Source: a virus. Taken from it: a stretch of DNA of 64,000 bases. A program made the position numbers and the translations under genes. Below, one piece after another: positions 1 to 64,000 of this stretch (its first letter is position 1; the number at the start of each line of letters is the position of its first letter). The notes beneath the pieces are model-generated. The model did no database searches. It was not told the DNA's origin and saw only the letters and a program-made list of their open reading frames with translations. The DNA lies in the IMG/VR virus record IMGVR_UViG_3300024264_001700, positions 1 through 64,000 of that record. One strand, written 5' to 3'.

Positions 1-73
1 AAAGAAACTATTAAATATCAAACCTAAATGGGGTATTGACTTTAGTTTAGACTTTGTAACACACGAGATTGTT

Positions 74-304
74 ATGGAAGTAATACATATCGAACAAGAC
101 TTTGATAGTGTAGAAGAAGCATACGATGCAAAAGAACGTCTGGAAAATATTATTGATAATACAGACTGGTACGAAGGCGCTATTAAATTATGGAAGCGCA
201 AAGACGAATGGGAAAATCTAAGTTCTGATGACCATTCAGATTATAAAGCACAATTCTTTGGATGGGCTCGTGCTTTTGATAATAAAAAAGTATTTTCTAC
301 TTGA
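74..304 (+). CDS. hypothetical protein
   Basis: 76-aa ORF with ATG and weak GAG RBS; no recognisable motif. Confidence 0.6.
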   Translation: MEVIHIEQDFDSVEEAYDAKERLENIIDNTDWYEGAIKLWKRKDEWENLSSDDHSDYKAQFFGWARAFDNKKVFST

Positions 305-329
305 CATTAACCTAAATATATTATATACT
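301..329 (+). promoter_or_regulatory. sigma70-type promoter
   Basis: TTGACA(301-306)-17 bp-TATACT(324-329). Confidence 0.75.
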
Positions 330-353
330 ATAAGAAACAATGGAGATAATCTT

Positions 354-617
354 ATGAGTGATCGTACCTACGGTAATGAAGAAAAAGCCAAACTAGAACG
401 ACTAGTAAAAGAAGGCGTAACAGTACTACAAGAAATTGAAGACTTAAATGAAGGTTTAAAGGAAACTGTAAAGGCTGTTGCAGAAGAACTTAATGTAAAA
501 CCAAGTTTAATTAATAAAGCTATAAAAGTTGCAAAAAATCGTGACTGGGGCAAACATCAAGACGAGTTTGAAGATCTTGAAACTATCGTTGCTACTACAG
601 GATACGATAAAGATTAA
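354..617 (+). CDS. T4 DsbA-like dsDNA-binding protein
   Basis: GGAG RBS before ATG 354 (MSDRTYGNEE...); small helical protein with LKETVKAVAEELNVKPSLINKAIKVA pattern resembling phage DsbA; lies just upstream of the polymerase. Confidence 0.6.
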   Translation: MSDRTYGNEEKAKLERLVKEGVTVLQEIEDLNEGLKETVKAVAEELNVKPSLINKAIKVAKNRDWGKHQDEFEDLETIVATTGYDKD

Positions 618-2113
618 TGAAACTTTTAGGTTTAAGGCTTTGTGAACACGATAGTAATTTAACTTACTATGACGGTAATAGTCTTTACTATCACAAAACT
701 GAAAGATTTTATCAAAAAAAACATCATGCAGTAAATGATATCTTTAAATGGAAAGAAGAGATTCATAGAGCTTGGAAAATCACAGAATCAGATATTGATG
801 AAATTGCAATTATAGTCGACGCATGGAAATACGAAGATCGTGGATTTGATAGATTTTTCCCTGCAATTAACTGGAATTTTTTAAATACAAATATTCCTAC
901 AACAAGATTAAATCATCATTATGCACATGTTCTAAGTAATTATGAAGCTAGAAATATCACAGATGTATCTATTGTAATTGATGGCTATGGAGATTATGGT
1001 GTAGGACATACTGTTTTCAAAGATAATCTAGTAAAGGATATAGGAAATATACATACACACGGGTCTTTAGGTATAGAAATGTGTATGCTTGCAGAAAGTC
1101 TAGGAATTAAGGCTGGGCATTTTGTTGACCTAAGTGGTAAATTAATGGGACTACAATCTTTTGGAAAATTAGATAAAGAATTCTATAGTAATACTATTCG
1201 CAATTATGGAATGTTTAATCTAAGAGAATTATTTTCTTTCCAACGATGGGTTGAATATAAAAACAATGAAGTTCTTGCTACACATACTAAATTAGATTGG
1301 GTCAAGACTTTGCATGATGCCATTGGAGAAATTCTATTAAATTATTTTAAAAATTTTGCAAATAAAACAGATACAATTAACTATACAGGTGGAGTAGCAC
1401 AAAATGTAATATGGAATAGTAAAATTAGAGATTATTTTCCAAATTTAATCATTCCTCCACATTGTGCTGATGACGGTCTAAGTCTAGGTGCTGTAGAATA
1501 TTTAAGAATAAAAAATGGGATGTCTGAATTTAATTTAAATAATTTTCCATATTCACAAAATGACACATCAACTGATTGTGTATCAGACGAAATTATTGAA
1601 AAAGCTTCACAAGCATTAAGTGAAAATAAAGTTGTTGCATGGTATCAAAATAACGGTGAAATAGGTCCAAGAGCACTAGGAAATAGATCAATCTTAATTA
1701 ATGCTGCTGATAAATTTGCAAAAGAAAAAATTAATAGAATAAAAAATAGAGAACATTATAGACCTTTTGGTGCTACTGTGTTAGAAGATTGCAAGGATGA
1801 AATATTTTATGACTTAGGAAAAAATCCTTATATGTTATATGTAGGTAAAACAATTGACAAAGAAAAATACACTTCGATAACACACGTAGATGGTACTAGC
1901 AGAGCACAAACTATTACTGAAGATTTTAATAAATCTCTTTACAAATTAATGAAAAGATTTTATAATAAAACTAATATTCCTGTAGTTTTAAATACTAGTT
2001 TAAATATTGCAGGTAACCCGATTGCAAGTACAACACAAGAAGCTATTACTTTATTCGAAAATTCAGATATAGACGTATTAGTTATAGGAAATGAATATTA
2101 TGAAAAAAATTAA
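617..2113 (+). CDS. carbamoyltransferase (NodU/CmcH family)
   Basis: HD near N-terminus, HHYAH, IDGYGD, GKLMGL, TGGVAQN, GPRALGNRS, KNREHYRPFG, HVDGTSRAQT, LNTSLN motifs. Confidence 0.93.
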   Translation: MKLLGLRLCEHDSNLTYYDGNSLYYHKTERFYQKKHHAVNDIFKWKEEIHRAWKITESDIDEIAIIVDAWKYEDRGFDRFFPAINWNFLNTNIPTTRLNHHYAHVLSNYEARNITDVSIVIDGYGDYGVGHTVFKDNLVKDIGNIHTHGSLGIEMCMLAESLGIKAGHFVDLSGKLMGLQSFGKLDKEFYSNTIRNYGMFNLRELFSFQRWVEYKNNEVLATHTKLDWVKTLHDAIGEILLNYFKNFANKTDTINYTGGVAQNVIWNSKIRDYFPNLIIPPHCADDGLSLGAVEYLRIKNGMSEFNLNNFPYSQNDTSTDCVSDEIIEKASQALSENKVVAWYQNNGEIGPRALGNRSILINAADKFAKEKINRIKNREHYRPFGATVLEDCKDEIFYDLGKNPYMLYVGKTIDKEKYTSITHVDGTSRAQTITEDFNKSLYKLMKRFYNKTNIPVVLNTSLNIAGNPIASTTQEAITLFENSDIDVLVIGNEYYEKN

Positions 2114-2198
2114 AGACTTTTTGTAATATATACATATAGAGTCGTTCACTTACGAGCAGGTAGAAGGTTAGTTGGCCATAAGCAACAAAGGAGAATAA

Positions 2199-4868
2199 AT
2201 GAGTTATGTAGACGCTTTTTTCGATCGAGGTCAAGATATTATTCGAGTTGTCGAAAGAAAAGATGGTAAAAGAGAATATCAAGAGTATAATGCAAAATAT
2301 ACTTTTTATTATAAAGACGAACGAGGCAAGTACAAAAGTGTGTACGGCGATCCTCTAAGTCGTATTGTATGTAAGAACACAAAAGACTTCCGCAAAGAAG
2401 TTGCTATTAACAGAGATAAGACGCTTTTTGAAAGTGATATTAATCCTATCTTTCAATGTTTGTCGGCAAATTATCTTAATCAAGATGCTCCTAAACTAAA
2501 CATTGCTTTTTTCGATATTGAGACAGACTTTGACCCAGAGCGTGGATTCGCTGATCCTGCTGATCCGTTTATGCCTATTACAAGTATAAGTGTATACTTG
2601 CAGTGGATGGAAACAATGATATGTTTAGCAGTGCCTCCCAAAACACTTACTATGGAGCAAGCTGAAAAAGAACTAGAAGGCATTGAAAATGTAATGCTGT
2701 TTGAAAAAGAAGGTGACATGATTGACACGTTCTTAACACTAATTGAAGATGCTGATATTTTATCAGGTTGGAACAGTGAAGGTTATGATATTCCATATAC
2801 TGTTAACAGAACAAGTCGTGTACTAAGCAAAGACGACACACGTAGATTTTGTCTGTGGGGGCAATTGCCTAAGAAACGTGAATATGAAAAGTATGGGAAG
2901 CAAGCGGTTACGTTTGACCTAATAGGTCGTGTACATTTAGACAGTTTAGAACTATATCGTAAGTACACATATGAAGAACGTCATACATATCGATTAGATG
3001 CTATTGGTGAAATTGAAGTAGGCGAAAACAAGGTGCCATATGAAGGTACACTTGATCAATTATACAACAACGACTTCCGTAAGTTTATTGAATATAACAT
3101 TCAGGATACTGCACTACTTGACAAGTTAGACAAAAAACTACGTTTTATTGACTTGAGTAACACTGTTGCACACGAAAACACTGTGCTATTACAGACTACA
3201 ATGGGTGCTGTTGCTGTTACAGAACAAGGTATTGTTAACGAAGCACATAACAGAGGTTTACAAGTTCCTAATAGACGTCCACGTGACGATACAGAAAATA
3301 CACAAGCTGCTGGTGCTTATGTTGCGTTTCCAAAGAAAGGTGTGCATAAATGGGTTGCTAGTATGGACTTAAACAGTCTATATCCGAGTGTAATTCGTGC
3401 ATTAAATATGGCTCCAGAGACTATTGTAGGACAAATACGTCCTGAGATATCCGAGGCCCGAGTACACGAAGACATGAATCTTAAGAAGAAAAGCTTTGCA
3501 GGTAGCTGGGAAGGACGCTTTAGTACTGAAGAATACGAAGCAGTTATGGAGAAACGCAGAGATATTTCGTTAACTGTTGACTGGGAAGACGGGCGTACAG
3601 ATGTACTAAGTGGCGCCGAGTTGTATCAAGTTATTTTTGATAGTCACATGCCGTGGATGATCAGTGCTAATGGCACTATCTTTACAATGGAAAATGAAGG
3701 TGTTATTCCAGGACTACTAAAGCGTTGGTATGCTGAACGTAAAGACATGCAGAAGATGCTAAAGAAAGCAAAAGACGCAGGTAACAAGGCAGAAATTGAA
3801 TACTGGGACAAACGACAGCTGGTTAAGAAGATTAACTTGAACAGTTTGTATGGCGCTATTCTTAATCCAGGCTGTAGATTCTTCGATAAACGCATCGGAC
3901 AATCAACTACACTGACTGGACGTACTATTGTTAAACACATGAGTGCCGAAGTTAATAAAACTATTACAGGCGAGTATAATCATGTAGGCGAGGCAATGAT
4001 ATACGGCGATACTGACTCTTGTTACTTTAGTGCATGGCCAATACTTAAAGATGATGTTAACAATGGTAAACTTGAATGGTCTAAAGAAAAATGTATTATA
4101 CTCATGGATCAAGTATGCGAACAGGCAAACACAACATTTCCAAAGTTTATGGCAGAAGCATTTCACTGTCCAAAAACCCGTAGTGATGTTATTGCAGCAG
4201 GTAGAGAAATTGTAGCACAGTCTGGATTGTATATTACTAAGAAACGTTATGCAGCATTAGTAATTGATAATGAAGGCTTTAGGACTGACGATGATGGTGT
4301 AGGCAAAGTAAAAGCAATGGGCCTAGACTTGCGTAGATCAGATACACCTGTGTTCATGCAGGACTTCTTGAAAGAACTACTGCTAATGGTACTAACAGAT
4401 GTTCCGCAACAACAAGTACTAGATCGTATTACAGAATTCCGCAAGGAGTTTAGTGCAAGACCTGGTTGGGAGAAAGGATCTCCTAAACGTGCAAACAAAG
4501 TTGGACATTATCAGAGACTAGAAGAAAAACAAGGCAAGGCAAATATGCCCGGGCATGTTCGTGCAAGTCTCAATTGGAATACACTAAAGCGTATGAATGG
4601 TGACAAGTACTCGCAAGAGATTGTAGATGGTATGAAAGTTATTGTTTGTAAACTTAAACAGAATCCACTAGGATATACAAGTGTTGCATATCCTACAGAC
4701 GAACTGCGTATTCCGGAATGGTTTAAAGAACTGCCGTTTGACGATTCAGCAATGGCAGAAACTATTATTGATAACAAACTAGATAACTTGATTGGCGTGC
4801 TTAACTATCCATTAGAGGATACTAAATCACACACTACATTTGGTAGTCTATTTGAATTCGGAGATTAA
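2199..4868 (+). CDS. polB: family B DNA polymerase (gp43-like)
   Basis: Exo DIET and WNSEGYD; DLNSLYPS, KINLNSLYG, YGDTDS, KKRYA; AAGGAG RBS. Confidence 0.97.
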   Translation: MSYVDAFFDRGQDIIRVVERKDGKREYQEYNAKYTFYYKDERGKYKSVYGDPLSRIVCKNTKDFRKEVAINRDKTLFESDINPIFQCLSANYLNQDAPKLNIAFFDIETDFDPERGFADPADPFMPITSISVYLQWMETMICLAVPPKTLTMEQAEKELEGIENVMLFEKEGDMIDTFLTLIEDADILSGWNSEGYDIPYTVNRTSRVLSKDDTRRFCLWGQLPKKREYEKYGKQAVTFDLIGRVHLDSLELYRKYTYEERHTYRLDAIGEIEVGENKVPYEGTLDQLYNNDFRKFIEYNIQDTALLDKLDKKLRFIDLSNTVAHENTVLLQTTMGAVAVTEQGIVNEAHNRGLQVPNRRPRDDTENTQAAGAYVAFPKKGVHKWVASMDLNSLYPSVIRALNMAPETIVGQIRPEISEARVHEDMNLKKKSFAGSWEGRFSTEEYEAVMEKRRDISLTVDWEDGRTDVLSGAELYQVIFDSHMPWMISANGTIFTMENEGVIPGLLKRWYAERKDMQKMLKKAKDAGNKAEIEYWDKRQLVKKINLNSLYGAILNPGCRFFDKRIGQSTTLTGRTIVKHMSAEVNKTITGEYNHVGEAMIYGDTDSCYFSAWPILKDDVNNGKLEWSKEKCIILMDQVCEQANTTFPKFMAEAFHCPKTRSDVIAAGREIVAQSGLYITKKRYAALVIDNEGFRTDDDGVGKVKAMGLDLRRSDTPVFMQDFLKELLLMVLTDVPQQQVLDRITEFRKEFSARPGWEKGSPKRANKVGHYQRLEEKQGKANMPGHVRASLNWNTLKRMNGDKYSQEIVDGMKVIVCKLKQNPLGYTSVAYPTDELRIPEWFKELPFDDSAMAETIIDNKLDNLIGVLNYPLEDTKSHTTFGSLFEFGD

Positions 4869-4869
4869 A

Positions 4870-5289
4870 ATGAAAATCGGTTTTACATGTTCAACCTTTG
4901 ATTTATTACATGCTGGACATATACAAATGTTACGTGAAGCAAAAGGACAATGTGATTATCTTATATGCGGATTACAAACAGATCCTAGTGTAGATAGGCC
5001 AGAAAAAAATCCACCAGTGCAGACTATTGTAGAAAGATACACACAGTTAAAAGGTGTAAGCTATGTAGATGAGATTATTCCTTATGGTACCGAACAAGAC
5101 CTAAATGATATCTTGACAATGTACAATATTGATGTTAGAATATTAGGTGAAGAGTATCGTGAAAAGGATTTTACGGGCAAGGATATTTGCAAGAAGCGGG
5201 GTATCCAGCTACACTTTAACAAAAGAGATCACCGCTTCTCATCCAGTGATTTGCGTAAAAGAGTCACAGAAAGAGAAACAAATGGATAG
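4870..5289 (+). CDS. cytidylyltransferase (TagD/glycerol-3-phosphate CT-like)
   Basis: TFDLLHAGH (HxGH) motif and C-terminal RFSSSDLR; start refined to ATG 4870. Confidence 0.88.
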   Translation: MKIGFTCSTFDLLHAGHIQMLREAKGQCDYLICGLQTDPSVDRPEKNPPVQTIVERYTQLKGVSYVDEIIPYGTEQDLNDILTMYNIDVRILGEEYREKDFTGKDICKKRGIQLHFNKRDHRFSSSDLRKRVTERETNG

Positions 5290-5422
5290 ACAAACTGACC
5301 CTACTGCCCAAGAGCTAAGAAAAATTTTTGTAGAAAATCAACTAGAGTTTTTTATTAAAGAAGAAACTAAAGGTATTATCAAAGTACACTTTATAATAAA
5401 CACTGACGAAAAGGATATTTAA
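5282..5422 (+). CDS. small hypothetical protein (46 aa)
   Basis: MDRQTDPTAQELRK...; overlaps upstream stop, tightly packed. Confidence 0.5.
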   Translation: MDRQTDPTAQELRKIFVENQLEFFIKEETKGIIKVHFIINTDEKDI

Positions 5423-5602
5423 ATGACTGACGGACCTTTTAAGAACGCATTTGATGCAGATACTAACGGCGTAGTGCGTCGTGAGATTGTAACATATCGT
5501 ATGAAGAACGGTATTATGGTCAAAGAAGAAGCATGTCGTGATTATTATAAAAGTGGTGATTATCATGATAGTCAAAGTACACAGCCACTAGTGGAGAGAT
5601 AA
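5423..5602 (+). CDS. small hypothetical protein (59 aa, not in ORF track)
   Basis: AAGGA RBS, MTDGPFKNAFDADTNGVVRREIVTYRMKNG...VER*, read by hand. Confidence 0.65.
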   Translation: MTDGPFKNAFDADTNGVVRREIVTYRMKNGIMVKEEACRDYYKSGDYHDSQSTQPLVER

Positions 5603-5603
5603 T

Positions 5604-5762
5604 ATGTGGACACTTTGGATCGTAAGTAGCGTTATTGGTAGCACAGAACCTAAATACACTCGTTACGAAGAGTTTGAAACTAGTACGAGCTGTCATATTG
5701 AACAGGCTGTACTAGAAACAGAATTTATACAACACGAAAAGGCATTTTGCATAAATGAATAA
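5604..5762 (+). CDS. small hypothetical protein (52 aa, not in ORF track)
   Basis: GGAG RBS, MWTLWIVSSVIGSTEPKY...CINE*, overlaps the next start. Confidence 0.55.
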   Translation: MWTLWIVSSVIGSTEPKYTRYEEFETSTSCHIEQAVLETEFIQHEKAFCINE

Positions 5763-6453
5763 ATTTATTTTTGATGTAGACGGTACACTTACTCCTAGTA
5801 GAAGATTAATGGATGCAGAATTTAAGTCTTACTTTTTAAAAGTTATAGAACAGTTTGATGTGTTTCTTGTAACAGGAAGCGATTATGCTAAAACAGTAGA
5901 ACAATGTGGTCAAGATATTTGCGAGTCAGTAAATGCAGTATATAATTGTAGCGGAAGTGAAAAGTGGATATCAGGAGAATGTGTAGTAACTACTGAATGG
6001 ATGATGGAACGGCAGCCTTTTCAATGGTTAGAAAAAAGACTACAATATAGTAAATTTCCGTTGCGTACTGGAAATCATTACGAACACAGAACTGGCATGA
6101 TGAACTTTAGTATTGTAGGAAGAAATGCAAATAAAAAACAAAGACAACAATATGTAGAATGGGATACTAAAGTAGGTGAACGAAATCTAATTGCAGATAA
6201 GTTTAACGAATTTTGGTTAGACCTTGAAGCAAGGCCAGGTGGTGAAACAGGAATTGATATAGGTCCAAAAGGTTCTAATAAATCTCAAATATTAAAAGAT
6301 TTTAATCAAACTGATAATTTAATCTTTTTTGGAGATCGCATGGACGAACAAGGTAACGATTTTCCGTTATCTAATGCTATTGTACATGGAGTAAATCATC
6401 ATGTAAGTGATTGGCAAGATACAATGAAGATACTACAGGAGAATTATTTATGA
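5755..6453 (+). CDS. HAD-IIB phosphomannomutase-like phosphatase/mutase
   Basis: FDVDGTLT, VTGSD, GMMNFSIVGRNA, FFGDRMDEQGNDFP as in eukaryote-type PMM. Confidence 0.85.
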   Translation: MNKFIFDVDGTLTPSRRLMDAEFKSYFLKVIEQFDVFLVTGSDYAKTVEQCGQDICESVNAVYNCSGSEKWISGECVVTTEWMMERQPFQWLEKRLQYSKFPLRTGNHYEHRTGMMNFSIVGRNANKKQRQQYVEWDTKVGERNLIADKFNEFWLDLEARPGGETGIDIGPKGSNKSQILKDFNQTDNLIFFGDRMDEQGNDFPLSNAIVHGVNHHVSDWQDTMKILQENYL

Positions 6454-7205
6454 AACTAGGAATTGCAGGATATGGATTTGTAGGCAAAGCACATCATGAA
6501 TTTTTTAAAAATTGTAACGATGTAGTAATCACTGATCCAGCATATGATAATTTATTAGATAAATTTCCTACAGATGTATCAGCTATAATAATATGTGTTG
6601 CAACTCCGCAAGACAAAGATGGAAGTTGTTATATACAAAATATATTAGATGTAATTGAGAAATCACCAAATGTACCTTTCTTGATTAAATCAACATTAAG
6701 CTTAGAAGGTTGGAATAAAATTAAAGAACATTATCCAAATGCAAGTCTAACATTTTCCCCAGAATTTTTAAGAGCAGAAACTGCTGTAAATGACTTTTTA
6801 AAGACAAAGGTATTTTTACTAGGAGGTGACGACATAGGCTTTTGGAAAACAGTTTTTGCAAACACAAATAAAGATTTACAATTTGAAGAATACAGTGCCG
6901 AAGAACTTATACTAACAAAATATGTTAGAAATAGTTTTTTAGCATTAAAAGTAGCATTTTTTAATCAAATATACGATTTGTGTCAAGCATCTAATATTGA
7001 TTACAACAATGTTACTAAAGGCGTGACTCAAGATAATAGAATAGGTAGTAGTCATACTACAATTACTAAGCAACGAGGTTTTGGAGGACATTGTTTTCCA
7101 AAAGATACAAGTGCTATTTGTCATACAGCACATAATAAATATGGAGTAAATTTGAGTATATTAGAAAAAGCAATAGAATATAATACTCAAATAAGAAAAA
7201 AATAA
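6450..7205 (+). CDS. UDP-glucose/GDP-mannose dehydrogenase family protein (short form)
   Basis: GYGFVG, ICVATP, IKST, SPEFLR, GFGGHCFPKD; C-terminal UDP-binding domain absent. Confidence 0.88.
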   Translation: MKLGIAGYGFVGKAHHEFFKNCNDVVITDPAYDNLLDKFPTDVSAIIICVATPQDKDGSCYIQNILDVIEKSPNVPFLIKSTLSLEGWNKIKEHYPNASLTFSPEFLRAETAVNDFLKTKVFLLGGDDIGFWKTVFANTNKDLQFEEYSAEELILTKYVRNSFLALKVAFFNQIYDLCQASNIDYNNVTKGVTQDNRIGSSHTTITKQRGFGGHCFPKDTSAICHTAHNKYGVNLSILEKAIEYNTQIRKK

Positions 7206-7966
7206 TGAAAATTTTATTAACTGGACATCGAGGATTTATTGGTAGTGCATTATTAGAACGTCTTCGTAAAAATAATCAAGTAATCGGTTTTGATTTAAAA
7301 GACAGTGCAGACCAAAATTTATTACATTGCGACTTTAGAGAAGAATTTGATTTAATTATTCACCTGGCTGGTAAAAGCGGAGTGCGTGAAAGTTTTACAG
7401 ATCCTGCAGGATATTGGAACAACAACGTAGAAGCAACACGTAGACTGTTTGAACGCTATCCTGATACACGTATACTATACGCGAGCAGTTCGAGTGCTTA
7501 CGAGCCCGATTTGAACCCTTATGCTGCAAGTAAGTACATCATGGAAGAGCTTGCTGAACGTTATCCTGACACACTAGGTATGCGTTTTCATACAGTGTAC
7601 AGTGATAATTGTCCTAGAGAGAACATGTTCTTTAACAAACTGCGTAGCGGCACACTAGAATATATTACTAGACACTATAGAGATTTTATTCATCTTGAAG
7701 ACGTATTAGATGCAATTGAGATACTGATACAAAAAGATCATATCAATGGTACAATTGATATTGGTACGGGGCATCCTGTTAGGATCCAAGACTTAGCACC
7801 AGATCTACCGGTGCGTCTAAATACCCCGGGAGAGCGGAACTGGACTTGTGCTAACACAGAAAAAATGAAGGCACTTGGATTTAAACCTAAATACTCAGTA
7901 GAAAAGTTCTTGACAAACACCGATTTAGGTAATATAATAAAACTACACAATGGAGAAACAGTATGA
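7205..7966 (+). CDS. NAD-dependent epimerase/dehydratase
   Basis: TGHRGFIG, HLAG, ASSSS, YAASK (YxxxK), RDFIH. Confidence 0.9.
   Translation: MKILLTGHRGFIGSALLERLRKNNQVIGFDLKDSADQNLLHCDFREEFDLIIHLAGKSGVRESFTDPAGYWNNNVEATRRLFERYPDTRILYASSSSAYEPDLNPYAASKYIMEELAERYPDTLGMRFHTVYSDNCPRENMFFNKLRSGTLEYITRHYRDFIHLEDVLDAIEILIQKDHINGTIDIGTGHPVRIQDLAPDLPVRLNTPGERNWTCANTEKMKALGFKPKYSVEKFLTNTDLGNIIKLHNGETV
7910..7938 (+). promoter_or_regulatory. sigma70-type promoter
   Basis: TTGACA(7910-7915)-17 bp-TATAAT(7933-7938), perfect consensus. Confidence 0.8.
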
Positions 7967-8697
7967 AAGACATCCTACAAGATATTGTAGCACACACGCA
8001 CTCGCTAGGCTTTTTAAGTATTGTAAAAGTTTCAGGCGAAAACGAAACAACAATTGATTCAATGGCAGAAGATCGTTCTGTTATTTTAAGTGCAACAACA
8101 AACCATAAGATTGCAGACGGTACATTTGGTATGCCTAACTTAGAAAAGTTAGCACTACATTTAAAAAATCCAGAATATCAAAAAGATGCAAAAATTGAAG
8201 TAGTACAAGCAGATCGCAATGGCGAAACTATTCCAACACACATTCATTTTGAAAACAACGCTGGTGATTTCCAAAATGATTATCGCTTTATGAATAAAGC
8301 AATTATCGAAGAGAAATTGAAGACTGTAAAGTTTAAAGGTGCAAGTTGGAATGTAAGTATTAATCCGAGCATCGGTGCTATCGGACGTATGAAGTTGCAA
8401 AGTGCAGCACATTCAGAAGAACCTACGTTTAACGTAACAACTGCTGAAACAGGCGGAGTAACTGATCTTGTGTTTAGTTTTGGCGATGCAAGTACACACG
8501 CAGGTAAATTTGTATTCGAGGCTGCTGTAGAAGGCAATCTAGCTCACACATGGAGTTGGCCAGTATCGCAAGTACAAGCAATTCTTGGATTAAGTGGTGA
8601 TAAAACTATGAGTATTTCAGATCAAGGCGCAATGCAAATTAGTGTTGATAGCGGTATGGCAACTTATGACTATATTCTGCCTGCGCAGAGTAAGTAA
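7963..8697 (+). CDS. probable sliding clamp / polymerase processivity factor
   Basis: 244 aa, beta-rich, C-terminal YDYILPAQ resembling gp45/PCNA ends; replication context. Confidence 0.55.
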   Translation: MKDILQDIVAHTHSLGFLSIVKVSGENETTIDSMAEDRSVILSATTNHKIADGTFGMPNLEKLALHLKNPEYQKDAKIEVVQADRNGETIPTHIHFENNAGDFQNDYRFMNKAIIEEKLKTVKFKGASWNVSINPSIGAIGRMKLQSAAHSEEPTFNVTTAETGGVTDLVFSFGDASTHAGKFVFEAAVEGNLAHTWSWPVSQVQAILGLSGDKTMSISDQGAMQISVDSGMATYDYILPAQSK

Positions 8698-8700
8698 TTT

Positions 8701-9057
8701 ATGACATCGGATCAAATAACATTTGCAATATTAAGTTGGCTAGCGTTAACTAGTTTCATTTACACTGTTACTGGTTGGCGCAATATTATAGACTGTTACA
8801 AACTTTGGTTTACTAGAGCATATTGGACAAATTATAATATTATTGAAGCAGCTAGCTGGATTGCTAAAGCTATTATTATCATTCCGGCACTTATATTTGG
8901 CATTAATATTTGGCAACTATATTTTATTGCACTTTTTACTAGTCTATCCCTTATATGGGCAAGTAATAAAAAACTTTTACCTACACTCGTTGGCTTTAAC
9001 ACTTTGTGGATTTGGTTAAGTATGATGGTAATTTCACAGAATTTAATAGGAAATTAA
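8701..9057 (+). CDS. small membrane protein
   Basis: 3-4 hydrophobic Trp-rich segments. Confidence 0.7.
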   Translation: MTSDQITFAILSWLALTSFIYTVTGWRNIIDCYKLWFTRAYWTNYNIIEAASWIAKAIIIIPALIFGINIWQLYFIALFTSLSLIWASNKKLLPTLVGFNTLWIWLSMMVISQNLIGN

Positions 9058-10587
9058 ATGAATAGAGATTTAACTACTACACAAAAAGATTATGCTGTTT
9101 TTCTACCTGCGCTAAGTGGTTTTTATGCTACTTACGTAGGTAAACAGCGTTACGACGAATATGTCCTTAAAGATAGAATGCCTTCAAACTTTCCAAACAA
9201 TTGTGAAAGTTTAAATTATCTTAATCCTGATCAAGGACTATTTAATTATCACTGGACTTTGTACTCTGCAGGACACGCTGAACTAGATGTTAATAAACAC
9301 GCTCCTAAAGAAGATATGGTGCGTAATAGAGATAGGAACAACAGTTGGATACTCGGCGACTCAGGCGGCTTCCAAATTGGTAAAGGCGTTTGGGAAGGTA
9401 ACTGGAAAGATCCTAGTTGTCCTAAAGCACAGAAAAAACGTGAGCAAGTTCTTACGTGGATGGATGCTTACATGGACTACGGAATGATCCTTGATATTCC
9501 AGCCTGGGTAGCACGTTCGCCCGAAGGACAGAAAGCAACTGGTATTAGTAGTTATATGGAAGCAGTTGAAGGTACTTACATTAACAACGACTGGTTTATT
9601 CGTAACCGCAATGGTAACTGTAAATTCCTAAATGTTTTACAAGGTGAAAATCATGCTGATGCAGAAGATTGGTATCAGCGTATGAAACAGTATAGTGATC
9701 CTAAGAAATATCCAAACGAACACTTTAACGGCTGGTCAATGGGTGGACAGAACATGTGTGATGTACACCTAGTTTTAAAAAGAATTATTGCTCTTCGCTA
9801 TGACGGATTATTAGAAAAAGGTGTGCAAGACTTTATGCACTTCTTAGGTACCTCTAAATTAGAATGGGCTACGTTGCTAACTGACATACAACGAGCTGTT
9901 AGGAAACATCATAATGAAAACTTTACTGCCACATTTGACTGTGCTAGTCCTTTCCTCGCAACCGCTAATGGACAGATATACATACAAAATGAAACAGAGG
10001 ATCGTTCGAAATGGACATATCGAATGGTGCCGAGTGTTGACAATAAAAAATATGCTGCAGACAACCGTGGATTTAGAGACGCTGTTATATCAGATGGGGT
10101 ATTTAAAAACTTTGAAGACTCACCGATTACAGATGGACTCAAAGTATCAGACGTTTGCACATATGCTCCCGGAGACCTAAATAAGATAGGCAAAGAAGGA
10201 AAGACATCATGGGATAGTTTTAGTTATGCTATTCAAATGGGTCACAATGTATGGAGTCATATTAATGCTGTACAAGAAGCTAATAGACAATACGATAACG
10301 GTATTGTGCCTAGAATGCTTGTACAAGAAAAACATGACCGACTTTATTTTAGAGATGTTGTAGATGAAATTTTTGCTACTGACGACAAAGAAAAGGCATT
10401 AAAGTTAGTCGACGATCATAGTCGATTTTGGATGGCTATACCCGGTACAAGAGGTGCGATAGGTAAAAAGACTGTAAATGCAAGTACATACTTTGGAGCA
10501 CTATTTGATGTAAAAGAAACTAAAAATACTGACGAAAAAGAACTAGACGAAACTAAATTAGAGGAACTTGAGGATGAGCAACTTTGA
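9058..10587 (+). CDS. dpdA: TGT-fold 7-deazaguanine DNA transglycosylase (DpdA-like)
   Basis: LGDSGGFQ, MILDIP, NVLQG, GWSMGG, MHFLG, TFDCAS and late HN motifs of the TGT family; folE/queE nearby. Confidence 0.82.
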   Translation: MNRDLTTTQKDYAVFLPALSGFYATYVGKQRYDEYVLKDRMPSNFPNNCESLNYLNPDQGLFNYHWTLYSAGHAELDVNKHAPKEDMVRNRDRNNSWILGDSGGFQIGKGVWEGNWKDPSCPKAQKKREQVLTWMDAYMDYGMILDIPAWVARSPEGQKATGISSYMEAVEGTYINNDWFIRNRNGNCKFLNVLQGENHADAEDWYQRMKQYSDPKKYPNEHFNGWSMGGQNMCDVHLVLKRIIALRYDGLLEKGVQDFMHFLGTSKLEWATLLTDIQRAVRKHHNENFTATFDCASPFLATANGQIYIQNETEDRSKWTYRMVPSVDNKKYAADNRGFRDAVISDGVFKNFEDSPITDGLKVSDVCTYAPGDLNKIGKEGKTSWDSFSYAIQMGHNVWSHINAVQEANRQYDNGIVPRMLVQEKHDRLYFRDVVDEIFATDDKEKALKLVDDHSRFWMAIPGTRGAIGKKTVNASTYFGALFDVKETKNTDEKELDETKLEELEDEQL

Positions 10588-10777
10588 AGACGAAGTAGAC
10601 AAACTACAGGCGCATTTAGAAGAACTTACACGCAAACACAGAGAGCTTGACGTTGAGCTTGAAGTAGAGTATAATAATATAAACATTACTCCAGAAGTTC
10701 GACGTTTAAAAACTATGAAACTATATCTAAAAGATGAAATACATCGTATTCACACAAAACTAGGACAGCTACAATGA
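10574..10777 (+). CDS. small coiled-coil protein (DUF465-like)
   Basis: LEELTRKHRELD...RRLKTMKLYLKDEI pattern. Confidence 0.65.
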   Translation: MSNFEDEVDKLQAHLEELTRKHRELDVELEVEYNNINITPEVRRLKTMKLYLKDEIHRIHTKLGQLQ

Positions 10778-11295
10778 AGCGTGATTACGACACAGGCGAA
10801 GCAGATAGTATTACGTTCTTTACAGGTGTAGAAGTTGAAAAGACTCCTGCGTTCGGAATGAAGACACTGTTTGTTACTGGTATTCAAGACTACAACGAGA
10901 TTATGAAGTACTACGAACAAGAAGGTTGCGAACATATTTTCTTTGGTGCTAATCATAGTTATAATCCTATAACATCGGATGAGTTTGAAAACTGGGATCT
11001 AATGATTCGTGCGTTTACTGATCAAGGTATCCTTTGTAGTTTAGACATTCCAAGCACTATTAACCTTGAATGGTTTTTAGACGGCGGGCTTGTTGAAAGC
11101 AATAGTTTTATTCCACAACTTCGTGTTGTAGTCCCATATGTTGCACAGTGGGGATACAATGCAATGATTAAAGTCGACGACAAAGACTTTAAAGCAAGTA
11201 ATCCAGGCGTTTGGTGCCATAGCCTGCATGATTTGATGGACCGTAATAAATTTACGGATTGGAGCAAATATGGCCTTGACAAAGTTCTAAAGTGA
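10774..11295 (+). CDS. conserved-looking hypothetical protein in deazaguanine locus
   Basis: 173 aa, coupled ATGA overlap; HIFFGANHS and NPGVWCHSLH motifs. Confidence 0.7.
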   Translation: MKRDYDTGEADSITFFTGVEVEKTPAFGMKTLFVTGIQDYNEIMKYYEQEGCEHIFFGANHSYNPITSDEFENWDLMIRAFTDQGILCSLDIPSTINLEWFLDGGLVESNSFIPQLRVVVPYVAQWGYNAMIKVDDKDFKASNPGVWCHSLHDLMDRNKFTDWSKYGLDKVLK

Positions 11296-11304
11296 AAGTA
11301 TACT
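11276..11304 (+). promoter_or_regulatory. sigma70-type promoter
   Basis: TTGACA(11276-11281)-17 bp-TATACT(11299-11304). Confidence 0.7.
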
Positions 11305-11311
11305 TAATATA

Positions 11312-11749
11312 ATGCAAGAACGCTATTACGATTACATGAAACGCAGAATGAGAGAAGAAGACAGAATGGATAAAGCAGAACGCAGTATCTGGGTAACCTT
11401 TACAAAAGAAGGTGTACATATGTACCCAGGCGCAGATACTGATCCTAAACTAGCAACCGGCGATTGGGATGACGTATCATTCCTTGGTATTCCACATCGT
11501 CATATCTTTCACTTTCGTGTTCGTATTGAAGTATTTCATAACGATCGCGACATTGAGTTCATTCAGTTCAAACGCTGGATGCAACGACTCTATGACGTCG
11601 AAGGCGTATTAGAGCTTAACCACAAGAGCTGTGAGATGATCGCAGACGACTTGTACAAAGAAATCGCTGCAAAGTACCCCGGCCGCTTTGTAGAGATCAG
11701 CGTAGCTGAAGATAACGAAAATGGCTGTCAAATTATTTACCCAGCATAA
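11312..11749 (+). CDS. QueD/PTPS-like T-fold protein (DpdL-type motif)
   Basis: GVHMYP, FLGIPHRHIFHFRV (LxxxHRHxF in place of CxxxHGH), DIEFIQFK, SCEMIA, VAEDNENG. Confidence 0.78.
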   Translation: MQERYYDYMKRRMREEDRMDKAERSIWVTFTKEGVHMYPGADTDPKLATGDWDDVSFLGIPHRHIFHFRVRIEVFHNDRDIEFIQFKRWMQRLYDVEGVLELNHKSCEMIADDLYKEIAAKYPGRFVEISVAEDNENGCQIIYPA

Positions 11750-11762
11750 AGGAATTAGGTAA

Positions 11763-11960
11763 ATGACTATCAAAAATCCGGTAGTAAATAAAGTGTTTAA
11801 CGATCTTGACGCTTTTCTCGACTTTTGTCGCTTTGAAGGTCCAGGCTATGTTTATAATGAAAAAGATTTATATAAACGTGATGCCCCTGTATGGATTGCA
11901 TATCAAAAGTGGCAAAACTGGAAACGAGCAAAAGCTCGGGCAGAAAGTAGGAAAAGATAA
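11763..11960 (+). CDS. hypothetical protein
   Basis: 65 aa, RBS present, coupled to the next gene. Confidence 0.65.
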   Translation: MTIKNPVVNKVFNDLDAFLDFCRFEGPGYVYNEKDLYKRDAPVWIAYQKWQNWKRAKARAESRKR

Positions 11961-13018
11961 TGACAATTCATATTGTAGACATCGAAGCAGTAGACACACG
12001 TTATACTAAGCAATGGAAAGAACATCTTCCACGGCAACTGCAACGAGCTACAAATGAGAAAGTAAATGTTATTAGTGGTGGAGAAACTCCTCAGGCAACT
12101 ACGCCTGGGGCGTTTTTAAACTTTGGCGGTACAAACGTTTACAAAAGTAAACAACTAGAAACCATCGGTGAAATGTTCTGCAAAGGACAAGTAGCTGATG
12201 GTGACTATTTTTTATACACAGATGCGTGGAACCCTACTGTTATACAACTACGCTATATGGCAGAACTATTAGGCGTTGACATTAATGTCGGCGGTTTATG
12301 GCATGCGGGTAGTTATGATCCTCAAGACTTCTTAGGTAGACTTATAGGTGATAAGCCTTGGGTTAGACATGCTGAGATGGCAATGTTTGAATGTTATGAT
12401 GATAACTTTTTTGCAAGTGACTTCCATATTGATATGTTTACAGATGTATTTGACGAAGATTATGCATTAGACTGGGACAAGATAAATCGTGTAGGATGGC
12501 CTATGGAATATCTAAAGAATAGTTTAAACAGTTACAAAGGTATGGAGAAACGTAATCTTATACTCTTTCCACATCGTGTTGCTCCTGAGAAGCAAGTCGA
12601 TATCTTTAGAGACTTATCAGATCAACTTCCTGAGTACGAGTTTGTAGTATGTCAAGAACGTGAACTTACAAAGAACGAATATCATAACTTGTTAGGTGAG
12701 GCTAAACTAGTGTTCTCAGCTAACCTGCAAGAAACACTTGGCATTAGTTGGTACGAAGGTGCATTAGTAGATGCTATTCCTATGGTGCCTGATAGACTGA
12801 GCTATAGTGAAATGGCGTTACCAGAGTTTAAGTATCCCAGCAAGTGGACTGAAGACTATAGCACTTATAGAATACATAGATCAGAAGTAGTTTCACAAAT
12901 ACGCAACTATATGGAAAACTTCAACGACTATCTTGTAAGTTTAGAAAAGCAACGTACGAAACTTAACAAAGAATTTTTTAGCGGAGCAGCACTATATGAC
13001 ACAATCAGAGACGAATGA
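11960..13018 (+). CDS. GT-B glycosyltransferase
   Basis: LWHAGSYDP, FPHRVAPEKQ, QETLGISWYEG (ExxGxxxxE donor-binding motif). Confidence 0.8.
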   Translation: MTIHIVDIEAVDTRYTKQWKEHLPRQLQRATNEKVNVISGGETPQATTPGAFLNFGGTNVYKSKQLETIGEMFCKGQVADGDYFLYTDAWNPTVIQLRYMAELLGVDINVGGLWHAGSYDPQDFLGRLIGDKPWVRHAEMAMFECYDDNFFASDFHIDMFTDVFDEDYALDWDKINRVGWPMEYLKNSLNSYKGMEKRNLILFPHRVAPEKQVDIFRDLSDQLPEYEFVVCQERELTKNEYHNLLGEAKLVFSANLQETLGISWYEGALVDAIPMVPDRLSYSEMALPEFKYPSKWTEDYSTYRIHRSEVVSQIRNYMENFNDYLVSLEKQRTKLNKEFFSGAALYDTIRDE

Positions 13019-13337
13019 AACTATCACTATCTCTACTACATCCGATAGTGATTATACATTTGATATCGCCGATTTAACAGTTGATACTATTGATATTAGT
13101 AGTATTACATCAGGTACTGTTAGTACTATTACACTCGAAGACACACATTGGGCTGACAGTATTACTTGGGAACAAGTTGAGTTTGAAGATAGTATGCCTA
13201 GTGTTGCTAAAGTAGAAGATATGTGCAAAGACTATCCGGCACTAGACAAAGCATACGAAAATTTTAAAACAATTTATAAGATGGTTCATCAAGACTGGAA
13301 AGGCAAGAACGACAAGGACAAGGAGTTACCTTTTTAA
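12996..13337 (+). CDS. hypothetical protein
   Basis: Thr/Ser/Asp-rich N-terminus; C-terminal MCKDYPALDKAYENFKTIY. Confidence 0.65.
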   Translation: MTQSETNETITISTTSDSDYTFDIADLTVDTIDISSITSGTVSTITLEDTHWADSITWEQVEFEDSMPSVAKVEDMCKDYPALDKAYENFKTIYKMVHQDWKGKNDKDKELPF

Positions 13338-13561
13338 TGTTACATACTATTGAAGACTTAATTCGCCGCATTAATACTATGCATGACTTAGCAGTACAAG
13401 CACATCGTGTTCGTAACGAGTTTGCTGAAATCTCTTACAAAGAATATGATCATGCAACTTGTAAAGATTTGTTAGAGCAAGTACAAAGTCTTGCATATGG
13501 TATTGCACATGATAAAGAAGGCGATGAAATTAAAACTGAAATGGATGAATGGAAAAAATGA
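13337..13561 (+). CDS. hypothetical protein
   Basis: 74 aa, AGGAG RBS, TAATG coupling. Confidence 0.65.
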   Translation: MLHTIEDLIRRINTMHDLAVQAHRVRNEFAEISYKEYDHATCKDLLEQVQSLAYGIAHDKEGDEIKTEMDEWKK

Positions 13562-14136
13562 AGAAGAAATTTTACAGTTGGAATGATGTTCATGATACAG
13601 CTACTAGCATAGCAATGCAAATGTATAAGGACAACTGGCGGCCCGATTATATTGTAGGTTTAAATAGAGGTGGATTACCGCTAAGTGTTATACTAAGTCA
13701 TCTAACTGACTGTAACCATTATGCATTAGATGTAAGACTGCGAGATGGTGACGGGCAAGGTCCTGAAAGCAACTGTTGGATGGCTGAGGATGCGTTTGGA
13801 TACGAACATTACAAGATACTAGAACACAATGCAGACATTAGTGCCAGTGCAGGAGAACCTATTTTAAATCTTCCTATTAGCAGAGAAAACATTCTTATTG
13901 TAGATGACATCAATGATACTGGTGCTACGTTCAACTGGATTAAACAAGATTGGCAAAGTAGTTGTTTGCCAGATGATCCTAACTGGAATACTGTATGGGG
14001 ACAGAATGTTCGCTTTGCTGTAATGACTGAAAACTTGAGCAGCGGATTTGGTGAAGTACAATATCACTGGGACGAAGTTAATAAAGTAGAAGAAGATGTA
14101 TGGTTAGTATATCCATACGAAAAACAAGGAAGATAA
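13549..14136 (+). CDS. type I phosphoribosyltransferase (purine PRT-like)
   Basis: VGLNRGG, ILIVDDINDTGAT PRPP-binding loop, WLVYPYE. Confidence 0.88.
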   Translation: MEKMKKKFYSWNDVHDTATSIAMQMYKDNWRPDYIVGLNRGGLPLSVILSHLTDCNHYALDVRLRDGDGQGPESNCWMAEDAFGYEHYKILEHNADISASAGEPILNLPISRENILIVDDINDTGATFNWIKQDWQSSCLPDDPNWNTVWGQNVRFAVMTENLSSGFGEVQYHWDEVNKVEEDVWLVYPYEKQGR

Positions 14137-14137
14137 G

Positions 14138-14443
14138 ATGAAAGAATATTTTAATTTTAATGGAACAGCAAAGCGCCAAGAATACTGGGCTGTATTAGTT
14201 GTTTCTATTCTAGCATATGTAGCAGGATTTATTGCGCTAGAAGGTTCAGGTGGCTTAGGTGCGCTGATTGCAATTGTTGTATTCGTTGCTGCCTTATGGG
14301 CTATGATTGCTGTTACAGTAAAGCGTCTGCGTGATGCAGGACTTAACGTATGGTGGATATTAGTTACACTAATTCCATACGTTGGCACAGTCGCAACTAT
14401 TGCTTTTGGTTGCATCGGATCTAAACAAGGAGATACAGAATGA
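14138..14443 (+). CDS. DUF805 family inner-membrane protein
   Basis: YFNFNGTAKRQEYW and VTVKRLRDAG motifs, 3 TM segments. Confidence 0.85.
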   Translation: MKEYFNFNGTAKRQEYWAVLVVSILAYVAGFIALEGSGGLGALIAIVVFVAALWAMIAVTVKRLRDAGLNVWWILVTLIPYVGTVATIAFGCIGSKQGDTE

Positions 14444-14640
14444 AAGAACAATTAGTAAAAGCAGCACGAATGCATGCCGAAGGTGAGCTAGAACGTGCAA
14501 AAACAAATATTTTGGTTTATATGAATCACAGTGTGGGCATTGGTGAACACAGTGATATTGTAGAAGCTATTCAAGAAGAACTTGATAAAATGGCTTCGGC
14601 AACTGATCGTATTGAAATGTTGAAAGAACATTTTGAATGA
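14440..14640 (+). CDS. hypothetical protein
   Basis: 66 aa, VGIGEHSDI motif, GGAG RBS. Confidence 0.7.
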   Translation: MKEQLVKAARMHAEGELERAKTNILVYMNHSVGIGEHSDIVEAIQEELDKMASATDRIEMLKEHFE

Positions 14641-15383
14641 TGTTTTGGAAAAAGAAAAAACCAAAATTAAAATTTTATTGTCAGCTTCCTGAAGTACAAG
14701 AAACTTATCCAATTGTTCCATCAAAGGAAGTAAGCTTTTCTTGGCAAAAGGAAGTTGTCAAAAACTATAAGGCTCAGAATGCAGTAGAAGGTACTAAAAG
14801 AGCAATTACTAGTTCTGTAAAATGTCCAGGTATTGTACCTTCTATGCGTATGGGGTATATTGTAAAATCATGGTTTGACCTTACAATAATAACTGAAAAA
14901 GATGATCCTAAAAAGTTTCAATATTTTTTCAATGATAAAATGTATCGATATCTTGAAGAACGGAACTTCCATAAAGCAAGATTAATTTCGTGGTTTAGTT
15001 CAGAAGATAAAGCTCACACTGTTCCTCTTGCTGAAAATGATCTACAAGAATTAATTAAAATATCTACACCGTGGTGGGTTGATGTACCTAAGGGTTATAA
15101 ATTATTAGTTACTCCTATTACATACGGAGACAGAACAGAGTTTTCATCAGTACACGGAGTTCTAGATCATAGTGCGCAATGGCCTATTAATGTTATTTTA
15201 AAATGGCATAAGAGACCAGGCGAAACATTCATACCGGCAGGAACTCCACTTTGTCAACTTATATTAGTTAAAGACGATGAGGTTCCTTACGAAATATCGC
15301 CATGGACAGAAAAAAATCTTGATGCAGATTTATATAATGATTTTATGAATCATCATAGTTTTACACCAAAACCAAAAAAATAA
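14637..15383 (+). CDS. hypothetical protein, possible dUTPase-like beta fold
   Basis: KCPG...GYIV..WFD, TPWW, IPAGTPLCQLI. Confidence 0.55.
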   Translation: MMFWKKKKPKLKFYCQLPEVQETYPIVPSKEVSFSWQKEVVKNYKAQNAVEGTKRAITSSVKCPGIVPSMRMGYIVKSWFDLTIITEKDDPKKFQYFFNDKMYRYLEERNFHKARLISWFSSEDKAHTVPLAENDLQELIKISTPWWVDVPKGYKLLVTPITYGDRTEFSSVHGVLDHSAQWPINVILKWHKRPGETFIPAGTPLCQLILVKDDEVPYEISPWTEKNLDADLYNDFMNHHSFTPKPKK

Positions 15384-15384
15384 G

Positions 15385-15413
15385 TTGACATTAACCTAAA
15401 TACATTGTATAAT
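15385..15413 (+). promoter_or_regulatory. sigma70-type promoter for folE-queE
   Basis: TTGACA(15385-15390)-17 bp-TATAAT(15408-15413). Confidence 0.8.
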
Positions 15414-15458
15414 AAATTTAACTACAGGCAATCCACTGCCTTAACATCGGAGAAACAT

Positions 15459-16142
15459 ATGAGTAAAAGTGAAGAGATTAAAGCCCGCCTAGTACAGGCA
15501 AAGAGCCGTTACTGGGCTGGCGATAATATTAGTGCAGTGTTGCAAGAAGGTGACAAAGAAGCACTTATCGACGAAGCAACTACAGCATTTGAAAGTGTAC
15601 TAGATGCGCTTGTAATTGATAGATATCAAGATCCTAACAGCAAAGGTACAGCAAAACGTCTTGCTAAAATGTACTACAATGAAATTATGGCAGGACGTTA
15701 TGACCCTGCACCTACTGCAACAGCATTTCCAAATGATTCAGATGATCGCTATGAAGGTATGTTAGTAGTACGCAGTGAACTTAAAAGTATGTGTTCGCAT
15801 CATCACCAGCCAGTAGCAGGTATTGCGTATATTGGTATTATTGCCGCTGATAAGTTAATTGGACTTAGCAAATACACACGCATTGCACAATGGTGTGCTC
15901 GACGTGGTACACTGCAAGAAGAACTTGCAAATGATATTGCACGTGAGATTCAAGCAGCAACTGACGCAGAACACTTGGGTGTTTACATTCAAGCAACACA
16001 TGGTTGTTGTGAGAATCGTGGTATTATGGCACACAGTAGTTTAACACAAACTACAGTACTACGTGGTGCATTTAAAGATGACGCAGGTACAAAGAAAGAG
16101 TTCTTTGATAACATTAAACTACAACAAGAGTTTAGTTGCTAA
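15459..16142 (+). CDS. folE: GTP cyclohydrolase I
   Basis: SMCSHHHQP, IGLSKYTRI, LQEEL, ATHGCCENRG; start refined to ATG 15459 (GGAG RBS). Confidence 0.95.
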   Translation: MSKSEEIKARLVQAKSRYWAGDNISAVLQEGDKEALIDEATTAFESVLDALVIDRYQDPNSKGTAKRLAKMYYNEIMAGRYDPAPTATAFPNDSDDRYEGMLVVRSELKSMCSHHHQPVAGIAYIGIIAADKLIGLSKYTRIAQWCARRGTLQEELANDIAREIQAATDAEHLGVYIQATHGCCENRGIMAHSSLTQTTVLRGAFKDDAGTKKEFFDNIKLQQEFSC

Positions 16143-16741
16143 TGAATCGCTTAATAGCATTTGGGTGTAGTTATACATACGGACATGGACTTGAAGATTG
16201 TGTTAAACATGATTTAAGTCCAGGTTCGACCCCTAGCCAATTAGCTTGGCCGAAACTACTAGCTGATAAACTTAATTTAGAATGTCTAAATGAAGGTATC
16301 CCAGGTGCAAGCAATAAACAGATATGGCACAAAATAATGAATTATGACTTTGATCCAACAGATATGATTTTTATTCTATGGTCTTCTAATCAAAGACATT
16401 GCGTAATTAATGAAGATTTAACAATTGAAAGTATAGGACATTGGTCTAACAGTAAGATTTCTAAAGCATATTTTAAATATTTACACAATGATATTGATCA
16501 AAGCATTGATACAAATTTACGCATTAGTCACTGTAACTATTATTTAAATGATAAAGGTATTAAACATTATAATATACTTTTTAAAAAACAGCAAATAGAA
16601 AACTTTAATAATACTAAAATATTAGATGTTGATTTTAGAGATTTGAAACATAAGATGCCAAGAGCAGTTGATAAACTACATCCCGGAAAAAAAGCACATG
16701 AAACATTTGCAAATAATATATATAAGGAAATAAACTTATGA
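16142..16741 (+). CDS. SGNH/GDSL hydrolase-like protein
   Basis: AFGCSYTYG (block I), NEGIPGASN (block II), DKLHPG (DxxH). Confidence 0.7.
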   Translation: MNRLIAFGCSYTYGHGLEDCVKHDLSPGSTPSQLAWPKLLADKLNLECLNEGIPGASNKQIWHKIMNYDFDPTDMIFILWSSNQRHCVINEDLTIESIGHWSNSKISKAYFKYLHNDIDQSIDTNLRISHCNYYLNDKGIKHYNILFKKQQIENFNNTKILDVDFRDLKHKMPRAVDKLHPGKKAHETFANNIYKEINL

Positions 16742-17631
16742 AACTAAGATATTCAGAAGCATTTTATAGTGTACAAGGCGAAGGCAAGTTTGTAGGAGTA
16801 CCCAGTGTATTCCTACGCACTTTTGGTTGTAACTTTCGTTGCATGAATTTTGGTACTAACGAAAAACGTAATCGTACAGAATTACACGCTGACGGCATTA
16901 GATACAATGCTGAAGTAAAAGATTTAATTGATGCAAAGGTACACGAAACTACAAAAGAGTTTAATGACTTGCCTATTATACACACAGGTTGTGATACATA
17001 CGCAAGTATCTATCCAGAGTTTAAACACTTTAATAAACAAGCAACTGTAGACGAAGTAGTCGAACACTTGCTATCGCTCACTCCTAACGGTAAGTGGGTA
17101 CAAGAAAATGGGCAGGACGTCCATCTTATTCTAACAGGCGGTGAGCCGTTGTTGGCGTGGCAACGACTTTATGTTGAACTATTTGAACACCCACGTATGC
17201 AGGATCTAAAAAATGTCACATTTGAAACAAACACTACACAACCTTTACATAGCGATTTCTACGACTATCTTAACACTCAAGACAGATTTGAAGTCACATG
17301 GAGTTGTTCCCCAAAACTTAGTGTTAGCGGAGAACCTTGGGAAACTGCTATACTCCCTGTTGTTGCTAATCAGTATAACAGTGTTAACGGTAGTGAACTT
17401 TATTTTAAGTTTGTTGTCGCTACTCAAGATGATTTTGACGAAGTCAAAAGAGCTGTGGACGCTTACAGAAGTGCCGGGTTACAATGTCCGGTATACCTTA
17501 TGCCGTTGGGTGGACGCAGTGAAGAATATGCCCTCAATGTTAAAGACGTTGCTGAAGCGTGTATGGCAGAAGGATGGAGATTTACCCCAAGACTCCACAT
17601 TAGCTTATTCGGAAATGCCTGGGGAACTTAA
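16738..17631 (+). CDS. queE: 7-carboxy-7-deazaguanine synthase (radical SAM)
   Basis: SEAFYSVQGEG, FLRTFGCNFRC...GCDT, LTGGEP, FETN, SPKL, RLH. Confidence 0.92.
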   Translation: MKLRYSEAFYSVQGEGKFVGVPSVFLRTFGCNFRCMNFGTNEKRNRTELHADGIRYNAEVKDLIDAKVHETTKEFNDLPIIHTGCDTYASIYPEFKHFNKQATVDEVVEHLLSLTPNGKWVQENGQDVHLILTGGEPLLAWQRLYVELFEHPRMQDLKNVTFETNTTQPLHSDFYDYLNTQDRFEVTWSCSPKLSVSGEPWETAILPVVANQYNSVNGSELYFKFVVATQDDFDEVKRAVDAYRSAGLQCPVYLMPLGGRSEEYALNVKDVAEACMAEGWRFTPRLHISLFGNAWGT

Positions 17632-17697
17632 AGAAAACGAACAATTGCGTAAAGCAATGGAAGCGCCGATTGATTATGAAAGATTAAGGAAACACTT

Positions 17698-17898
17698 ATG
17701 AAAGATCCAAAAGTAACTGATCTTGTAAAACAATTTAACAAAGATATAGCGGCGCTTAATAAAACTTGGGCGGCGCTACAAAAACATGGAGTGTATGCTA
17801 GAGTAAATATTAAAGGTACTGCTACATATACAGAACCTAAATATATTGAAGTAACTGAGATTACACAGCATGTAGCATATATGAAGGAGGAATCATAA
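17698..17898 (+). CDS. hypothetical protein
   Basis: 66 aa, AAGGA RBS. Confidence 0.6.
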   Translation: MKDPKVTDLVKQFNKDIAALNKTWAALQKHGVYARVNIKGTATYTEPKYIEVTEITQHVAYMKEES

Positions 17899-18314
17899 TG
17901 GGTTGGTGGAATAAAAAAGTAAGAGACTTAACTGGTATCACTGCTAAAGAAGAAGCTCTTGCAGCCGAAGAAGCACGTATTAAAGAAGAAGAAATGAAAC
18001 TTCTTAAAAAGAAGGATCCTAAAGCATATCATACACGCCGCAAAGAGCCTTGGGTAAATGTACTTGACATGAAAGTCAATAAAGATAATATTCGCAATGG
18101 CTTCTTTGAACTTGATTGGAACGAATACTTTATTAAAGAACTAATTGACAACGGATACGGTGTTAAAAACGATCCTGATGAAGAAATTGTAGATCGCTGG
18201 TTCCGTGATATTGTATATGGGATGCTTGAAGAAGAAGGCATTGATGCAACAGATAGAGGTGCAGGATATATTAATGTTGTGCCAATTGACAAAGGCAAAA
18301 GTGAGATATCATGA
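17898..18314 (+). CDS. hypothetical protein
   Basis: 138 aa, GGAGG RBS; EPWVNV, GFFELDWN, IVDRWF. Confidence 0.75.
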   Translation: MGWWNKKVRDLTGITAKEEALAAEEARIKEEEMKLLKKKDPKAYHTRRKEPWVNVLDMKVNKDNIRNGFFELDWNEYFIKELIDNGYGVKNDPDEEIVDRWFRDIVYGMLEEEGIDATDRGAGYINVVPIDKGKSEIS

Positions 18315-18673
18315 AAGTACGCATAGGACCATATCGTAAAAATCGTGCTACAAGAGTTGAAATAGAACCGCACGACACATGGAGCATGGATTGTACACTT
18401 GCTATGATTATTCATCCTATGCTTGTACAACTCAAAGCAACAACACATGGATACCCTAGTGATCTTACTGAAGAACGTTGGAACGAAATACTAGATGAAA
18501 TGATCTGGGCATTTGGACACAAGTCAAAAGAAATGGATGCTGGAGATATGTGTCGTGATAAATGTTCAAACTTTGGTGATCCAGTATGCAAGGCTTGCAT
18601 AAACGAAACACAAGAACGTCTTACAAATGCATTTACATTGTTTGGCAAATACTACGAAAATTTATGGGATTGA
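18311..18673 (+). CDS. hypothetical protein
   Basis: 120 aa, ATGA overlap; DTWSMD, WNEILDEMIWAF, LFGKYYENLWD. Confidence 0.7.
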   Translation: MKVRIGPYRKNRATRVEIEPHDTWSMDCTLAMIIHPMLVQLKATTHGYPSDLTEERWNEILDEMIWAFGHKSKEMDAGDMCRDKCSNFGDPVCKACINETQERLTNAFTLFGKYYENLWD

Positions 18674-18679
18674 TAATAC

Positions 18680-18708
18680 TTGACACAAGCCAGATTCGGT
18701 GCTATAGT
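18680..18708 (+). promoter_or_regulatory. sigma70-type promoter
   Basis: TTGACA(18680-18685)-17 bp-TATAGT(18703-18708) with TG extension. Confidence 0.7.
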
Positions 18709-18737
18709 ATTATTATAAATTACACAAAGGCAAACTA

Positions 18738-19721
18738 ATGGCAACTTATATCCTAGTAGATACACTTAATACCTTCTTTCGAGCTCGACATGTTGTACGT
18801 GGAGACATTGATACTAAAGTAGGTATGGCATTACATATTACACTTAATAGTGTTAAGAAAGCATGGCAAGACTTTGATGCTGATCATGTTGTGTTTTGTT
18901 TAGAAGGTCGTAGCTGGCGTAAAGACTTTTATGAGCCTTACAAACGTAATCGTAAAGAACATAGAGATGCAATGACTCCTGTACAAGCAGAAGAAGATAA
19001 AGTGTTCTTTGAAATCTTTGACGAGTTTAAGAATTTTCTATATGAAAAAACTAATTGTACTGTAATACAAAATCCTGTACTAGAAGCAGATGATCTTATT
19101 GCTGGCTGGGTACAAAATCATCCTAACGATAATCACGTTATTATTAGCACCGACGGTGACTTTGCACAACTCATTGCGCCTAACTGTAGGCAGTACAATG
19201 GGGTAAGTAATACTACTATTACAGTAGAAGGATATTTTGATGACAAAGGCAAGCCCGTGCTGGATAAGAAGACAGGAGAAGCAAAGCCTGCTCCCGATCC
19301 TGAATTCATGTTGTTTGAAAAGTGTATGCGTGGCGACACTAGTGACAATGTGTTTAGCGCCTATCCAGGTGTTAGAAAAAAAGGCACAAAAAACAAAGTC
19401 GGACTAATCGAAGCATTTGAAGATAAAAATACAAAAGGCTTCAGCTGGAACAATATGATGTTACAGCGTTGGGTAGATCATGAAGGTGCAGAGCATCGTG
19501 TGTTAGATGATTACACACGTAATGTTACACTATGTGATTTAACTGCACAACCTGAGCACATTCGTACAGAAATTGATAATGTTATTCAATCAGTTGAAGG
19601 TAAAAATATTACACAAGTTGGCATGCGATTAATGAAATTTTGTGCTAAATGGGATATGCAGCGTATTGCAGATCAAGCTGCTTTATATTCTACACCGTTA
19701 TCTGCGAGGTATATTAAATGA
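18738..19721 (+). CDS. rnh: T4 RNase H-like 5'-3' exonuclease (FEN family)
   Basis: ILVD, SWRKDFYEPYKRNR, LEADDLIA, ISTDGDFAQL, GDTSDNV. Confidence 0.92.
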   Translation: MATYILVDTLNTFFRARHVVRGDIDTKVGMALHITLNSVKKAWQDFDADHVVFCLEGRSWRKDFYEPYKRNRKEHRDAMTPVQAEEDKVFFEIFDEFKNFLYEKTNCTVIQNPVLEADDLIAGWVQNHPNDNHVIISTDGDFAQLIAPNCRQYNGVSNTTITVEGYFDDKGKPVLDKKTGEAKPAPDPEFMLFEKCMRGDTSDNVFSAYPGVRKKGTKNKVGLIEAFEDKNTKGFSWNNMMLQRWVDHEGAEHRVLDDYTRNVTLCDLTAQPEHIRTEIDNVIQSVEGKNITQVGMRLMKFCAKWDMQRIADQAALYSTPLSARYIK

Positions 19722-20173
19722 AAGCAAAAACAATCCTAAAAGATAAATTTTGGATCTTAGAAGAAGAAGGAAATAATATCGGAACATTGTCTTGGGGCGA
19801 TGATAGATATATGTTTTCTAGCAAAAATAAAACATTATTTTTTGAGAATAAAAAAGAGATTAAAAATACCTTTGGGTTAGACATTAGTATTACAGAAGAT
19901 ACTGAACATACAATAGATCCTAATAAAGAGATATATAACTTTTCAACAAGTGTTATACCTTACAATAGCATGTACGATATAAAACGCAAATTGCCTTTAT
20001 TTACAAAAAGCAATAAAAGTAAGAGTCTTTATTGTGCAGGTTATTATATTATTCGTTTTGAAAAAGGTTGGGTTAAGAGTTTTTGTCCTAAACTAATTAC
20101 TGTTGAACGATATGAGTATAGAGGGCCATTTAAAACTGAGTTAGAAATGCGGCAGGAGTTATCACGTGTCTAA
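19718..20173 (+). CDS. hypothetical protein
   Basis: 151 aa, coupled; KLPLFTK, YCAGYY, FCPKLIT. Confidence 0.7.
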   Translation: MKAKTILKDKFWILEEEGNNIGTLSWGDDRYMFSSKNKTLFFENKKEIKNTFGLDISITEDTEHTIDPNKEIYNFSTSVIPYNSMYDIKRKLPLFTKSNKSKSLYCAGYYIIRFEKGWVKSFCPKLITVERYEYRGPFKTELEMRQELSRV

Positions 20174-20408
20174 AATAGAACCATTAAATACTATACCCTT
20201 ACAACAATTTTTACAACAAGTAAAGTCAGCAGATGCAAGTAGAGCAAAAGAAGTTAAGTTAGAAATTAGTGCAGCAAAAAATCTTGCTTTTGCTTTAGGT
20301 ATTGTAATGAGCAGAATGCACGGCGACTTAGAAAAACTTGTTGCAGAATCTAAAAATTCTGATGACGAAGTTATACAAATTAATTTAGATGGTGGATCTA
20401 AGTTTTAA
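20166..20408 (+). CDS. hypothetical protein
   Basis: 80 aa, GTG start after AGGAG. Confidence 0.65.
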   Translation: MSKIEPLNTIPLQQFLQQVKSADASRAKEVKLEISAAKNLAFALGIVMSRMHGDLEKLVAESKNSDDEVIQINLDGGSKF

Positions 20409-20409
20409 G

Positions 20410-20471
20410 TGCGTAGTTAATGTTTTAAAAAGATAAATATATGCGTAGTTAATTAAAAGGATTACGCATAT
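20410..20471 (+). promoter_or_regulatory. direct repeat, late-type promoter and RBS-sequestering hairpin
   Basis: TGCGTAGTTAAT at 20410 and 20442; GATAAATA at 20432; ATATGCGTAGTT(20439-50) pairs with GATTACGCATAT(20460-71). Confidence 0.6.
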
Positions 20472-20754
20472 GAGCAGACCAAAGCCGAATATATTATTAG
20501 AATATGTAAACAATAAAACTTATAAATGTGAACAAATTTTAGAAGCTAATGCAATTTGGGCAGTATTCTATCAAGGTAAGCCTTTTAATCTTAAAAGTTC
20601 TAATGCATTAACAAGTTATCCAGGTCCAAAATATAAGAAAGTTAGTTTTTCAAATCCGGGTCACGCACACAATCTTGCAAAAAAATTAAATGATACGTTT
20701 AAAAGTAAAGAGTTTGCAGTATACAAACTTTCTACTGGCGAACTTATAGAATAA
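20470..20754 (+). CDS. small basic hypothetical protein
   Basis: 94 aa; PGPKYKKVSFSNPGHAHNLAKKLN. Confidence 0.75.
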   Translation: MSRPKPNILLEYVNNKTYKCEQILEANAIWAVFYQGKPFNLKSSNALTSYPGPKYKKVSFSNPGHAHNLAKKLNDTFKSKEFAVYKLSTGELIE

Positions 20755-21143
20755 TGAACTGGAAAGAAACATACACTAAAATATTCTTAAAACAATTAGG
20801 CATGGCATTAACTGAACCTAATATAAAACAGTATATGCCTATTTGGTGGCAAAATACTAGAGCAAAAGATGTAGGCGGGTTAAGATTAACCGAAGAAGGC
20901 TATCAAATGCTCAGTCAAATAGAAATAGCAGTATATGATGTGCCTTATCCAAAGGATATGCCTCTTACTACTCAGGTAATAATTTTTTTAGATCAATTTA
21001 TTGATTGTCCGTATTTTTTAACAAACAGAAGTATAACTGTTACAAACGAAAAGAAAGCTGTCGAACTTACTCTTTTTAGCGGAGACTTACGCAAATACGG
21101 ATTAACAAAAGCACTATCACGTCAGAAAAAAGATGCGAATTGA
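20754..21143 (+). CDS. hypothetical protein
   Basis: 129 aa; WWQNTR, GGLRLT, DCPYFL. Confidence 0.7.
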   Translation: MNWKETYTKIFLKQLGMALTEPNIKQYMPIWWQNTRAKDVGGLRLTEEGYQMLSQIEIAVYDVPYPKDMPLTTQVIIFLDQFIDCPYFLTNRSITVTNEKKAVELTLFSGDLRKYGLTKALSRQKKDAN

Positions 21144-21363
21144 CTTACACGGATATTATATTCATAACGGATGGCAGCAATTTAATCAAAGAATAAATGA
21201 AGCTTATTTCTCAGGTTATAAAAAATGTCACGTAATAACCGGACAAGGTGCTATGATGCGTGAGTTACCAATATGGGCAAGCAATCATCCACGTGTACGA
21301 GAATGTGTTCAGACAAAACATAATCCTGGAAGTTTTAGTATAAAGTTAAAGAAAAAAGGTTGA
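21133..21363 (+). CDS. stand-alone Smr domain protein
   Basis: IDLHG, HVITGQG, NPGS motifs. Confidence 0.8.
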   Translation: MRIDLHGYYIHNGWQQFNQRINEAYFSGYKKCHVITGQGAMMRELPIWASNHPRVRECVQTKHNPGSFSIKLKKKG

Positions 21364-21387
21364 CTTCTACAGTACTTGTGTTATATT
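21360..21387 (+). promoter_or_regulatory. sigma70-type promoter
   Basis: TTGACT-16 bp-TATATT with TG extension. Confidence 0.5.
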
Positions 21388-21419
21388 AAGTGTATAGGGT
21401 AACATATAAGGAATAGATT

Positions 21420-22502
21420 ATGTCTGAAGCACGTACACTTAGTCCGAGTAAATCAAAAAATGCATTGCGTGTTGCAATGAAAAAGAAACGTCCAATTTTT
21501 CTTTGGGGGCCTCCAGGTATTGGTAAATCTGATATTGTAGGACAAATTACAAATAGTTTTACAAATTCACACTTAATCGACATTCGCTTGTCATTATGGG
21601 AACCTACAGACATTAAAGGTATTCCGTACTTTGACAGTAACTCAGGTACAATGGTTTGGGGTGCACCTAGCGAACTTCCAACAGAAGAATTTGCGGCGCA
21701 GTTCGATCACATTACACTATTCTTAGACGAAATGAATTCGGCAGCGCCTAGTGTACAAGCGGCAGCATACCAGTTGATTCTTAATCGTCGTGTAGGACAA
21801 TACAAATTACCAGATAATGTTACTATAATTGCCGCAGGTAACCGTGAAGCTGACAAAGGTGTTACATACCGTATGCCTGCTCCGTTAGCTAATCGTTTCA
21901 TACACATTGAAATGGGTGTTGCATTTGACGACTGGTTTAACTGGGCAGTTGATAATAAAATCAATACCGACGTTGTAGGTTACCTACAGTTTGCAAAACA
22001 AGATCTTTACGATTTTGATCCTAAAAGTTCATCACGTTCGTTTGCAACACCTCGTTCATGGTCGTTTGTTAGTGAACTACTAGACGATGAGTTAGATGCA
22101 GGTACAACAACAGACTTAGTTGCCGGTGCCGTAGGCGAAGGTCTTGCAGTAAAGTTTATGGCACATCGTAAAGTTGCGTCCAGCATGCCTAACCCAACTG
22201 ACATCCTTGCTGGTAAAGTTAAAGAACTGAAGACAGACGAAATTAGTGCAAAATATTCTCTTACAGTAAGTCTATGTTATGAATTAAAAGAATCAGCAGA
22301 TACAAACGATAAAAAGTTTGATTCAAAAGTTAATAACTTCCTACGTTTTGCTATGGATAACTTTGAAACAGAATTAGTTGTTATGGGTATTAAGTTGGCA
22401 CTTACGCAGTATGCATTGCCGATTGATCCAGACGAAGTAGATTGCTTTGACGAATTCCACGAAAAATATGGTAAGTATATTAAGGCAGCACAATCAGCTT
22501 GA
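21420..22502 (+). CDS. MoxR-like AAA+ ATPase
   Basis: GPPGIGKS (Walker A), LFLDEMN (Walker B), AAGN, LANRF, TPRSW. Confidence 0.9.
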   Translation: MSEARTLSPSKSKNALRVAMKKKRPIFLWGPPGIGKSDIVGQITNSFTNSHLIDIRLSLWEPTDIKGIPYFDSNSGTMVWGAPSELPTEEFAAQFDHITLFLDEMNSAAPSVQAAAYQLILNRRVGQYKLPDNVTIIAAGNREADKGVTYRMPAPLANRFIHIEMGVAFDDWFNWAVDNKINTDVVGYLQFAKQDLYDFDPKSSSRSFATPRSWSFVSELLDDELDAGTTTDLVAGAVGEGLAVKFMAHRKVASSMPNPTDILAGKVKELKTDEISAKYSLTVSLCYELKESADTNDKKFDSKVNNFLRFAMDNFETELVVMGIKLALTQYALPIDPDEVDCFDEFHEKYGKYIKAAQSA

Positions 22503-22526
22503 CAAATGTTATAAATGTGTTATAAT
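22499..22526 (+). promoter_or_regulatory. sigma70-type promoter
   Basis: TTGACA(22499-22504)-16 bp-TATAAT(22521-22526) with TG extension. Confidence 0.65.
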
Positions 22527-22553
22527 AACATTATAAGTAATAAAGGGCAAACA

Positions 22554-23879
22554 ATGTTAGACTTTTTACCATCATACGTAGCAATGCAAATGTCTGCAAA
22601 AGATACTCAAACTAAACTAAAACACTGGGCACCTGATCCTGATATCACCGACGATCAACTCGAAACGATGCAGAAAGATGTGCTCGATCGTATCATTACT
22701 GCTCGAGTAGGACTGTTATTAAGACATCCATTTTTTGGTAATATGGCAACACGTTTAAAGATTATTGCTGCCGATGACTGGTTGATGACTGCGGCTGTAG
22801 ACGGTCGTAACTTGTATTTCAACACTCAGTTCTTTAATGCAATGAATAATAAAGAAATTGAGTTTGTTATTGCACACGAAATTTTACATATGGTATTTGA
22901 TCACTTAGGCAGACGTGAAAGTCGTAATCCTATGCTGTACAATATTGCCGCAGATTACATTGTAAACAATCTACTTGTACGTGATCGAATCGGTACTAAG
23001 CCTAGCTTTATCGATTGTTATCAAGACTTCAAATACGAAGGTTGGACATCAGAAGCTGTTTACGACGAACTATTTGATGAAGCTAAAAAGAATGGTGAAG
23101 AGTTTGTAAAACAACTAGGAGAAATGTTAGACGAACATTTAGACTTAGAAGGCGAAGACGGCGACGAAGGTAACGGACAGGGCAAAAACGGTAAAGGTCG
23201 TCCTAAGTACAGCAAAGCCGAAATGGATCAAATACGTGACGAAGTAAAAGAAGCAATGATTGCTAGTTCTCAAAGTGCCGGAGCAGGTAATACACCTGCA
23301 GGTGTACAGCGTATGATTAAAGAGCTTACTGAACCTAAAATGAACTGGCGTGAATTATTACGTCAACAAATACAATCAACTATTAAAAGTGATTATACAT
23401 TTAGTCGTCCTTCACGTAAAGGCTACCAAAGCGGTGCCATTTTGCCAGGTATGAGTTTTCAAGATACTATTGATATTTGTGTAGCAATTGATATGAGCGG
23501 ATCAATCGGTAGTAAACAAGGTGAAGACTTCTTAGGCGAAGTTAAAGGCATTATGGACGAATATCAAGATTACAAAATTAAAGTATGGTGCTTTGACACT
23601 AAGGTATATAATGAGCAAGACTTTACAGCAGATGACGGTGAAGACTTGTTAGACTACGAAATTATGGGCGGTGGCGGCACCGACTTTGATGCCAACTGGA
23701 AGTATATGAAAGAACAAGATATTCAACCCAAAAAGTTCTTGATGTTTACAGACGGTTATGCGTGGGATAGCTGGGGCGACCCAGACTGGTGCGAAACAGT
23801 ATTTGTTATTCACAGCCACCACGATAAGAATCTCGAAGCACCGTTTGGTGTTACAGCTCACTATGAGGAAGCGGCTTGA
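22554..23879 (+). CDS. metallopeptidase-like plus VWA domain protein (MoxR partner)
   Basis: HEILH (HExxH), DMSGS (MIDAS), GGGTDF, FTDG; start uncertain. Confidence 0.85.
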   Translation: MLDFLPSYVAMQMSAKDTQTKLKHWAPDPDITDDQLETMQKDVLDRIITARVGLLLRHPFFGNMATRLKIIAADDWLMTAAVDGRNLYFNTQFFNAMNNKEIEFVIAHEILHMVFDHLGRRESRNPMLYNIAADYIVNNLLVRDRIGTKPSFIDCYQDFKYEGWTSEAVYDELFDEAKKNGEEFVKQLGEMLDEHLDLEGEDGDEGNGQGKNGKGRPKYSKAEMDQIRDEVKEAMIASSQSAGAGNTPAGVQRMIKELTEPKMNWRELLRQQIQSTIKSDYTFSRPSRKGYQSGAILPGMSFQDTIDICVAIDMSGSIGSKQGEDFLGEVKGIMDEYQDYKIKVWCFDTKVYNEQDFTADDGEDLLDYEIMGGGGTDFDANWKYMKEQDIQPKKFLMFTDGYAWDSWGDPDWCETVFVIHSHHDKNLEAPFGVTAHYEEAA

Positions 23880-24154
23880 AAAAGTTTAAACCTAATATCT
23901 ATAATGTATTTAATGTAAGGAGAACAGAATTTCCACCTGATACATTTGAATATGCAGAGCTTCCTCTTAATTACAATATGCAATCTGCTATATCTAAATG
24001 GATAGATAGTAATCTAAAAAGTAGATACTATGTAGGCAGACATGTAACGCTAAATGACGAAAACTCTATTTCCTATTCTCTAAAAATAGGATTTGAAGAA
24101 GCGAAAGAGCTATCATATTTTATGTTAGCTTGTCCACATTTAAAATATAATTAA
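23876..24154 (+). CDS. hypothetical protein
   Basis: 92 aa, TTG start after GAGG. Confidence 0.55.
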   Translation: MKKFKPNIYNVFNVRRTEFPPDTFEYAELPLNYNMQSAISKWIDSNLKSRYYVGRHVTLNDENSISYSLKIGFEEAKELSYFMLACPHLKYN

Positions 24155-24188
24155 TAAAAAACTAATATATACTATACTAAAGGAGAAA

Positions 24189-24440
24189 ATGTCTATGACA
24201 AAAGAAGATCAAGTTCAAGAACCACAAGTTCAAGAACAAGCACCGGCAGCAGATCAAGGTCCAGAATTAACAATTAATGACCTTAATGCACTAAAATCAA
24301 TTATTGATGTTGCTAGTCAACGTGGTGCTTTTAAACCAAATGAAATGATGACTGTAGGACAAACCTACAGTAAGTTAGAAGCATTTTTAGGTGCTGTTGC
24401 ACAATCGCAGCCTGCACAAGGAAGTGCTCAAGGAGCGTAA
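24189..24440 (+). CDS. hypothetical protein
   Basis: 83 aa, AAGGAG RBS; IIDVASQRGAFKPNE. Confidence 0.75.
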   Translation: MSMTKEDQVQEPQVQEQAPAADQGPELTINDLNALKSIIDVASQRGAFKPNEMMTVGQTYSKLEAFLGAVAQSQPAQGSAQGA

Positions 24441-24441
24441 T

Positions 24442-25044
24442 ATGATGTTAAAACATACTGGAAGACTAAAAGCCAATCAACGAAAAGTGGTAGTAGCGTA
24501 CAAAGTTGTGCCCGGAGAACCGGAAAACTGTGTAGTAATAACTACAGAAAATCTTGGTGCTGATCAACACGATACGTTAATGCGTACACTTGAATCTTCA
24601 TCAGGACAAGAAGCATTTGAATTTGCTACTGTTATGCAACGTACATATTTGCCAGATGGTAGAAATATGCTTGCTGCCTTTCACACACAAGGCAAGATGG
24701 TAAAAATGCCAACAAACCAAATAGAAATGACGCCTGATCGTAATAGTGTAATTTTGTTAAGTGAGCTAAATGACATTATAGCTCAACAACGAGGAGTAAC
24801 AGTTGGAGACCTCGCCATATCTGATGGTTCAGGAACAAAGAAAGCTGCAAGCAAAGAAGTAATTGCAGATCCTGTAACACCAGTAGCGAGTACAGATAAC
24901 GCTGTACTTTCTGATGACGAAATAGCTGCTAAATATCGTAGCGATGCCGATAGGCTTTTTAAAGAAGCAAAACGGTTACGTGAGCAAGCGGATGAAATAT
25001 CTCCTACCAAAAAGAAAACGAAAAAGACCGAAGAGAGTGCCTAA
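24442..25044 (+). CDS. hypothetical protein
   Basis: AAGGAG RBS before ATG 24442; basic coiled-coil C-terminus. Confidence 0.7.
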   Translation: MMLKHTGRLKANQRKVVVAYKVVPGEPENCVVITTENLGADQHDTLMRTLESSSGQEAFEFATVMQRTYLPDGRNMLAAFHTQGKMVKMPTNQIEMTPDRNSVILLSELNDIIAQQRGVTVGDLAISDGSGTKKAASKEVIADPVTPVASTDNAVLSDDEIAAKYRSDADRLFKEAKRLREQADEISPTKKKTKKTEESA

Positions 25045-25360
25045 AAACAAAAAGAATAATCTCCCTAAGGATGTTATAGATAGCTGGCCTGAAGTATTTA
25101 ATAATATAGAGATTAATACAGTCCCTATGAAATACCTCAGGTCAGTACTCATATATTTTAAAGACGGTAATGTATGGGATATTGATATGACGAAGCCAAA
25201 AAATAAAAATTTAACGTCAGAAGAAATAGAAGATAGTATAGAACAAATATTATACGAATACGACGATCATATAGTTAATGTAGATTTTGAACTAAATGTC
25301 GCTAAAGTAAAACATGATATTACTAAAAGAACAAAGTATTTCCTTAAGAAAAGAAAATAA
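25037..25360 (+). CDS. hypothetical protein
   Basis: probable GTG start at 25037; WPEVF, KHDITKRT. Confidence 0.6.
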   Translation: MPKNKKNNLPKDVIDSWPEVFNNIEINTVPMKYLRSVLIYFKDGNVWDIDMTKPKNKNLTSEEIEDSIEQILYEYDDHIVNVDFELNVAKVKHDITKRTKYFLKKRK

Positions 25361-25375
25361 TAAATGCGTAAAAGG

Positions 25376-25383
25376 CATAAATA
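25376..25383 (+). promoter_or_regulatory. late-type promoter motif
   Basis: CATAAATA (cf. T4 late TATAAATA) upstream of the fibre-like gene. Confidence 0.45.
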
Positions 25384-25414
25384 CATGTAGCGCAGCATAC
25401 CCAGGAGTTACGAG

Positions 25415-26701
25415 ATGGCTTTACGTCTAAGACGAGGAACAGATTCAGAAAGATTATTAATTACACCAGCAGAAGGTGAATTAATATATGCAACAGATAC
25501 AAAACTACTTTTTGTAGGTGACGGTGTTACAGTAGGTGGTAACGCAGTAGATACTAACACACAAGTTAGTTTAGAAGCAGCATTAGGCGAATTAAGCATT
25601 GATAGCTTCGGAGATGTTAATTCAGATAGTACAATTCCAAATGATGGAGATGTATTAGCATATGATGCTAGTTCAGGAGACTGGAGAGCAAGTTCAACCG
25701 CGGGTGGCGCAGCAACACTAGGCGAATTAACTGATGCAGATACAACAGGTGTTTTAAACGATGATGTTCTTGTGTATAATAGCGCAACTTCAGCATTTGA
25801 AAGAGAAACCTTCCGATTAGAAACATTACGTGATGTTAATTTTACTAACTTAACTAACTCTGTATTAGTATATGATAATGTAGCAGGTACATTTAATCAA
25901 GTAGATTCATTAAACAATAATATTGTAGATGCAAACGGTATTACGATATTAGATGCAAACTTAGCCGAATTTAATGGCGCTTTGCGTGGTGATATTCTTT
26001 CTGAAGATAGTAGTGTTATACTTTCAGTAGGTATCGGTGATACAGATAGCACTTTATTTGCAAATGTAACAGGCAATGTAACTGGGGACACAAACGGTAC
26101 ACACACAGGTGTAGTAATTGGTAATGTTACTGGTAACGTTGTAGGTGATGTAACAGGAAATGTAACTGGAGACGTTAGTGGTAATGTTGTAGGCGGAGCA
26201 AGTTCATCAGTTACGACTGAATCTGTTGTAACTGATTTTATTTCTGCTCCTGATAATTCATTACAATTTACTGGCACAGGTGATATCAATAGACTAGTTT
26301 TTAACAGAACAGAGGCAGGCGCACTTGCAGATGACTCGCCGATAGGCCGTTTAACTTTTGCTAAAACAGACTCAACTGGACCAACAACTACAACTATTAG
26401 TACATTAGATGTTACAAATGATCACCTGATATATTTCCCACAGCCGGGAGGTTCAGGTAATTCTAGTAATTATTTTAAATTACATTCTAATGGTAAAATG
26501 CAAATTAGTGTTCCTGGAGCAATTGGTACAGTACCAACAGCAGGTTTAGAAGTTGGTGGATCAATTAAACCAGGGGTCTATGCAGATGCTAGTGCAAGAG
26601 ATACAGCTATTACTGCTCCGACAGCCGGAGAAATGGTTTTTGTAACTGATGTTGCAAAGTTCCAAGGGTATGACGGATCTAGTTGGGTTAATTTAAACTA
26701 A
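25415..26701 (+). CDS. virion fibre/structural protein
   Basis: MALRLRRGT...EGELIYATDTKLLFVGDG N-terminal module, GDVLAYD...W repeats, G[ND]V[TV] repeats, C-terminal GEMVF...FQGYDGSSWVNL. Confidence 0.75.
   Translation: MALRLRRGTDSERLLITPAEGELIYATDTKLLFVGDGVTVGGNAVDTNTQVSLEAALGELSIDSFGDVNSDSTIPNDGDVLAYDASSGDWRASSTAGGAATLGELTDADTTGVLNDDVLVYNSATSAFERETFRLETLRDVNFTNLTNSVLVYDNVAGTFNQVDSLNNNIVDANGITILDANLAEFNGALRGDILSEDSSVILSVGIGDTDSTLFANVTGNVTGDTNGTHTGVVIGNVTGNVVGDVTGNVTGDVSGNVVGGASSSVTTESVVTDFISAPDNSLQFTGTGDINRLVFNRTEAGALADDSPIGRLTFAKTDSTGPTTTTISTLDVTNDHLIYFPQPGGSGNSSNYFKLHSNGKMQISVPGAIGTVPTAGLEVGGSIKPGVYADASARDTAITAPTAGEMVFVTDVAKFQGYDGSSWVNLN
26060..26195 (+). repeat. coding tetrapeptide repeat G-[N/D]-V-[T/V/S]
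   Basis: ANVTGNVTGDTNGTHTGVVIGNVTGNVVGDVTGNVTGDVSGNVVG; degenerate 12-nt period. Confidence 0.8.
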
Positions 26702-27408
26702 ACACCTAAAACACTTATTAATTTTATTACATTATCCCAAGTTTTTGGAATATTCATTATTAGATGAATACTTCCATTTGCCCAAGCATGTGTTCTATGC
26801 ACTTTAGTTGTGTCAATATAAATTACATTTCCAGGAGTAATCGGCAATCTTCTTCCGTTTTGTTCCCATTCAAATGCTTCGTCATCTGTATTATCAAAGA
26901 ATGCACATATTCTAAAACAATCTCTAGTTAAATATTGATGATCTCTATGTGGTGGAAAATATGCTCCTGCGTCTGCTCTAACTAAAAATGTTCTTCCTAA
27001 AGGTGAGAAATAATCGCAAAGATCATGAATGCTAGTAAGGTCCTTGTATAACTGTGTAGGATAATTAAAATCAGCTTCCATTACTTTATGTCCTACACGC
27101 TTTCTAGCTTCAGGCAAACTTAAACTATCATTACAGTCATCACCTTCTAATCCCCAAAGCATCAATCCATATCTAGGATCAGATTCACCTTCTCTAGGAA
27201 GATAATCAACCCATTTGTCGTTATATGGTTCTATCTCACTATTAAATTTGTCTATATCTAAATTAAAGTTCAACTTAGCATAATCACCTAACATTGCTAG
27301 TTGCTGTTCGCAATGCATTTGTTCGTCAGTAGGAACAAACATTTTAGAATCGTTTTCGTGCCCACCTATAAAATTGTGCCTAATATATTTTTTAAATCTA
27401 TCTTCCAT
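26698..27408 (-). CDS. Fe(II)/2OG oxygenase, Asp/Asn beta-hydroxylase-like
   Basis: FPPHRD (HxD) ... YIDTTKVHRTH. Confidence 0.7.
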   Translation of the reverse strand: MEDRFKKYIRHNFIGGHENDSKMFVPTDEQMHCEQQLAMLGDYAKLNFNLDIDKFNSEIEPYNDKWVDYLPREGESDPRYGLMLWGLEGDDCNDSLSLPEARKRVGHKVMEADFNYPTQLYKDLTSIHDLCDYFSPLGRTFLVRADAGAYFPPHRDHQYLTRDCFRICAFFDNTDDEAFEWEQNGRRLPITPGNVIYIDTTKVHRTHAWANGSIHLIMNIPKTWDNVIKLISVLGV

Positions 27409-28299
27409 TTATTTCTCCAGTAAAGGCGGATTAAGAGTATATCTGCTAAAAGACGTAGAATATCCTTCCATAGTATTATTATAAGTTTCATCCTTTTTCA
27501 TCAAATGAAATGTTATTGCTATTTTCCAATCGCATCCTTTTTTTCTAAAATCTGTCGGTGCGTGTAATACACTTGTATCTTGTACAATACCACTACACAA
27601 TTTCCAGGGCAACACTTCTTCTATACTTAATCCTTCGTATATGCTCATAGGTATGTGTTCAGGCATTTCACGTTCCATCCATGCCCAGTCTAGTTTATCG
27701 TATTCTATACCTTCGACTCCGTACTGCTCATATGGTAATAATCTAAAGGTATTACTGTAGCCGCTAAAATTAGAAATATGTCTATTTTTCATAAAATGTG
27801 TAGCTCTTCCGCGATAACGTTGATTAAAAGTTACATAATCTATTGATACATTATTATGTATTTCTAATGGTAAAATAATGTCTTTGTAAGGACGATAGCC
27901 AGGAATATGTGTAACACTGTCTGTATGTAACCCATAAGGTCTAATACTTTTAAACATCTGATCACCGACACTCATAGGATCATTTGAAACTTCGCTGTAA
28001 AATACAGTGTCTTCTCCAAAGTGTTCATATACTTTAGACCGTAAAATATCATTTATTACGCTGTAGCGTATAGGGTGCGGAATGTTTACAATATGTCCAT
28101 TTATTTCCCAGCCAACATTGTTGTACTCTTTATACCAAAAGTCAAGCAACTGTATACGTTCTTGTTCTGTAATAAAGTTATCTATGCTGTAACTAGGCTC
28201 GTATTGATCTTTAAAGAACTTAGTGTTAGGATCATGTATAATGTCCATGTTCTTTAGTGTTTCGTCATCAAATGGTTTATTTGCTTTCATATTTTTCAT
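27409..28299 (-). CDS. Fe(II)/2OG oxygenase-like protein
   Basis: GLHTDS (HxD) ... DTSVLHAP; paralog of 34527-35225. Confidence 0.6.
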   Translation of the reverse strand: MKNMKANKPFDDETLKNMDIIHDPNTKFFKDQYEPSYSIDNFITEQERIQLLDFWYKEYNNVGWEINGHIVNIPHPIRYSVINDILRSKVYEHFGEDTVFYSEVSNDPMSVGDQMFKSIRPYGLHTDSVTHIPGYRPYKDIILPLEIHNNVSIDYVTFNQRYRGRATHFMKNRHISNFSGYSNTFRLLPYEQYGVEGIEYDKLDWAWMEREMPEHIPMSIYEGLSIEEVLPWKLCSGIVQDTSVLHAPTDFRKKGCDWKIAITFHLMKKDETYNNTMEGYSTSFSRYTLNPPLLEK

Positions 28300-28759
28300 T
28301 TATAAACCTCCATTGTGTGTCTCCAAATTCATAAAAACTAATACTTATTGCAACTCGTGTATCTGTTATATTATGTACTGCATGATTCTTAAATGTATTT
28401 AACAAGTACCACTCGTTCTCCTGTTGCGTATAGTTACTCTCAAGTACTTTATCACTGCTGTAAACGCTTGTATGAGCGTCTAAACCACCTTTATTAAGTA
28501 TGTAGTTAATAGCAAACTCACGCCTATCCATATGTATAAGTCCGTTTAATTGCGGATCAATAAACTGTGCAATTATATGAGTTTTTTTAGGAAAAAAGTC
28601 TTTTGGAAATATACTCCTTATTTGCTTATCAACTTCATTGGTTACATAATAAGCAATATATCCTCCGACCTTTGCTTTCAGTTGTACATCATTTGTATGC
28701 CAGTTTTCTGGTAAGTCTAATTTAGGTAAATTTAATTTCTTATACGTAACTGTGTTCAT
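28277..28759 (-). CDS. small Fe(II)/2OG oxygenase-like protein
   Basis: IHMDR ... WYLLNTFKNHAVHN...RVAISI. Confidence 0.65.
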   Translation of the reverse strand: MNTVTYKKLNLPKLDLPENWHTNDVQLKAKVGGYIAYYVTNEVDKQIRSIFPKDFFPKKTHIIAQFIDPQLNGLIHMDRREFAINYILNKGGLDAHTSVYSSDKVLESNYTQQENEWYLLNTFKNHAVHNITDTRVAISISFYEFGDTQWRFINEKYESK

Positions 28760-29546
28760 AATCAAATGCGATCCTATGTAATACCCTTGTCTTCATATCT
28801 GCAAATGTCCATCGTTTGTGTATGCTTAACCATTGTTCGCTAATAACAAGATCGCCATCTTCCCAATCGTGATGCATTATATATTTCTCTTGCAAAATAT
28901 GATTTTTAATATAGTTGTATAGTTCAGGCCATTCCTCATTAGTAGCGCCTTCAACTATATCGAATATTTGTAAAAAAGGAAAGTATAGTCCTGTAAGATT
29001 TTCAATATTTGTTCTGACAATTTTTTGTGGATTATTATAAACCACATTATTTTGGAATATTTCACTTGGACTAAAATTACCTACCTTATGTCCGCAAGCG
29101 ACAGTTATACCATTTACTGTTTGTTTTACATCTTCTGGTAGGTCATTATAGGCAAGAACTTGGTTAATCCAGCTAGTTCTACTACCTTTAGATCCTCTTT
29201 CGCTATATAACCAAACAAACGGCCATCTATTTTCTTCTGTAGGATGATGCGTATGCCAATCTAACTCTATTTCGTGCCCAAATAATCCTGGCTCTCCTCT
29301 ATCATTTAATTCTCCAGTTACTCTTAGCACACCTGGTACGAGACTTAGATTATCTTTTGCTGTAGTGCTTTCGCCTTTATTTGCTTTTACATTACCCATT
29401 ACACTAGCAATTCTAAGTTCATCTTCTGGTGTAAGGTTTTGGTTTCTAAATATAACCACTAAATGTTTGTTAATATCTCTTGCAACTTGCTTTAGTTCTT
29501 CGTCAGACATTGTTTTAATATCTACATCATATTCTTTATGCCACAT
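28740..29546 (-). CDS. TauD/TfdA-family dioxygenase
   Basis: VVIFRNQNLT, DWHTHH, TSWIN..LAYNDLP, HDWEDGDLVI...HKR...RVLHR. Confidence 0.85.
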   Translation of the reverse strand: MWHKEYDVDIKTMSDEELKQVARDINKHLVVIFRNQNLTPEDELRIASVMGNVKANKGESTTAKDNLSLVPGVLRVTGELNDRGEPGLFGHEIELDWHTHHPTEENRWPFVWLYSERGSKGSRTSWINQVLAYNDLPEDVKQTVNGITVACGHKVGNFSPSEIFQNNVVYNNPQKIVRTNIENLTGLYFPFLQIFDIVEGATNEEWPELYNYIKNHILQEKYIMHHDWEDGDLVISEQWLSIHKRWTFADMKTRVLHRIAFDYEHSYV

Positions 29547-30066
29547 TTATACATCCCACTAAATTTACTCTATGTTCTTTACTAGCATTTGCTGCACTGT
29601 GCATTTTTGTTGTTTCAGTAACATAACCATAGCCGTCATCTGGAATATTATATAAAACACTTTCTTCTATGTAGTAACAATATTCATTTGTAATAATTCC
29701 TAATTGACATCTATCTGTCCAGTCTTTATGAGTATTATACACAAATAGAGGTGCTATTCGTAATATTCTTGTTCTTGTTAAATTATTTTCAATTATAAAT
29801 TTTGACATTTCCCATTCTGGCGGAATTAATAACTGCTTAAAAGATTCATTTTGTTTAGTCCATTCCTCTACATCGTTATCGTCCCAGTGTCGAATATAGA
29901 ATTTGTCAATATCATAATGTAAATGGTAATCTTCAGTGCCGTCAGTCTGCAAAGTAATTGCATCAAAATGATCTGGTAAGCCTGGCGTCCAGCCTACTTT
30001 TTCTACAAGTTCGGCATATTCAGATTTAATTTTTTTTATATCGTATTGTTTATCTAACCTATACAT
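29536..30066 (-). CDS. small Fe(II)/2OG oxygenase-like protein
   Basis: YNTHKD ... TTKMHSAANASKEHRVNLV. Confidence 0.7.
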   Translation of the reverse strand: MYRLDKQYDIKKIKSEYAELVEKVGWTPGLPDHFDAITLQTDGTEDYHLHYDIDKFYIRHWDDNDVEEWTKQNESFKQLLIPPEWEMSKFIIENNLTRTRILRIAPLFVYNTHKDWTDRCQLGIITNEYCYYIEESVLYNIPDDGYGYVTETTKMHSAANASKEHRVNLVGCINVA

Positions 30067-30568
30067 TTAATTCTCCGAATTTTATATCATGTATTCCCAT
30101 ATGAAATACTATACGTTCTTGTGAAGGTGCTTCTACTCCGTGTGGTAATTTTGTGTTAAGTACTGTAAGTGTATCATATACAATACTTTCTTTTGTGCCT
30201 TCCTCTACATATAATGCACCTGTATTTTTTGTTACAGGAATAAGAAAACTACATTCACTTTTAACATCCACATGTATAGGAAGATTGCCTCCTTCTAAAA
30301 CTCTAAAGAAGTTACATCTAAAATCTCGAGGTCGAATACCAAACTCGTTCCAAAGGCTTTTGATTAATTTTAGTAAAGGTCTATCAAAATTATGTATTTC
30401 TTGTACAAAGAACTTATTCATTTCTTTACCACCTGTTGCATCACTTACATATTCTGAATATAGTTTATTACTATCAGTCCATTCACTTGTCATATAGGTC
30501 TGCCAAAAAGTTGGATTAACTGTAAAATCAGTAGTAATAAAACTATTTTTTACTTTGTTCTTAAACAT
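30059..30568 (-). CDS. small Fe(II)/2OG oxygenase-like protein
   Basis: LPIHVD ... LNTKLPHGVE...RIVF. Confidence 0.7.
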   Translation of the reverse strand: MFKNKVKNSFITTDFTVNPTFWQTYMTSEWTDSNKLYSEYVSDATGGKEMNKFFVQEIHNFDRPLLKLIKSLWNEFGIRPRDFRCNFFRVLEGGNLPIHVDVKSECSFLIPVTKNTGALYVEEGTKESIVYDTLTVLNTKLPHGVEAPSQERIVFHMGIHDIKFGELNV

Positions 30569-31250
30569 ATAAATCTTCTTGTGTAAGGCAGCTAATAATC
30601 AAATGCCAACGTTCAGTGTTGCCATTGTTCCAGGCACTGTGTTTAAACCCTTGATTTAGAAACCAACATTCGCCAATATCCATAAAACACTCTTCACTAT
30701 TACCTTGCTTGTCTGTATTTTTAAATCCGCAATCGCTGTTAGTTTTTAGTGGAATATGATATCTCACAGCATAATCTGTATTGTAGTCTATGTGAGGCTT
30801 GATCGAGCCGCCGGGATGCATAATAGCAATTCTGCATCTAGATTTTTCAGCTATAAAAGTGTTAAGCACTGACTCAAGATATGTTCCGCTAAGTTGTGGC
30901 TTGAGTTTGTTATAGTGTCTTTCATCTGGCCTACTTCCGATTTTCTTAGTGTAATCTATATCAACAGAATCTTTATTAAATTCAGTAACTCCGACTTGTT
31001 TATAGTGGCCTTTTGTCATACCAGATATGTACTCTGTATATTGTCCGATACTAAATGCACGTTCGAGTGTAGGTGCTTTACTACCTACTACGTCACCGTA
31101 TCCTCCTTTAATTGTCAAATCGTCAAAAAATACAGATTTACCATCTACAGTTGTATCTTCTAATAATTCAAAGTCTTGAAGTATTTTTTTTGTGTCAAAA
31201 GTATAGGTCAGTTTTTTAAATAGTGGAAGTTCTTCTCTACGCTGTCTCAT
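30561..31250 (-). CDS. Asp/Asn beta-hydroxylase-like Fe(II)/2OG oxygenase
   Basis: RIAIMHPGGSIKPHID, RYHIPLKTN, FLNQGFKHSAWNNGNTERWHLI; start refined. Confidence 0.82.
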   Translation of the reverse strand: MRQRREELPLFKKLTYTFDTKKILQDFELLEDTTVDGKSVFFDDLTIKGGYGDVVGSKAPTLERAFSIGQYTEYISGMTKGHYKQVGVTEFNKDSVDIDYTKKIGSRPDERHYNKLKPQLSGTYLESVLNTFIAEKSRCRIAIMHPGGSIKPHIDYNTDYAVRYHIPLKTNSDCGFKNTDKQGNSEECFMDIGECWFLNQGFKHSAWNNGNTERWHLIISCLTQEDLYV

Positions 31251-31780
31251 AATTTGGTACTCGCTTTGTATTGCCAACAACTCGGCGCTTCTGGTATGCA
31301 CACACATTGTTTATCATCATGTAAATGCCATTGTGTGTTTGTTTTTTCTTGTATACTAGTAATTAGCTTGCGAAAGTATCTTGGACTCCTTTCTCGGCTT
31401 ATAAATGCACTAGCAAATCCTTGTGCTTTACACATAGCCATTTGATGTTCAATCATTAATATAGTATGCTTTAATCCTAAGTGTTTCCGAGAATCTGCAT
31501 GCCTATATTTAGGATTTTTATAATACTTAGACATTATGCGTATTTCACCAGGTTCATAATATTTAGATCTGTGCCATGCTACACTAAATTCTGCTATATC
31601 TTCTTTTACTTTGAAGATACTTATAACTTGAAAATCATTCCAATCTAAATTTTGATAATTTTTACTTAACGGATCAGTTGAACTGAAATTAATTTTAGAA
31701 AGATCGTTAATAAGATCTAACCTTTCGTTAGGAGAAAATGATATTAATGATGAATCTGGATATGGAGCAGATACTATCAT
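31247..31780 (-). CDS. hypothetical protein, possible GNAT fold
   Basis: RIMSKYYKNPKYR and AQGFASAFISRE resemble GNAT motifs A/B; weak. Confidence 0.45.
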   Translation of the reverse strand: MIVSAPYPDSSLISFSPNERLDLINDLSKINFSSTDPLSKNYQNLDWNDFQVISIFKVKEDIAEFSVAWHRSKYYEPGEIRIMSKYYKNPKYRHADSRKHLGLKHTILMIEHQMAMCKAQGFASAFISRERSPRYFRKLITSIQEKTNTQWHLHDDKQCVCIPEAPSCWQYKASTKL

Positions 31781-32464
31781 TTAGAATTGATACCCGTATT
31801 TTTCTAAGTCGTCTTTGAACATATTTTGTATAATATTTCTTGTGTTAGTATTATAATATTTTTTATATGTATCCCTAGTTGAGCTATTAGAATGCGACAT
31901 GCTTATTGATGTGTTAAATAGTTCTTCTAATAATTTAATTTTATTTTTAAGTTCTTCTATTTTTATTACAATATCAATACTATCTTCAATCCAATAATTT
32001 GTTGTCCTGGGTGTGCTATACCAGTTGTTAAATATTTCTGGGTTACGTACATTAGTGTAAGAATTATAAGGACTACTCGATTCGTTACTATAATCAATTA
32101 GCCAATTTTCAAATCCTAAGTCATAGTAATTAGCCATTGCTATATCATCATTATAGATAGAATTTTGTGTTCCGTCGGGGTTAGTTGGAGTATGTCCTCT
32201 TTTCCATATGCTTACTCTGTTTTTTGCATTTTGTCCCATATAATGAAATAAACTTACCATTCTATCATATGGATTTCTTACAAATGTAAAAGTTGTGCCT
32301 AAGGTTTTCCAAAGTTGTGTTGCTTCACTAAATGTACAATGCTTATATTTCTTAGGTGCATCAAAGACCAAACCAGTTGATTCTGCCCAGTACAGTAAGC
32401 TTGTGCCGCCTGTTCTAGGAATATGGATAAAAGTTACTTTAGGATCAAGAAAGTGTATTGACAT
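31781..32464 (-). CDS. sulfotransferase (carbohydrate sulfotransferase family 2-like)
   Basis: FIHIPRTGGTS (5'-PSB), FVRNPYDRMVS (3'-PB), DDLEKYGY. Confidence 0.88.
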   Translation of the reverse strand: MSIHFLDPKVTFIHIPRTGGTSLLYWAESTGLVFDAPKKYKHCTFSEATQLWKTLGTTFTFVRNPYDRMVSLFHYMGQNAKNRVSIWKRGHTPTNPDGTQNSIYNDDIAMANYYDLGFENWLIDYSNESSSPYNSYTNVRNPEIFNNWYSTPRTTNYWIEDSIDIVIKIEELKNKIKLLEELFNTSISMSHSNSSTRDTYKKYYNTNTRNIIQNMFKDDLEKYGYQF

Positions 32465-33020
32465 CGTTCCAAAACTCTTTAGTTTTTTTACCGTGTATCA
32501 GTAAATGCAAGCGTTCCTGATCACTATTGTTTTTAACATCATGTTCATAGTGTATGTTTAAAACCAATGGAACACCAGGAGCATACGGTAGTTTCTTTCC
32601 ATTATGTGTAAATTCACTACCTTCTGGCCACGTGATACAAATATTAATCGGCTCAAGCCAATTGCGCTGTGGTACGTCAATGTGTGGAGCAATATATCCT
32701 CTCGGCTTGATTACTAAAAATCTTACATCATCAATACGTGCTAACGGCAAACTTTTAATCCACTGCATAGTTTTAGGACATTGTTTGCCTACTTCTGTTA
32801 GATCTTTTTTGGCTCTTAGACCATATTCCCAGTGACTATTTGTGCTGTTTGCATCAACTCCGTATAGTGTTACTGCATACCAATCTTTGTGACCGTCTTC
32901 TGGGCGATGTATAATTAGTTTATCTTTTACATTTAAATATTCTTGTTCAACAACATCAACTGGAACTTTCCAGTTCATATGTACATATTCTACATCACTA
33001 TCTCTACTGTATTCCGTCAT
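32445..33020 (-). CDS. Asp/Asn beta-hydroxylase-like Fe(II)/2OG oxygenase
   Basis: RFLVIKPRGYIAPHID ... LNIHYEHDVKNNSDQERLHLL. Confidence 0.82.
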   Translation of the reverse strand: MTEYSRDSDVEYVHMNWKVPVDVVEQEYLNVKDKLIIHRPEDGHKDWYAVTLYGVDANSTNSHWEYGLRAKKDLTEVGKQCPKTMQWIKSLPLARIDDVRFLVIKPRGYIAPHIDVPQRNWLEPINICITWPEGSEFTHNGKKLPYAPGVPLVLNIHYEHDVKNNSDQERLHLLIHGKKTKEFWNDVNTLS

Positions 33021-33981
33021 AATAAAATGCTCCTCGCCACAATAGTCTATCTTGCTGTTCGCCGTCTACTTCAGGAAAAGGCTGACGCTTGTGTAGTGCT
33101 TGTGTTTGATCAAACAACATCAAGTCTCCTGTTTTCCAATCGTGACTGTATTCATACTTTAGGTAATGTTTGACTAGATAGTCGTATAATTCTTTTTGTT
33201 CATCTTTAGGAATGTCATGTAGTCCTGCTACATTTAAGAAAGGAAAATATAATCCTTTTTGTCCTGTTACTGTATGTTCATGTACTAGTTTTTTGTAGGT
33301 ATACTTCCATCGACCTTCTACACTAAACTCTTGTTTCCTACGCATCATTTCTTGGTATATAGGACCATTACTACGTTTGCGTCCTTGTATGTTGTGCAAG
33401 TCTTTTGCTTCATCAGCAGTAACTTGATCTTCGCTTATAGTATATGCCCTATTGTCATTAAGTATTCGAGGCTGTTCTGTACGTGTGATCAAATGCTCAA
33501 AGTCGCTTCTATGAAAACTTCTTACATCACTTGTAATCATTAGCATAGTATTTTCAATTGTTTTCTTTACATGATTAGGCAAGTCGTTGTATGCTTCGAC
33601 ACCATTTAAGAATATAGTATCGCATCTATCTTTTGTAGGAACAACACAATACAATGTTACACAGTCCTCAGGATCAAGTGCAAGTGTGCCGTTACAATGC
33701 CATTCAAGTTCACCTTGTGGAAATATACCACGCTTGCCTCCTAGTTCAGGCATTGCACGATTTGTTACATATTGTATTTGGTGATAATCAGGATCTTCGT
33801 ACCAAGCATGATGCTGAGTCTTGTCTCCCCATAGAGCAAGTATTCTAGCATACTCATCTTTTGTAAGTTCTTGGTTGCGTAGTAATACATTTGAATGATA
33901 AGCGGTTAGTTTTGCTACATTCTTAATTTGTTCGTCTGTACATTTTTTTAAATCTATATCAAGTTCTTTGTGAATATTCAT
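33004..33981 (-). CDS. TauD/TfdA-family dioxygenase
   Basis: LLRNQELT, EWHCNG, TIFLN..EAYNDLP, HDWKTGDLMLFDQTQALHKR, RLLWR. Confidence 0.85.
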   Translation of the reverse strand: MNIHKELDIDLKKCTDEQIKNVAKLTAYHSNVLLRNQELTKDEYARILALWGDKTQHHAWYEDPDYHQIQYVTNRAMPELGGKRGIFPQGELEWHCNGTLALDPEDCVTLYCVVPTKDRCDTIFLNGVEAYNDLPNHVKKTIENTMLMITSDVRSFHRSDFEHLITRTEQPRILNDNRAYTISEDQVTADEAKDLHNIQGRKRSNGPIYQEMMRRKQEFSVEGRWKYTYKKLVHEHTVTGQKGLYFPFLNVAGLHDIPKDEQKELYDYLVKHYLKYEYSHDWKTGDLMLFDQTQALHKRQPFPEVDGEQQDRLLWRGAFYYDGIQ

Positions 33982-34525
33982 GATGATCTTTATGATTACC
34001 TTCTAACGGCGCTATTAGGTTAATCCAAAAATTGTTTATAGGGCCTTTTAAATCATGTCCAAACAAATTTAATATACCAAATCCAAGATAAGATAACACT
34101 ACTAGCATTGTATTAATTATAACAGCATCTAAGCCAAAAGTCAAGAAAGAAATAATCCAATGTGCAATAAAAATATATGTTCCGTATTTGTGAAAAAACA
34201 TAACTCTAGGATTACGTATCAAGTCTATAAGAAATTTACGTGGTATACTATCTACACTCCACAGACTGAATAATATTACATACCAAGGGTGATTCTTTAC
34301 ACTATGCGGATCCTTAGGTGTGTCGGCATATGCATGGTGCATACGATGCACACCGGACCATGTAAGTGCGCTACGTCCGCCGCATAGTAAACCTATATAT
34401 AGTAACCAAATTTCAACCATCGGACTTGCATTATAAGACTTATGAGAAAAATATCTATGATAGCCAAACGTAATGCCAAAAAGTGCAAGAATCCAGTATG
34501 TAATATATCCATATAATAATATCAT
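33959..34525 (-). CDS. membrane fatty-acid desaturase (Delta9-like, short)
   Basis: His boxes HRYFSH, HRMHH (followed by DTPKDPH), HKDHH; TM segments. Confidence 0.85.
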   Translation of the reverse strand: MILLYGYITYWILALFGITFGYHRYFSHKSYNASPMVEIWLLYIGLLCGGRSALTWSGVHRMHHAYADTPKDPHSVKNHPWYVILFSLWSVDSIPRKFLIDLIRNPRVMFFHKYGTYIFIAHWIISFLTFGLDAVIINTMLVVLSYLGFGILNLFGHDLKGPINNFWINLIAPLEGNHKDHHEYSQRT

Positions 34526-34526
34526 A

Positions 34527-35225
34527 TTATTCTCCAATTTTCGTAAATATACTTAAACCAATTTTTCTTGTAATGCCAACATCGTTAAAATTACTAGCAC
34601 TATGAAGATCTAAACTGTCAAAAGAAATAATACTACCAATCTTCCAAGGAAAATAAGCATTTACACTTAATCCTTTAAGCCAGTGACTCTTTAAGTGCGA
34701 AAGATACTTCAAATGTATTTCATCTATACCTGCATTGTTTTTATTTTCTACTTCGTTGTAATTAGTTAAGAACTTATTATAATGTACAGAATATCCTGAT
34801 ACATCTTCTTCATTTACAAATTTTGCAGGACCTCCATAATAACTTTGATCAAACACAAAAAATTTTGCTTTATCACAGATGTTGCCTTCAACGTACAATG
34901 GAATTACAAATGCTTTATAACATTGTGGATAATCAAAACTATCATCATTATGTATAATATGTGGCTTTTCTACATCAAAAAAATGTGCATCACGTAAATT
35001 AAATTCTCCATATAATTGCCTTAACTTATATAGAATATTATTAATAATTCCTTCGTCTTCATCAACCTTCAATACTTTCGGACCAGTAACTTTTTCTACA
35101 ACATCGTCGCTTGTATTATAAAATTTTAACAAACTATCAATATCATCAGAAGTAACTATATCCCAATGCTGAACAGGGTTACTTTTAGTTCTTTTAATTG
35201 CTTCAATTTGTTCTAATGTACGCAT
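34527..35225 (-). CDS. Fe(II)/2OG oxygenase-like protein
   Basis: IIHNDD ... FDSLDLHSAS; shares FxQxYxG and GLS...PWK blocks with 27409-28299. Confidence 0.6.
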   Translation of the reverse strand: MRTLEQIEAIKRTKSNPVQHWDIVTSDDIDSLLKFYNTSDDVVEKVTGPKVLKVDEDEGIINNILYKLRQLYGEFNLRDAHFFDVEKPHIIHNDDSFDYPQCYKAFVIPLYVEGNICDKAKFFVFDQSYYGGPAKFVNEEDVSGYSVHYNKFLTNYNEVENKNNAGIDEIHLKYLSHLKSHWLKGLSVNAYFPWKIGSIISFDSLDLHSASNFNDVGITRKIGLSIFTKIGE

Positions 35226-36337
35226 TAATATTTACTTTTTGGTATCTTTGAATCAGCACTTGACACACAACTTTTAGTAATACACGTTTGTGGCTCTTTA
35301 AACAAGGTAAAGCCTGTCTCTATGTTGCCTAGTGGTGTATCGTGACAACTATAACTCCTTTTGACACTACCGTCAGGCTCCCGTATTATTATTCCGCTGT
35401 AGCCAGCATTACAACGCCATCCTTCGAAATTGTTAAAATTAAAGGCATTAAAGCGTTCTGCCTGGTCCATATAGTATTTATTGCCTTCAGAATCTTTTAA
35501 TTCAACTTGCATATGCCAAGGTATACTTGTATCCAGTTTACCGTCTACTCCTTGGGGTACCTGGAACGATGGCTTTGGACGTTTGGCCCATTTGCGTTTA
35601 CTTTCTGTATAGGCTCTTTGCGGCATTCCGTTCCAGAGTTTTTTAAGGTGTTCCTCACTATACCCATCCACAACACGGGAGGCCGTTGGATCGGACTGAG
35701 GTTTAAGAGTAACATTAATTCCTTGTTCGTGGAAGAACAAGGCGTTTTCCCAGTCCCTCTCAAACCAGTCCGGAACCATAACCATATTGATCGTAACTTG
35801 AACATCATGCTCCTGGCAGAAGATTAACTTGTCTGCAAAGTCCTGCATCTTCTCTACTGTATTTAAGTGTTCTGTGTGTAAACTTGCTGTAATACTAGCA
35901 CGATGAAAAGGTTTTACACGTTCTACATAGTCTTCAAACCATCGCATATTGCGACTACAGTTTGATGTCATATGCACAGAGGTATAATTAGTGTTAGTAA
36001 CATCATCAGCCAAATGCTGCAAAATATCCAAGTATCCTGGATGAAAAGTAGGCTCGCCGCCAGACAAAGAAAAATGGAAACTATTAAAACTGTTATCACG
36101 TGCTTGCCTCTTAATTTCATCTATAGTCGCTAGACACAACTCTGTTGGTCTATGATCTTTTCTATCACTTCTTGCGTAGGGCCAACAGTAGGAGCATTTG
36201 TAGTTACAGAATCTTCCGAGCAACCAGCTGACAGTAAACAAGTCTCTATATAAGAGTGTCCGTTGTCCGACGCTAACAATGTCGTCAAACGGGATCTTTG
36301 TAAAGTCATAATTACTCCATTTCAAATCTTCATTCAT
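35225..36337 (-). CDS. radical SAM enzyme (type C)
   Basis: WLLGRFCNYKCSYC, SGGEPT; C-terminal FEGWRC...SC...C..SC. Confidence 0.93.
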   Translation of the reverse strand: MNEDLKWSNYDFTKIPFDDIVSVGQRTLLYRDLFTVSWLLGRFCNYKCSYCWPYARSDRKDHRPTELCLATIDEIKRQARDNSFNSFHFSLSGGEPTFHPGYLDILQHLADDVTNTNYTSVHMTSNCSRNMRWFEDYVERVKPFHRASITASLHTEHLNTVEKMQDFADKLIFCQEHDVQVTINMVMVPDWFERDWENALFFHEQGINVTLKPQSDPTASRVVDGYSEEHLKKLWNGMPQRAYTESKRKWAKRPKPSFQVPQGVDGKLDTSIPWHMQVELKDSEGNKYYMDQAERFNAFNFNNFEGWRCNAGYSGIIIREPDGSVKRSYSCHDTPLGNIETGFTLFKEPQTCITKSCVSSADSKIPKSKY

Positions 36338-36343
36338 ATCTTT

Positions 36344-36382
36344 ATATTAGCACCATTTTAGCATTCTGTCAAGATATTTATA
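36344..36382 (-). promoter_or_regulatory. overlapping sigma70-type and late-type promoters for the oxygenase block
   Basis: minus strand TTGACA(36372-36367)-17 bp-TAATAT with TG; perfect TATAAATA at 36382-36375. Confidence 0.6.
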
Positions 36383-36385
36383 AAA

Positions 36386-36393
36386 GATAAATA
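36386..36393 (+). promoter_or_regulatory. late-type promoter motif
   Basis: GATAAATA upstream of the GGAGG RBS of the nitroreductase. Confidence 0.45.
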
Positions 36394-36413
36394 CATTATA
36401 GGGGAGGACTGAG

Positions 36414-37028
36414 ATGTTTGAATCACACAAAGAACTTAAAAAAGCTGTTATTAGAAGCCAACACGTACAGCGCAACTGGGACTTAACAAAAGATATTCCA
36501 GAGGACGATCTAGAGCTTTTAATTCATGCTGCTACAAATTGTCCAAGCAAACAAAATTTTGCTTTTTATAAACTTCATTTTATTACCAATAGAGAAAAAA
36601 TAGAATCTATTCATGCTCTAACAGAGGGTCTTAGAAACATGAAAGGTGAAATGAGTACTAACAGTCAAACTCTTGCAAATTTATTAGTTGTATTTGAAGA
36701 TATAGATCCTAGTCCTGAACTTATAGAAAAGTGGAAACTACGTGATCATTCAAATATGGAAACACTAAAAAGAGATCAGCAAACGGCTATCGGTGTAGCT
36801 GCTGGTTATTTGAATGTTATTGCAAGTATGCTCGGTTACGGCACAGGCTGCTGTGCTTGCTACGATTACAACGAAGTAAAAGAAAAAATAGGATTTGAAA
36901 AAGATCCATTACTTATGATGGGTATAGGATTCAAGGACGAAACACGCAATCGTAGAGAACATCATTTAACAGGCGAAATGATGGGACGTAGAGTAAAAGA
37001 GACTATTGAAGTTGTAGTAAGTAGATAA
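36414..37028 (+). CDS. nitroreductase-family flavoprotein
   Basis: RSQHVQRNW, IPEDDL..LIHAATNCPSKQN, AIGVAAGYL..IASMLGYGTG, LMMGIG. Confidence 0.85.
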   Translation: MFESHKELKKAVIRSQHVQRNWDLTKDIPEDDLELLIHAATNCPSKQNFAFYKLHFITNREKIESIHALTEGLRNMKGEMSTNSQTLANLLVVFEDIDPSPELIEKWKLRDHSNMETLKRDQQTAIGVAAGYLNVIASMLGYGTGCCACYDYNEVKEKIGFEKDPLLMMGIGFKDETRNRREHHLTGEMMGRRVKETIEVVVSR

Positions 37029-37982
37029 TTATAAAGATTCTTTTATAAATTTATCTCTTTTTAATTTTTTACAAACTTGCTCACACCTTGGCAGGGGAGA
37101 GTTAGTATTCCACGAACTTATAATCTCATTCCATATGTTGCTAGATATTGCTTCGTCAATACCTACTTCATTTAGATTTATAGTATTTTTATAATCGTGA
37201 TCATTCAATAACTGTTCAAAATTATCTTTAATTATACCACTTGTATTGTATTCTAGCATTTTACTATTTAAATGACAACAAGGTATTATATTACCTGTAT
37301 GATTAATAAAAATTCTGTTCTGATCTTTATATTTACAACTTATATAAGATTCTTCTTGAACATTGTCAATCTGTTCTTGCTTAGGCGTTACAGACTTTGT
37401 ATCTTTTCTATGACTTATAATAGTTTTAAAATCTTTAAAACCTTCAGTCTTTGCTAAATCTTTTGCAGTGTCTAATTGATGTTCGTTATGTTCAAACACA
37501 ATAAACTGCCAAACAGCCTTGCCTCCAGCAGCAATAAATGCTTTATAATTTTGTTCTACTTTTTTAAAACTTGAACCTTCTCTATATACTTCGCTTAATT
37601 CATCACTGCCGTCAATCCCCCATGTCACTCTATGACTATTCGGCAATCTTTCAGCAAGCTCTGCCCACCATTTCGCAGTCCGTAAACTACCGTTAGTAGC
37701 AATATTGATATGACAGTTCCATTCTGCAAAATGATCTATTATTTCAAAGAATTGAGGATGAGTAGTAGGTTCGTCTACACTACCACAAAAATTTATTATC
37801 TTAATATTAGGAAACTGTTCTTTTTTGAATCGAGTTTTGATAGTTTCTAAATCAATATAACTTTTGTTTAAAATTTTATCTGCTTGATTAGATATAACTC
37901 TAAAACAGCCTTTGCATTGTATATTACAAAAACTAGTAAGTTCAATATCAATCCATTCTATAGTATCCATTGACCACATCAC
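37029..37982 (-). CDS. radical SAM enzyme with C-terminal twitch/SPASM (type B)
   Basis: ELTSFCNIQCKGC, CGSVDEP, WGIDG; C-terminal C...GNIIPCC...RCEQVC. Confidence 0.92.
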   Translation of the reverse strand: MMWSMDTIEWIDIELTSFCNIQCKGCFRVISNQADKILNKSYIDLETIKTRFKKEQFPNIKIINFCGSVDEPTTHPQFFEIIDHFAEWNCHINIATNGSLRTAKWWAELAERLPNSHRVTWGIDGSDELSEVYREGSSFKKVEQNYKAFIAAGGKAVWQFIVFEHNEHQLDTAKDLAKTEGFKDFKTIISHRKDTKSVTPKQEQIDNVQEESYISCKYKDQNRIFINHTGNIIPCCHLNSKMLEYNTSGIIKDNFEQLLNDHDYKNTINLNEVGIDEAISSNIWNEIISSWNTNSPLPRCEQVCKKLKRDKFIKESL

Positions 37983-39208
37983 AAGACCTCTGTAGGATTT
38001 ATAGGAGTACCGTTCGGTTCTTGAAATTCTGCATTATCAAAAACTTTCATATCAACATGTCTTGCTAATGTAGTTTTATAATTTTCTAAATGAACACTTT
38101 TAGGCGCACATAGGCCACATCCACATGTGTGTTTAGGACACACTACTGTAGGCATAGTGCCGCTAGAAAGTTTTTCTTTCAAATCAGCAATAATTTTTTT
38201 GCCTTCACTTATTTTTCCTATAGGTCCTCTTGTCTGATCGAATTTTGCTTGGCAAGTTTGATGATGGAATACACTATCAGTTTGTTGTTCTAGATGTAAG
38301 AAGAACCAATTGACACTACAATTCCATCCTTTGAAATTTCTAAAATCTACAAATGTACCTTTACGTTCTTCGCCTTTTGCACTTAAACACATTTCTCTAC
38401 TGCCGCAACACGGTCTTCCGATAGCCCAGCCATCTTTCTTTTCTACTTTGTGTTTTTCATTTTGTGCTTCTCCTGCTGCACTAAGAGTTGCTGCAACTTC
38501 TTTTTCGTCATTTAGTTTGGCATTTTTATATTTCCAATAATTTTTCATATAGTCAAGTTGTTCGTCTGTGTATAAGTGTGAAAAATTACTTCTACTACCT
38601 GCTTCTTCACCAATTACTCTAGGAACATATGCAACACCATTTTTATGCAAGAAATCACAAAGTTCTTTACACTCATCAAAATATGCAGCATGAAACATTA
38701 CATTTACACTTACTGAACAATCATTGTCAGGACCTTGTGTATGAAATTGCATTATGCGATCACGTACTTGTTGTTTTAATTTGTCATCACTTTCAGAATG
38801 ATAACTTATAGTTGCATGTGATACATGCTTCATTACAGCAGTTGCCATCTTTTCACTCATTGCACCATTAGTAGTAAGCGCAAATCCTGCAATCCACTTA
38901 TCAGAATATTTTTCTTCATATGTCTTTTGTAAATACTGTAGGAAAGGAATAAAATTAGGATTTACAGTAGGCTCTCCTCCTGTAAAACTTATATTAGTTT
39001 CTTTATGATTTCTATGCTCCATGTATGTATCAATATACTCAAATAAGAAATCAGTATTAGCTTTTAATTCATCTAAAGTTGCATGTTTGCTAAAATTGTC
39101 ATGCCTATGTGCAGGACAGTAAGAACAATCGTAATTGCATCTTCTTCCGACATCCCATGTAACTTGAAAAACATTACCCGTAAGTAAATCTACTGTATCA
39201 AAACTCAT
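37979..39208 (-). CDS. radical SAM enzyme (type C)
   Basis: WDVGRRCNYDCSYC, TGGEPT; Cys-rich C-terminus RPCCG, FKGWNC, CPKHTCGCGLC. Confidence 0.93.
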   Translation of the reverse strand: MSFDTVDLLTGNVFQVTWDVGRRCNYDCSYCPAHRHDNFSKHATLDELKANTDFLFEYIDTYMEHRNHKETNISFTGGEPTVNPNFIPFLQYLQKTYEEKYSDKWIAGFALTTNGAMSEKMATAVMKHVSHATISYHSESDDKLKQQVRDRIMQFHTQGPDNDCSVSVNVMFHAAYFDECKELCDFLHKNGVAYVPRVIGEEAGSRSNFSHLYTDEQLDYMKNYWKYKNAKLNDEKEVAATLSAAGEAQNEKHKVEKKDGWAIGRPCCGSREMCLSAKGEERKGTFVDFRNFKGWNCSVNWFFLHLEQQTDSVFHHQTCQAKFDQTRGPIGKISEGKKIIADLKEKLSSGTMPTVVCPKHTCGCGLCAPKSVHLENYKTTLARHVDMKVFDNAEFQEPNGTPINPTEVL

Positions 39209-40598
39209 TAAATATATCCTTCATTTCTGGAAATGTTTCCGCAAAAGTAATTCCACGTTGTTTGTCACATAAGCCTAAAAATTCTTGCATCTCTGGCAAG
39301 CGTCTACTCCAGTCTTCACTTTCCATAAAACTAAGTATTCCGTCTAGTCTTTTTATACCATATTCAGCTTGCATAAAATCCTCTTTAGTAACTTTACCCT
39401 TGTGCCAGCTAGGAATGCCCAACTCCCAATTTTCTTCCCACCATGGATACCAGGCTTCGTATTTTGCTCTACATTCTTCTTTGAACCATTTAGGTAATAC
39501 TTTTACGTTTAAATGAGCAGGCCAATATACAAAGTGCTGACTAATGCCGCCAGCGCCAAATGGCCACATATTAATCTTCTTAAACTTTTGTTCTAATTTC
39601 CATTGTATAAAGTCTGGCAAGTAATATACATTAAGAGCTTGTACAGCAGCAGCAATAGTAACTTCTACATTATCACTTGTTTGTGTATCCAACAAATGGA
39701 ACACTTCTTCTTGTCTTGACCACTTGCTAGGATAACGAATGTAGTCGTTCATTTCTTTAATGCTATCTATCGAATAGTGGAAACGAACAAGTTTGAATTC
39801 TTTCCATAGATCGAATAAATCCGCTCTCCATTCAACTCCGTTTGAGTTATAACGCAGTTCAAGATCTTTTGCATAGCCCATTTTAATTGCATGTTCGAGT
39901 ATTTCGTAGTGTTCTTCAATAATTAAACTTTCGCCGCCGGCAAAATATATTTGCTGCATACTAGGCATTTGCTCGTAGAACTGTTTCCAAAATGTAGGAT
40001 TTTGTTTATGCCAATTATAACTACTGCCATTAGTACTGCCTTTATCTGCCCAGCCCATAATCTCTTTAAGACTTTCGTTTTTAACAGCAGGGAACATTGC
40101 TTTCCAGTCTTTGATCCATCCACTACTATCATGTGGGCTACACATTACACACGCAAGCTGGCACTTAGTACCAAACCGCAAATCAATATATGCAAGATTA
40201 GGCGGAACACTGCCATCCTCATTTGTATCTGCAAGTATTTTATCTATATCAACACGCTTGCTCCAATAATTTGTTTCCCACATACGTTTACTACGATGTC
40301 CTGCTGCCTCTTCTTTATAGCATTTTAAACAACTAGGAGGCTTTTCGCCTGCAAGCATTTGCTTACGCACATTTTTCATGTATGTGCTATTCCATGCAGT
40401 TTCAAAATCACTTACATTTAGATTGTTGGGCTTACCATCTTCAGTTTTAAGTATTCCAACTTGACCACCATGTTCTTTATCATTAGTAGGACCAACACTA
40501 CTTGCGTTTGCTGTACAGCATACACGCATACTTCCGTCTGGTCTTGTGCTTAGATGCACCCAAGGTAATAAACAAAATGTGTCTGATATATGTTTCAT
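39198..40598 (-). CDS. N-terminal twitch-domain radical SAM enzyme (type A)
   Basis: FCLLPWVH...RVCC...WNS...CLKCY followed by DLRFGTKCQLACVMC, AGGES. Confidence 0.93.
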   Translation of the reverse strand: MKHISDTFCLLPWVHLSTRPDGSMRVCCTANASSVGPTNDKEHGGQVGILKTEDGKPNNLNVSDFETAWNSTYMKNVRKQMLAGEKPPSCLKCYKEEAAGHRSKRMWETNYWSKRVDIDKILADTNEDGSVPPNLAYIDLRFGTKCQLACVMCSPHDSSGWIKDWKAMFPAVKNESLKEIMGWADKGSTNGSSYNWHKQNPTFWKQFYEQMPSMQQIYFAGGESLIIEEHYEILEHAIKMGYAKDLELRYNSNGVEWRADLFDLWKEFKLVRFHYSIDSIKEMNDYIRYPSKWSRQEEVFHLLDTQTSDNVEVTIAAAVQALNVYYLPDFIQWKLEQKFKKINMWPFGAGGISQHFVYWPAHLNVKVLPKWFKEECRAKYEAWYPWWEENWELGIPSWHKGKVTKEDFMQAEYGIKRLDGILSFMESEDWSRRLPEMQEFLGLCDKQRGITFAETFPEMKDIFNEF

Positions 40599-40605
40599 AT
40601 GAATT

Positions 40606-41904
40606 CTATTCTTTTTTTCCAATTGCGTAACTATTTACTGGGCGGAGAAGGTTTGATGTATTAGATACATAACGTTCTTTATTAGGGTACATATCGTATA
40701 ATTCATCTATCATACCTTGCATGTGTGGAAATAGTCTGTCCCAATCAGTTTCTGGTCTTTTAATTTTAAAATATGAATATGCTATATCATAATCGTATGC
40801 TGTAGAATCGTTTATCTTTGTACCAATTAAATTTTGAATTTTTTCTAGGTGCGGTATTAGATAATTTAATTTATTTTTGTTACAAAAATCTATAGCTTTA
40901 TTTTGATCTTCTTTAAAATGCTCGGGCATTCCCATAATATGCATACCAGGTTCTACTGCATAATTAAATCCTTCGCCCGGTCGAAAAAACTCTTTTGTTT
41001 TTTCTAGGCCAAAATTGTCTAGATAAAATTCTATATCATCTTTAAAATATGGAGCACTATATACACTCAAAGTGTTAGCAATTCTAACATTAATATTGCT
41101 AAAATTATTATCCAAAACAAAGTTTAAATTTTTCATAGCACGTTCCCAATTTAGGCCGTGTCTAATTGCTTCAGATCTACCTTCTACAGAATCAAGGCTA
41201 ACAGTAAATCCACATTGTACGTCTTTATTATCTCTAAATAATTTAATGTATTCGTTAAAAACTTTTTCTTTGGTATTAAAATTTGTATGAAGTACAATTT
41301 CTAAATTTTTATTAGGTACAATACTAATAATTTGTTTTATTAGTTCAAGATTGTGAGGATTGTATGTGGGCTCGCCGCCGGATATTATAAAGAAATAAGG
41401 CGTATTAGGATCATACTTTTTATTTTTTAAATAGGTAATAAAATTATTAAAAGCTGCATTAAACCATTCACTGTTAGGTCTTATAGTAGGAACTCCTACT
41501 TCTTTTGCCCAACTCGAACTGTCTTTAGGTGCGCAATATACACATTTTAAATCACACGCACTGCTAAGATTGATAGTAAATCTATTAACAATATCTTCGG
41601 TTAATAATTTTTGTTTAAAATCTTCGTTTAAAAATGTATCTGTCCAATGATTTCTATTATCAAAAAAACTATGAGGTAGAAATTTAATACATCCACTACA
41701 TCCCGATTCTGGCAGCTTATTATCAAGTACCATAGATTCTCTGCGGCTTTGTAATTCAGCATTATTAAATAAAATATTAGGATCTTTAAAATCTTCTATA
41801 CTCAATCTAACTTTGTTTGCTTTGCAACAGTTCGTTATACTATTTTGTATAAATCTTAAATCCATACTTTTAAATAATTCACTGCAAATATACTGTTTGC
41901 TCAT
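40606..41904 (-). CDS. N-terminal twitch-domain radical SAM enzyme (divergent type A)
   Basis: IC...NCCK...CSGC, then SACDLKCVYC, SGGEPT. Confidence 0.88.
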   Translation of the reverse strand: MSKQYICSELFKSMDLRFIQNSITNCCKANKVRLSIEDFKDPNILFNNAELQSRRESMVLDNKLPESGCSGCIKFLPHSFFDNRNHWTDTFLNEDFKQKLLTEDIVNRFTINLSSACDLKCVYCAPKDSSSWAKEVGVPTIRPNSEWFNAAFNNFITYLKNKKYDPNTPYFFIISGGEPTYNPHNLELIKQIISIVPNKNLEIVLHTNFNTKEKVFNEYIKLFRDNKDVQCGFTVSLDSVEGRSEAIRHGLNWERAMKNLNFVLDNNFSNINVRIANTLSVYSAPYFKDDIEFYLDNFGLEKTKEFFRPGEGFNYAVEPGMHIMGMPEHFKEDQNKAIDFCNKNKLNYLIPHLEKIQNLIGTKINDSTAYDYDIAYSYFKIKRPETDWDRLFPHMQGMIDELYDMYPNKERYVSNTSNLLRPVNSYAIGKKE

Positions 41905-42866
41905 TCTATACCGGCCTTGTCTTTAGCCCAATTTCTTTCAAGGCACCAAAAACATTCGCCACATTCAGAAATATCTTTATTATTTACATAGGAATACCAT
42001 AAATGATCCATACCCAATAATTTGTAATTTGATGACGGTCCTTCGCAACTCCTAGTAGTGTTAAGTAATTCGATAATATCAAAATTCTTATATTGCTCAA
42101 TTATCCAATCTTTTTCAACTAATGTAAATGGTTCCATAACCCAATGTGCAGAATCAGTTCTTACAAAACATAATTTTTTGATAAGATAAGGTACATTGTC
42201 TCTATTAGTCATTCCACTTGTAATATCATCAGAGGAAGGATTTTTTGTAGTAGCATTAAAACATGCATAATACTTATTTTTGTATGCTATATATCTATTA
42301 AATGAAGCCACAAGGATTTGATCTGCACTACGCCCTTCTATTATATCACCTATTGTGCCGTGTTCTAATTCAGGTGGAATATATGCAGATTCTTTTTTGC
42401 CAATAATATTAGGAAATCTATTCTTTAACCATTTATAAACATTGTCTGCAATATCTTCTTGCCATGGTTTATTGTCCCAACATCTTTTGTAATTAATTAT
42501 ATCTATTGTACTGTTATAATTGTTAGATTCTATAATTGTTGCTAATATGTATGTAAGCAAAGCACTATCTGCTCCGCCGCTTAAATTAATTCCTACCCTT
42601 GACCACTCAGGATTAAATGGAATAAGCAATCCATTTATGTTATGAGTCTTTAAACCTTTTTTGTAAGAATTATCTTGCAACTGACTAAAGACTGAGCTCC
42701 TATCTTCTGTCATTTTTTCATAATCTTCGTAATGATTATCGTCACCTAACAGATTATTTTTGTAGTAATCATTTAAACTTTTTTCAAGAAATTCAAAGCA
42801 GTCAAATTCTAAGTCATTATAAGGTAACCTATTATAAAGGTCGTTTATTTTATTAAGATCGTTCAT
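41901..42866 (-). CDS. QueC-like PP-loop ATPase
   Basis: INLSGGADS PP-loop; C-terminal TRSC...CGECFWCLER Zn motif. Confidence 0.75.
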   Translation of the reverse strand: MNDLNKINDLYNRLPYNDLEFDCFEFLEKSLNDYYKNNLLGDDNHYEDYEKMTEDRSSVFSQLQDNSYKKGLKTHNINGLLIPFNPEWSRVGINLSGGADSALLTYILATIIESNNYNSTIDIINYKRCWDNKPWQEDIADNVYKWLKNRFPNIIGKKESAYIPPELEHGTIGDIIEGRSADQILVASFNRYIAYKNKYYACFNATTKNPSSDDITSGMTNRDNVPYLIKKLCFVRTDSAHWVMEPFTLVEKDWIIEQYKNFDIIELLNTTRSCEGPSSNYKLLGMDHLWYSYVNNKDISECGECFWCLERNWAKDKAGIE

Positions 42867-43924
42867 TTGTTGTACTCCACTTGAATTTCGTTATGGTAAG
42901 CTTTATTTTTTGCGCAAGTTTTTATACATCTAGGTAAGTGTAAATCATTATAAGGATGCCAGCTTTCTGCTAATAGTTTTTTATACCACGGATGTTCTAA
43001 AACTTCATCTATACTTTTGTCTTTTAAGCTATTCCATCCATCGCCTTGTGTAGATAATTTTTCTAATATTTTATCTTTGTTTTCAAACGTGTTATCCCAA
43101 AGAAAGCAACAAGGCCATAAGGTTAAATCATTTGCTATAAAAATTTCGCCTTCGTGTATATATTTACAAGTAATACTATTAGTTATAGTTGAAATTTTTT
43201 CTTCATCAACTTTTGTGCGCTTATATTCTTCAATAAAATTGTCTAATTCTTTGACTACATCTACTTTACTATGTTGTTTTTTACCTGTTGTAGTAATTGT
43301 CTTTTCTGCTTGCTTATTTTTCTTACCTAATTTAACAAGCCAATCATGATAACTATTACGCATACCGGTACGAATAGCAAAATCAAAACCTAACGAGTCT
43401 GCATGTTTTCTTGCAGTTTCAAGTTCATGTTCGTTATGATCAAATACAATATATATCCACCCTGCAGATTTTTTTGCTGCTGTGTTTGCAAAAGCTTCCA
43501 TGTTGCGTTTTACAACATTCCATTTTGTATTTACACGATATATGTGATTTGTTTCTTTATGTCCATCTACACAAAAATGAACACGCAACTTACCAGGATT
43601 TTCTGCTGAAATAGATCCTAATTCTTTCCACCATTCAACAGTATTGTATCCTCCGTTTGTACTATACTCTACATAGCCGCCACAGCTAATAAGATATCTA
43701 GTCATTTCTAAACAATCAGGATTTACAATAGGGTCACCTAATACTCCGCAAAATTTGAATTCTACCCCTGAATAGTCATCAACAGGAAATAGTCTTTGCA
43801 AATCTTGCAATGAAAAACTATTTACTACTAATGTATCTATGTTTATTGTTCTAGCACAACCCGGACAAGCTGCATTACAATCACTTGTAATTTCAAGCTC
43901 GACTTTTTTTAGATCTTTTAACAT
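42863..43924 (-). CDS. radical SAM enzyme with C-terminal twitch/SPASM (type B)
   Basis: EITSDCNAACPGC, CGVLGDP, FCVDG; C-terminal C...LWPCC...RCIKTC; start refined. Confidence 0.92.
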   Translation of the reverse strand: MLKDLKKVELEITSDCNAACPGCARTINIDTLVVNSFSLQDLQRLFPVDDYSGVEFKFCGVLGDPIVNPDCLEMTRYLISCGGYVEYSTNGGYNTVEWWKELGSISAENPGKLRVHFCVDGHKETNHIYRVNTKWNVVKRNMEAFANTAAKKSAGWIYIVFDHNEHELETARKHADSLGFDFAIRTGMRNSYHDWLVKLGKKNKQAEKTITTTGKKQHSKVDVVKELDNFIEEYKRTKVDEEKISTITNSITCKYIHEGEIFIANDLTLWPCCFLWDNTFENKDKILEKLSTQGDGWNSLKDKSIDEVLEHPWYKKLLAESWHPYNDLHLPRCIKTCAKNKAYHNEIQVEYNK

Positions 43925-43943
43925 TAAAATATTTATAACACCA

Positions 43944-45023
43944 TTATTTAAACTGTTCGGAAAATGGATCAAACTCAACACCGCACTTCATTGAGCAAAC
44001 TTTTAATTTTCCGTTATCACAATTTTTTGTTTTCCAGCTGCGTTCTATGTTGTCAAATATACCTGTTTCAAATACAGCCTTTAATCCGTGCGTTTTAGCA
44101 TTGATTGCATCCTTGCCTCCTACAGCATCGATAAAGTCCCATACTTGTTCTTGCTTAGGATCTTTGTGCCACCATTTGTACATACGTCCAGCAGTCCAAC
44201 AACAAGGCATAGCAAGTCCTTCTGCTGTAATAAACAAACTACCTTCATCCTTTACTTTACAGTTGATAGGCACTACATCGTAATATGCATCCATACTACC
44301 ATATTTTTCAAGTAACATATCTTGTTTTGTTAATGCTTTGTTTTGATATTTTGCATCTGGTTTTTTAAGTTCTGTAGTTTCTTTACCTTTACGATCTTTA
44401 GCTTGATGTGATTCTTTCTTTTTGCTATTTGCTGTAATAAATCTACCTGTCTTCTTAGGTATAAATCTTTCACACCCCCATTTCTCAGCAAGTGCTTCAG
44501 CTTCTTCTACTTGATGTTGATTATGTTCAAATATTAAAAAGTCCCAACGTGCTCTGCCGCCGGCATCTATAAACGCCCGCATGTTACGCTCTACATTGTC
44601 CCAGTTTACGCCTTGTCGATAAAGATGATTAGTATCACGCAACCCGTCTACACTGAATATAACTGCGCCTTTGTTATTAATAACATGAGCAAGCTCTGAC
44701 CACCATTCAACACTCTTTGCTCCGGCGTTGGTATTCATACTTAACCACATTGTAGGATTATGTAGTCTAAAGTATTTGAATATATCAAGTGTGTCTCTTG
44801 CAACAATAGGATCGCCTAAGTTACCACACATATACATAGTACCTAACTGTTTTATAAATTCAGGCTCAAATATACGTTTGCAATCTTCTAGTGTAAGCTC
44901 ACTAAGATCGATATGAGGATTTAGTCCTTCGCCACTCATATTACGATCACACATAGGACAGTTGGCTTGACAATTCTGTGTGTTTTCTAAATGAATTGTT
45001 TTTATATCATAATAACTATACAT
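43944..45023 (-). CDS. radical SAM enzyme with C-terminal twitch/SPASM (type B)
   Basis: ENTQNCQANCPMC, CGNLGDP, FSVDG; C-terminal C...MPCC...VCSMKC. Confidence 0.92.
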   Translation of the reverse strand: MYSYYDIKTIHLENTQNCQANCPMCDRNMSGEGLNPHIDLSELTLEDCKRIFEPEFIKQLGTMYMCGNLGDPIVARDTLDIFKYFRLHNPTMWLSMNTNAGAKSVEWWSELAHVINNKGAVIFSVDGLRDTNHLYRQGVNWDNVERNMRAFIDAGGRARWDFLIFEHNQHQVEEAEALAEKWGCERFIPKKTGRFITANSKKKESHQAKDRKGKETTELKKPDAKYQNKALTKQDMLLEKYGSMDAYYDVVPINCKVKDEGSLFITAEGLAMPCCWTAGRMYKWWHKDPKQEQVWDFIDAVGGKDAINAKTHGLKAVFETGIFDNIERSWKTKNCDNGKLKVCSMKCGVEFDPFSEQFK

Positions 45024-45534
45024 GATCTAACCTTGAATAATATGTTTGTAAATTTGACATTAGATTTATTTGTGCCATGTAGTATTTTTCTGTGTATTCT
45101 AAATTATTAACAAATACATACGATTCAGGATCAATTATTCGAACTTTTCCATCTGTTGTTAAAACCATATTTGCTAATTGTAAGTCACAATTTACAAAAA
45201 ATTTATTATCTTCTAATTTCTTTGATGCTTCTATTGCTTGACTCCAACTATCATTAACTGTTGTAATAATATCGCAAATTACATTTTTGTTTATTAAATG
45301 ATAATATTCTTTTCGTTTTAATATGTTTTCAATATTATTAACAATATCTAATCTTTCCATAGTATATGTTTCGTGATCAACTAATTCAAAAACCTTTACA
45401 AGTGCAGGATTAATATCTGATAATTGTTTATAGTGTAAAATCCATTGCTCACCGATTTCTTGCCATTCGATATTTCTAACTTTTTTAATTACTATATCAT
45501 CTTTAAATGTTATAACTGATTGTTCTTCTATCAT
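45016..45534 (-). CDS. protein kinase/phosphotransferase-like protein
   Basis: YTMERL, CDLQLANMV (catalytic loop DxxxxN), IIDPES. Confidence 0.6.
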   Translation of the reverse strand: MIEEQSVITFKDDIVIKKVRNIEWQEIGEQWILHYKQLSDINPALVKVFELVDHETYTMERLDIVNNIENILKRKEYYHLINKNVICDIITTVNDSWSQAIEASKKLEDNKFFVNCDLQLANMVLTTDGKVRIIDPESYVFVNNLEYTEKYYMAQINLMSNLQTYYSRLDHV

Positions 45535-45755
45535 TCTGCTAATACCAATTTTATATCTTTGCCAGGCCCTACTTTACTAGGCAAATCTCCATATTGGGTT
45601 ATATACCATTCTATTACAGCACAATACCAATTTTGACTGTTATGGTGTGCTAGTTTATTAAACTGATGTATATTATTATTTGTTGCTTCCATAGTACTTA
45701 ATGCTCTTGCGCTTTCTATTTGCAATTCTCTAAGTGACAATTTTTCTAAATTCAT
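45531..45755 (-). CDS. hypothetical protein
   Basis: 74 aa, coupled on both sides. Confidence 0.7.
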   Translation of the reverse strand: MNLEKLSLRELQIESARALSTMEATNNNIHQFNKLAHHNSQNWYCAVIEWYITQYGDLPSKVGPGKDIKLVLAE

Positions 45756-46612
45756 TTTAAATACTCTATCATTTCTTTGTCAAGATAAATCATATCTTTT
45801 AAATTTTCTAATTGATCCTCAAATATTTTTAAATCTTTTAAATTATCATTATACAACTGTCTAGCAACTTTTTTATTATTTTTTACTATTATAACATCGA
45901 TCGATGTATTAATCAATCTAATTATCTCGTTAATATACAAATCAAATCTATTATCAACATTTTCATCAAAACTTAAATCACAATCAAAGGTAAATCCGTA
46001 CTCTATTAATTTTTTGTACATACCCGGATAACCGTAATTAAGAAAAGGTTTTCCACTTAATAATGGTCTAAATGTTTTTTCTGATATAAACAAATACGGA
46101 ACACCTGATATACTACATGTTTCTATTTGGAATTCATACAAACTACGATACCATTCTTTTGGCAGTGTTTTTTTAACATGATAGTGAGAAGTAACATCTT
46201 TCTCAGAAGGCAAAGATATATTTGGCCACAAACTATATACGCCCTGATTTAGCACCTCAGCAGATTTTAACCTAGATATTAATTTAGATCTAGTTGTACT
46301 AGCTGCTCCATTCATTGTTATGAATTTATAAGAGTTATTAGGAACATAATCTACTAAAGGACGTCCGTACATCCAAAACAAAGGAAAATTAATTATATTA
46401 TCCGATGCAGCAGATATACTTGAACAGTATATTTTAGAATTATTAATTACCGAAGAATTAATATTATGTCGCACAGTTAATTCTTCTAATGGTTCTGCTG
46501 AAATATCTATATAATTGTTTATTTCAAAAAACCTATCAAATAAATCTTGCCTATCTATAAACTTTTTATGTATGCAACAACTATGTAAATTAAGCTCACG
46601 TAGTGTTTTCAT
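45752..46612 (-). CDS. glycosyltransferase-like protein (GT10/fucosyltransferase-like motif)
   Basis: IET...FISEKTFRPLLSGKPFL...LIEYGF. Confidence 0.55.
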   Translation of the reverse strand: MKTLRELNLHSCCIHKKFIDRQDLFDRFFEINNYIDISAEPLEELTVRHNINSSVINNSKIYCSSISAASDNIINFPLFWMYGRPLVDYVPNNSYKFITMNGAASTTRSKLISRLKSAEVLNQGVYSLWPNISLPSEKDVTSHYHVKKTLPKEWYRSLYEFQIETCSISGVPYLFISEKTFRPLLSGKPFLNYGYPGMYKKLIEYGFTFDCDLSFDENVDNRFDLYINEIIRLINTSIDVIIVKNNKKVARQLYNDNLKDLKIFEDQLENLKDMIYLDKEMIEYLK

Positions 46613-47141
46613 TTAAAAATCCTGATACTTGTAAAGTATATTTGTTATTCATTCCAGCATTTGCACTTAAATGCAAATGATTACTATCCCAAACAAATCC
46701 CTGGTTTGCTTTCCAGTGTGTGCTACTATGCCAATCGTTGTTTATTTGATATTGTAAAAAATGTCCAACTTTCCAGTCTTCTAAATAAATGTTTGCACGT
46801 ACTTTGCGTCTAGTATCATTTGGAAACCTTTTGTTAATTTGAAAAAAAGTATCTCTATGTATAGGTATACTATTACCAGGTGGTTGTAATATAGTACTTA
46901 CCGTTACAACTTCCATCCGTAATTGATTTCCTAAATCTTTAAAATCAACTTGTTTTTCGTTCCACCAAAGTTGCCGTATCAAAGTATTACCGATATCATA
47001 GCTATCTGGAAATCCGCCATAGCTTTCATGTAAATCTTTAAGCTCATGTACTTGATGAGATATACAACTACCACTATGTACATTATAATCTGCACTGAGA
47101 AAAATATCAGTATTATAGTCAAGTGTTATTTCGTAAATCAT
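46596..47141 (-). CDS. Fe(II)/2OG oxygenase-like protein
   Basis: QPPGNSIPIHRD ... LHLSANAGMNNKYTLQV. Confidence 0.7.
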   Translation of the reverse strand: MIYEITLDYNTDIFLSADYNVHSGSCISHQVHELKDLHESYGGFPDSYDIGNTLIRQLWWNEKQVDFKDLGNQLRMEVVTVSTILQPPGNSIPIHRDTFFQINKRFPNDTRRKVRANIYLEDWKVGHFLQYQINNDWHSSTHWKANQGFVWDSNHLHLSANAGMNNKYTLQVSGFLNENTT

Positions 47142-47143
47142 TT

Positions 47144-47989
47144 TTACTTATATCCAATTTTCATAAACCTTGAGTATTTTTCTAATTGTAATTCTCCTAG
47201 ATAAAGACAATTATTCATAGGTATAGATAAACTAAATTCCTCAGCATCTTTTGCACAATTTACATGTTCTTCTACTTCATAATAGTTATTGCTTTGTAAC
47301 ACCACTAATTTACCATTTGGAATTTTTGCATACCAGTTGGCAAAGTGTTCTATATGCTCGCAACTGGTATTAATAACTGTATCAGGAGAATCTGTAATAG
47401 GATAACTCATTCTATTATTTTTGTTAGACCAATACTGCCATGTATGTTCATTATAATTTATATCTTGTATATCTTCTACTAATGCTTTAAATTTCCATTG
47501 ATTTGCAAACCAAGGTTTATTGAAGGTCTCGGCTATATCAACAGTTGTCTCGTCAATGTCAAAACTACGAATTTTATCTACCTTAATACCGCTTTCAAAT
47601 ATCATAGTAGCAAGAGTACCATACCATCCTGCACACAAAAATACTGTACCAAGTTCTACATCTATTTTTTTTAATTGTTCAATTAACCATAGTTTGCTTT
47701 GTAATTGCCCTCTACTAAAACAATCATTGTCAATATCAATATGATTTACAAAAAAACTTTTAAAAGCTGCAATAAATTGGGTATCAATTTGTTCATTTAA
47801 TAACAGCCATAACTTCCAAGTATTATCTTCCATTATTAATTTGCGTAAATCTTCTTTGTTTTTGTCAGTAACTAAACGTAATATACTAGACAAATCTTTA
47901 TCAATATAAGATCTACGTAAGTCTGCAAGCTTACTTTTAGTAGGATACATTAATTCAAATCTATCTAATAACTCAAATGTTTGTAGCAT
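47144..47989 (-). CDS. class I SAM-dependent methyltransferase-like protein
   Basis: VFLCAGWYG (motif I-like), SFDID, VINTSCEH, VVLQSNN; start refined. Confidence 0.6.
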   Translation of the reverse strand: MLQTFELLDRFELMYPTKSKLADLRRSYIDKDLSSILRLVTDKNKEDLRKLIMEDNTWKLWLLLNEQIDTQFIAAFKSFFVNHIDIDNDCFSRGQLQSKLWLIEQLKKIDVELGTVFLCAGWYGTLATMIFESGIKVDKIRSFDIDETTVDIAETFNKPWFANQWKFKALVEDIQDINYNEHTWQYWSNKNNRMSYPITDSPDTVINTSCEHIEHFANWYAKIPNGKLVVLQSNNYYEVEEHVNCAKDAEEFSLSIPMNNCLYLGELQLEKYSRFMKIGYK

Positions 47990-48656
47990 CAAACTGCTCC
48001 TGCAACCAATCAAAGTCATTTATTCTACGCAAGTCATCAGGCGATTGTGAGTGTTTTTCACCGTATTTTGTGCCTTGAATAGCACCCTGGATAGCATACT
48101 CTCCAAAGTCTCTATCAGAGCCTACCGTAGTCCAAATTTTAAGTCTTTCATTTGTTTCGTCATCTTTTTGTCTATCAATTACTTTTGCACTTAATTTAGC
48201 ACACTCTCTAAAAGCACTTTTCCATGTTTCAAAAGGTGATATATTATATTGTGTAATATTAGATATCTCAGGCATTGGTTTAAACTTATCTGTAATACTA
48301 GTTGTCATATCAGGCTTACTGGTATCCATGTCAATTGTTGCCTGACGTGGAAATAATTTTATGCCACCGTACCCATACACAAGATCATTAATAGGATTTT
48401 GACTTCTCCATACATGCACATGATCTAACTGATGCTCCGGGACTTCATAATTAAAATCAAAATCATCTACAATTCTTGCATCTGCATCTACAATCCAAAA
48501 CATTTTTGTAAAGCATTTTTTAGCCGCGGCAATATGTGCTTGATGTATTCCTTTTACACCATGCACACGCTTTGCAGTTGGAAAATCTTCTTTTAATCTT
48601 TTCCAGTTCTGTTCAGCATTAATTTCTTTATAACTTATATAAACTATATCATACAT
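47973..48656 (-). CDS. GT-A glycosyltransferase-like protein
   Basis: WIVDAD (DxD), YGYGGIKLF, AFRE; paralog of 54888-55805. Confidence 0.65.
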   Translation of the reverse strand: MYDIVYISYKEINAEQNWKRLKEDFPTAKRVHGVKGIHQAHIAAAKKCFTKMFWIVDADARIVDDFDFNYEVPEHQLDHVHVWRSQNPINDLVYGYGGIKLFPRQATIDMDTSKPDMTTSITDKFKPMPEISNITQYNISPFETWKSAFRECAKLSAKVIDRQKDDETNERLKIWTTVGSDRDFGEYAIQGAIQGTKYGEKHSQSPDDLRRINDFDWLQEQFDATNI

Positions 48657-48661
48657 ACTTT

Positions 48662-48690
48662 ATTATACTTTATTTTTTATTGTTTGTCAA
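48662..48690 (-). promoter_or_regulatory. sigma70-type promoter inside the island
   Basis: minus strand TTGACA(48690-48685)-17 bp-TATAAT(48667-48662). Confidence 0.75.
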
Positions 48691-49903
48691 GATATAACCA
48701 CGGTAGGTATTTTTTTGTATCTTGTTTTCTATAATTGTCTTGTTTTTCAACATGAGCTTTAAACTGTTCTATCTCCATTTTAGGTTTTGTAGTTTCCATT
48801 AAATTAATACATGCAATGAGTTGGTTATAAAGATATGTGTTTCGATCATTTTTCATTTTATCTGCATGTTTAAGTATTTGATTCTTAAGTTTTTGTTTAT
48901 GTTTCTTTCTTAATATACTTGTACAAGAATGCGACGGACTATATGGCCAAATAAAATACGGAATAGTTCTAAAATTCTCTATATGCGAAAACTGATTAAA
49001 GTATTTTAATATATCTACAAATCCATGAATTCCGTAAGTTTGAAATACAGTGTGTATTTCAACTTCATAAGTAGGATGATTTTCAATCAATTCTATTAAC
49101 TTCCTAAAGTTCCTATCAACAACACTCCATTTGCCTGGATACCTTACATATTCGTATAAATCTCCTACAGCATCTATACTTATATGCATACGTACCATTT
49201 TAAATTTAGACAATCTGTCAAAAAATTTCTTAGGCATAATAGTTAAATTTGTATGAAACGTAAATATAATATTTTTGCTTAAATCATTATTATGTAAGTA
49301 ATCGCAAAATTCTAAAAAATCATTGTTTAGTAAAGGTTCGCCGCCTGTTACTAGTAATTCTGTAACAGTAGCCGATATTTTATCTAATGTTATTTTTAAA
49401 TTTTTGTAAGACCATTTATTATTATCAAGAGGCTCAAAAAATTTATACAAATCATTGTATTCTGTTTCAAGCTGATTTGATGCCCAAGGACCGCACATTT
49501 TACATTGTAGATTGCATTTATTGCTCCAAGACAAATCTAGACTTTCTACTGATAAATTAATAATTTCTCCAGTTTCTAAATCTGTATTATCAGTAAATTT
49601 TTCAACTTCAAAAGATTGCAAAACACCATTACGAACACTTGTTCCATTTTTATCTTCTATAGAATAACATGCACTACATATATTAGGCCTATCTCCATTT
49701 AACATTTGTTTGCGTATATTTTTATAAAAATCTTGATTAAAATAATCTTTAATATTTTTTATTTCATCGATGTATATAGGATTACCGTCTGAATCTAGTA
49801 TATCACCACTAGTACTAGTATTACAACAGATTCTCATTCTGCCGTCAGTATGTGTGCTAAAATGTGTCCAGGGATATGGACAAATAACATCTTTAGAATT
49901 CAT
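48677..49903 (-). CDS. N-terminal twitch-domain radical SAM enzyme (type A)
   Basis: ICPYPWTH...RICC...CSACY; SNKCNLQCKMC, TGGEP. Confidence 0.93.
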   Translation of the reverse strand: MNSKDVICPYPWTHFSTHTDGRMRICCNTSTSGDILDSDGNPIYIDEIKNIKDYFNQDFYKNIRKQMLNGDRPNICSACYSIEDKNGTSVRNGVLQSFEVEKFTDNTDLETGEIINLSVESLDLSWSNKCNLQCKMCGPWASNQLETEYNDLYKFFEPLDNNKWSYKNLKITLDKISATVTELLVTGGEPLLNNDFLEFCDYLHNNDLSKNIIFTFHTNLTIMPKKFFDRLSKFKMVRMHISIDAVGDLYEYVRYPGKWSVVDRNFRKLIELIENHPTYEVEIHTVFQTYGIHGFVDILKYFNQFSHIENFRTIPYFIWPYSPSHSCTSILRKKHKQKLKNQILKHADKMKNDRNTYLYNQLIACINLMETTKPKMEIEQFKAHVEKQDNYRKQDTKKYLPWLYLDKQ

Positions 49904-51240
49904 AAATCTAACTCCGGTATATATTGTTTATGATCAATTTTTCTAAAATTATCTAATACTTTTATTCTATTTTTAAAACTTTCAAAGTGCTTTTCATTAC
50001 GAGGAGTTTGTATTTCGTGTATTACTAGATCTATTTTATGAACAATTTCAGGAAACTCTTTAAGTATCAATGAGTTTTTCTTATATTCTTCTAATCTATC
50101 TATTGCAAGTATTTTATTTCTTTCAGAAAGATTATTTACTGCCTGTCCTTCTGGAAAGTAAAGTAAGTTTATGTTATAAGGCCATTCTTTGAAATACGGA
50201 TATTCTGTACTTTGTTCTTCTATCCAATATAACAAATCAGTTAAATTTAATACGTTTAATAAATTTACTGTGATATTAGTTGTTAATTTAACATTATTAG
50301 CACTTAAATATGATTTTGCTTTTTTATAATTAGTCGAAAGTGCCGACCACTTACTAGGAAATCTACAATATTCTTGAACTTTTTCCGTACCGTCAATACT
50401 AGCAATGAGTTCAAACTTTTTAAAATGTGGCATAAAATCTAGAAAACTCTGATGTATGTTTGTTAAATTAGTAGCAACATGTACGTTAATATTTTGACTT
50501 AACCCATTATCAACTGCATATTGTAGTGCTTTGCTTACCCAAGGCATTAACGGTGGTTCGCCTCCGGCAAAACTTAATGTTTCTATGCCAGGTAATATTT
50601 TACAGAAACTATTCCATATGTTTTCGTCATCACTCCAGTCTGGAACATCTATTCCTGCAAAATCTTTGTTGTTTTCTATTATGCCAGGCTTGTCTGATAT
50701 CTTTTCAAATCTTCCTGTATTAACTTCAATTCCGCCATGTGTTTTTGCAAGTGCTTTTAATTCTTTTGCTATCTGACTGCTATCATAACTGTTGCACATT
50801 ACACATTTTAAGTTACATAAGTTGTTAGGTTTTAGTTCTAATCTCTTTGGAGTCTTATCAGAGTGTCCGTTGTTATCTAATATATCGCTCACTCTGTTTA
50901 ACACTTCTCTGTTATTTTTATATTCATTAACAGACCGTTGTCTCATACTTGCAATGCCATCTCTATAACAAATGTCACATGCAGATAATTTTTCACCTTT
51001 ATGCATTTTAGTTCTAATATCTTTTAAACTATTGCTATTCCAAACTTCTTCAAATGTATTGCCGTGAGATATAACAAACTGATCATCAACGCCGCTGTCA
51101 AGTTCTGGTTTTAATGTATCAGCGTAATAGCAGCAAGGTTTTACATGTCCTGCAGGATTAGTGCTTAGTTCTAAAAAAGGATAAAAACAAAAAGTATCAC
51201 TTTCGATTATTTCTTTACGTAACTTATCTACCTTATCCAT
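49900..51240 (-). CDS. N-terminal twitch-domain radical SAM enzyme (type A)
   Basis: FCFYPF...KPCC...WNS...CDICY; NLCNLKCVMC, AGGEP; start refined. Confidence 0.93.
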   Translation of the reverse strand: MDKVDKLRKEIIESDTFCFYPFLELSTNPAGHVKPCCYYADTLKPELDSGVDDQFVISHGNTFEEVWNSNSLKDIRTKMHKGEKLSACDICYRDGIASMRQRSVNEYKNNREVLNRVSDILDNNGHSDKTPKRLELKPNNLCNLKCVMCNSYDSSQIAKELKALAKTHGGIEVNTGRFEKISDKPGIIENNKDFAGIDVPDWSDDENIWNSFCKILPGIETLSFAGGEPPLMPWVSKALQYAVDNGLSQNINVHVATNLTNIHQSFLDFMPHFKKFELIASIDGTEKVQEYCRFPSKWSALSTNYKKAKSYLSANNVKLTTNITVNLLNVLNLTDLLYWIEEQSTEYPYFKEWPYNINLLYFPEGQAVNNLSERNKILAIDRLEEYKKNSLILKEFPEIVHKIDLVIHEIQTPRNEKHFESFKNRIKVLDNFRKIDHKQYIPELDL

Positions 51241-52492
51241 TATATTGCTCCAATATATTGTGAAACTCTGGAAATGTATCTTGAAAACTTGTGTTTCGAA
51301 TCTTATCAAGACCTTGAATATAATCTAGGTATTGCGGATATAACTCCGACAAGTCTTCTTGATACATAAAATCTATTTGATGAGAAATCTTTTCATTCCA
51401 TTGTTTGTTGTCGGGCAATTTTAAGCTAGCCCATTTGTCTTTTATTTTATCTTTTATTTCTTTAGGAAACATTTGCGTACAAAGATATCTCGGCCAATGT
51501 ACTGTTCCTGCATGGAATAATCCATTATGGTGTCTTATACCTATTTTTTTAAAGTTTTGTTCAAGTAACGATGTAGCAAAGTCTGGAATATAAAATATAT
51601 TCATTGCATGTACTGTGCAAAGTATTTTTACTTCAATATTATCAGGTGTATTATCTAATGTATTTAGATTTTCTTGTATAACATTCCAGTCAGCCGGATA
51701 TCTCACATAATCATGATGCTTGCCCCAGGCATCCATACTAATCATTAGTTCTACATATCCAAACTCTTTCCAAAGTTCTAATACTTCTTCTGGCAATACT
51801 GTACCGTTTGTATGATATCTTAGATTAATATGCTTACTATGTCCTGTCTCTACAAGTTTTCGTAGCATTCTATGATGTTCTTTTATAAGCAGAGGTTCGC
51901 CACCGGCAAAAATCATATGACGTATGTTTGCAAACATAGGCTCAAAGTCTTGCCATAGTTTTTCTTTTTTGTACCATTCGAACTTTGTAGTATCAATTTC
52001 TAGTTTGTGCTTCCAATCCCACTTTGCATCTGACTTTAATTCTTCTGCTAGTTTTTTAGCAGGATTTAACCACATACTGCTGTCTTGAGGCCTACACATC
52101 ACACATTGTAGATTACAAGTATTGCCTAATCTAAAGTCTAGTGTTACTAAATCTTCTTCGAGTGTGCCGTCTTCTTGTGTAGCTTCAACTAAACTGTTGA
52201 TTTTATCCTCGCCTAGTTCTCGTTTCCATAATGTATTTTCATTAATACGATGACTGCGGATGCCTGCTGATTCTTCTTTATAGCAGTGTTCGCATGCCAT
52301 GACTTTTTGTCCAGACAACATCTTTTTTCGAGCATCTTTCCAATGTTCGCTGTTCCATATTTCACTTACTGTTTGATCGTTTAAGTTATGCTTATAACTG
52401 TTCTTAGCAACACAGCATAGTAAGGCACTGCCGTCAGTCCATGTAGCCATGTGTGTCCAAGGTAAAACGCAAAATGTTTTCGATTCAGTCAT
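51233..52492 (-). CDS. N-terminal twitch-domain radical SAM enzyme (type A)
   Basis: FCVLPWTH...LCC...WNS...CEHCY; GNTCNLQCVMC, AGGEP. Confidence 0.93.
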   Translation of the reverse strand: MTESKTFCVLPWTHMATWTDGSALLCCVAKNSYKHNLNDQTVSEIWNSEHWKDARKKMLSGQKVMACEHCYKEESAGIRSHRINENTLWKRELGEDKINSLVEATQEDGTLEEDLVTLDFRLGNTCNLQCVMCRPQDSSMWLNPAKKLAEELKSDAKWDWKHKLEIDTTKFEWYKKEKLWQDFEPMFANIRHMIFAGGEPLLIKEHHRMLRKLVETGHSKHINLRYHTNGTVLPEEVLELWKEFGYVELMISMDAWGKHHDYVRYPADWNVIQENLNTLDNTPDNIEVKILCTVHAMNIFYIPDFATSLLEQNFKKIGIRHHNGLFHAGTVHWPRYLCTQMFPKEIKDKIKDKWASLKLPDNKQWNEKISHQIDFMYQEDLSELYPQYLDYIQGLDKIRNTSFQDTFPEFHNILEQYNG

Positions 52493-53606
52493 TTAAATTC
52501 CATATCTCTTTAAAAGAAGGTACCATTTCTAAAAAGTTTAAGTTTCGTTCTTTATCTAGACTACTAATATTTTCTTTTACTAGCTGCCAGCTATCTATTT
52601 GATCCTCACTTAATCTTTCGATCGTAACTTTGTAGGGATTATCAATTATAGCATAGTTATAGTCTAAATTCAACCGATTAAATTTTTCTATAAGATTATG
52701 TTTGGTACTACTAGGCAACGAACTTAGTTGTTGCCAATGCGGCCATCTAATCCAATCCCATTCTACCTTCCACAAAGGCAAATTATTGTGTATGTAATCT
52801 ACCAATTTATCTAGTTCTAATACATTAACTAAATTTACTACAGTGTGAATAATAAAATGCACGTTACTTTTATGTTGCCACCATTCTTCAAATGTTTTAA
52901 TTATCGAAATACAATCATCAAATTTAGAAGGCCATCTATACCAATCGTTTGCAGTATATATACCGTCCATGCTTACACACAAATATACATTATTACATTG
53001 TTCGATTAAATCTTTTAGTTCTTGATCAGGTAATATAGTTCCGTTAGTACAAATTTGTAAATTTACTTTAGTTAAATCTAAACTACGTAACAGTTTCTTA
53101 AATTTAGCACCTTCCATAAAAGGCTCGCCGCCTATAATCTTTAGATCAGTTACATCTAATAAATCCCACTTTTCAAAATCAAAGTCATTTTTTAAAAATC
53201 CCTTTGTTTCTACTCTATTTGCTTTTTTATCTTCAGCTTGCCATTTACTACTAAAAAATCCACTACAATGCGCACATGCTAAGTTACATAGATTGCTAAA
53301 ACTTACTTCTAATTGTTGTACTGGCACAGTTTTATTTTCAGTAGGTGTAAATTTTGAAAGACTATGCTGTCTCATACTGCGTAGGCCGTTGCGCTCATCT
53401 TGATAGCACCCGTGACAACCTTCTACAGATTCTCCAGATAGCATTTTATCTCTAATGTCTTTCCAATGCGCTGTATTACGCACACGATCATTCCAAACAT
53501 AGCTATCTTCTTCGTCAATGTGAGGATATCTACAGCAAGGTATTGTTAAGCCGTTTGGCCTAATAGCCGCTGCAAAAAAAGGATATGAACAAATAGTCTT
53601 ATTCAA
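52485..53606 (-). CDS. N-terminal twitch-domain radical SAM enzyme (type A)
   Basis: ICSYPF...IPCC...CHGCY; SNLCNLACAHC, IGGEP. Confidence 0.93.
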   Translation of the reverse strand: MNKTICSYPFFAAAIRPNGLTIPCCRYPHIDEEDSYVWNDRVRNTAHWKDIRDKMLSGESVEGCHGCYQDERNGLRSMRQHSLSKFTPTENKTVPVQQLEVSFSNLCNLACAHCSGFFSSKWQAEDKKANRVETKGFLKNDFDFEKWDLLDVTDLKIIGGEPFMEGAKFKKLLRSLDLTKVNLQICTNGTILPDQELKDLIEQCNNVYLCVSMDGIYTANDWYRWPSKFDDCISIIKTFEEWWQHKSNVHFIIHTVVNLVNVLELDKLVDYIHNNLPLWKVEWDWIRWPHWQQLSSLPSSTKHNLIEKFNRLNLDYNYAIIDNPYKVTIERLSEDQIDSWQLVKENISSLDKERNLNFLEMVPSFKEIWNLND

Positions 53607-54888
53607 CGCCTAGTTCCTTTGCAAGTTCAGGAATAGCATCTTTAAAACTTTCGTTTCTAGTCTTGTCTAGCATACGAGTATAATTTAAAAAGTTTTTCAT
53701 TAGTGTTTCATGATCTTGATGCTGTTCTTTGCGCATTAGATTAATGATGCCCTGAATTGTAGTTTTAATTCTCGGTTCATTTAATAGCTTACCTTGATAC
53801 GACTCTAAATTAAGTGCAGCCTTTTCTCTAATATGCTGCGGTAGTATTGTTACATCTAAGTAAAACGGATGATCGTTTATCAAATAGTCAATGCCAATTG
53901 GCCTGTCGTATTTTTCACTAATAGAATCTACATAATATAGCATATTATGACAATCTAAAACATTATAAGTTTGTACAACTGGTGAAACGTCTAAATTAAC
54001 ATTTTTTAGTTGTGCAATCTTTTGAAAGTTTTCATCAATTTTTTTCCACTTGCTAGGCGAGCGTATATAATCATTTACTTTTTCGTATCCATCTAGGCTA
54101 CAATTAATTTTTATGTTAGAAAACTTACTAATTAGACTTAAAAATTTATCAGTTACGTTTGTGCAGTTAATGTTAAAGAATATTTCAATCTTATCTTGAT
54201 ATCCTGCTGCAACTATTTCTTCCATAAATCTATAATTGTTGTTTATAAGAGTAGGCTCGCCGCCGGTCATATAAACTTTACTTAAATTTGGAATAAGACC
54301 TATAATCTCATTCCATAAAAAGTTACTATCAAAATTTAAGTCGCTGTCTTTTAAGAAAGTAGGATTTGGTCCCCAGTTATTATTCCAAAATTCTTTGTAT
54401 TCTTCACTTTTTTCGTATGAGCTAAAGTGTTCTTTAGCAATTTGACTGCTATTAAACGGATTACACATACGACATTTAAGATTACACAAGTTTCCTAGTC
54501 TAAGATCTAAATATACAGGTGGTAATTTTACTTCGTAGTTATTTTCTTTTGCACTATTAATAAAGTTGTGCAGTTCGGGTCCTAGTCTATTACGCCACTC
54601 AGCAGTCATTCTAGTTCTAAAGCTATCTAAGCCTATACTTTCTTGTTTGTAACAATGCTTACACGCTTCTACTTGAACACCGTTGAGCATATCTTTTCTA
54701 GCATTTTTAAAAACTTCACTGTTCCATGCATCTTCTACACTGTTTTTGCCAACCATCATAGGAGATCCATCTGCATTACGTGCAAAGGCTGTTGGGCCGC
54801 TTGCAATACAGCAATAACGCATTTTACCATCAGTGTTTAACATAGTACTAATAAATGGCATAGCACAAAAGGTTTTTGATTTTCTCAT
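53599..54888 (-). CDS. N-terminal twitch-domain radical SAM enzyme (type A)
   Basis: FCAMPF...RYCC...WNS...CKHCY; GNLCNLKCRMC, TGGEPT. Confidence 0.93.
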   Translation of the reverse strand: MRKSKTFCAMPFISTMLNTDGKMRYCCIASGPTAFARNADGSPMMVGKNSVEDAWNSEVFKNARKDMLNGVQVEACKHCYKQESIGLDSFRTRMTAEWRNRLGPELHNFINSAKENNYEVKLPPVYLDLRLGNLCNLKCRMCNPFNSSQIAKEHFSSYEKSEEYKEFWNNNWGPNPTFLKDSDLNFDSNFLWNEIIGLIPNLSKVYMTGGEPTLINNNYRFMEEIVAAGYQDKIEIFFNINCTNVTDKFLSLISKFSNIKINCSLDGYEKVNDYIRSPSKWKKIDENFQKIAQLKNVNLDVSPVVQTYNVLDCHNMLYYVDSISEKYDRPIGIDYLINDHPFYLDVTILPQHIREKAALNLESYQGKLLNEPRIKTTIQGIINLMRKEQHQDHETLMKNFLNYTRMLDKTRNESFKDAIPELAKELGVE

Positions 54889-55805
54889 TACTTTTCGATA
54901 TCTATAAGTTTTCTAGAATTTCTAGATGGATTTTGGTAAACTGATTTAAAGAATTTACTTTGTTGTGCATTCAACGGCTGTTCTGCAATAGGAATGTTTA
55001 GTTCATTAATTAATTTAATTCCATATTCTTCTATTTCATAATCAACATCTTCAATTGATTCGAAAGACACTTTCCATAAATCATTTAAGTATTCAAAATC
55101 TCTCACATTTATAAAATCCCAATCTGTACACATTGTCATATGCAATCCTGCACGGGCGCCGAGAATTGCCCATTCACCATGTTCTGCATCAGCACCTATC
55201 ATTAACCAAATATATAAACGTTGTAAATTTTTCCAATGTCCTTTTACTAAATCATATTTGCTAGTACGCACACCTTCGTCCAGCGTCATCTTAACACCTT
55301 CACGGAAACCTGCACGCCATGCTTGCTGCGGTGTTGCATTATTATGCACAGTTGAAAAACAACTATTTTGTTGAATATAATTTAAATCCCAACAAAAGTC
55401 TACTTGTGCATGTGGATTATCGTCTGGCGCATTTTCATGCGTTTTCATATTAAGAACATAATCTTTAGGCCAACATTTTATGCCGCCGTTGCCGTACATT
55501 AACCCGTTAATTATATTTTTGCCGCACCAACTTATTACACTATTTTCTAAATTAGATAATTGATCAAACGGTATTTCTTGATTTATAAACGAACCATCTA
55601 TTTTATTATCGGCGTCTACTGTAATAAAACGTTCTGTTTCACTTAGTTTTGCACATGCTTTATGCGCTGCATCTGATCCTTCTACCCCGTGTACACGTTT
55701 AGCCCAAGGAACTTTACTACACAAATCTGCATAGTTTTTTTCTGCATTTGGTTCATCATATGACAAATAAATAATATCACAGTCTGCTACTCTAAAGTTA
55801 TTCAT
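54888..55805 (-). CDS. GT-A glycosyltransferase-like protein
   Basis: RVHGVEG, ITVDAD (DxD), YGNGGIKCW, AWRAGFRE; start refined. Confidence 0.65.
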   Translation of the reverse strand: MNNFRVADCDIIYLSYDEPNAEKNYADLCSKVPWAKRVHGVEGSDAAHKACAKLSETERFITVDADNKIDGSFINQEIPFDQLSNLENSVISWCGKNIINGLMYGNGGIKCWPKDYVLNMKTHENAPDDNPHAQVDFCWDLNYIQQNSCFSTVHNNATPQQAWRAGFREGVKMTLDEGVRTSKYDLVKGHWKNLQRLYIWLMIGADAEHGEWAILGARAGLHMTMCTDWDFINVRDFEYLNDLWKVSFESIEDVDYEIEEYGIKLINELNIPIAEQPLNAQQSKFFKSVYQNPSRNSRKLIDIEK

Positions 55806-56634
55806 TTTGTGCCTTTCTATTACAATCATATGCAACTGTTGTATATATACTTAATTGTTCTAGGTCAGATTCTTGATCAAATATGAAAGGAATTTTTGCA
55901 GTAATTTCTTCTCTTTTCTCTAAAATTAACCATATCAAATTGTCCTTTATGTATAAACCGCCTGTAGGTGTATCTTTCCTATTAGTAAATACACTATCAA
56001 TTACAACCTTATCTAAATCAATATCTAAATAATCATTAGTTAAACAATAAATTTTGTTATTGTGAAATACATGATCTCCAGGGTAGTATACTGAATCTTT
56101 TTTATTATCCTTTACTTTAATACCTTTGTATACATGTTCGTCTTTATAATCTTTAGAGGTTTGATAAAGGTCAAACTCTAAAAGTCTTATTAATTTACGA
56201 GGATCATGTCTTTTTGTTATACTACATTTGAAAAGTCTATGATTGCCTATATTCTTCGATATAACAGTATTATAAAACTCTGTGCCTATCGTAATTTTCC
56301 ATACTTTTGAGTCAACTATTTGTTCAATTGTAATATCACCGTGTTTTTTAAACAAAATTTCTTTAAAATTATTCCAGTTTAATAAATCTTCTGAAGCAGT
56401 TTTACTTATTAGTTGATACAATTTATCTTTTTTATTATACTGTACACAAAAATCATTTAGAGATTTTTCTTTTGATTTAATTTGTTTTTCTTCTAACTCA
56501 TTAATTTCTACTTTGGAAGTATTTTTATCATTATCGTCAGGTCCAACTTTCCATACATCGCCTGATTTAGTATCATAGTATGCAAAAGTTTTATTTGGAA
56601 CTTGTGTATTTTTTATAAGGTCAAGTAGATCCAT
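55798..56634 (-). CDS. hypothetical protein
   Basis: 278 aa, coupled within the operon; no motif recognised. Confidence 0.65.
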   Translation of the reverse strand: MDLLDLIKNTQVPNKTFAYYDTKSGDVWKVGPDDNDKNTSKVEINELEEKQIKSKEKSLNDFCVQYNKKDKLYQLISKTASEDLLNWNNFKEILFKKHGDITIEQIVDSKVWKITIGTEFYNTVISKNIGNHRLFKCSITKRHDPRKLIRLLEFDLYQTSKDYKDEHVYKGIKVKDNKKDSVYYPGDHVFHNNKIYCLTNDYLDIDLDKVVIDSVFTNRKDTPTGGLYIKDNLIWLILEKREEITAKIPFIFDQESDLEQLSIYTTVAYDCNRKAQNE

Positions 56635-57473
56635 TAATTTTCTCGCTTTGATTCATAAAGAGATATAAGTTTATCGTTACAAAAATCTTTTTCAGTATAA
56701 TGAAATATTCCAGTTTGTATATAATTTCCGACAATAAGTTCTACTTCATCATTTACAAAATAGTCAATTCTGTCTTGCCAGGTATCTGCTATCTTTTTCC
56801 AACCCTGTACATTATTTTTCATATGTGTAAATGTAGGTATACTTATTCTATCATTTGTTACTTGATCTTCGATATTAAGAATTTTAATAACCAACGATGC
56901 TGCTACATCTATACTTAAAAATTTAGGAGTATTCTTTGATATAAATTTAAAATAAAACGCTTCATAGTTATTACAAACTATTTCTAACATCTTATAAAAA
57001 TTCATTGCAGTATCACATTTTTTAAAATAATGAAATCCTACATATGTATTAGGTAAGTCATTTAATTGAAATGCCTTTCTATAATAACTATTTTGTATAC
57101 GATCACCTCTATATGTTTTTACATTTTTTACAAAATACAATTCATAATTATTTAAAATTTTCCACCACGAAGAAATGTCTTGTAATACAATCATATCAGT
57201 ATCCATTACAATAGTTTCGTCATATGGTGATGCATGATAAATCTTCCAACGATTTGAAACTTTCCATGTATCATTAACAGCTGAATCATTCCAGGGAATA
57301 TCAATTATTTTATCAAATATATTTTTATAGTTTTTATCTACAGGATCATTTGTAATTAAGCTTACTTTTGTATTAGGATTAGTATGTATTATACTTAACG
57401 CATTTAAATATGCTTGTTTGACATAGTCGGTTTCATCTGTATTCTGTGCCAACATTACTATGCCCTTAGTCAT
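56634..57473 (-). CDS. GT-A glycosyltransferase (GT8/mannosyltransferase-like)
   Basis: SPYDETIVMDTD (DxD), TFTHMK, FHY. Confidence 0.72.
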   Translation of the reverse strand: MTKGIVMLAQNTDETDYVKQAYLNALSIIHTNPNTKVSLITNDPVDKNYKNIFDKIIDIPWNDSAVNDTWKVSNRWKIYHASPYDETIVMDTDMIVLQDISSWWKILNNYELYFVKNVKTYRGDRIQNSYYRKAFQLNDLPNTYVGFHYFKKCDTAMNFYKMLEIVCNNYEAFYFKFISKNTPKFLSIDVAASLVIKILNIEDQVTNDRISIPTFTHMKNNVQGWKKIADTWQDRIDYFVNDEVELIVGNYIQTGIFHYTEKDFCNDKLISLYESKREN

Positions 57474-58308
57474 TTTCAAACTCCTTATTAATAGCCCTAC
57501 CTAAACTAAATTTATTCATAGCATGAATAGTTAAATCTTTTGTTTTAATAAGTGTATATTCTCCAGTATAATTTTCTTTTTGTATTAAAAATATAATCTC
57601 ATTATTATCTAATTTTATTACAACATCTCTATCTAAAATATGATATAGTCTACCAGATAACGGTGCTGCAAACGTTCCTTTTTGAAATCCATTCATTATG
57701 TGAATAGCAATACTAAAAACAAAATCGTTTCTAAACAGAGCTGGTACTTGATATGAAGATTTATAGTGCCACCAGTTATGTTCGATATGTTTAGCTAAAT
57801 TAAAAAATATGTCATTATTTTTAGTTTTCCTAAAGAAAAATATAGTTGCCCAGTAAAACTCAACACTAGCATCACTTATATGCTTAAACTCAGATTGATC
57901 TCTCCAGTCAGCTAAATCAAAAGAGTCTTTATATATCTGAAAATCTTGTAGGCTAGAAAAGGCTTCCTTTAATTTATCATTACATATTATTATGTCAGTA
58001 TCCATTACAATTGTTTCGTCATACGGACTTAACTCATATGACAAAGTTCGAGAATTATTGCGCCATGGAAGTCGATACTGAGATAAAGAACCGTCAAAAT
58101 AAGTTTTAATATTTGATTTTAAATTTTCTTCATTTAATTTAATAACATTATCAAAAACTTCAAAAGATTCTGCATAACCTACAGAATCTGTCACAACGGA
58201 TACTGGAAGATCTAAATAAGTTTTACACCTTTTGGCAACAAACGCTGCTTGCTTTACATAATCTACTTTTTCGTTATTATTTGCAAATAATAATATACCT
58301 TTAGTCAT
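57466..58308 (-). CDS. GT-A glycosyltransferase (paralog of 56634-57473)
   Basis: MTKGIL..A.N, SPYDETIVMDTD, FRNDFVFSIA, IHAMNK. Confidence 0.72.
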   Translation of the reverse strand: MTKGILLFANNNEKVDYVKQAAFVAKRCKTYLDLPVSVVTDSVGYAESFEVFDNVIKLNEENLKSNIKTYFDGSLSQYRLPWRNNSRTLSYELSPYDETIVMDTDIIICNDKLKEAFSSLQDFQIYKDSFDLADWRDQSEFKHISDASVEFYWATIFFFRKTKNNDIFFNLAKHIEHNWWHYKSSYQVPALFRNDFVFSIAIHIMNGFQKGTFAAPLSGRLYHILDRDVVIKLDNNEIIFLIQKENYTGEYTLIKTKDLTIHAMNKFSLGRAINKEFEND

Positions 58309-58651
58309 AATCTACTAATTTTTCTACTGATCTTTGAGATTTTAATTTGTTATACTCGGTTAGGTAAGTATTAGATGCAGAAAAGTATACATCGAGTATA
58401 TCAACTAAGAAAGAATTTATATTATCTACATTTACAGGTATATTATTATCATCTATTAAAACTGTATTGTCATTGTCGTTTTCATTTAATAAATTTACAA
58501 AATTTATTAATTCTTTAGTTACAGTAAACTGACATCCATTATAATAATACAACGTATTTTCTATAAATTGTTCATTTAAAATACGCTTTTGATTTGATAA
58601 TGTTACCATGTAATTAGAAAAGTTTAGTGCTTTTTCTAAACGCTCGTCCAT
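58301..58651 (-). CDS. hypothetical protein
   Basis: MDERLEKAL... after GGAG RBS; VLIDDNNIP. Confidence 0.7.
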   Translation of the reverse strand: MDERLEKALNFSNYMVTLSNQKRILNEQFIENTLYYYNGCQFTVTKELINFVNLLNENDNDNTVLIDDNNIPVNVDNINSFLVDILDVYFSASNTYLTEYNKLKSQRSVEKLVDYD

Positions 58652-58677
58652 ATATTTCTCCATATAACTGTAGTTAC

Positions 58678-58706
58678 AGTATATAACAGAAATATATATT
58701 TGTCAA
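58678..58706 (-). promoter_or_regulatory. sigma70-type promoter at the head of the enzyme island
   Basis: minus strand TTGACA(58706-58701)-17 bp-TATACT(58683-58678). Confidence 0.7.
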
Positions 58707-58717
58707 ACAATAAATGA

Positions 58718-59914
58718 CTACAAAGATTGTACTGTAAGCCCAGTTACATTAAATGTTACTGTATTATATGTTACACCGTTAATAATCATTGTACCTAGTG
58801 GTCTATAAAGCTCTACTAGACTCGTTAATGTACCATTAACATTTTCATCAACACCAAAGCCACCTGGACTATCTAGGTCAGCAAACTCTACTTTAAATCC
58901 TAACTGATTATTAGAATTTCTTTTAGCGTATATTCTAAATCTGTTATTTGCATAACTTGCTCCGAATCTTTCAGCTAATAACTGATAGCTAGTTGTTAAA
59001 TTATAAGGAGTAATAGTTGAATCAACAAAGTTTGCTACACCTGATACGTTTACGCCTGTTCTATCAAAAGTTATAGAACCTATACCCGATAACATTGTAG
59101 ACCAATCACCTGATTTAGATCCGCTATACCCTGTTAGCGATGGGGTGAAAATTATCTCGCCAGCGGCATTCCAATATCCAGTTTGTTGTCCTTGTGTAGG
59201 AAATGTAAGATTTATTTCATGTGACCGTGTGCCGTTCCATGCTGATGTTCTAACACTAGTTACTGGAGTATTAGTCCCGTCTCTTAATATTTCTTCTGAA
59301 ACCTGGGACGGGTCTGCAATTAATGCCCTATCAGTTTCAACACTAGACATAAGTGTTTCTAAATCTTGTAAATATGGTTCTGCAATTACATCACCGATTG
59401 CAAGTGCTGCACTATTACCTATTGTAAATGCAGGTCCTACTTGATGTATACGTGCGCTTACTATATCTTTATATAAATTAAAGTAATCTTCAGCTTCTAC
59501 AGATTCTGCATCTAGTTCTGTTAAAATATGTGTATTAGAAGCACCTGAAATAAAATTTAATTGTCTAGTAAAAGATTCATCTAAGTATAATTGTATATTA
59601 TTTCCATCTATTACTTTTACATAATAATGAGAATGCTCATTCATTTCTTCTACAATAGGAGTATTTCCATTTGCATTATATCTTACAAATTGTTTGTCAA
59701 TTAAATTATGACCGCTAATAGTAATTGTATCAGTAGAATAGTTTACATCTGTACTCGGATCAAAAGTTTTATCTACAAATGTAAGAGGAACAACTTGAGA
59801 CGAGCGAACTGTTTGTCCATATCCGGTGCCAGAAGATAAGCTAATTGCATTGCCGTATACAGCTTGTATTCGACTTTGTAAATTATTATATCTTGTTGCT
59901 AAAATCGATACCAA
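58718..59914 (-). CDS. virion structural protein
   Basis: TTG start after GGAG; RYNNLQ..., GYGQ, WNGT, DWSTML shared with 59980-60903; ~85-aa insertion (FDPSTDV...YYVKVIDGNNIQL). Confidence 0.65.
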   Translation of the reverse strand: MVSILATRYNNLQSRIQAVYGNAISLSSGTGYGQTVRSSQVVPLTFVDKTFDPSTDVNYSTDTITISGHNLIDKQFVRYNANGNTPIVEEMNEHSHYYVKVIDGNNIQLYLDESFTRQLNFISGASNTHILTELDAESVEAEDYFNLYKDIVSARIHQVGPAFTIGNSAALAIGDVIAEPYLQDLETLMSSVETDRALIADPSQVSEEILRDGTNTPVTSVRTSAWNGTRSHEINLTFPTQGQQTGYWNAAGEIIFTPSLTGYSGSKSGDWSTMLSGIGSITFDRTGVNVSGVANFVDSTITPYNLTTSYQLLAERFGASYANNRFRIYAKRNSNNQLGFKVEFADLDSPGGFGVDENVNGTLTSLVELYRPLGTMIINGVTYNTVTFNVTGLTVQSL

Positions 59915-59979
59915 AAAACTTCTCCAATTCCTACTATATTATATAGCACATTTTATAGCATATGTCAACTGATTAGAAT

Positions 59980-60903
59980 TTAAATATACGAAATGGTAGT
60001 AAACAGCGGAGTAGGCACATCAACGTGTACACCTGAAGCTCTTTGTACTTGTATTATATTTGAAAGAGATCCTTGTACATTTTCGTCATAGTTTGGATCA
60101 CCTGTATCAAAATCATTATATTCAACTCTAAAATTAATTGTTGCCGAGCCTTCAACGGCCCCTGCAGATACTTTATATATGTTTTCGCTATATACAGAAG
60201 AACCAGATTTTTGAAAAATTGTTGTAAATCCTGGTGTCAAATCAAAATAACCAATTAGTGAACCTGTACCTGAACCTGCTGGTGTTGTTGATGTATGATC
60301 AAAACTAATTATACCAGTATTACTTAACATACTTGCCCAATCAGAACCTTTGGCTCCGACAGTATTACTCAAATTACTAGAAATTCTTATTTCGCCGCCG
60401 CTGTTAAAGAAGTGTCTAATATGATCTTGAGGAGTTACCGAACTGCCATCTGATAAGTTATATCCGCCAAAAACTACATTAAAATCATGTTGTATTGTAC
60501 CATTCCAAGAAGTTGTTCTTGTTACACTTAATCCTGACTGTACCGTCGACTGTTGCGGGCTTAATAAAAATTTATCAGATTCAATATCGATCATTAATTC
60601 TTCAAATGCTCTAAACGAAGTTATATTATACGGAGCATCATCGTCATCTGTAATGACATCTAAGTTTGCAACAAGTTGTCCTATACTATTAGGAATAGTA
60701 CCTGTTTGATGTACTCTAGCATTAATCATATCGGTATATAAACTATTCATATCACTTGCTTGTACTAATGTGTTAGTTAAAACAGAAGAACTTTGTAAAA
60801 GTTGTCCATAACCTTCATTATTTGCGCCTGAACCTAAAATTGTTTCAGCTCTTGCTTGTAAATTATTATATCGTGCTGCTGTAACTAAATTATTAACGGC
60901 CAT
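59980..60903 (-). CDS. virion structural protein
   Basis: Gly/Ser/Thr/Asn-rich; RYNNLQ, GYGQ, WNGT, FFNSGGEI, DWASML; paralog of its neighbour. Confidence 0.65.
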   Translation of the reverse strand: MAVNNLVTAARYNNLQARAETILGSGANNEGYGQLLQSSSVLTNTLVQASDMNSLYTDMINARVHQTGTIPNSIGQLVANLDVITDDDDAPYNITSFRAFEELMIDIESDKFLLSPQQSTVQSGLSVTRTTSWNGTIQHDFNVVFGGYNLSDGSSVTPQDHIRHFFNSGGEIRISSNLSNTVGAKGSDWASMLSNTGIISFDHTSTTPAGSGTGSLIGYFDLTPGFTTIFQKSGSSVYSENIYKVSAGAVEGSATINFRVEYNDFDTGDPNYDENVQGSLSNIIQVQRASGVHVDVPTPLFTTISYI

Positions 60904-60913
60904 AAACGTTTCC

Positions 60914-62428
60914 TTATACTTTTAATACACACTCTACTAGTTTTTCGCCCTCATCATTATTGCTTTCAAGTGCAATGCCCACTAATGCCGACGAAGCAAT
61001 AGTTGTACTTACGCCATCTTCCCATGCATATACTGCTTGACCTTTTGAAACTGGACCTTTTACTCTTACTGGCAAACGTCCTTTAAGACCAATGTACTGG
61101 CCTTCTGCTTCGCTGTTCATCATATATGCTGGATCAGTTGAAACAACTCCGATACACATATTGCTTGCACTTGCTGGTTTAACTTCTGCTTCACCGCCGA
61201 CTGCAACTGCTGTACCTGCTGGTAATTCTTCTGCTGTTGTATATTTTTCTGCTAAGTCAGCATATCTAGCCGATGTTGCAGTACCCTGAAACAGATTTGC
61301 ATATATGTCGCCTTGTGCGTCTCTTACTGCTACAGTATTCGGTGTAGAGGCTGTGGAGCCTGCAGCTAAATTTGCATCTGAATTATCATATTTTAGATTT
61401 TGAGCATTTAATGCCATTCCATTAAATTGTGTTGCATATACTGTTTGCCATTTTCTAGTGCTAGATCCTAAAATGTAAGCATTATCAACACCCGGTGTTA
61501 TACCTAATTGTGTTCCGCTTACTGTTCCGATACTAACTACATCTGTTAATGCTCCTAGATTGTCATTTGTTTTTATAGAAATTTTTGTTGAAGCTCCAGT
61601 ATCATGTTGTAATATTCCATGATTTAAAGTAGGACCAGCTAATCTGTCAACATAGATTTTGAAGTCTTCACTGTATACTCCTGATGAACCGCCTATCGAA
61701 AGCCCAGCATCAACAAACTTACTTCTTACATTAAACTCTGGAGTAATTTTAGATACAAAATTATCTGCTGAAATTCCGCCTAAATTTTCAGCATTAGATG
61801 CTGTACCGTAAAATCTATGGTTTGAGCTTGTTATGCCGTTGGATCCGAGCATAGTATTAACTAATGTAATACCTTGTTTTAGTCTATCAAATCCTGTTAT
61901 AGGGTTTGCTGGGCCAATATCAAATTCGTCAGCACTTACAACTTGAATTACTTCATCATTTACATACGCTAATATAACAGAGTGTGGATTACTTGCTGTG
62001 TCAAGTAGGGTAGCACTTAACATAGTTGTAACACCTTCGCCTGCATTTTGCGGACCTATTAATATAAATCGTGTACCGTTATATACATACAATTGTTCAT
62101 TTAAAGTATCCCACCAAAAATCACCAGTTGCTAATCCTGTAGGTTCAGTATCTGATGTTTCAGAACCTCCTGTTGTACGCCATTTATTTCCATCATAAAA
62201 CTTTAATTTAGTTGCATTACTATCATACCATCCTTGACCGCTTACTGCTCTCGGTGGTGGATTAGCGCCGCTAAAGTTTTCTAGCAAATACAAAAAGTTT
62301 TCATTTTGAATTTCGCCGTATCCTGCATAGTTTTTACCTATAAATTTTAGATCAGTTGTTGTATCAATTGTACCATCTTCTACAACAGCTAAAATAGTAT
62401 TGTTGTATCTATCAATTTGATATGCCAT
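60914..62428 (-). CDS. baseplate/tail fibre-like protein with C-terminal chaperone/autoproteolysis-like domain
   Basis: IGKNYAGYGEIQNENFLYLLENF, GQGWYD/GDFWWD repeats; C-terminal YADLAEKY...IGVVSTDPAY...GLKGRLPVRV. Confidence 0.72.
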   Translation of the reverse strand: MAYQIDRYNNTILAVVEDGTIDTTTDLKFIGKNYAGYGEIQNENFLYLLENFSGANPPPRAVSGQGWYDSNATKLKFYDGNKWRTTGGSETSDTEPTGLATGDFWWDTLNEQLYVYNGTRFILIGPQNAGEGVTTMLSATLLDTASNPHSVILAYVNDEVIQVVSADEFDIGPANPITGFDRLKQGITLVNTMLGSNGITSSNHRFYGTASNAENLGGISADNFVSKITPEFNVRSKFVDAGLSIGGSSGVYSEDFKIYVDRLAGPTLNHGILQHDTGASTKISIKTNDNLGALTDVVSIGTVSGTQLGITPGVDNAYILGSSTRKWQTVYATQFNGMALNAQNLKYDNSDANLAAGSTASTPNTVAVRDAQGDIYANLFQGTATSARYADLAEKYTTAEELPAGTAVAVGGEAEVKPASASNMCIGVVSTDPAYMMNSEAEGQYIGLKGRLPVRVKGPVSKGQAVYAWEDGVSTTIASSALVGIALESNNDEGEKLVECVLKV

Positions 62429-62456
62429 TTAGTTCTACCCTTCGACTGTATTATAT

Positions 62457-62464
62457 TATTTATC
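62457..62464 (-). promoter_or_regulatory. late-type promoter motif
   Basis: GATAAATA on the minus strand upstream of the structural gene starting at 62428. Confidence 0.45.
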
Positions 62465-62476
62465 GTATTTTTGTTA

Positions 62477-64000
62477 TTAAGGCCAACCAGGCGCTAATGT
62501 GTAATCTGTATACACATCACTGCTAAATTGCCACGTATTTCCTACTACTGTAAACTTTTTCAATCCTCTAGATATGCTAACTGCAACGTTTCCTGTAGCA
62601 GGGAAGAAGTTAATATCTTGTACAACTGATTCGTTTTGTGTGCCATTTGAGTCAACAGCAACAAACGACACATTTTTTACAGAATCAATGTCAATATTTG
62701 TTGCAGTAGAACCTGCAAGGTTTTGTGTAACTACAAAGGCTTCTGTGCCTTCTTCTCTTAATCTGTATTCTGCTATTTGTGGTTGACCAGGAACGTATAC
62801 CGGATATACACTCGACATAATATATCCGATTTGATTATCTGTTAATCCTGTAGTATCTAGTGTTAGAGATAAACGTTCGCTTCTATTTTGTATATCAACA
62901 TAATTTTTTGTAGCAACATCTTGAAGTTTTGTTGGATCAGCTAATCCTGTCATTCTTTGATTGTTAACAGTAATTGCGCCAGTTGATGTAATGTTTAGCG
63001 GTGAACTTGTAGTAATAGTTGCTGCGTTTAAATTAATATTGTCGACATTTAAATATTGAAGTGTACCTATTCTCACAAGACCTTCAGCATATAGAACACT
63101 GTTATCTATACTATCTGCAGAAATCTTATTAACTCCGTTAATTTTATAAGATCGGCCTTGAACTACGTCAAAATTAACATTACTTGTCCATGCATTGTTT
63201 ACTCTATTCCATAAAATAGACTTTTCAACTCCGCTTGCTCTTAATATTACGCCACCGCCGTCAACGAATTGATCATCTAAAAGTGTACTATCTTCAGTAA
63301 TACCTAATTCTATATTAATATCTTGTACTTTTAGCACGTTTACATCTACTGAAGTAGATTCTCCTCTTACAGTAAGGTTTCCTTCTATAATAACATCTGT
63401 AGAAACTCCTACTGGAGTATTCGGTGCACCGATATGTAACATTGCTTCAGGAGCACCATTGAAAATACCTACTCTAGCTTCGCTAGAATCAATATATAAA
63501 GCATCAGTAGATACAGTGTCATATGCTGTACCTTTAACTCTAATAGAATAATCGTGATCTGTAAGTTGGTTTTCAGTAATATATGTAGTACCTACAATTT
63601 TTTGCACATTGTTAAGATCGGCACCGATAATAATACCACCATTATTTCTGATAGTTAGTGTGCCTGATGTTTCACCAGCAGCATCATTTGGAAGAAACTG
63701 GTTTGCTGTTAGCACATCACCAGCTTCGTTAATAAGTGCTTCGGACGAAGTTGCTGTTCCTCTAAACTTAAAGTTAGTAGTATCTAATACATTTACACCT
63801 TTTCGAATTGTTCCTGTAGGATTAGATGCTGTTACAAGGTCAGCAATTCTTTCCTCAGGCGTTGGAGTGAAGTCTATATTACTTGTTACAGAAACTAAGT
63901 TACCTGCAACAAATGTTTTTGCAACAGGTCTTGCTCTACTTTGAACGTCTTTAATAGAATCAATTTGAAATCCACTAATACCTTGTAAGGAACTGTACGC
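62477..64000 (-). CDS. baseplate/tail fibre-like protein (5' end outside window)
   Basis: frame is open from 64000 (AYSSLQGISGFQIDSIKD...FRGTATSSEAL) into the tracked ORF; resembles the middle of 60914-62428; ADPTKLQDVATKNYVD fibre motif. Confidence 0.75.
   Translation of the reverse strand, partial: AYSSLQGISGFQIDSIKDVQSRARPVAKTFVAGNLVSVTSNIDFTPTPEERIADLVTASNPTGTIRKGVNVLDTTNFKFRGTATSSEALINEAGDVLTANQFLPNDAAGETSGTLTIRNNGGIIIGADLNNVQKIVGTTYITENQLTDHDYSIRVKGTAYDTVSTDALYIDSSEARVGIFNGAPEAMLHIGAPNTPVGVSTDVIIEGNLTVRGESTSVDVNVLKVQDINIELGITEDSTLLDDQFVDGGGVILRASGVEKSILWNRVNNAWTSNVNFDVVQGRSYKINGVNKISADSIDNSVLYAEGLVRIGTLQYLNVDNINLNAATITTSSPLNITSTGAITVNNQRMTGLADPTKLQDVATKNYVDIQNRSERLSLTLDTTGLTDNQIGYIMSSVYPVYVPGQPQIAEYRLREEGTEAFVVTQNLAGSTATNIDIDSVKNVSFVAVDSNGTQNESVVQDINFFPATGNVAVSISRGLKKFTVVGNTWQFSSDVYTDYTLAPGWP

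Follow-up and report, generated by a model that had tools for sequence, protein, structure and literature searches.

Islands of tailoring enzymes have been described from the host recognition cluster of pelagimyophages (PMC7029224), and 12 radical SAM genes have been published for the genome of a marine T4-like phage (PMC5332604). The cultured Ralstonia jumbo phage RsoM2USA carries a minimal module (ORF355 to ORF347) placed just behind baseplate genes, a giant virion protein, and the sheath gene (PMC8504454). A cellular counterpart also exists in chromosomal clusters of Bdellovibrionota. We analyzed a window of 64,000 nucleotides (positions 1 to 64,000 of IMG/VR record IMGVR_UViG_3300024264_001700) from an uncultured jumbo phage, which holds a 32-kb tailoring-enzyme island (26698 to 58663) directly behind tail-fibre genes. 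An earlier note on this DNA regarded the island as the best candidate for an undescribed system. This is half right: the pelagimyophage islands are already in print, and the chemistry has so far only been predicted.

The island comprises 38 genes: 37 open reading frames (ORFs) of at least 80 amino acids (aa), 36 on the minus strand and one on the plus strand (36414 to 37028), and a 74-aa minus-strand ORF (45531 to 45755) that the earlier count of 37 had overlooked. This small ORF occupies the sole apparent gap of the island, overlaps each neighbour by 4 nt, and has counterparts that are 72 to 77% identical in the related loci L002-L004, L057/58, and L096. The genes are tightly packed, as the note had stated, with 31 of 37 junctions overlapping and a single gap above 20 bp (76 bp, 36338 to 36413). 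Three conserved sub-modules make up the island, namely a fibre-linked block (o37, a GT8 pair, and a GT-A enzyme), a radical-SAM block, and an oxygenase-sulfotransferase-desaturase block. Other phages keep the blocks in this order, which supports a coherent tailoring island over a chance collection of genes.

The island lies between fibre genes, as had been proposed. The upstream fibre-like genes (58718 to 64000), all on the minus strand, include o38 (58718 to 59914) directly next to the island, its paralog o39 (59980 to 60903; 6e-29), and the fibre genes o40 (60914 to 62428) and o41 (from 62477, reaching 64378 on the contig). The o40/o41 region shows paralogy, a Peptidase_G2 intramolecular-chaperone domain (27.2 bits), and a PHROG tail fibre match (4e-19). 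At the other end, the island converges on the repeat-rich fibre-like gene o45 (25415 to 26701, plus strand), which combines GNVTG-type repeats with a fibre-type motif at its N terminus, finds only unknown-function matches in PHROG, and varies among close relatives (32 to 47% identity in L164/L165). The o38 and o39 products are candidate acceptor proteins.

The fibre-linked block is headed by o37 (58301 to 58663; this and all genes below are on the minus strand unless noted), a 120-aa protein whose Atlas clusters are virus-only and whose nearest Pfam lead in the Atlas is DUF4376 (0.89). It is a possible fibre partner or chaperone. The GT8-like glycosyltransferases o36 (57466 to 58308) and o35 (56634 to 57479) are paralogs (BLAST, 7e-13), and their family profile matches glycogenin-1/2 in PDB (E values of 2e-7 to 7e-5) over profile positions 4 to 104, the first third only. 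Next comes o34 (55798 to 56634), which keeps its place between the GT8 pair and GT-A and varies in sequence (clusters c66, c19, and c38), with an N-terminal YY..G motif common to all. The GT-A fold of o33 (54888 to 55835), a new family with a DGD motif (D74 and D76 invariant) and no match in Pfam, was recovered by AlphaFold2 (pLDDT, 85.4). Its best Foldseek matches, the PBCV-1 capsid glycosyltransferase A64R and ThuS/SunS (E value of 4e-4), include protein- or peptide-glycosylating enzymes, and VIA-align matched STIV A197 (Z score of 10.3) and other GT-A proteins; these structural matches are weak (TM, 0.27 to 0.39). A second GT-A, o27 (47973 to 48656), is a paralog of o33 (2.6e-33), and its family is represented at 42 of the 79 viral loci. 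Four of the five glycosyltransferase-like proteins counted previously thus held up, while o24 (45752 to 46612), which matches nothing in Pfam or PHROG, is only a lead to a GT10-like transferase (nearest Pfam-bearing Atlas clusters, Glyco_transf_10 at 0.80 to 0.81).

GT8 is the typical LPS-core family. The pair therefore fits a product aimed at the host envelope (LPS or lipid) rather than at the virion, and the pelagimyophage authors likewise took GT8 as LPS-core type (PMC7029224). However, 32 of the 79 viral loci carry the GT8 pair, and 31 of these 32 (22 of 23 after dereplication) also have o37 and the o38/39 family, with the o38/39 family ahead of o37 in the 31; the o37 family itself is present in 31 of 79 viral loci, each time with the GT8 pair. 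Diverse phages share the order fibre, o38/39, o37, GT8, GT8, a variable gene, GT-A, and N-twitch radical SAMs. The RsoM2USA module includes the o37/GT8 pair/GT-A block; its ORF354 and ORF348 are 34% and 41% identical to o37 and o27, respectively, and ORF355 is matched by the C-terminal part of o38/o39, while its N terminus matches the fibres o40/o42. We therefore favour virion fibre proteins as the target of the glycan.

All 12 radical SAM genes reported for the island are real: each protein carries CxxxCxxC, 9 reach the Pfam Radical_SAM cutoff (o21, o29, and o31 fall below it), and when all 85.6 kb of the record were searched independently in six frames, 12 matches were returned, every one within the island. 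The uncharacterised N-terminal twitch family NF033640 (NCBIfam; cutoff, 170 bits) accounts for seven, as members or paralogs. Five of these form a tandem array of paralogs (48677 to 54888) with SPASM-like matches at the N-terminal position: o32 (53599 to 54888), o31 (52485 to 53606; 229.5 bits), o30 (51233 to 52492; 394.6 bits), o29 (49900 to 51309), and o28 (48677 to 49903; 304.7 bits), of which o29 and o32 were assigned via paralogy (E values of 1e-29 to 4e-59). The others are o18 (39198 to 40622; 422.8 bits) and the divergent o19 (40606 to 41904; 145.5 bits, below the cutoff; Pfam Radical_SAM, 43.3 bits). A C-terminal twitch/SPASM-like Cys set is found in o22 (43944 to 45023; Pfam, 30.6 bits), and its paralog o21 (42863 to 43981; 22.4 bits; BLAST to o22, 1.4e-35), also a paralog of o16, combines CxxxCxxC with a C-terminal C..CC..CxxxC set. 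The remaining members are o16 (37029 to 37982; Radical_SAM, 44.5 bits), with a C-terminal SPASM/twitch domain (SPASM, 22.4 bits, residues 216 to 267), and o17 (37979 to 39208; 44.8 bits) and o14 (35225 to 36337; 52.7 bits), which share a family; o14 heads the oxygenase block.

A widely conserved triad, o22-o18-o14, recurs in the Bdellovibrionota clusters, whose radical-SAM core is 44 to 66% identical to that of the island. There, o22 orthologs (44 to 46.5% identity) adjoin those of o18 (58 to 62%) and o14 (60 to 66%), and o17 homologs are 37 to 46% identical. Identity of o14 to its counterpart in L096 is 84%. Also encoded in the Bdellovibrionota clusters are GT2 enzymes, a carbamoyltransferase, and a QueC/asparagine-synthase-like enzyme (within cluster L093). 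The radical SAM, GT-A, and o26 part lies among housekeeping genes in these chromosomes and lacks GT8, o37, or fibre genes, and 47 of the 79 viral loci, some of them cut by contig ends, have no GT8 pair; both observations stand against the virion reading. The proposed linkage to structural genes thus holds for the glycosyltransferase part, while the radical-SAM part also travels without fibre genes.

Among the interspersed genes, o26 (47144 to 48019) is a Rossmann-like protein with GxWYG and acidic motifs in its family profile and no match in PDB, found in 37 of 79 viral and 7 bacterial loci; with Methyltransf_25 matched by 1 of 20 family members, its methyltransferase label is weak and unproven. 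The kinase-like label of o23 (45016 to 45534) is likewise weak (PHROG, 1.1e-5; no Pfam match). The QueC-like assignment of o20 (41901 to 42866) agrees with a PP-loop ATP pyrophosphatase motif (SGGADS, of SGGxDS type), a C-terminal CxxCxxC, and a PHROG match (9.5e-5), although Pfam gave none. The sole plus-strand gene, o15 (36414 to 37028), encodes a nitroreductase-family flavoprotein (35.9 bits; cutoff, 23.5); it is above its Pfam cutoff, as are the sulfotransferase o9 (31781 to 32464; Sulfotransfer_2, 34.5 bits; cutoff, 22) and the minimal fatty-acyl desaturase-like o12 (33959 to 34537; FA_desaturase, 30.4 bits; cutoff, 29.7), so these three earlier labels stood.

The oxygenase block is syntenic in other phages. 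Of the 11 oxygenases claimed in the island, nine are backed beyond motifs, four of them (o4, o7, o10, and o11) by scores above Pfam cutoffs, while o3 (28277 to 28765; HMD...H; hhalign, 2%; syntenic in L170-L175) and o25 (46596 to 47141; HRD...H; 3.5% to the cupin hydroxylase profile) are oxygenase-like by motif. The Fe/2OG dioxygenase o2 (27409 to 28299), whose family Pfam does not cover, was modeled by AlphaFold2 (pLDDT, 92.0; pTM, 0.90); H125 and D127 are invariant and H246 nearly so, and Foldseek ranked the aminoglycoside dioxygenase KanJ first (E value of 3.3e-5; TMq, 0.31 to 0.37), followed by proline hydroxylase H11 and SnoN. Its paralog o13 (34527 to 35225; 1e-10) has HND...H. The iron-site WHxD of the TauD family is replaced by WHCN in o11 (33004 to 33981; 108.2 bits), where HMMER alignments to 5j92 and ScoE put Asn at the carboxylate position, and by WHTH in o4 (28740 to 29546; 94.1 bits; aligned with o11). 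Asp/Arg beta-hydroxylase-type enzymes are o10 (32445 to 33020; 54.2 bits), whose homologs span 34 viral loci and include fusions to a radical SAM, and o7 (30561 to 31307; 58.4 bits); o5 (29536 to 30066; 18.2 bits, below the 22.6 cutoff; hhalign, 65%) is a weak case. Cupin oxygenase-like proteins are o6 (30059 to 30568), also weak (38% by hhalign against profile A6, where HxD and the distal His line up), with counterparts 75 to 78% identical in L170-L175, and the island's last gene, o1 (26698 to 27408; BLAST to o10, 6e-8; weak Cupin_2, 18 bits). The GNAT-like label of o8 (31247 to 31780) is not supported, as neither Pfam nor PHROG matched it; it is syntenic in L170-L175 (37 to 39% identity).

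The lipid A hydroxylase LpxO is a member of the Asp/Arg-hydroxylase family, which fits an envelope target. The sole membrane protein of the island, o12, which has three hydrophobic segments and the His boxes HRYFSH, HRMHH, and HKDHH, argues for a lipid or envelope substrate. The gene context points to carbohydrate: a GT8 pair, a GT-A pair, a carbohydrate-type sulfotransferase, and the closeness of o2 to KanJ. Sugar chemistry is further suggested because accessory genes of related loci encode carbamoyltransferase (21 viral loci), UDP-glucose/GDP-mannose dehydrogenase (9 loci), a GT7-lectin fusion, and GT2. Promoter-like sites bear on the same choice of target. The 76-bp gap upstream of o14 contains TTGACA-N17-TAATAT and TATAAATA, near-consensus sigma-70-type sites lie ahead of o37, o27, and o23/ORF74, and others resembling them were read by eye before o38 and o14. 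If used, they would suggest host-polymerase, possibly early transcription, atypical for late virion expression and hence against a virion target.

Neither a precursor peptide nor a RiPP recognition element (RRE) was found for the island, and likewise no transporter or lipid-carrier machinery, consistent with the earlier note regarding precursor and transporter. Action in the cytoplasm is suggested because hydrophobic segments occur in only 1 of 47 proteins checked, a set that covered the whole island apart from the 74-aa ORF, and because a Pfam scan of the 37 island ORFs detected no flippase, polymerase, priming transferase, or transporter. Our tentative reading, given a little less than an even chance, is a soluble cytoplasmic pathway, co-directional behind the tail-fibre genes, that assembles and then edits a glycan. 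It keeps the coherent, carbohydrate-type, fibre-linked part of the assembly line for virion proteins proposed earlier. From the observed gene families, packing, synteny, fibre co-occurrence, and cellular counterpart, we infer an acceptor, reactions, and step order as follows. The GT8 pair and o33 would move host nucleotide sugars onto an acceptor, with the o38/o39 family as the best candidate, perhaps aided by o37. The five tandem radical SAMs, o19, and o18, whose N-terminal four-to-five-Cys domain would hold an auxiliary cluster, would each abstract hydrogen from one specific C-H bond of a sugar, and epimerisation, oxidation, deoxygenation, decarboxylation, or C-alkylation may result. The chain would be extended or capped by o27, o26, and possibly o24. 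The triad, with o20 and o23, may make further changes, including ATP-dependent carboxylate activation by o20 (e.g., uronic acid to amide). Lastly, the O2-dependent block (cupin hydroxylases, the two TauD-like proteins with altered iron site, o2/o13, and o9) would hydroxylate and sulfate the product.

Co-variation with fibre alleles, which the note had proposed to look for, was seen in the mosaic relative L001, in which o33-o40 are 47 to 66% identical (o34, 29%) and o30-o32 are 96 to 98% identical; therefore, the transferases switched together with the fibre allele. In a strain 94.9% identical over 15.3 kb, the o25/o24/o23 cassette is replaced by a UDP-sugar dehydrogenase cassette, and this exchange is a diversifying pattern.

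The enzyme island (26698 to 58663) is real, coherent, and widely conserved, and this copy of it is unusually enzyme-rich. It contains 37 open reading frames (ORFs) of ≥80 aa (o1 to o37), one of which lies on the plus strand. An earlier note on this DNA was correct in their number, strand, and tight packing, with 31 of 37 junctions overlapping and one gap of >20 bp, and had left uncounted a 74-aa ORF (45531 to 45755, minus strand). This small ORF lies between o24 and o23, overlaps each neighbor by 4 nt, and fills the sole apparent gap; it is 72 to 77% identical in six related loci (L002 to L004, L057/58, and L096), where it follows an o26-like gene. All 12 genes described as radical SAM genes encode the CxxxCxxC motif, and a six-frame search of the whole record returned 12 PF04055 matches (E value, ≤0.01), all within the island and none of them a QueE. 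Nine of them score at or above the PF04055 gathering cutoff (29.5 bits), and the three below it (o21, 22.4 bits; o29, 21.4 bits; o31, 26.7 bits) are clear paralogs of radical SAM genes above it. The proposed set of 11 oxygenases held for o4, o7, o10, and o11 (Pfam), for o1 and o5 (weak Pfam matches, with BLAST or hhalign), for o2 (fold), and for o13 (paralog of o2); o6 reached an hhalign probability of 38%, and o3 and o25 display the motif alone. Among five proposed glycosyltransferases (GTs), o33 has a predicted GT-A fold, o27 is its paralog, and the profile of o35/o36 matches glycogenin over its first third, which leaves o24 with an Atlas lead to GT10 alone. The sulfotransferase, desaturase, and nitroreductase genes each exceed their Pfam cutoffs. 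The QueC-like, kinase-like, and methyltransferase-like labels are weakly supported, and the GNAT-like label of o8 is unsupported.

In Pfam searches, none of the 37 island ORFs matched an RRE, protease, transporter, flippase, polymerase, priming transferase, lipid-carrier gene, or ligase gene, which agrees with the proposed absence of a transporter. A check of small ORFs, together with Pfam searches of the 37 ORFs, revealed no precursor peptide or leader-type ORF within the island, by a test that could miss very short or unconventional precursors; the 74-aa ORF, its sole small ORF, is not Cys-, Ser-, or Thr-rich and has no leader or core character. Membrane segments occur in o12 only, and every GT and radical SAM enzyme is predicted to be soluble. 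A locus of the O-antigen or capsule type was considered and rejected, with no priming transferase, flippase/ABC transporter, or polymerase among the 37 ORFs and o12 as the only product with membrane segments. Sister loci add a UDP-glucose/GDP-mannose dehydrogenase, a NodU-type carbamoyltransferase, and a GT7-lectin fusion. Together with the transferases and Sulfotransfer_2, these additions make the accessory genes, as annotated, overwhelmingly carbohydrate-type. Because of these accessories, the absence of precursor, RRE, and transport machinery, and the restriction of membrane segments to o12, the island would be read as a soluble pathway in which a glycan is made from host nucleotide sugars and edited in place, and we infer every single reaction in it.

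The viral record is linear and 85,585 bp long, of which the window is the first 64 kb, and its CheckV completeness of 22% indicates that it probably comes from a jumbo phage. In DNA polymerase sequence, the phage is 45 to 50% identical to Phosso and Atu_ph07, both jumbo phages, and ∼42% identical to the 121Q group. The replication-type genes (carbamoyltransferase, DNA polymerase, exonuclease, and ATPase) occupy the plus-strand part at 1 to 26.7 kb, and from 26698 to the contig end everything of note is on the minus strand. Transcription there proceeds through an 898-aa gene, a 5248-aa giant ORF (contig positions 67071 to 82817, minus strand, outside the window), three paralogous fiber genes, and the fiber-like paralogs o39 and o38 into the island, an order that places the island 3′ of the fiber genes and in the same direction. 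The giant ORF, which precedes the fiber genes, corresponds in position to ORF361 of the Ralstonia jumbo phage RsoM2USA, a virion protein of 2541 aa according to the available sections of PMC8504454. At the far end, o1, the last island gene, converges on a repeat-rich fiber-like gene (25415 to 26701, plus strand), so that the gene map displays fiber or fiber-like genes both ahead of the island and convergent behind it, as claimed. The NodU-type carbamoyltransferase gene (617 to 2113, plus strand; PHROG E value, 1e-138) belongs to the replication-side block far from the island, and no small conserved peptide is evident beside it; unlike this copy, the carbamoyltransferase of related phages and of Bdellovibrionota sits inside the island. 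No match was obtained when 20 kb of the island was compared with the phage collection by megablast.

The island is composed of three blocks. Block (i), the fiber-linked transferases (58663 to 47144, minus strand), consists of o37, the GT8-like pair o35/o36, the variable gene o34, o33, five tandem radical SAM genes with an N-terminal twitch (N-twitch), o27, and o26. With o30 as the query, 79 viral loci were gathered, and the same order recurs in very diverse phages: fiber gene, o38/39, o37, GT8, GT8, variable gene, GT-A, N-twitch radical SAM genes, further radical SAM or hydroxylase gene, a 455-aa protein of no assigned function, and o26. Of the 79 loci, 32 carry the GT8 pair, and in 31 of these 32 (22 of 23 after dereplication) both o38/39 and o37 accompany it; the sole GT8 locus without them is cut by its contig end. 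As single sequences, o35 and o36 have no Pfam match, and their joint profile matches glycogenin-1/2 (E values, 2e-7 to 7e-5) over profile positions 3 to 105 of 273 only. The o33 model (pLDDT, 85.4) aligns with many GT-A proteins (VIA-align Z, 8 to 10.3; Foldseek E value, 4e-4), D74-x-D76 is invariant in the o33 family, and a Che8 glycosyltransferase is found among the weak structural matches (rank 14; E value, 2e-3). The model supports a GT-A fold protein, and its glycosyltransferase activity stays putative because nucleotidyltransferases of this fold also reach VIA-align Z scores of 8 to 9. PDB searches with the family profiles of o33 and o26 gave chance-level matches only, and a methyltransferase assignment of o26 was dismissed, with one weak match among 20 family members. 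Comparison of the related locus L001 with window positions 49820 to 62464 found o30 to o32 to be 96 to 98% identical and the stretch from o33 to the fiber gene o40 to be 47 to 66% identical (29% for o34), with a breakpoint near the o33/o32 border. This drop in identity indicates that, in this one genome pair, the transferases changed together with the fiber allele.

The linkage to structural genes that the earlier note proposed to check across related phages is borne out for the GT part: the GT8 block is linked to fiber-like genes and changes with the fiber allele in L001. All three blocks recur in other phages. We tentatively favor the virion as the destination of the product, with rather less than even confidence. 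The GT8/o37 block is strictly associated with the fiber-like family, and in cultured and uncultured phages alike it keeps a fixed place where the tail module ends; phage GT genes adjoin virion structural genes in the island, in related loci, and in RsoM2USA. The pathway might instead remodel the host envelope at the inner membrane face, with the LPS core, lipid A, or a glycolipid as its substrate, and alter the cell surface in the course of infection, for example, excluding other phages or stopping progeny from re-adsorbing, a possibility that we regard as real if doubtful. GT8 is the main LPS-core transferase family, and the authors of the pelagimyophage study, in the available sections of PMC7029224, read their genes in this sense. 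The tie of the GT8 pair to o37 and the fiber-like family in 31 of 32 loci and the covariation of transferases and fiber allele in L001 count against envelope remodeling.

The radical SAM genes belong to several families. The seven N-twitch genes (o18, o19, and o28 to o32) are old paralogs of 20 to 33% mutual identity, all in one phage island, and the closest known relative is NF033640, a catalogued family to which no reaction has been assigned. Four of their products align with it end to end at 229 to 423 bits (o18, 422.8; o30, 394.6; o28, 304.7; o31, 229.5; full-length cutoff, 170), o19 falls below the cutoff (145.5 bits), and o29 and o32 were placed by paralogy only, as the NF033640 scan took in 10 of the 12 radical SAM genes. 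Both NF033640 and these proteins have an N-terminal Cys set followed by the CxxxCxxC core. The set follows the pattern C-x17-CC-x∼40-CxxC, 16 sequences all keep its residues C8, C26, C27, C67, and C70 (numbered as in o30), and Pfam SPASM matches cover residues 8 to 114 in five of the seven N-twitch genes, with o28 just below the cutoff. Judged by these features, a twitch-like domain rich in Cys precedes the radical SAM core in these N-twitch proteins. A second family (o16, 37029 to 37982; o21, 42863 to 43981; o22, 43944 to 45023; all minus strand) has C-x18-CC and then a CxxxC pair at the C terminus. Because the two Cys sets are closely alike in order and spacing, they suggest one auxiliary-cluster domain placed at either end of the protein, as would be seen if the domain had shifted between the two ends. 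The NF033640-type family comprises at least 1498 sequence clusters at an E value of ≤1e-10, no paper on NF033640 or the N-twitch family was found in the literature searched, and it is frequent in big phages, five other large viral records having 4, 7, 8, 9, and 15 PF04055 matches. The N-twitch profile matched only the generic radical SAM core of SkfB, CteB, BlsE, MoaA, and viperin in the PDB and therefore does not discriminate the substrate; o14 and o22, searched as single sequences, had no PDB match at an E value of ≤0.01.

Single ORFs in three related loci (L006, 694 aa; L020, 693 aa; L033, 711 aa) cluster with both the o14/o17-type radical SAM proteins and the o10-type Asp/Arg-hydroxylase, and each of them looks like a radical SAM enzyme fused to an oxygenase of the Asp/Arg-hydroxylase type, an arrangement that would tie both enzyme classes to one substrate. 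That substrate could be a polypeptide modified directly, without a glycan and in a RiPP-like manner, with radical SAM enzymes cross-linking or epimerizing, and oxygenases hydroxylating, residues of the fiber or of a small precursor. Asp/Arg beta-hydroxylases classically modify proteins, the secondary NCBIfam matches of the radical SAM proteins are mostly peptide maturases, and the nearest solved sequences are SkfB and CteB. These maturase matches, however, lie far under their cutoffs (20 to 55 versus 300 to 720 bits) and reflect the shared core only; no RRE/PqqD, leader-type small ORF, protease, or exporter was detected in the 37 ORFs and the 74-aa ORF; and the four GTs and the sugar-nucleotide genes of sister loci would be left unexplained. 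We consider direct peptide modification highly unlikely, and a RiPP system was rejected for want of a precursor and an RRE among these ORFs.

Block (ii), the radical SAM block (45534 to 35225), is on the minus strand except for o15 (plus strand) and contains o23, o22, o21, the QueC-like o20, o19, o18, o17, o16, the nitroreductase o15, and o14. A scan of the genome collection listed at least 172 relatives, of which 78 loci were kept; among the matches listed, Bdellovibrionota names are attached to at least 23 of the 78 loci, including 14 of the best 17. Seven loci (L087 to L093; L090 is labeled "bacterium" only) hold orthologs of o22, o18, and o14 side by side (44 to 46.5%, 58 to 62%, and 60 to 66% identity, respectively), together with homologs of o17, o21, o26, and o27/o33 and extra N-twitch paralogs. 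These clusters further encode TauD-like and Asp/Arg-hydroxylase-like proteins, a full-length desaturase (FA_desaturase, inside L087), B12-radical SAM proteins, GT2 enzymes, a carbamoyltransferase, and a QueC/Asn-synthase-like protein. With contigs that reach 936 kb and neighboring genes for Lon protease, DnaG primase, and a class II aminoacyl-tRNA synthetase, these clusters are cellular. No GT8 pair, o37, or fiber gene was found in them, GT2 and B12-radical SAM genes being present instead, and they are likewise uncharacterized. Such cellular counterparts without fiber genes count in favor of envelope remodeling. In the o18 tree, which was midpoint-rooted without an outgroup and from which the direction of transfer cannot be read, the window falls in a well-supported phage clade of five, and the seven Bdellovibrionota rows form one group (78/90 support). 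The phage clade also includes the o18-like genes of two loci assigned to bacteria, L094 (89% identity) and L096 (59% identity; its o14 homolog is 84% identical). Island genes occur in phage-like order in both, at 78 to 89% identity in L094 (PXYQ01000183.1, 2.9 kb, a Flavobacteriaceae metagenome-assembled genome [MAG]) and at 59 to 84% identity in L096 (NZGL01000008.1, GC content of 0.36, a "Gammaproteobacteria" MAG). Both loci are probably phage DNA binned with MAGs.

The o20 protein contains SGGADS and a C-terminal CxxCxxC, a PHROG QueC-like match (9.5e-5) covers its residues 244 to 319 only, and no Pfam QueC match was found. Its motifs identify it as a predicted PP-loop enzyme, and the presence of such an enzyme inside the cellular clusters suggests that it activates a carboxylate of the product rather than acting in queuosine synthesis. 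A QueC-like gene would also be at home among enzymes that decorate a modified base of the phage DNA, and phage GTs able to glycosylate DNA have been described (available text of bioRxiv 10.1101/2023.12.21.572611). The island lies, however, in the fiber module and not in the replication module, and no base-exchange enzyme, DNA-binding domain, or nucleotide kinase was found by Pfam in its 37 ORFs. Since the QueC/Asn-synthase-like gene is integral to the glycan-type clusters of Bdellovibrionota, o20 need not serve queuosine chemistry. DNA hypermodification was rejected on account of the wrong module and of these cellular clusters, and we rate its probability as very slight.

Block (iii), the O2-dependent block (35225 to 26698, minus strand), extends from o13 through o1. 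A scan with o2 brought 17 further viral loci, and in four of these (L170, L171, L174, and L175) the order o12, o10, o8, o7, o6, o3, ..., o2 is kept at 24 to 78% identity and again adjoins radical SAM and o26-like genes. In the closer relative L165, o4, o5, o6, and o9 are missing, and an additional N-twitch gene is present. Both o4 (28740 to 29546, minus strand; 94.1 bits) and o11 (33004 to 33981, minus strand; 108.2 bits) exceed the TauD Pfam cutoff of 27. The HxD/E...H facial triad is incomplete in both, with WHTH (o4) and WHCN (o11) at the WHxD site, and the distal His and Arg are kept, so that the two proteins are, by sequence, TauD-family members with an altered metal site. For PF05118, o7 (58.4 bits) and o10 (54.2 bits) are above the cutoff and o5 (18.2 bits) and o1 are below it; H113, D115, and H160 are invariant in the cupin hydroxylase profile (HxD...H). 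LpxO belongs to the Asp/Arg-hydroxylase family, and the presence of o7 and o10 is therefore compatible with action on the envelope, as are the membrane desaturase-like o12, which has three His boxes, and the FA_desaturase of L087. Against it stand the predicted solubility of every GT and radical SAM enzyme and the Pfam searches, in which none of the 37 ORFs came out as a lipid-carrier, flippase, or ligase gene.

The o2 model (pLDDT, 92) has a predicted Fe/2OG dioxygenase fold, and o13 is its paralog; in hhalign, the cupin hydroxylase profile matched o2, o13, o3, and o25 at probabilities of 0.2 to 3.5%. The nearest match of the o2 model is the aminoglycoside tailoring enzyme KanJ (E value, 3.3e-5), but the TM-scores are just 0.31 to 0.37. 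Functionally, the nearest precedent is the BtrN type of twitch radical SAM enzyme, which has sugars or cyclitols as substrates, and aminoglycoside tailoring resembles the present mix of twitch radical SAM enzymes, KanJ-like dioxygenase, GTs, kinase-like protein, sulfotransferase, and carbamoyltransferase (617 to 2113). The product might on these grounds be a diffusible pseudo-oligosaccharide or aminoglycoside-like natural product made during infection, and a radical SAM maturase is counted among cyanophage "antibiotic synthesis" genes in the available part of PMC12801897. Unlike in aminoglycoside tailoring, 7 of the 12 radical SAM proteins have the twitch at the N terminus, and cyclitol or aminosugar core genes are absent; in Pfam searches, none of the 37 island ORFs matched a cyclitol synthase, aminotransferase, NDP-sugar synthesis, exporter, or resistance gene. 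A small molecule would also leave the fixed place behind the fiber genes unexplained, and we judge it to be quite unlikely.

The motif TATAAATA, the T4-type late promoter, is strongly depleted in the window, with 2 copies versus 15.6 ± 4.2 expected and ≥2 in all 100 shuffles. The copies lie at 36375 to 36382, inside the 76-bp gap upstream of o14, and at 43930 to 43937 (both minus strand), and elsewhere on the contig no copy stands ahead of the fiber or giant genes. Matches to TTGACA-N17/18-TATAAT that are perfect or nearly so lie on the coding strand just upstream of o27 (48690 to 48662), o37 (58706 to 58678), and the 74-aa ORF/o23 (45783 to 45754), and similar sigma-70-type sites were read by eye before o38 (59979 to 59915) and o14 (36413 to 36338), both on the minus strand. 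Sigma-70-like matches are not enriched overall (127 versus 108 ± 10 expected), and the placement of the best three alone is noteworthy; these near-consensus sites are in keeping with envelope remodeling. Strain diversity is seen in L003, which is 94.9% identical to the window over 15.3 kb and then differs by a cassette swap (window 47143 to 45734 versus L003 15350 to 18984), with o25/o24/o23 replaced by an o24-like gene, a UDP-glucose/GDP-mannose dehydrogenase gene, and two other genes. Cassette swaps at near-identical flanks resemble those of surface-glycan (O-antigen) loci under diversifying selection, and by this analogy their occurrence at the strain level would suggest an arms-race function.

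The island is a further variant of the fiber-adjacent, glycan-type island of large phages, which is an already known kind. According to the available text of PMC7029224, pelagimyophages have a "host recognition cluster" of tail fibers with GT8-rich transferases and radical SAM cassettes, and an Asp/Asn beta-hydroxylase is one of their core genes; that text presents gene content only, read as host O-chain modification, and the window island carries a far larger enzyme load than the cluster it describes. The present phage is not close to cultured pelagiphages, with phage-collection matches to four records for o30 and one for o33. RsoM2USA (MG752970) is the only cultured phage with an o33 homolog in the collection. 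Its ORF355 to ORF347 keep the same order (fiber/o38-like, o37, GT8, GT8, an unlabeled gene, a GT-A 44% identical to o33, N-twitch radical SAM, GT-A, and o26-like). The available sections of PMC8504454 place this module directly behind the baseplate wedge genes, ORF361 (a virion protein of 2541 aa, assigned from mass spectra), the sheath gene, and the structural ORF356, and none of ORF355 to ORF347 is among the 10 virion bands that they assign by mass spectrometry. In contrast to the window island, the module is minimal, having a single radical SAM gene and lacking the oxygenase block, and its ORFs are annotated as hypothetical.

Freeman and colleagues reportedly found in 2023 that GTs of mycobacteriophages decorate virion proteins. 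To our knowledge, those systems consist of a few GTs and methyltransferases, with no radical SAM or Fe/2OG enzymes. The likeness lies in phage GTs beside structural genes; virion glycosylation is established in mycobacteriophages (cited in the available text of PMC12619734), whereas the present system is known from genes alone. A marine T4-like genome with 12 radical SAM genes has been noted in an Fe-S context (PMC5332604, as available), and "Moraphages" have four core glycosyltransferase families (PMC12619734, as available). The available sections of PMC7029224, PMC5332604, and PMC12619734 assign no function to such islands.

With the virion as the preferred target, the N-twitch radical SAM enzymes may perform new radical chemistry on sugars already attached to the fiber proteins, each tandem paralog acting at another position. 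Together with the hydroxylases and the sulfotransferase, they would produce a strain-variable, hypermodified glycan coat on the host-recognition apparatus, and the same core would serve the predatory Bdellovibrionota; we offer this scheme as speculation, more probably wrong than right. Bdellovibrionota use phage-fiber-like adhesins for prey recognition, according to the available part of PMC10769870. The chemistry and target of the island are directly testable in RsoM2USA. Its cultured minimal module, the conserved triad of o14, o18, and o22 that the island has in common with Bdellovibrionota, and the two TauD-like proteins with altered iron sites offer material for such tests. Whatever the target, the island draws attention to a radical SAM family of at least 1498 clusters (E value, ≤1e-10) that is without an assigned reaction. 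If the product sits on the fibers, no known post-translational decoration of a phage particle would be as elaborate, and it would be the first to involve radical SAM enzymes and would bear on host range, defense evasion, and phage engineering.
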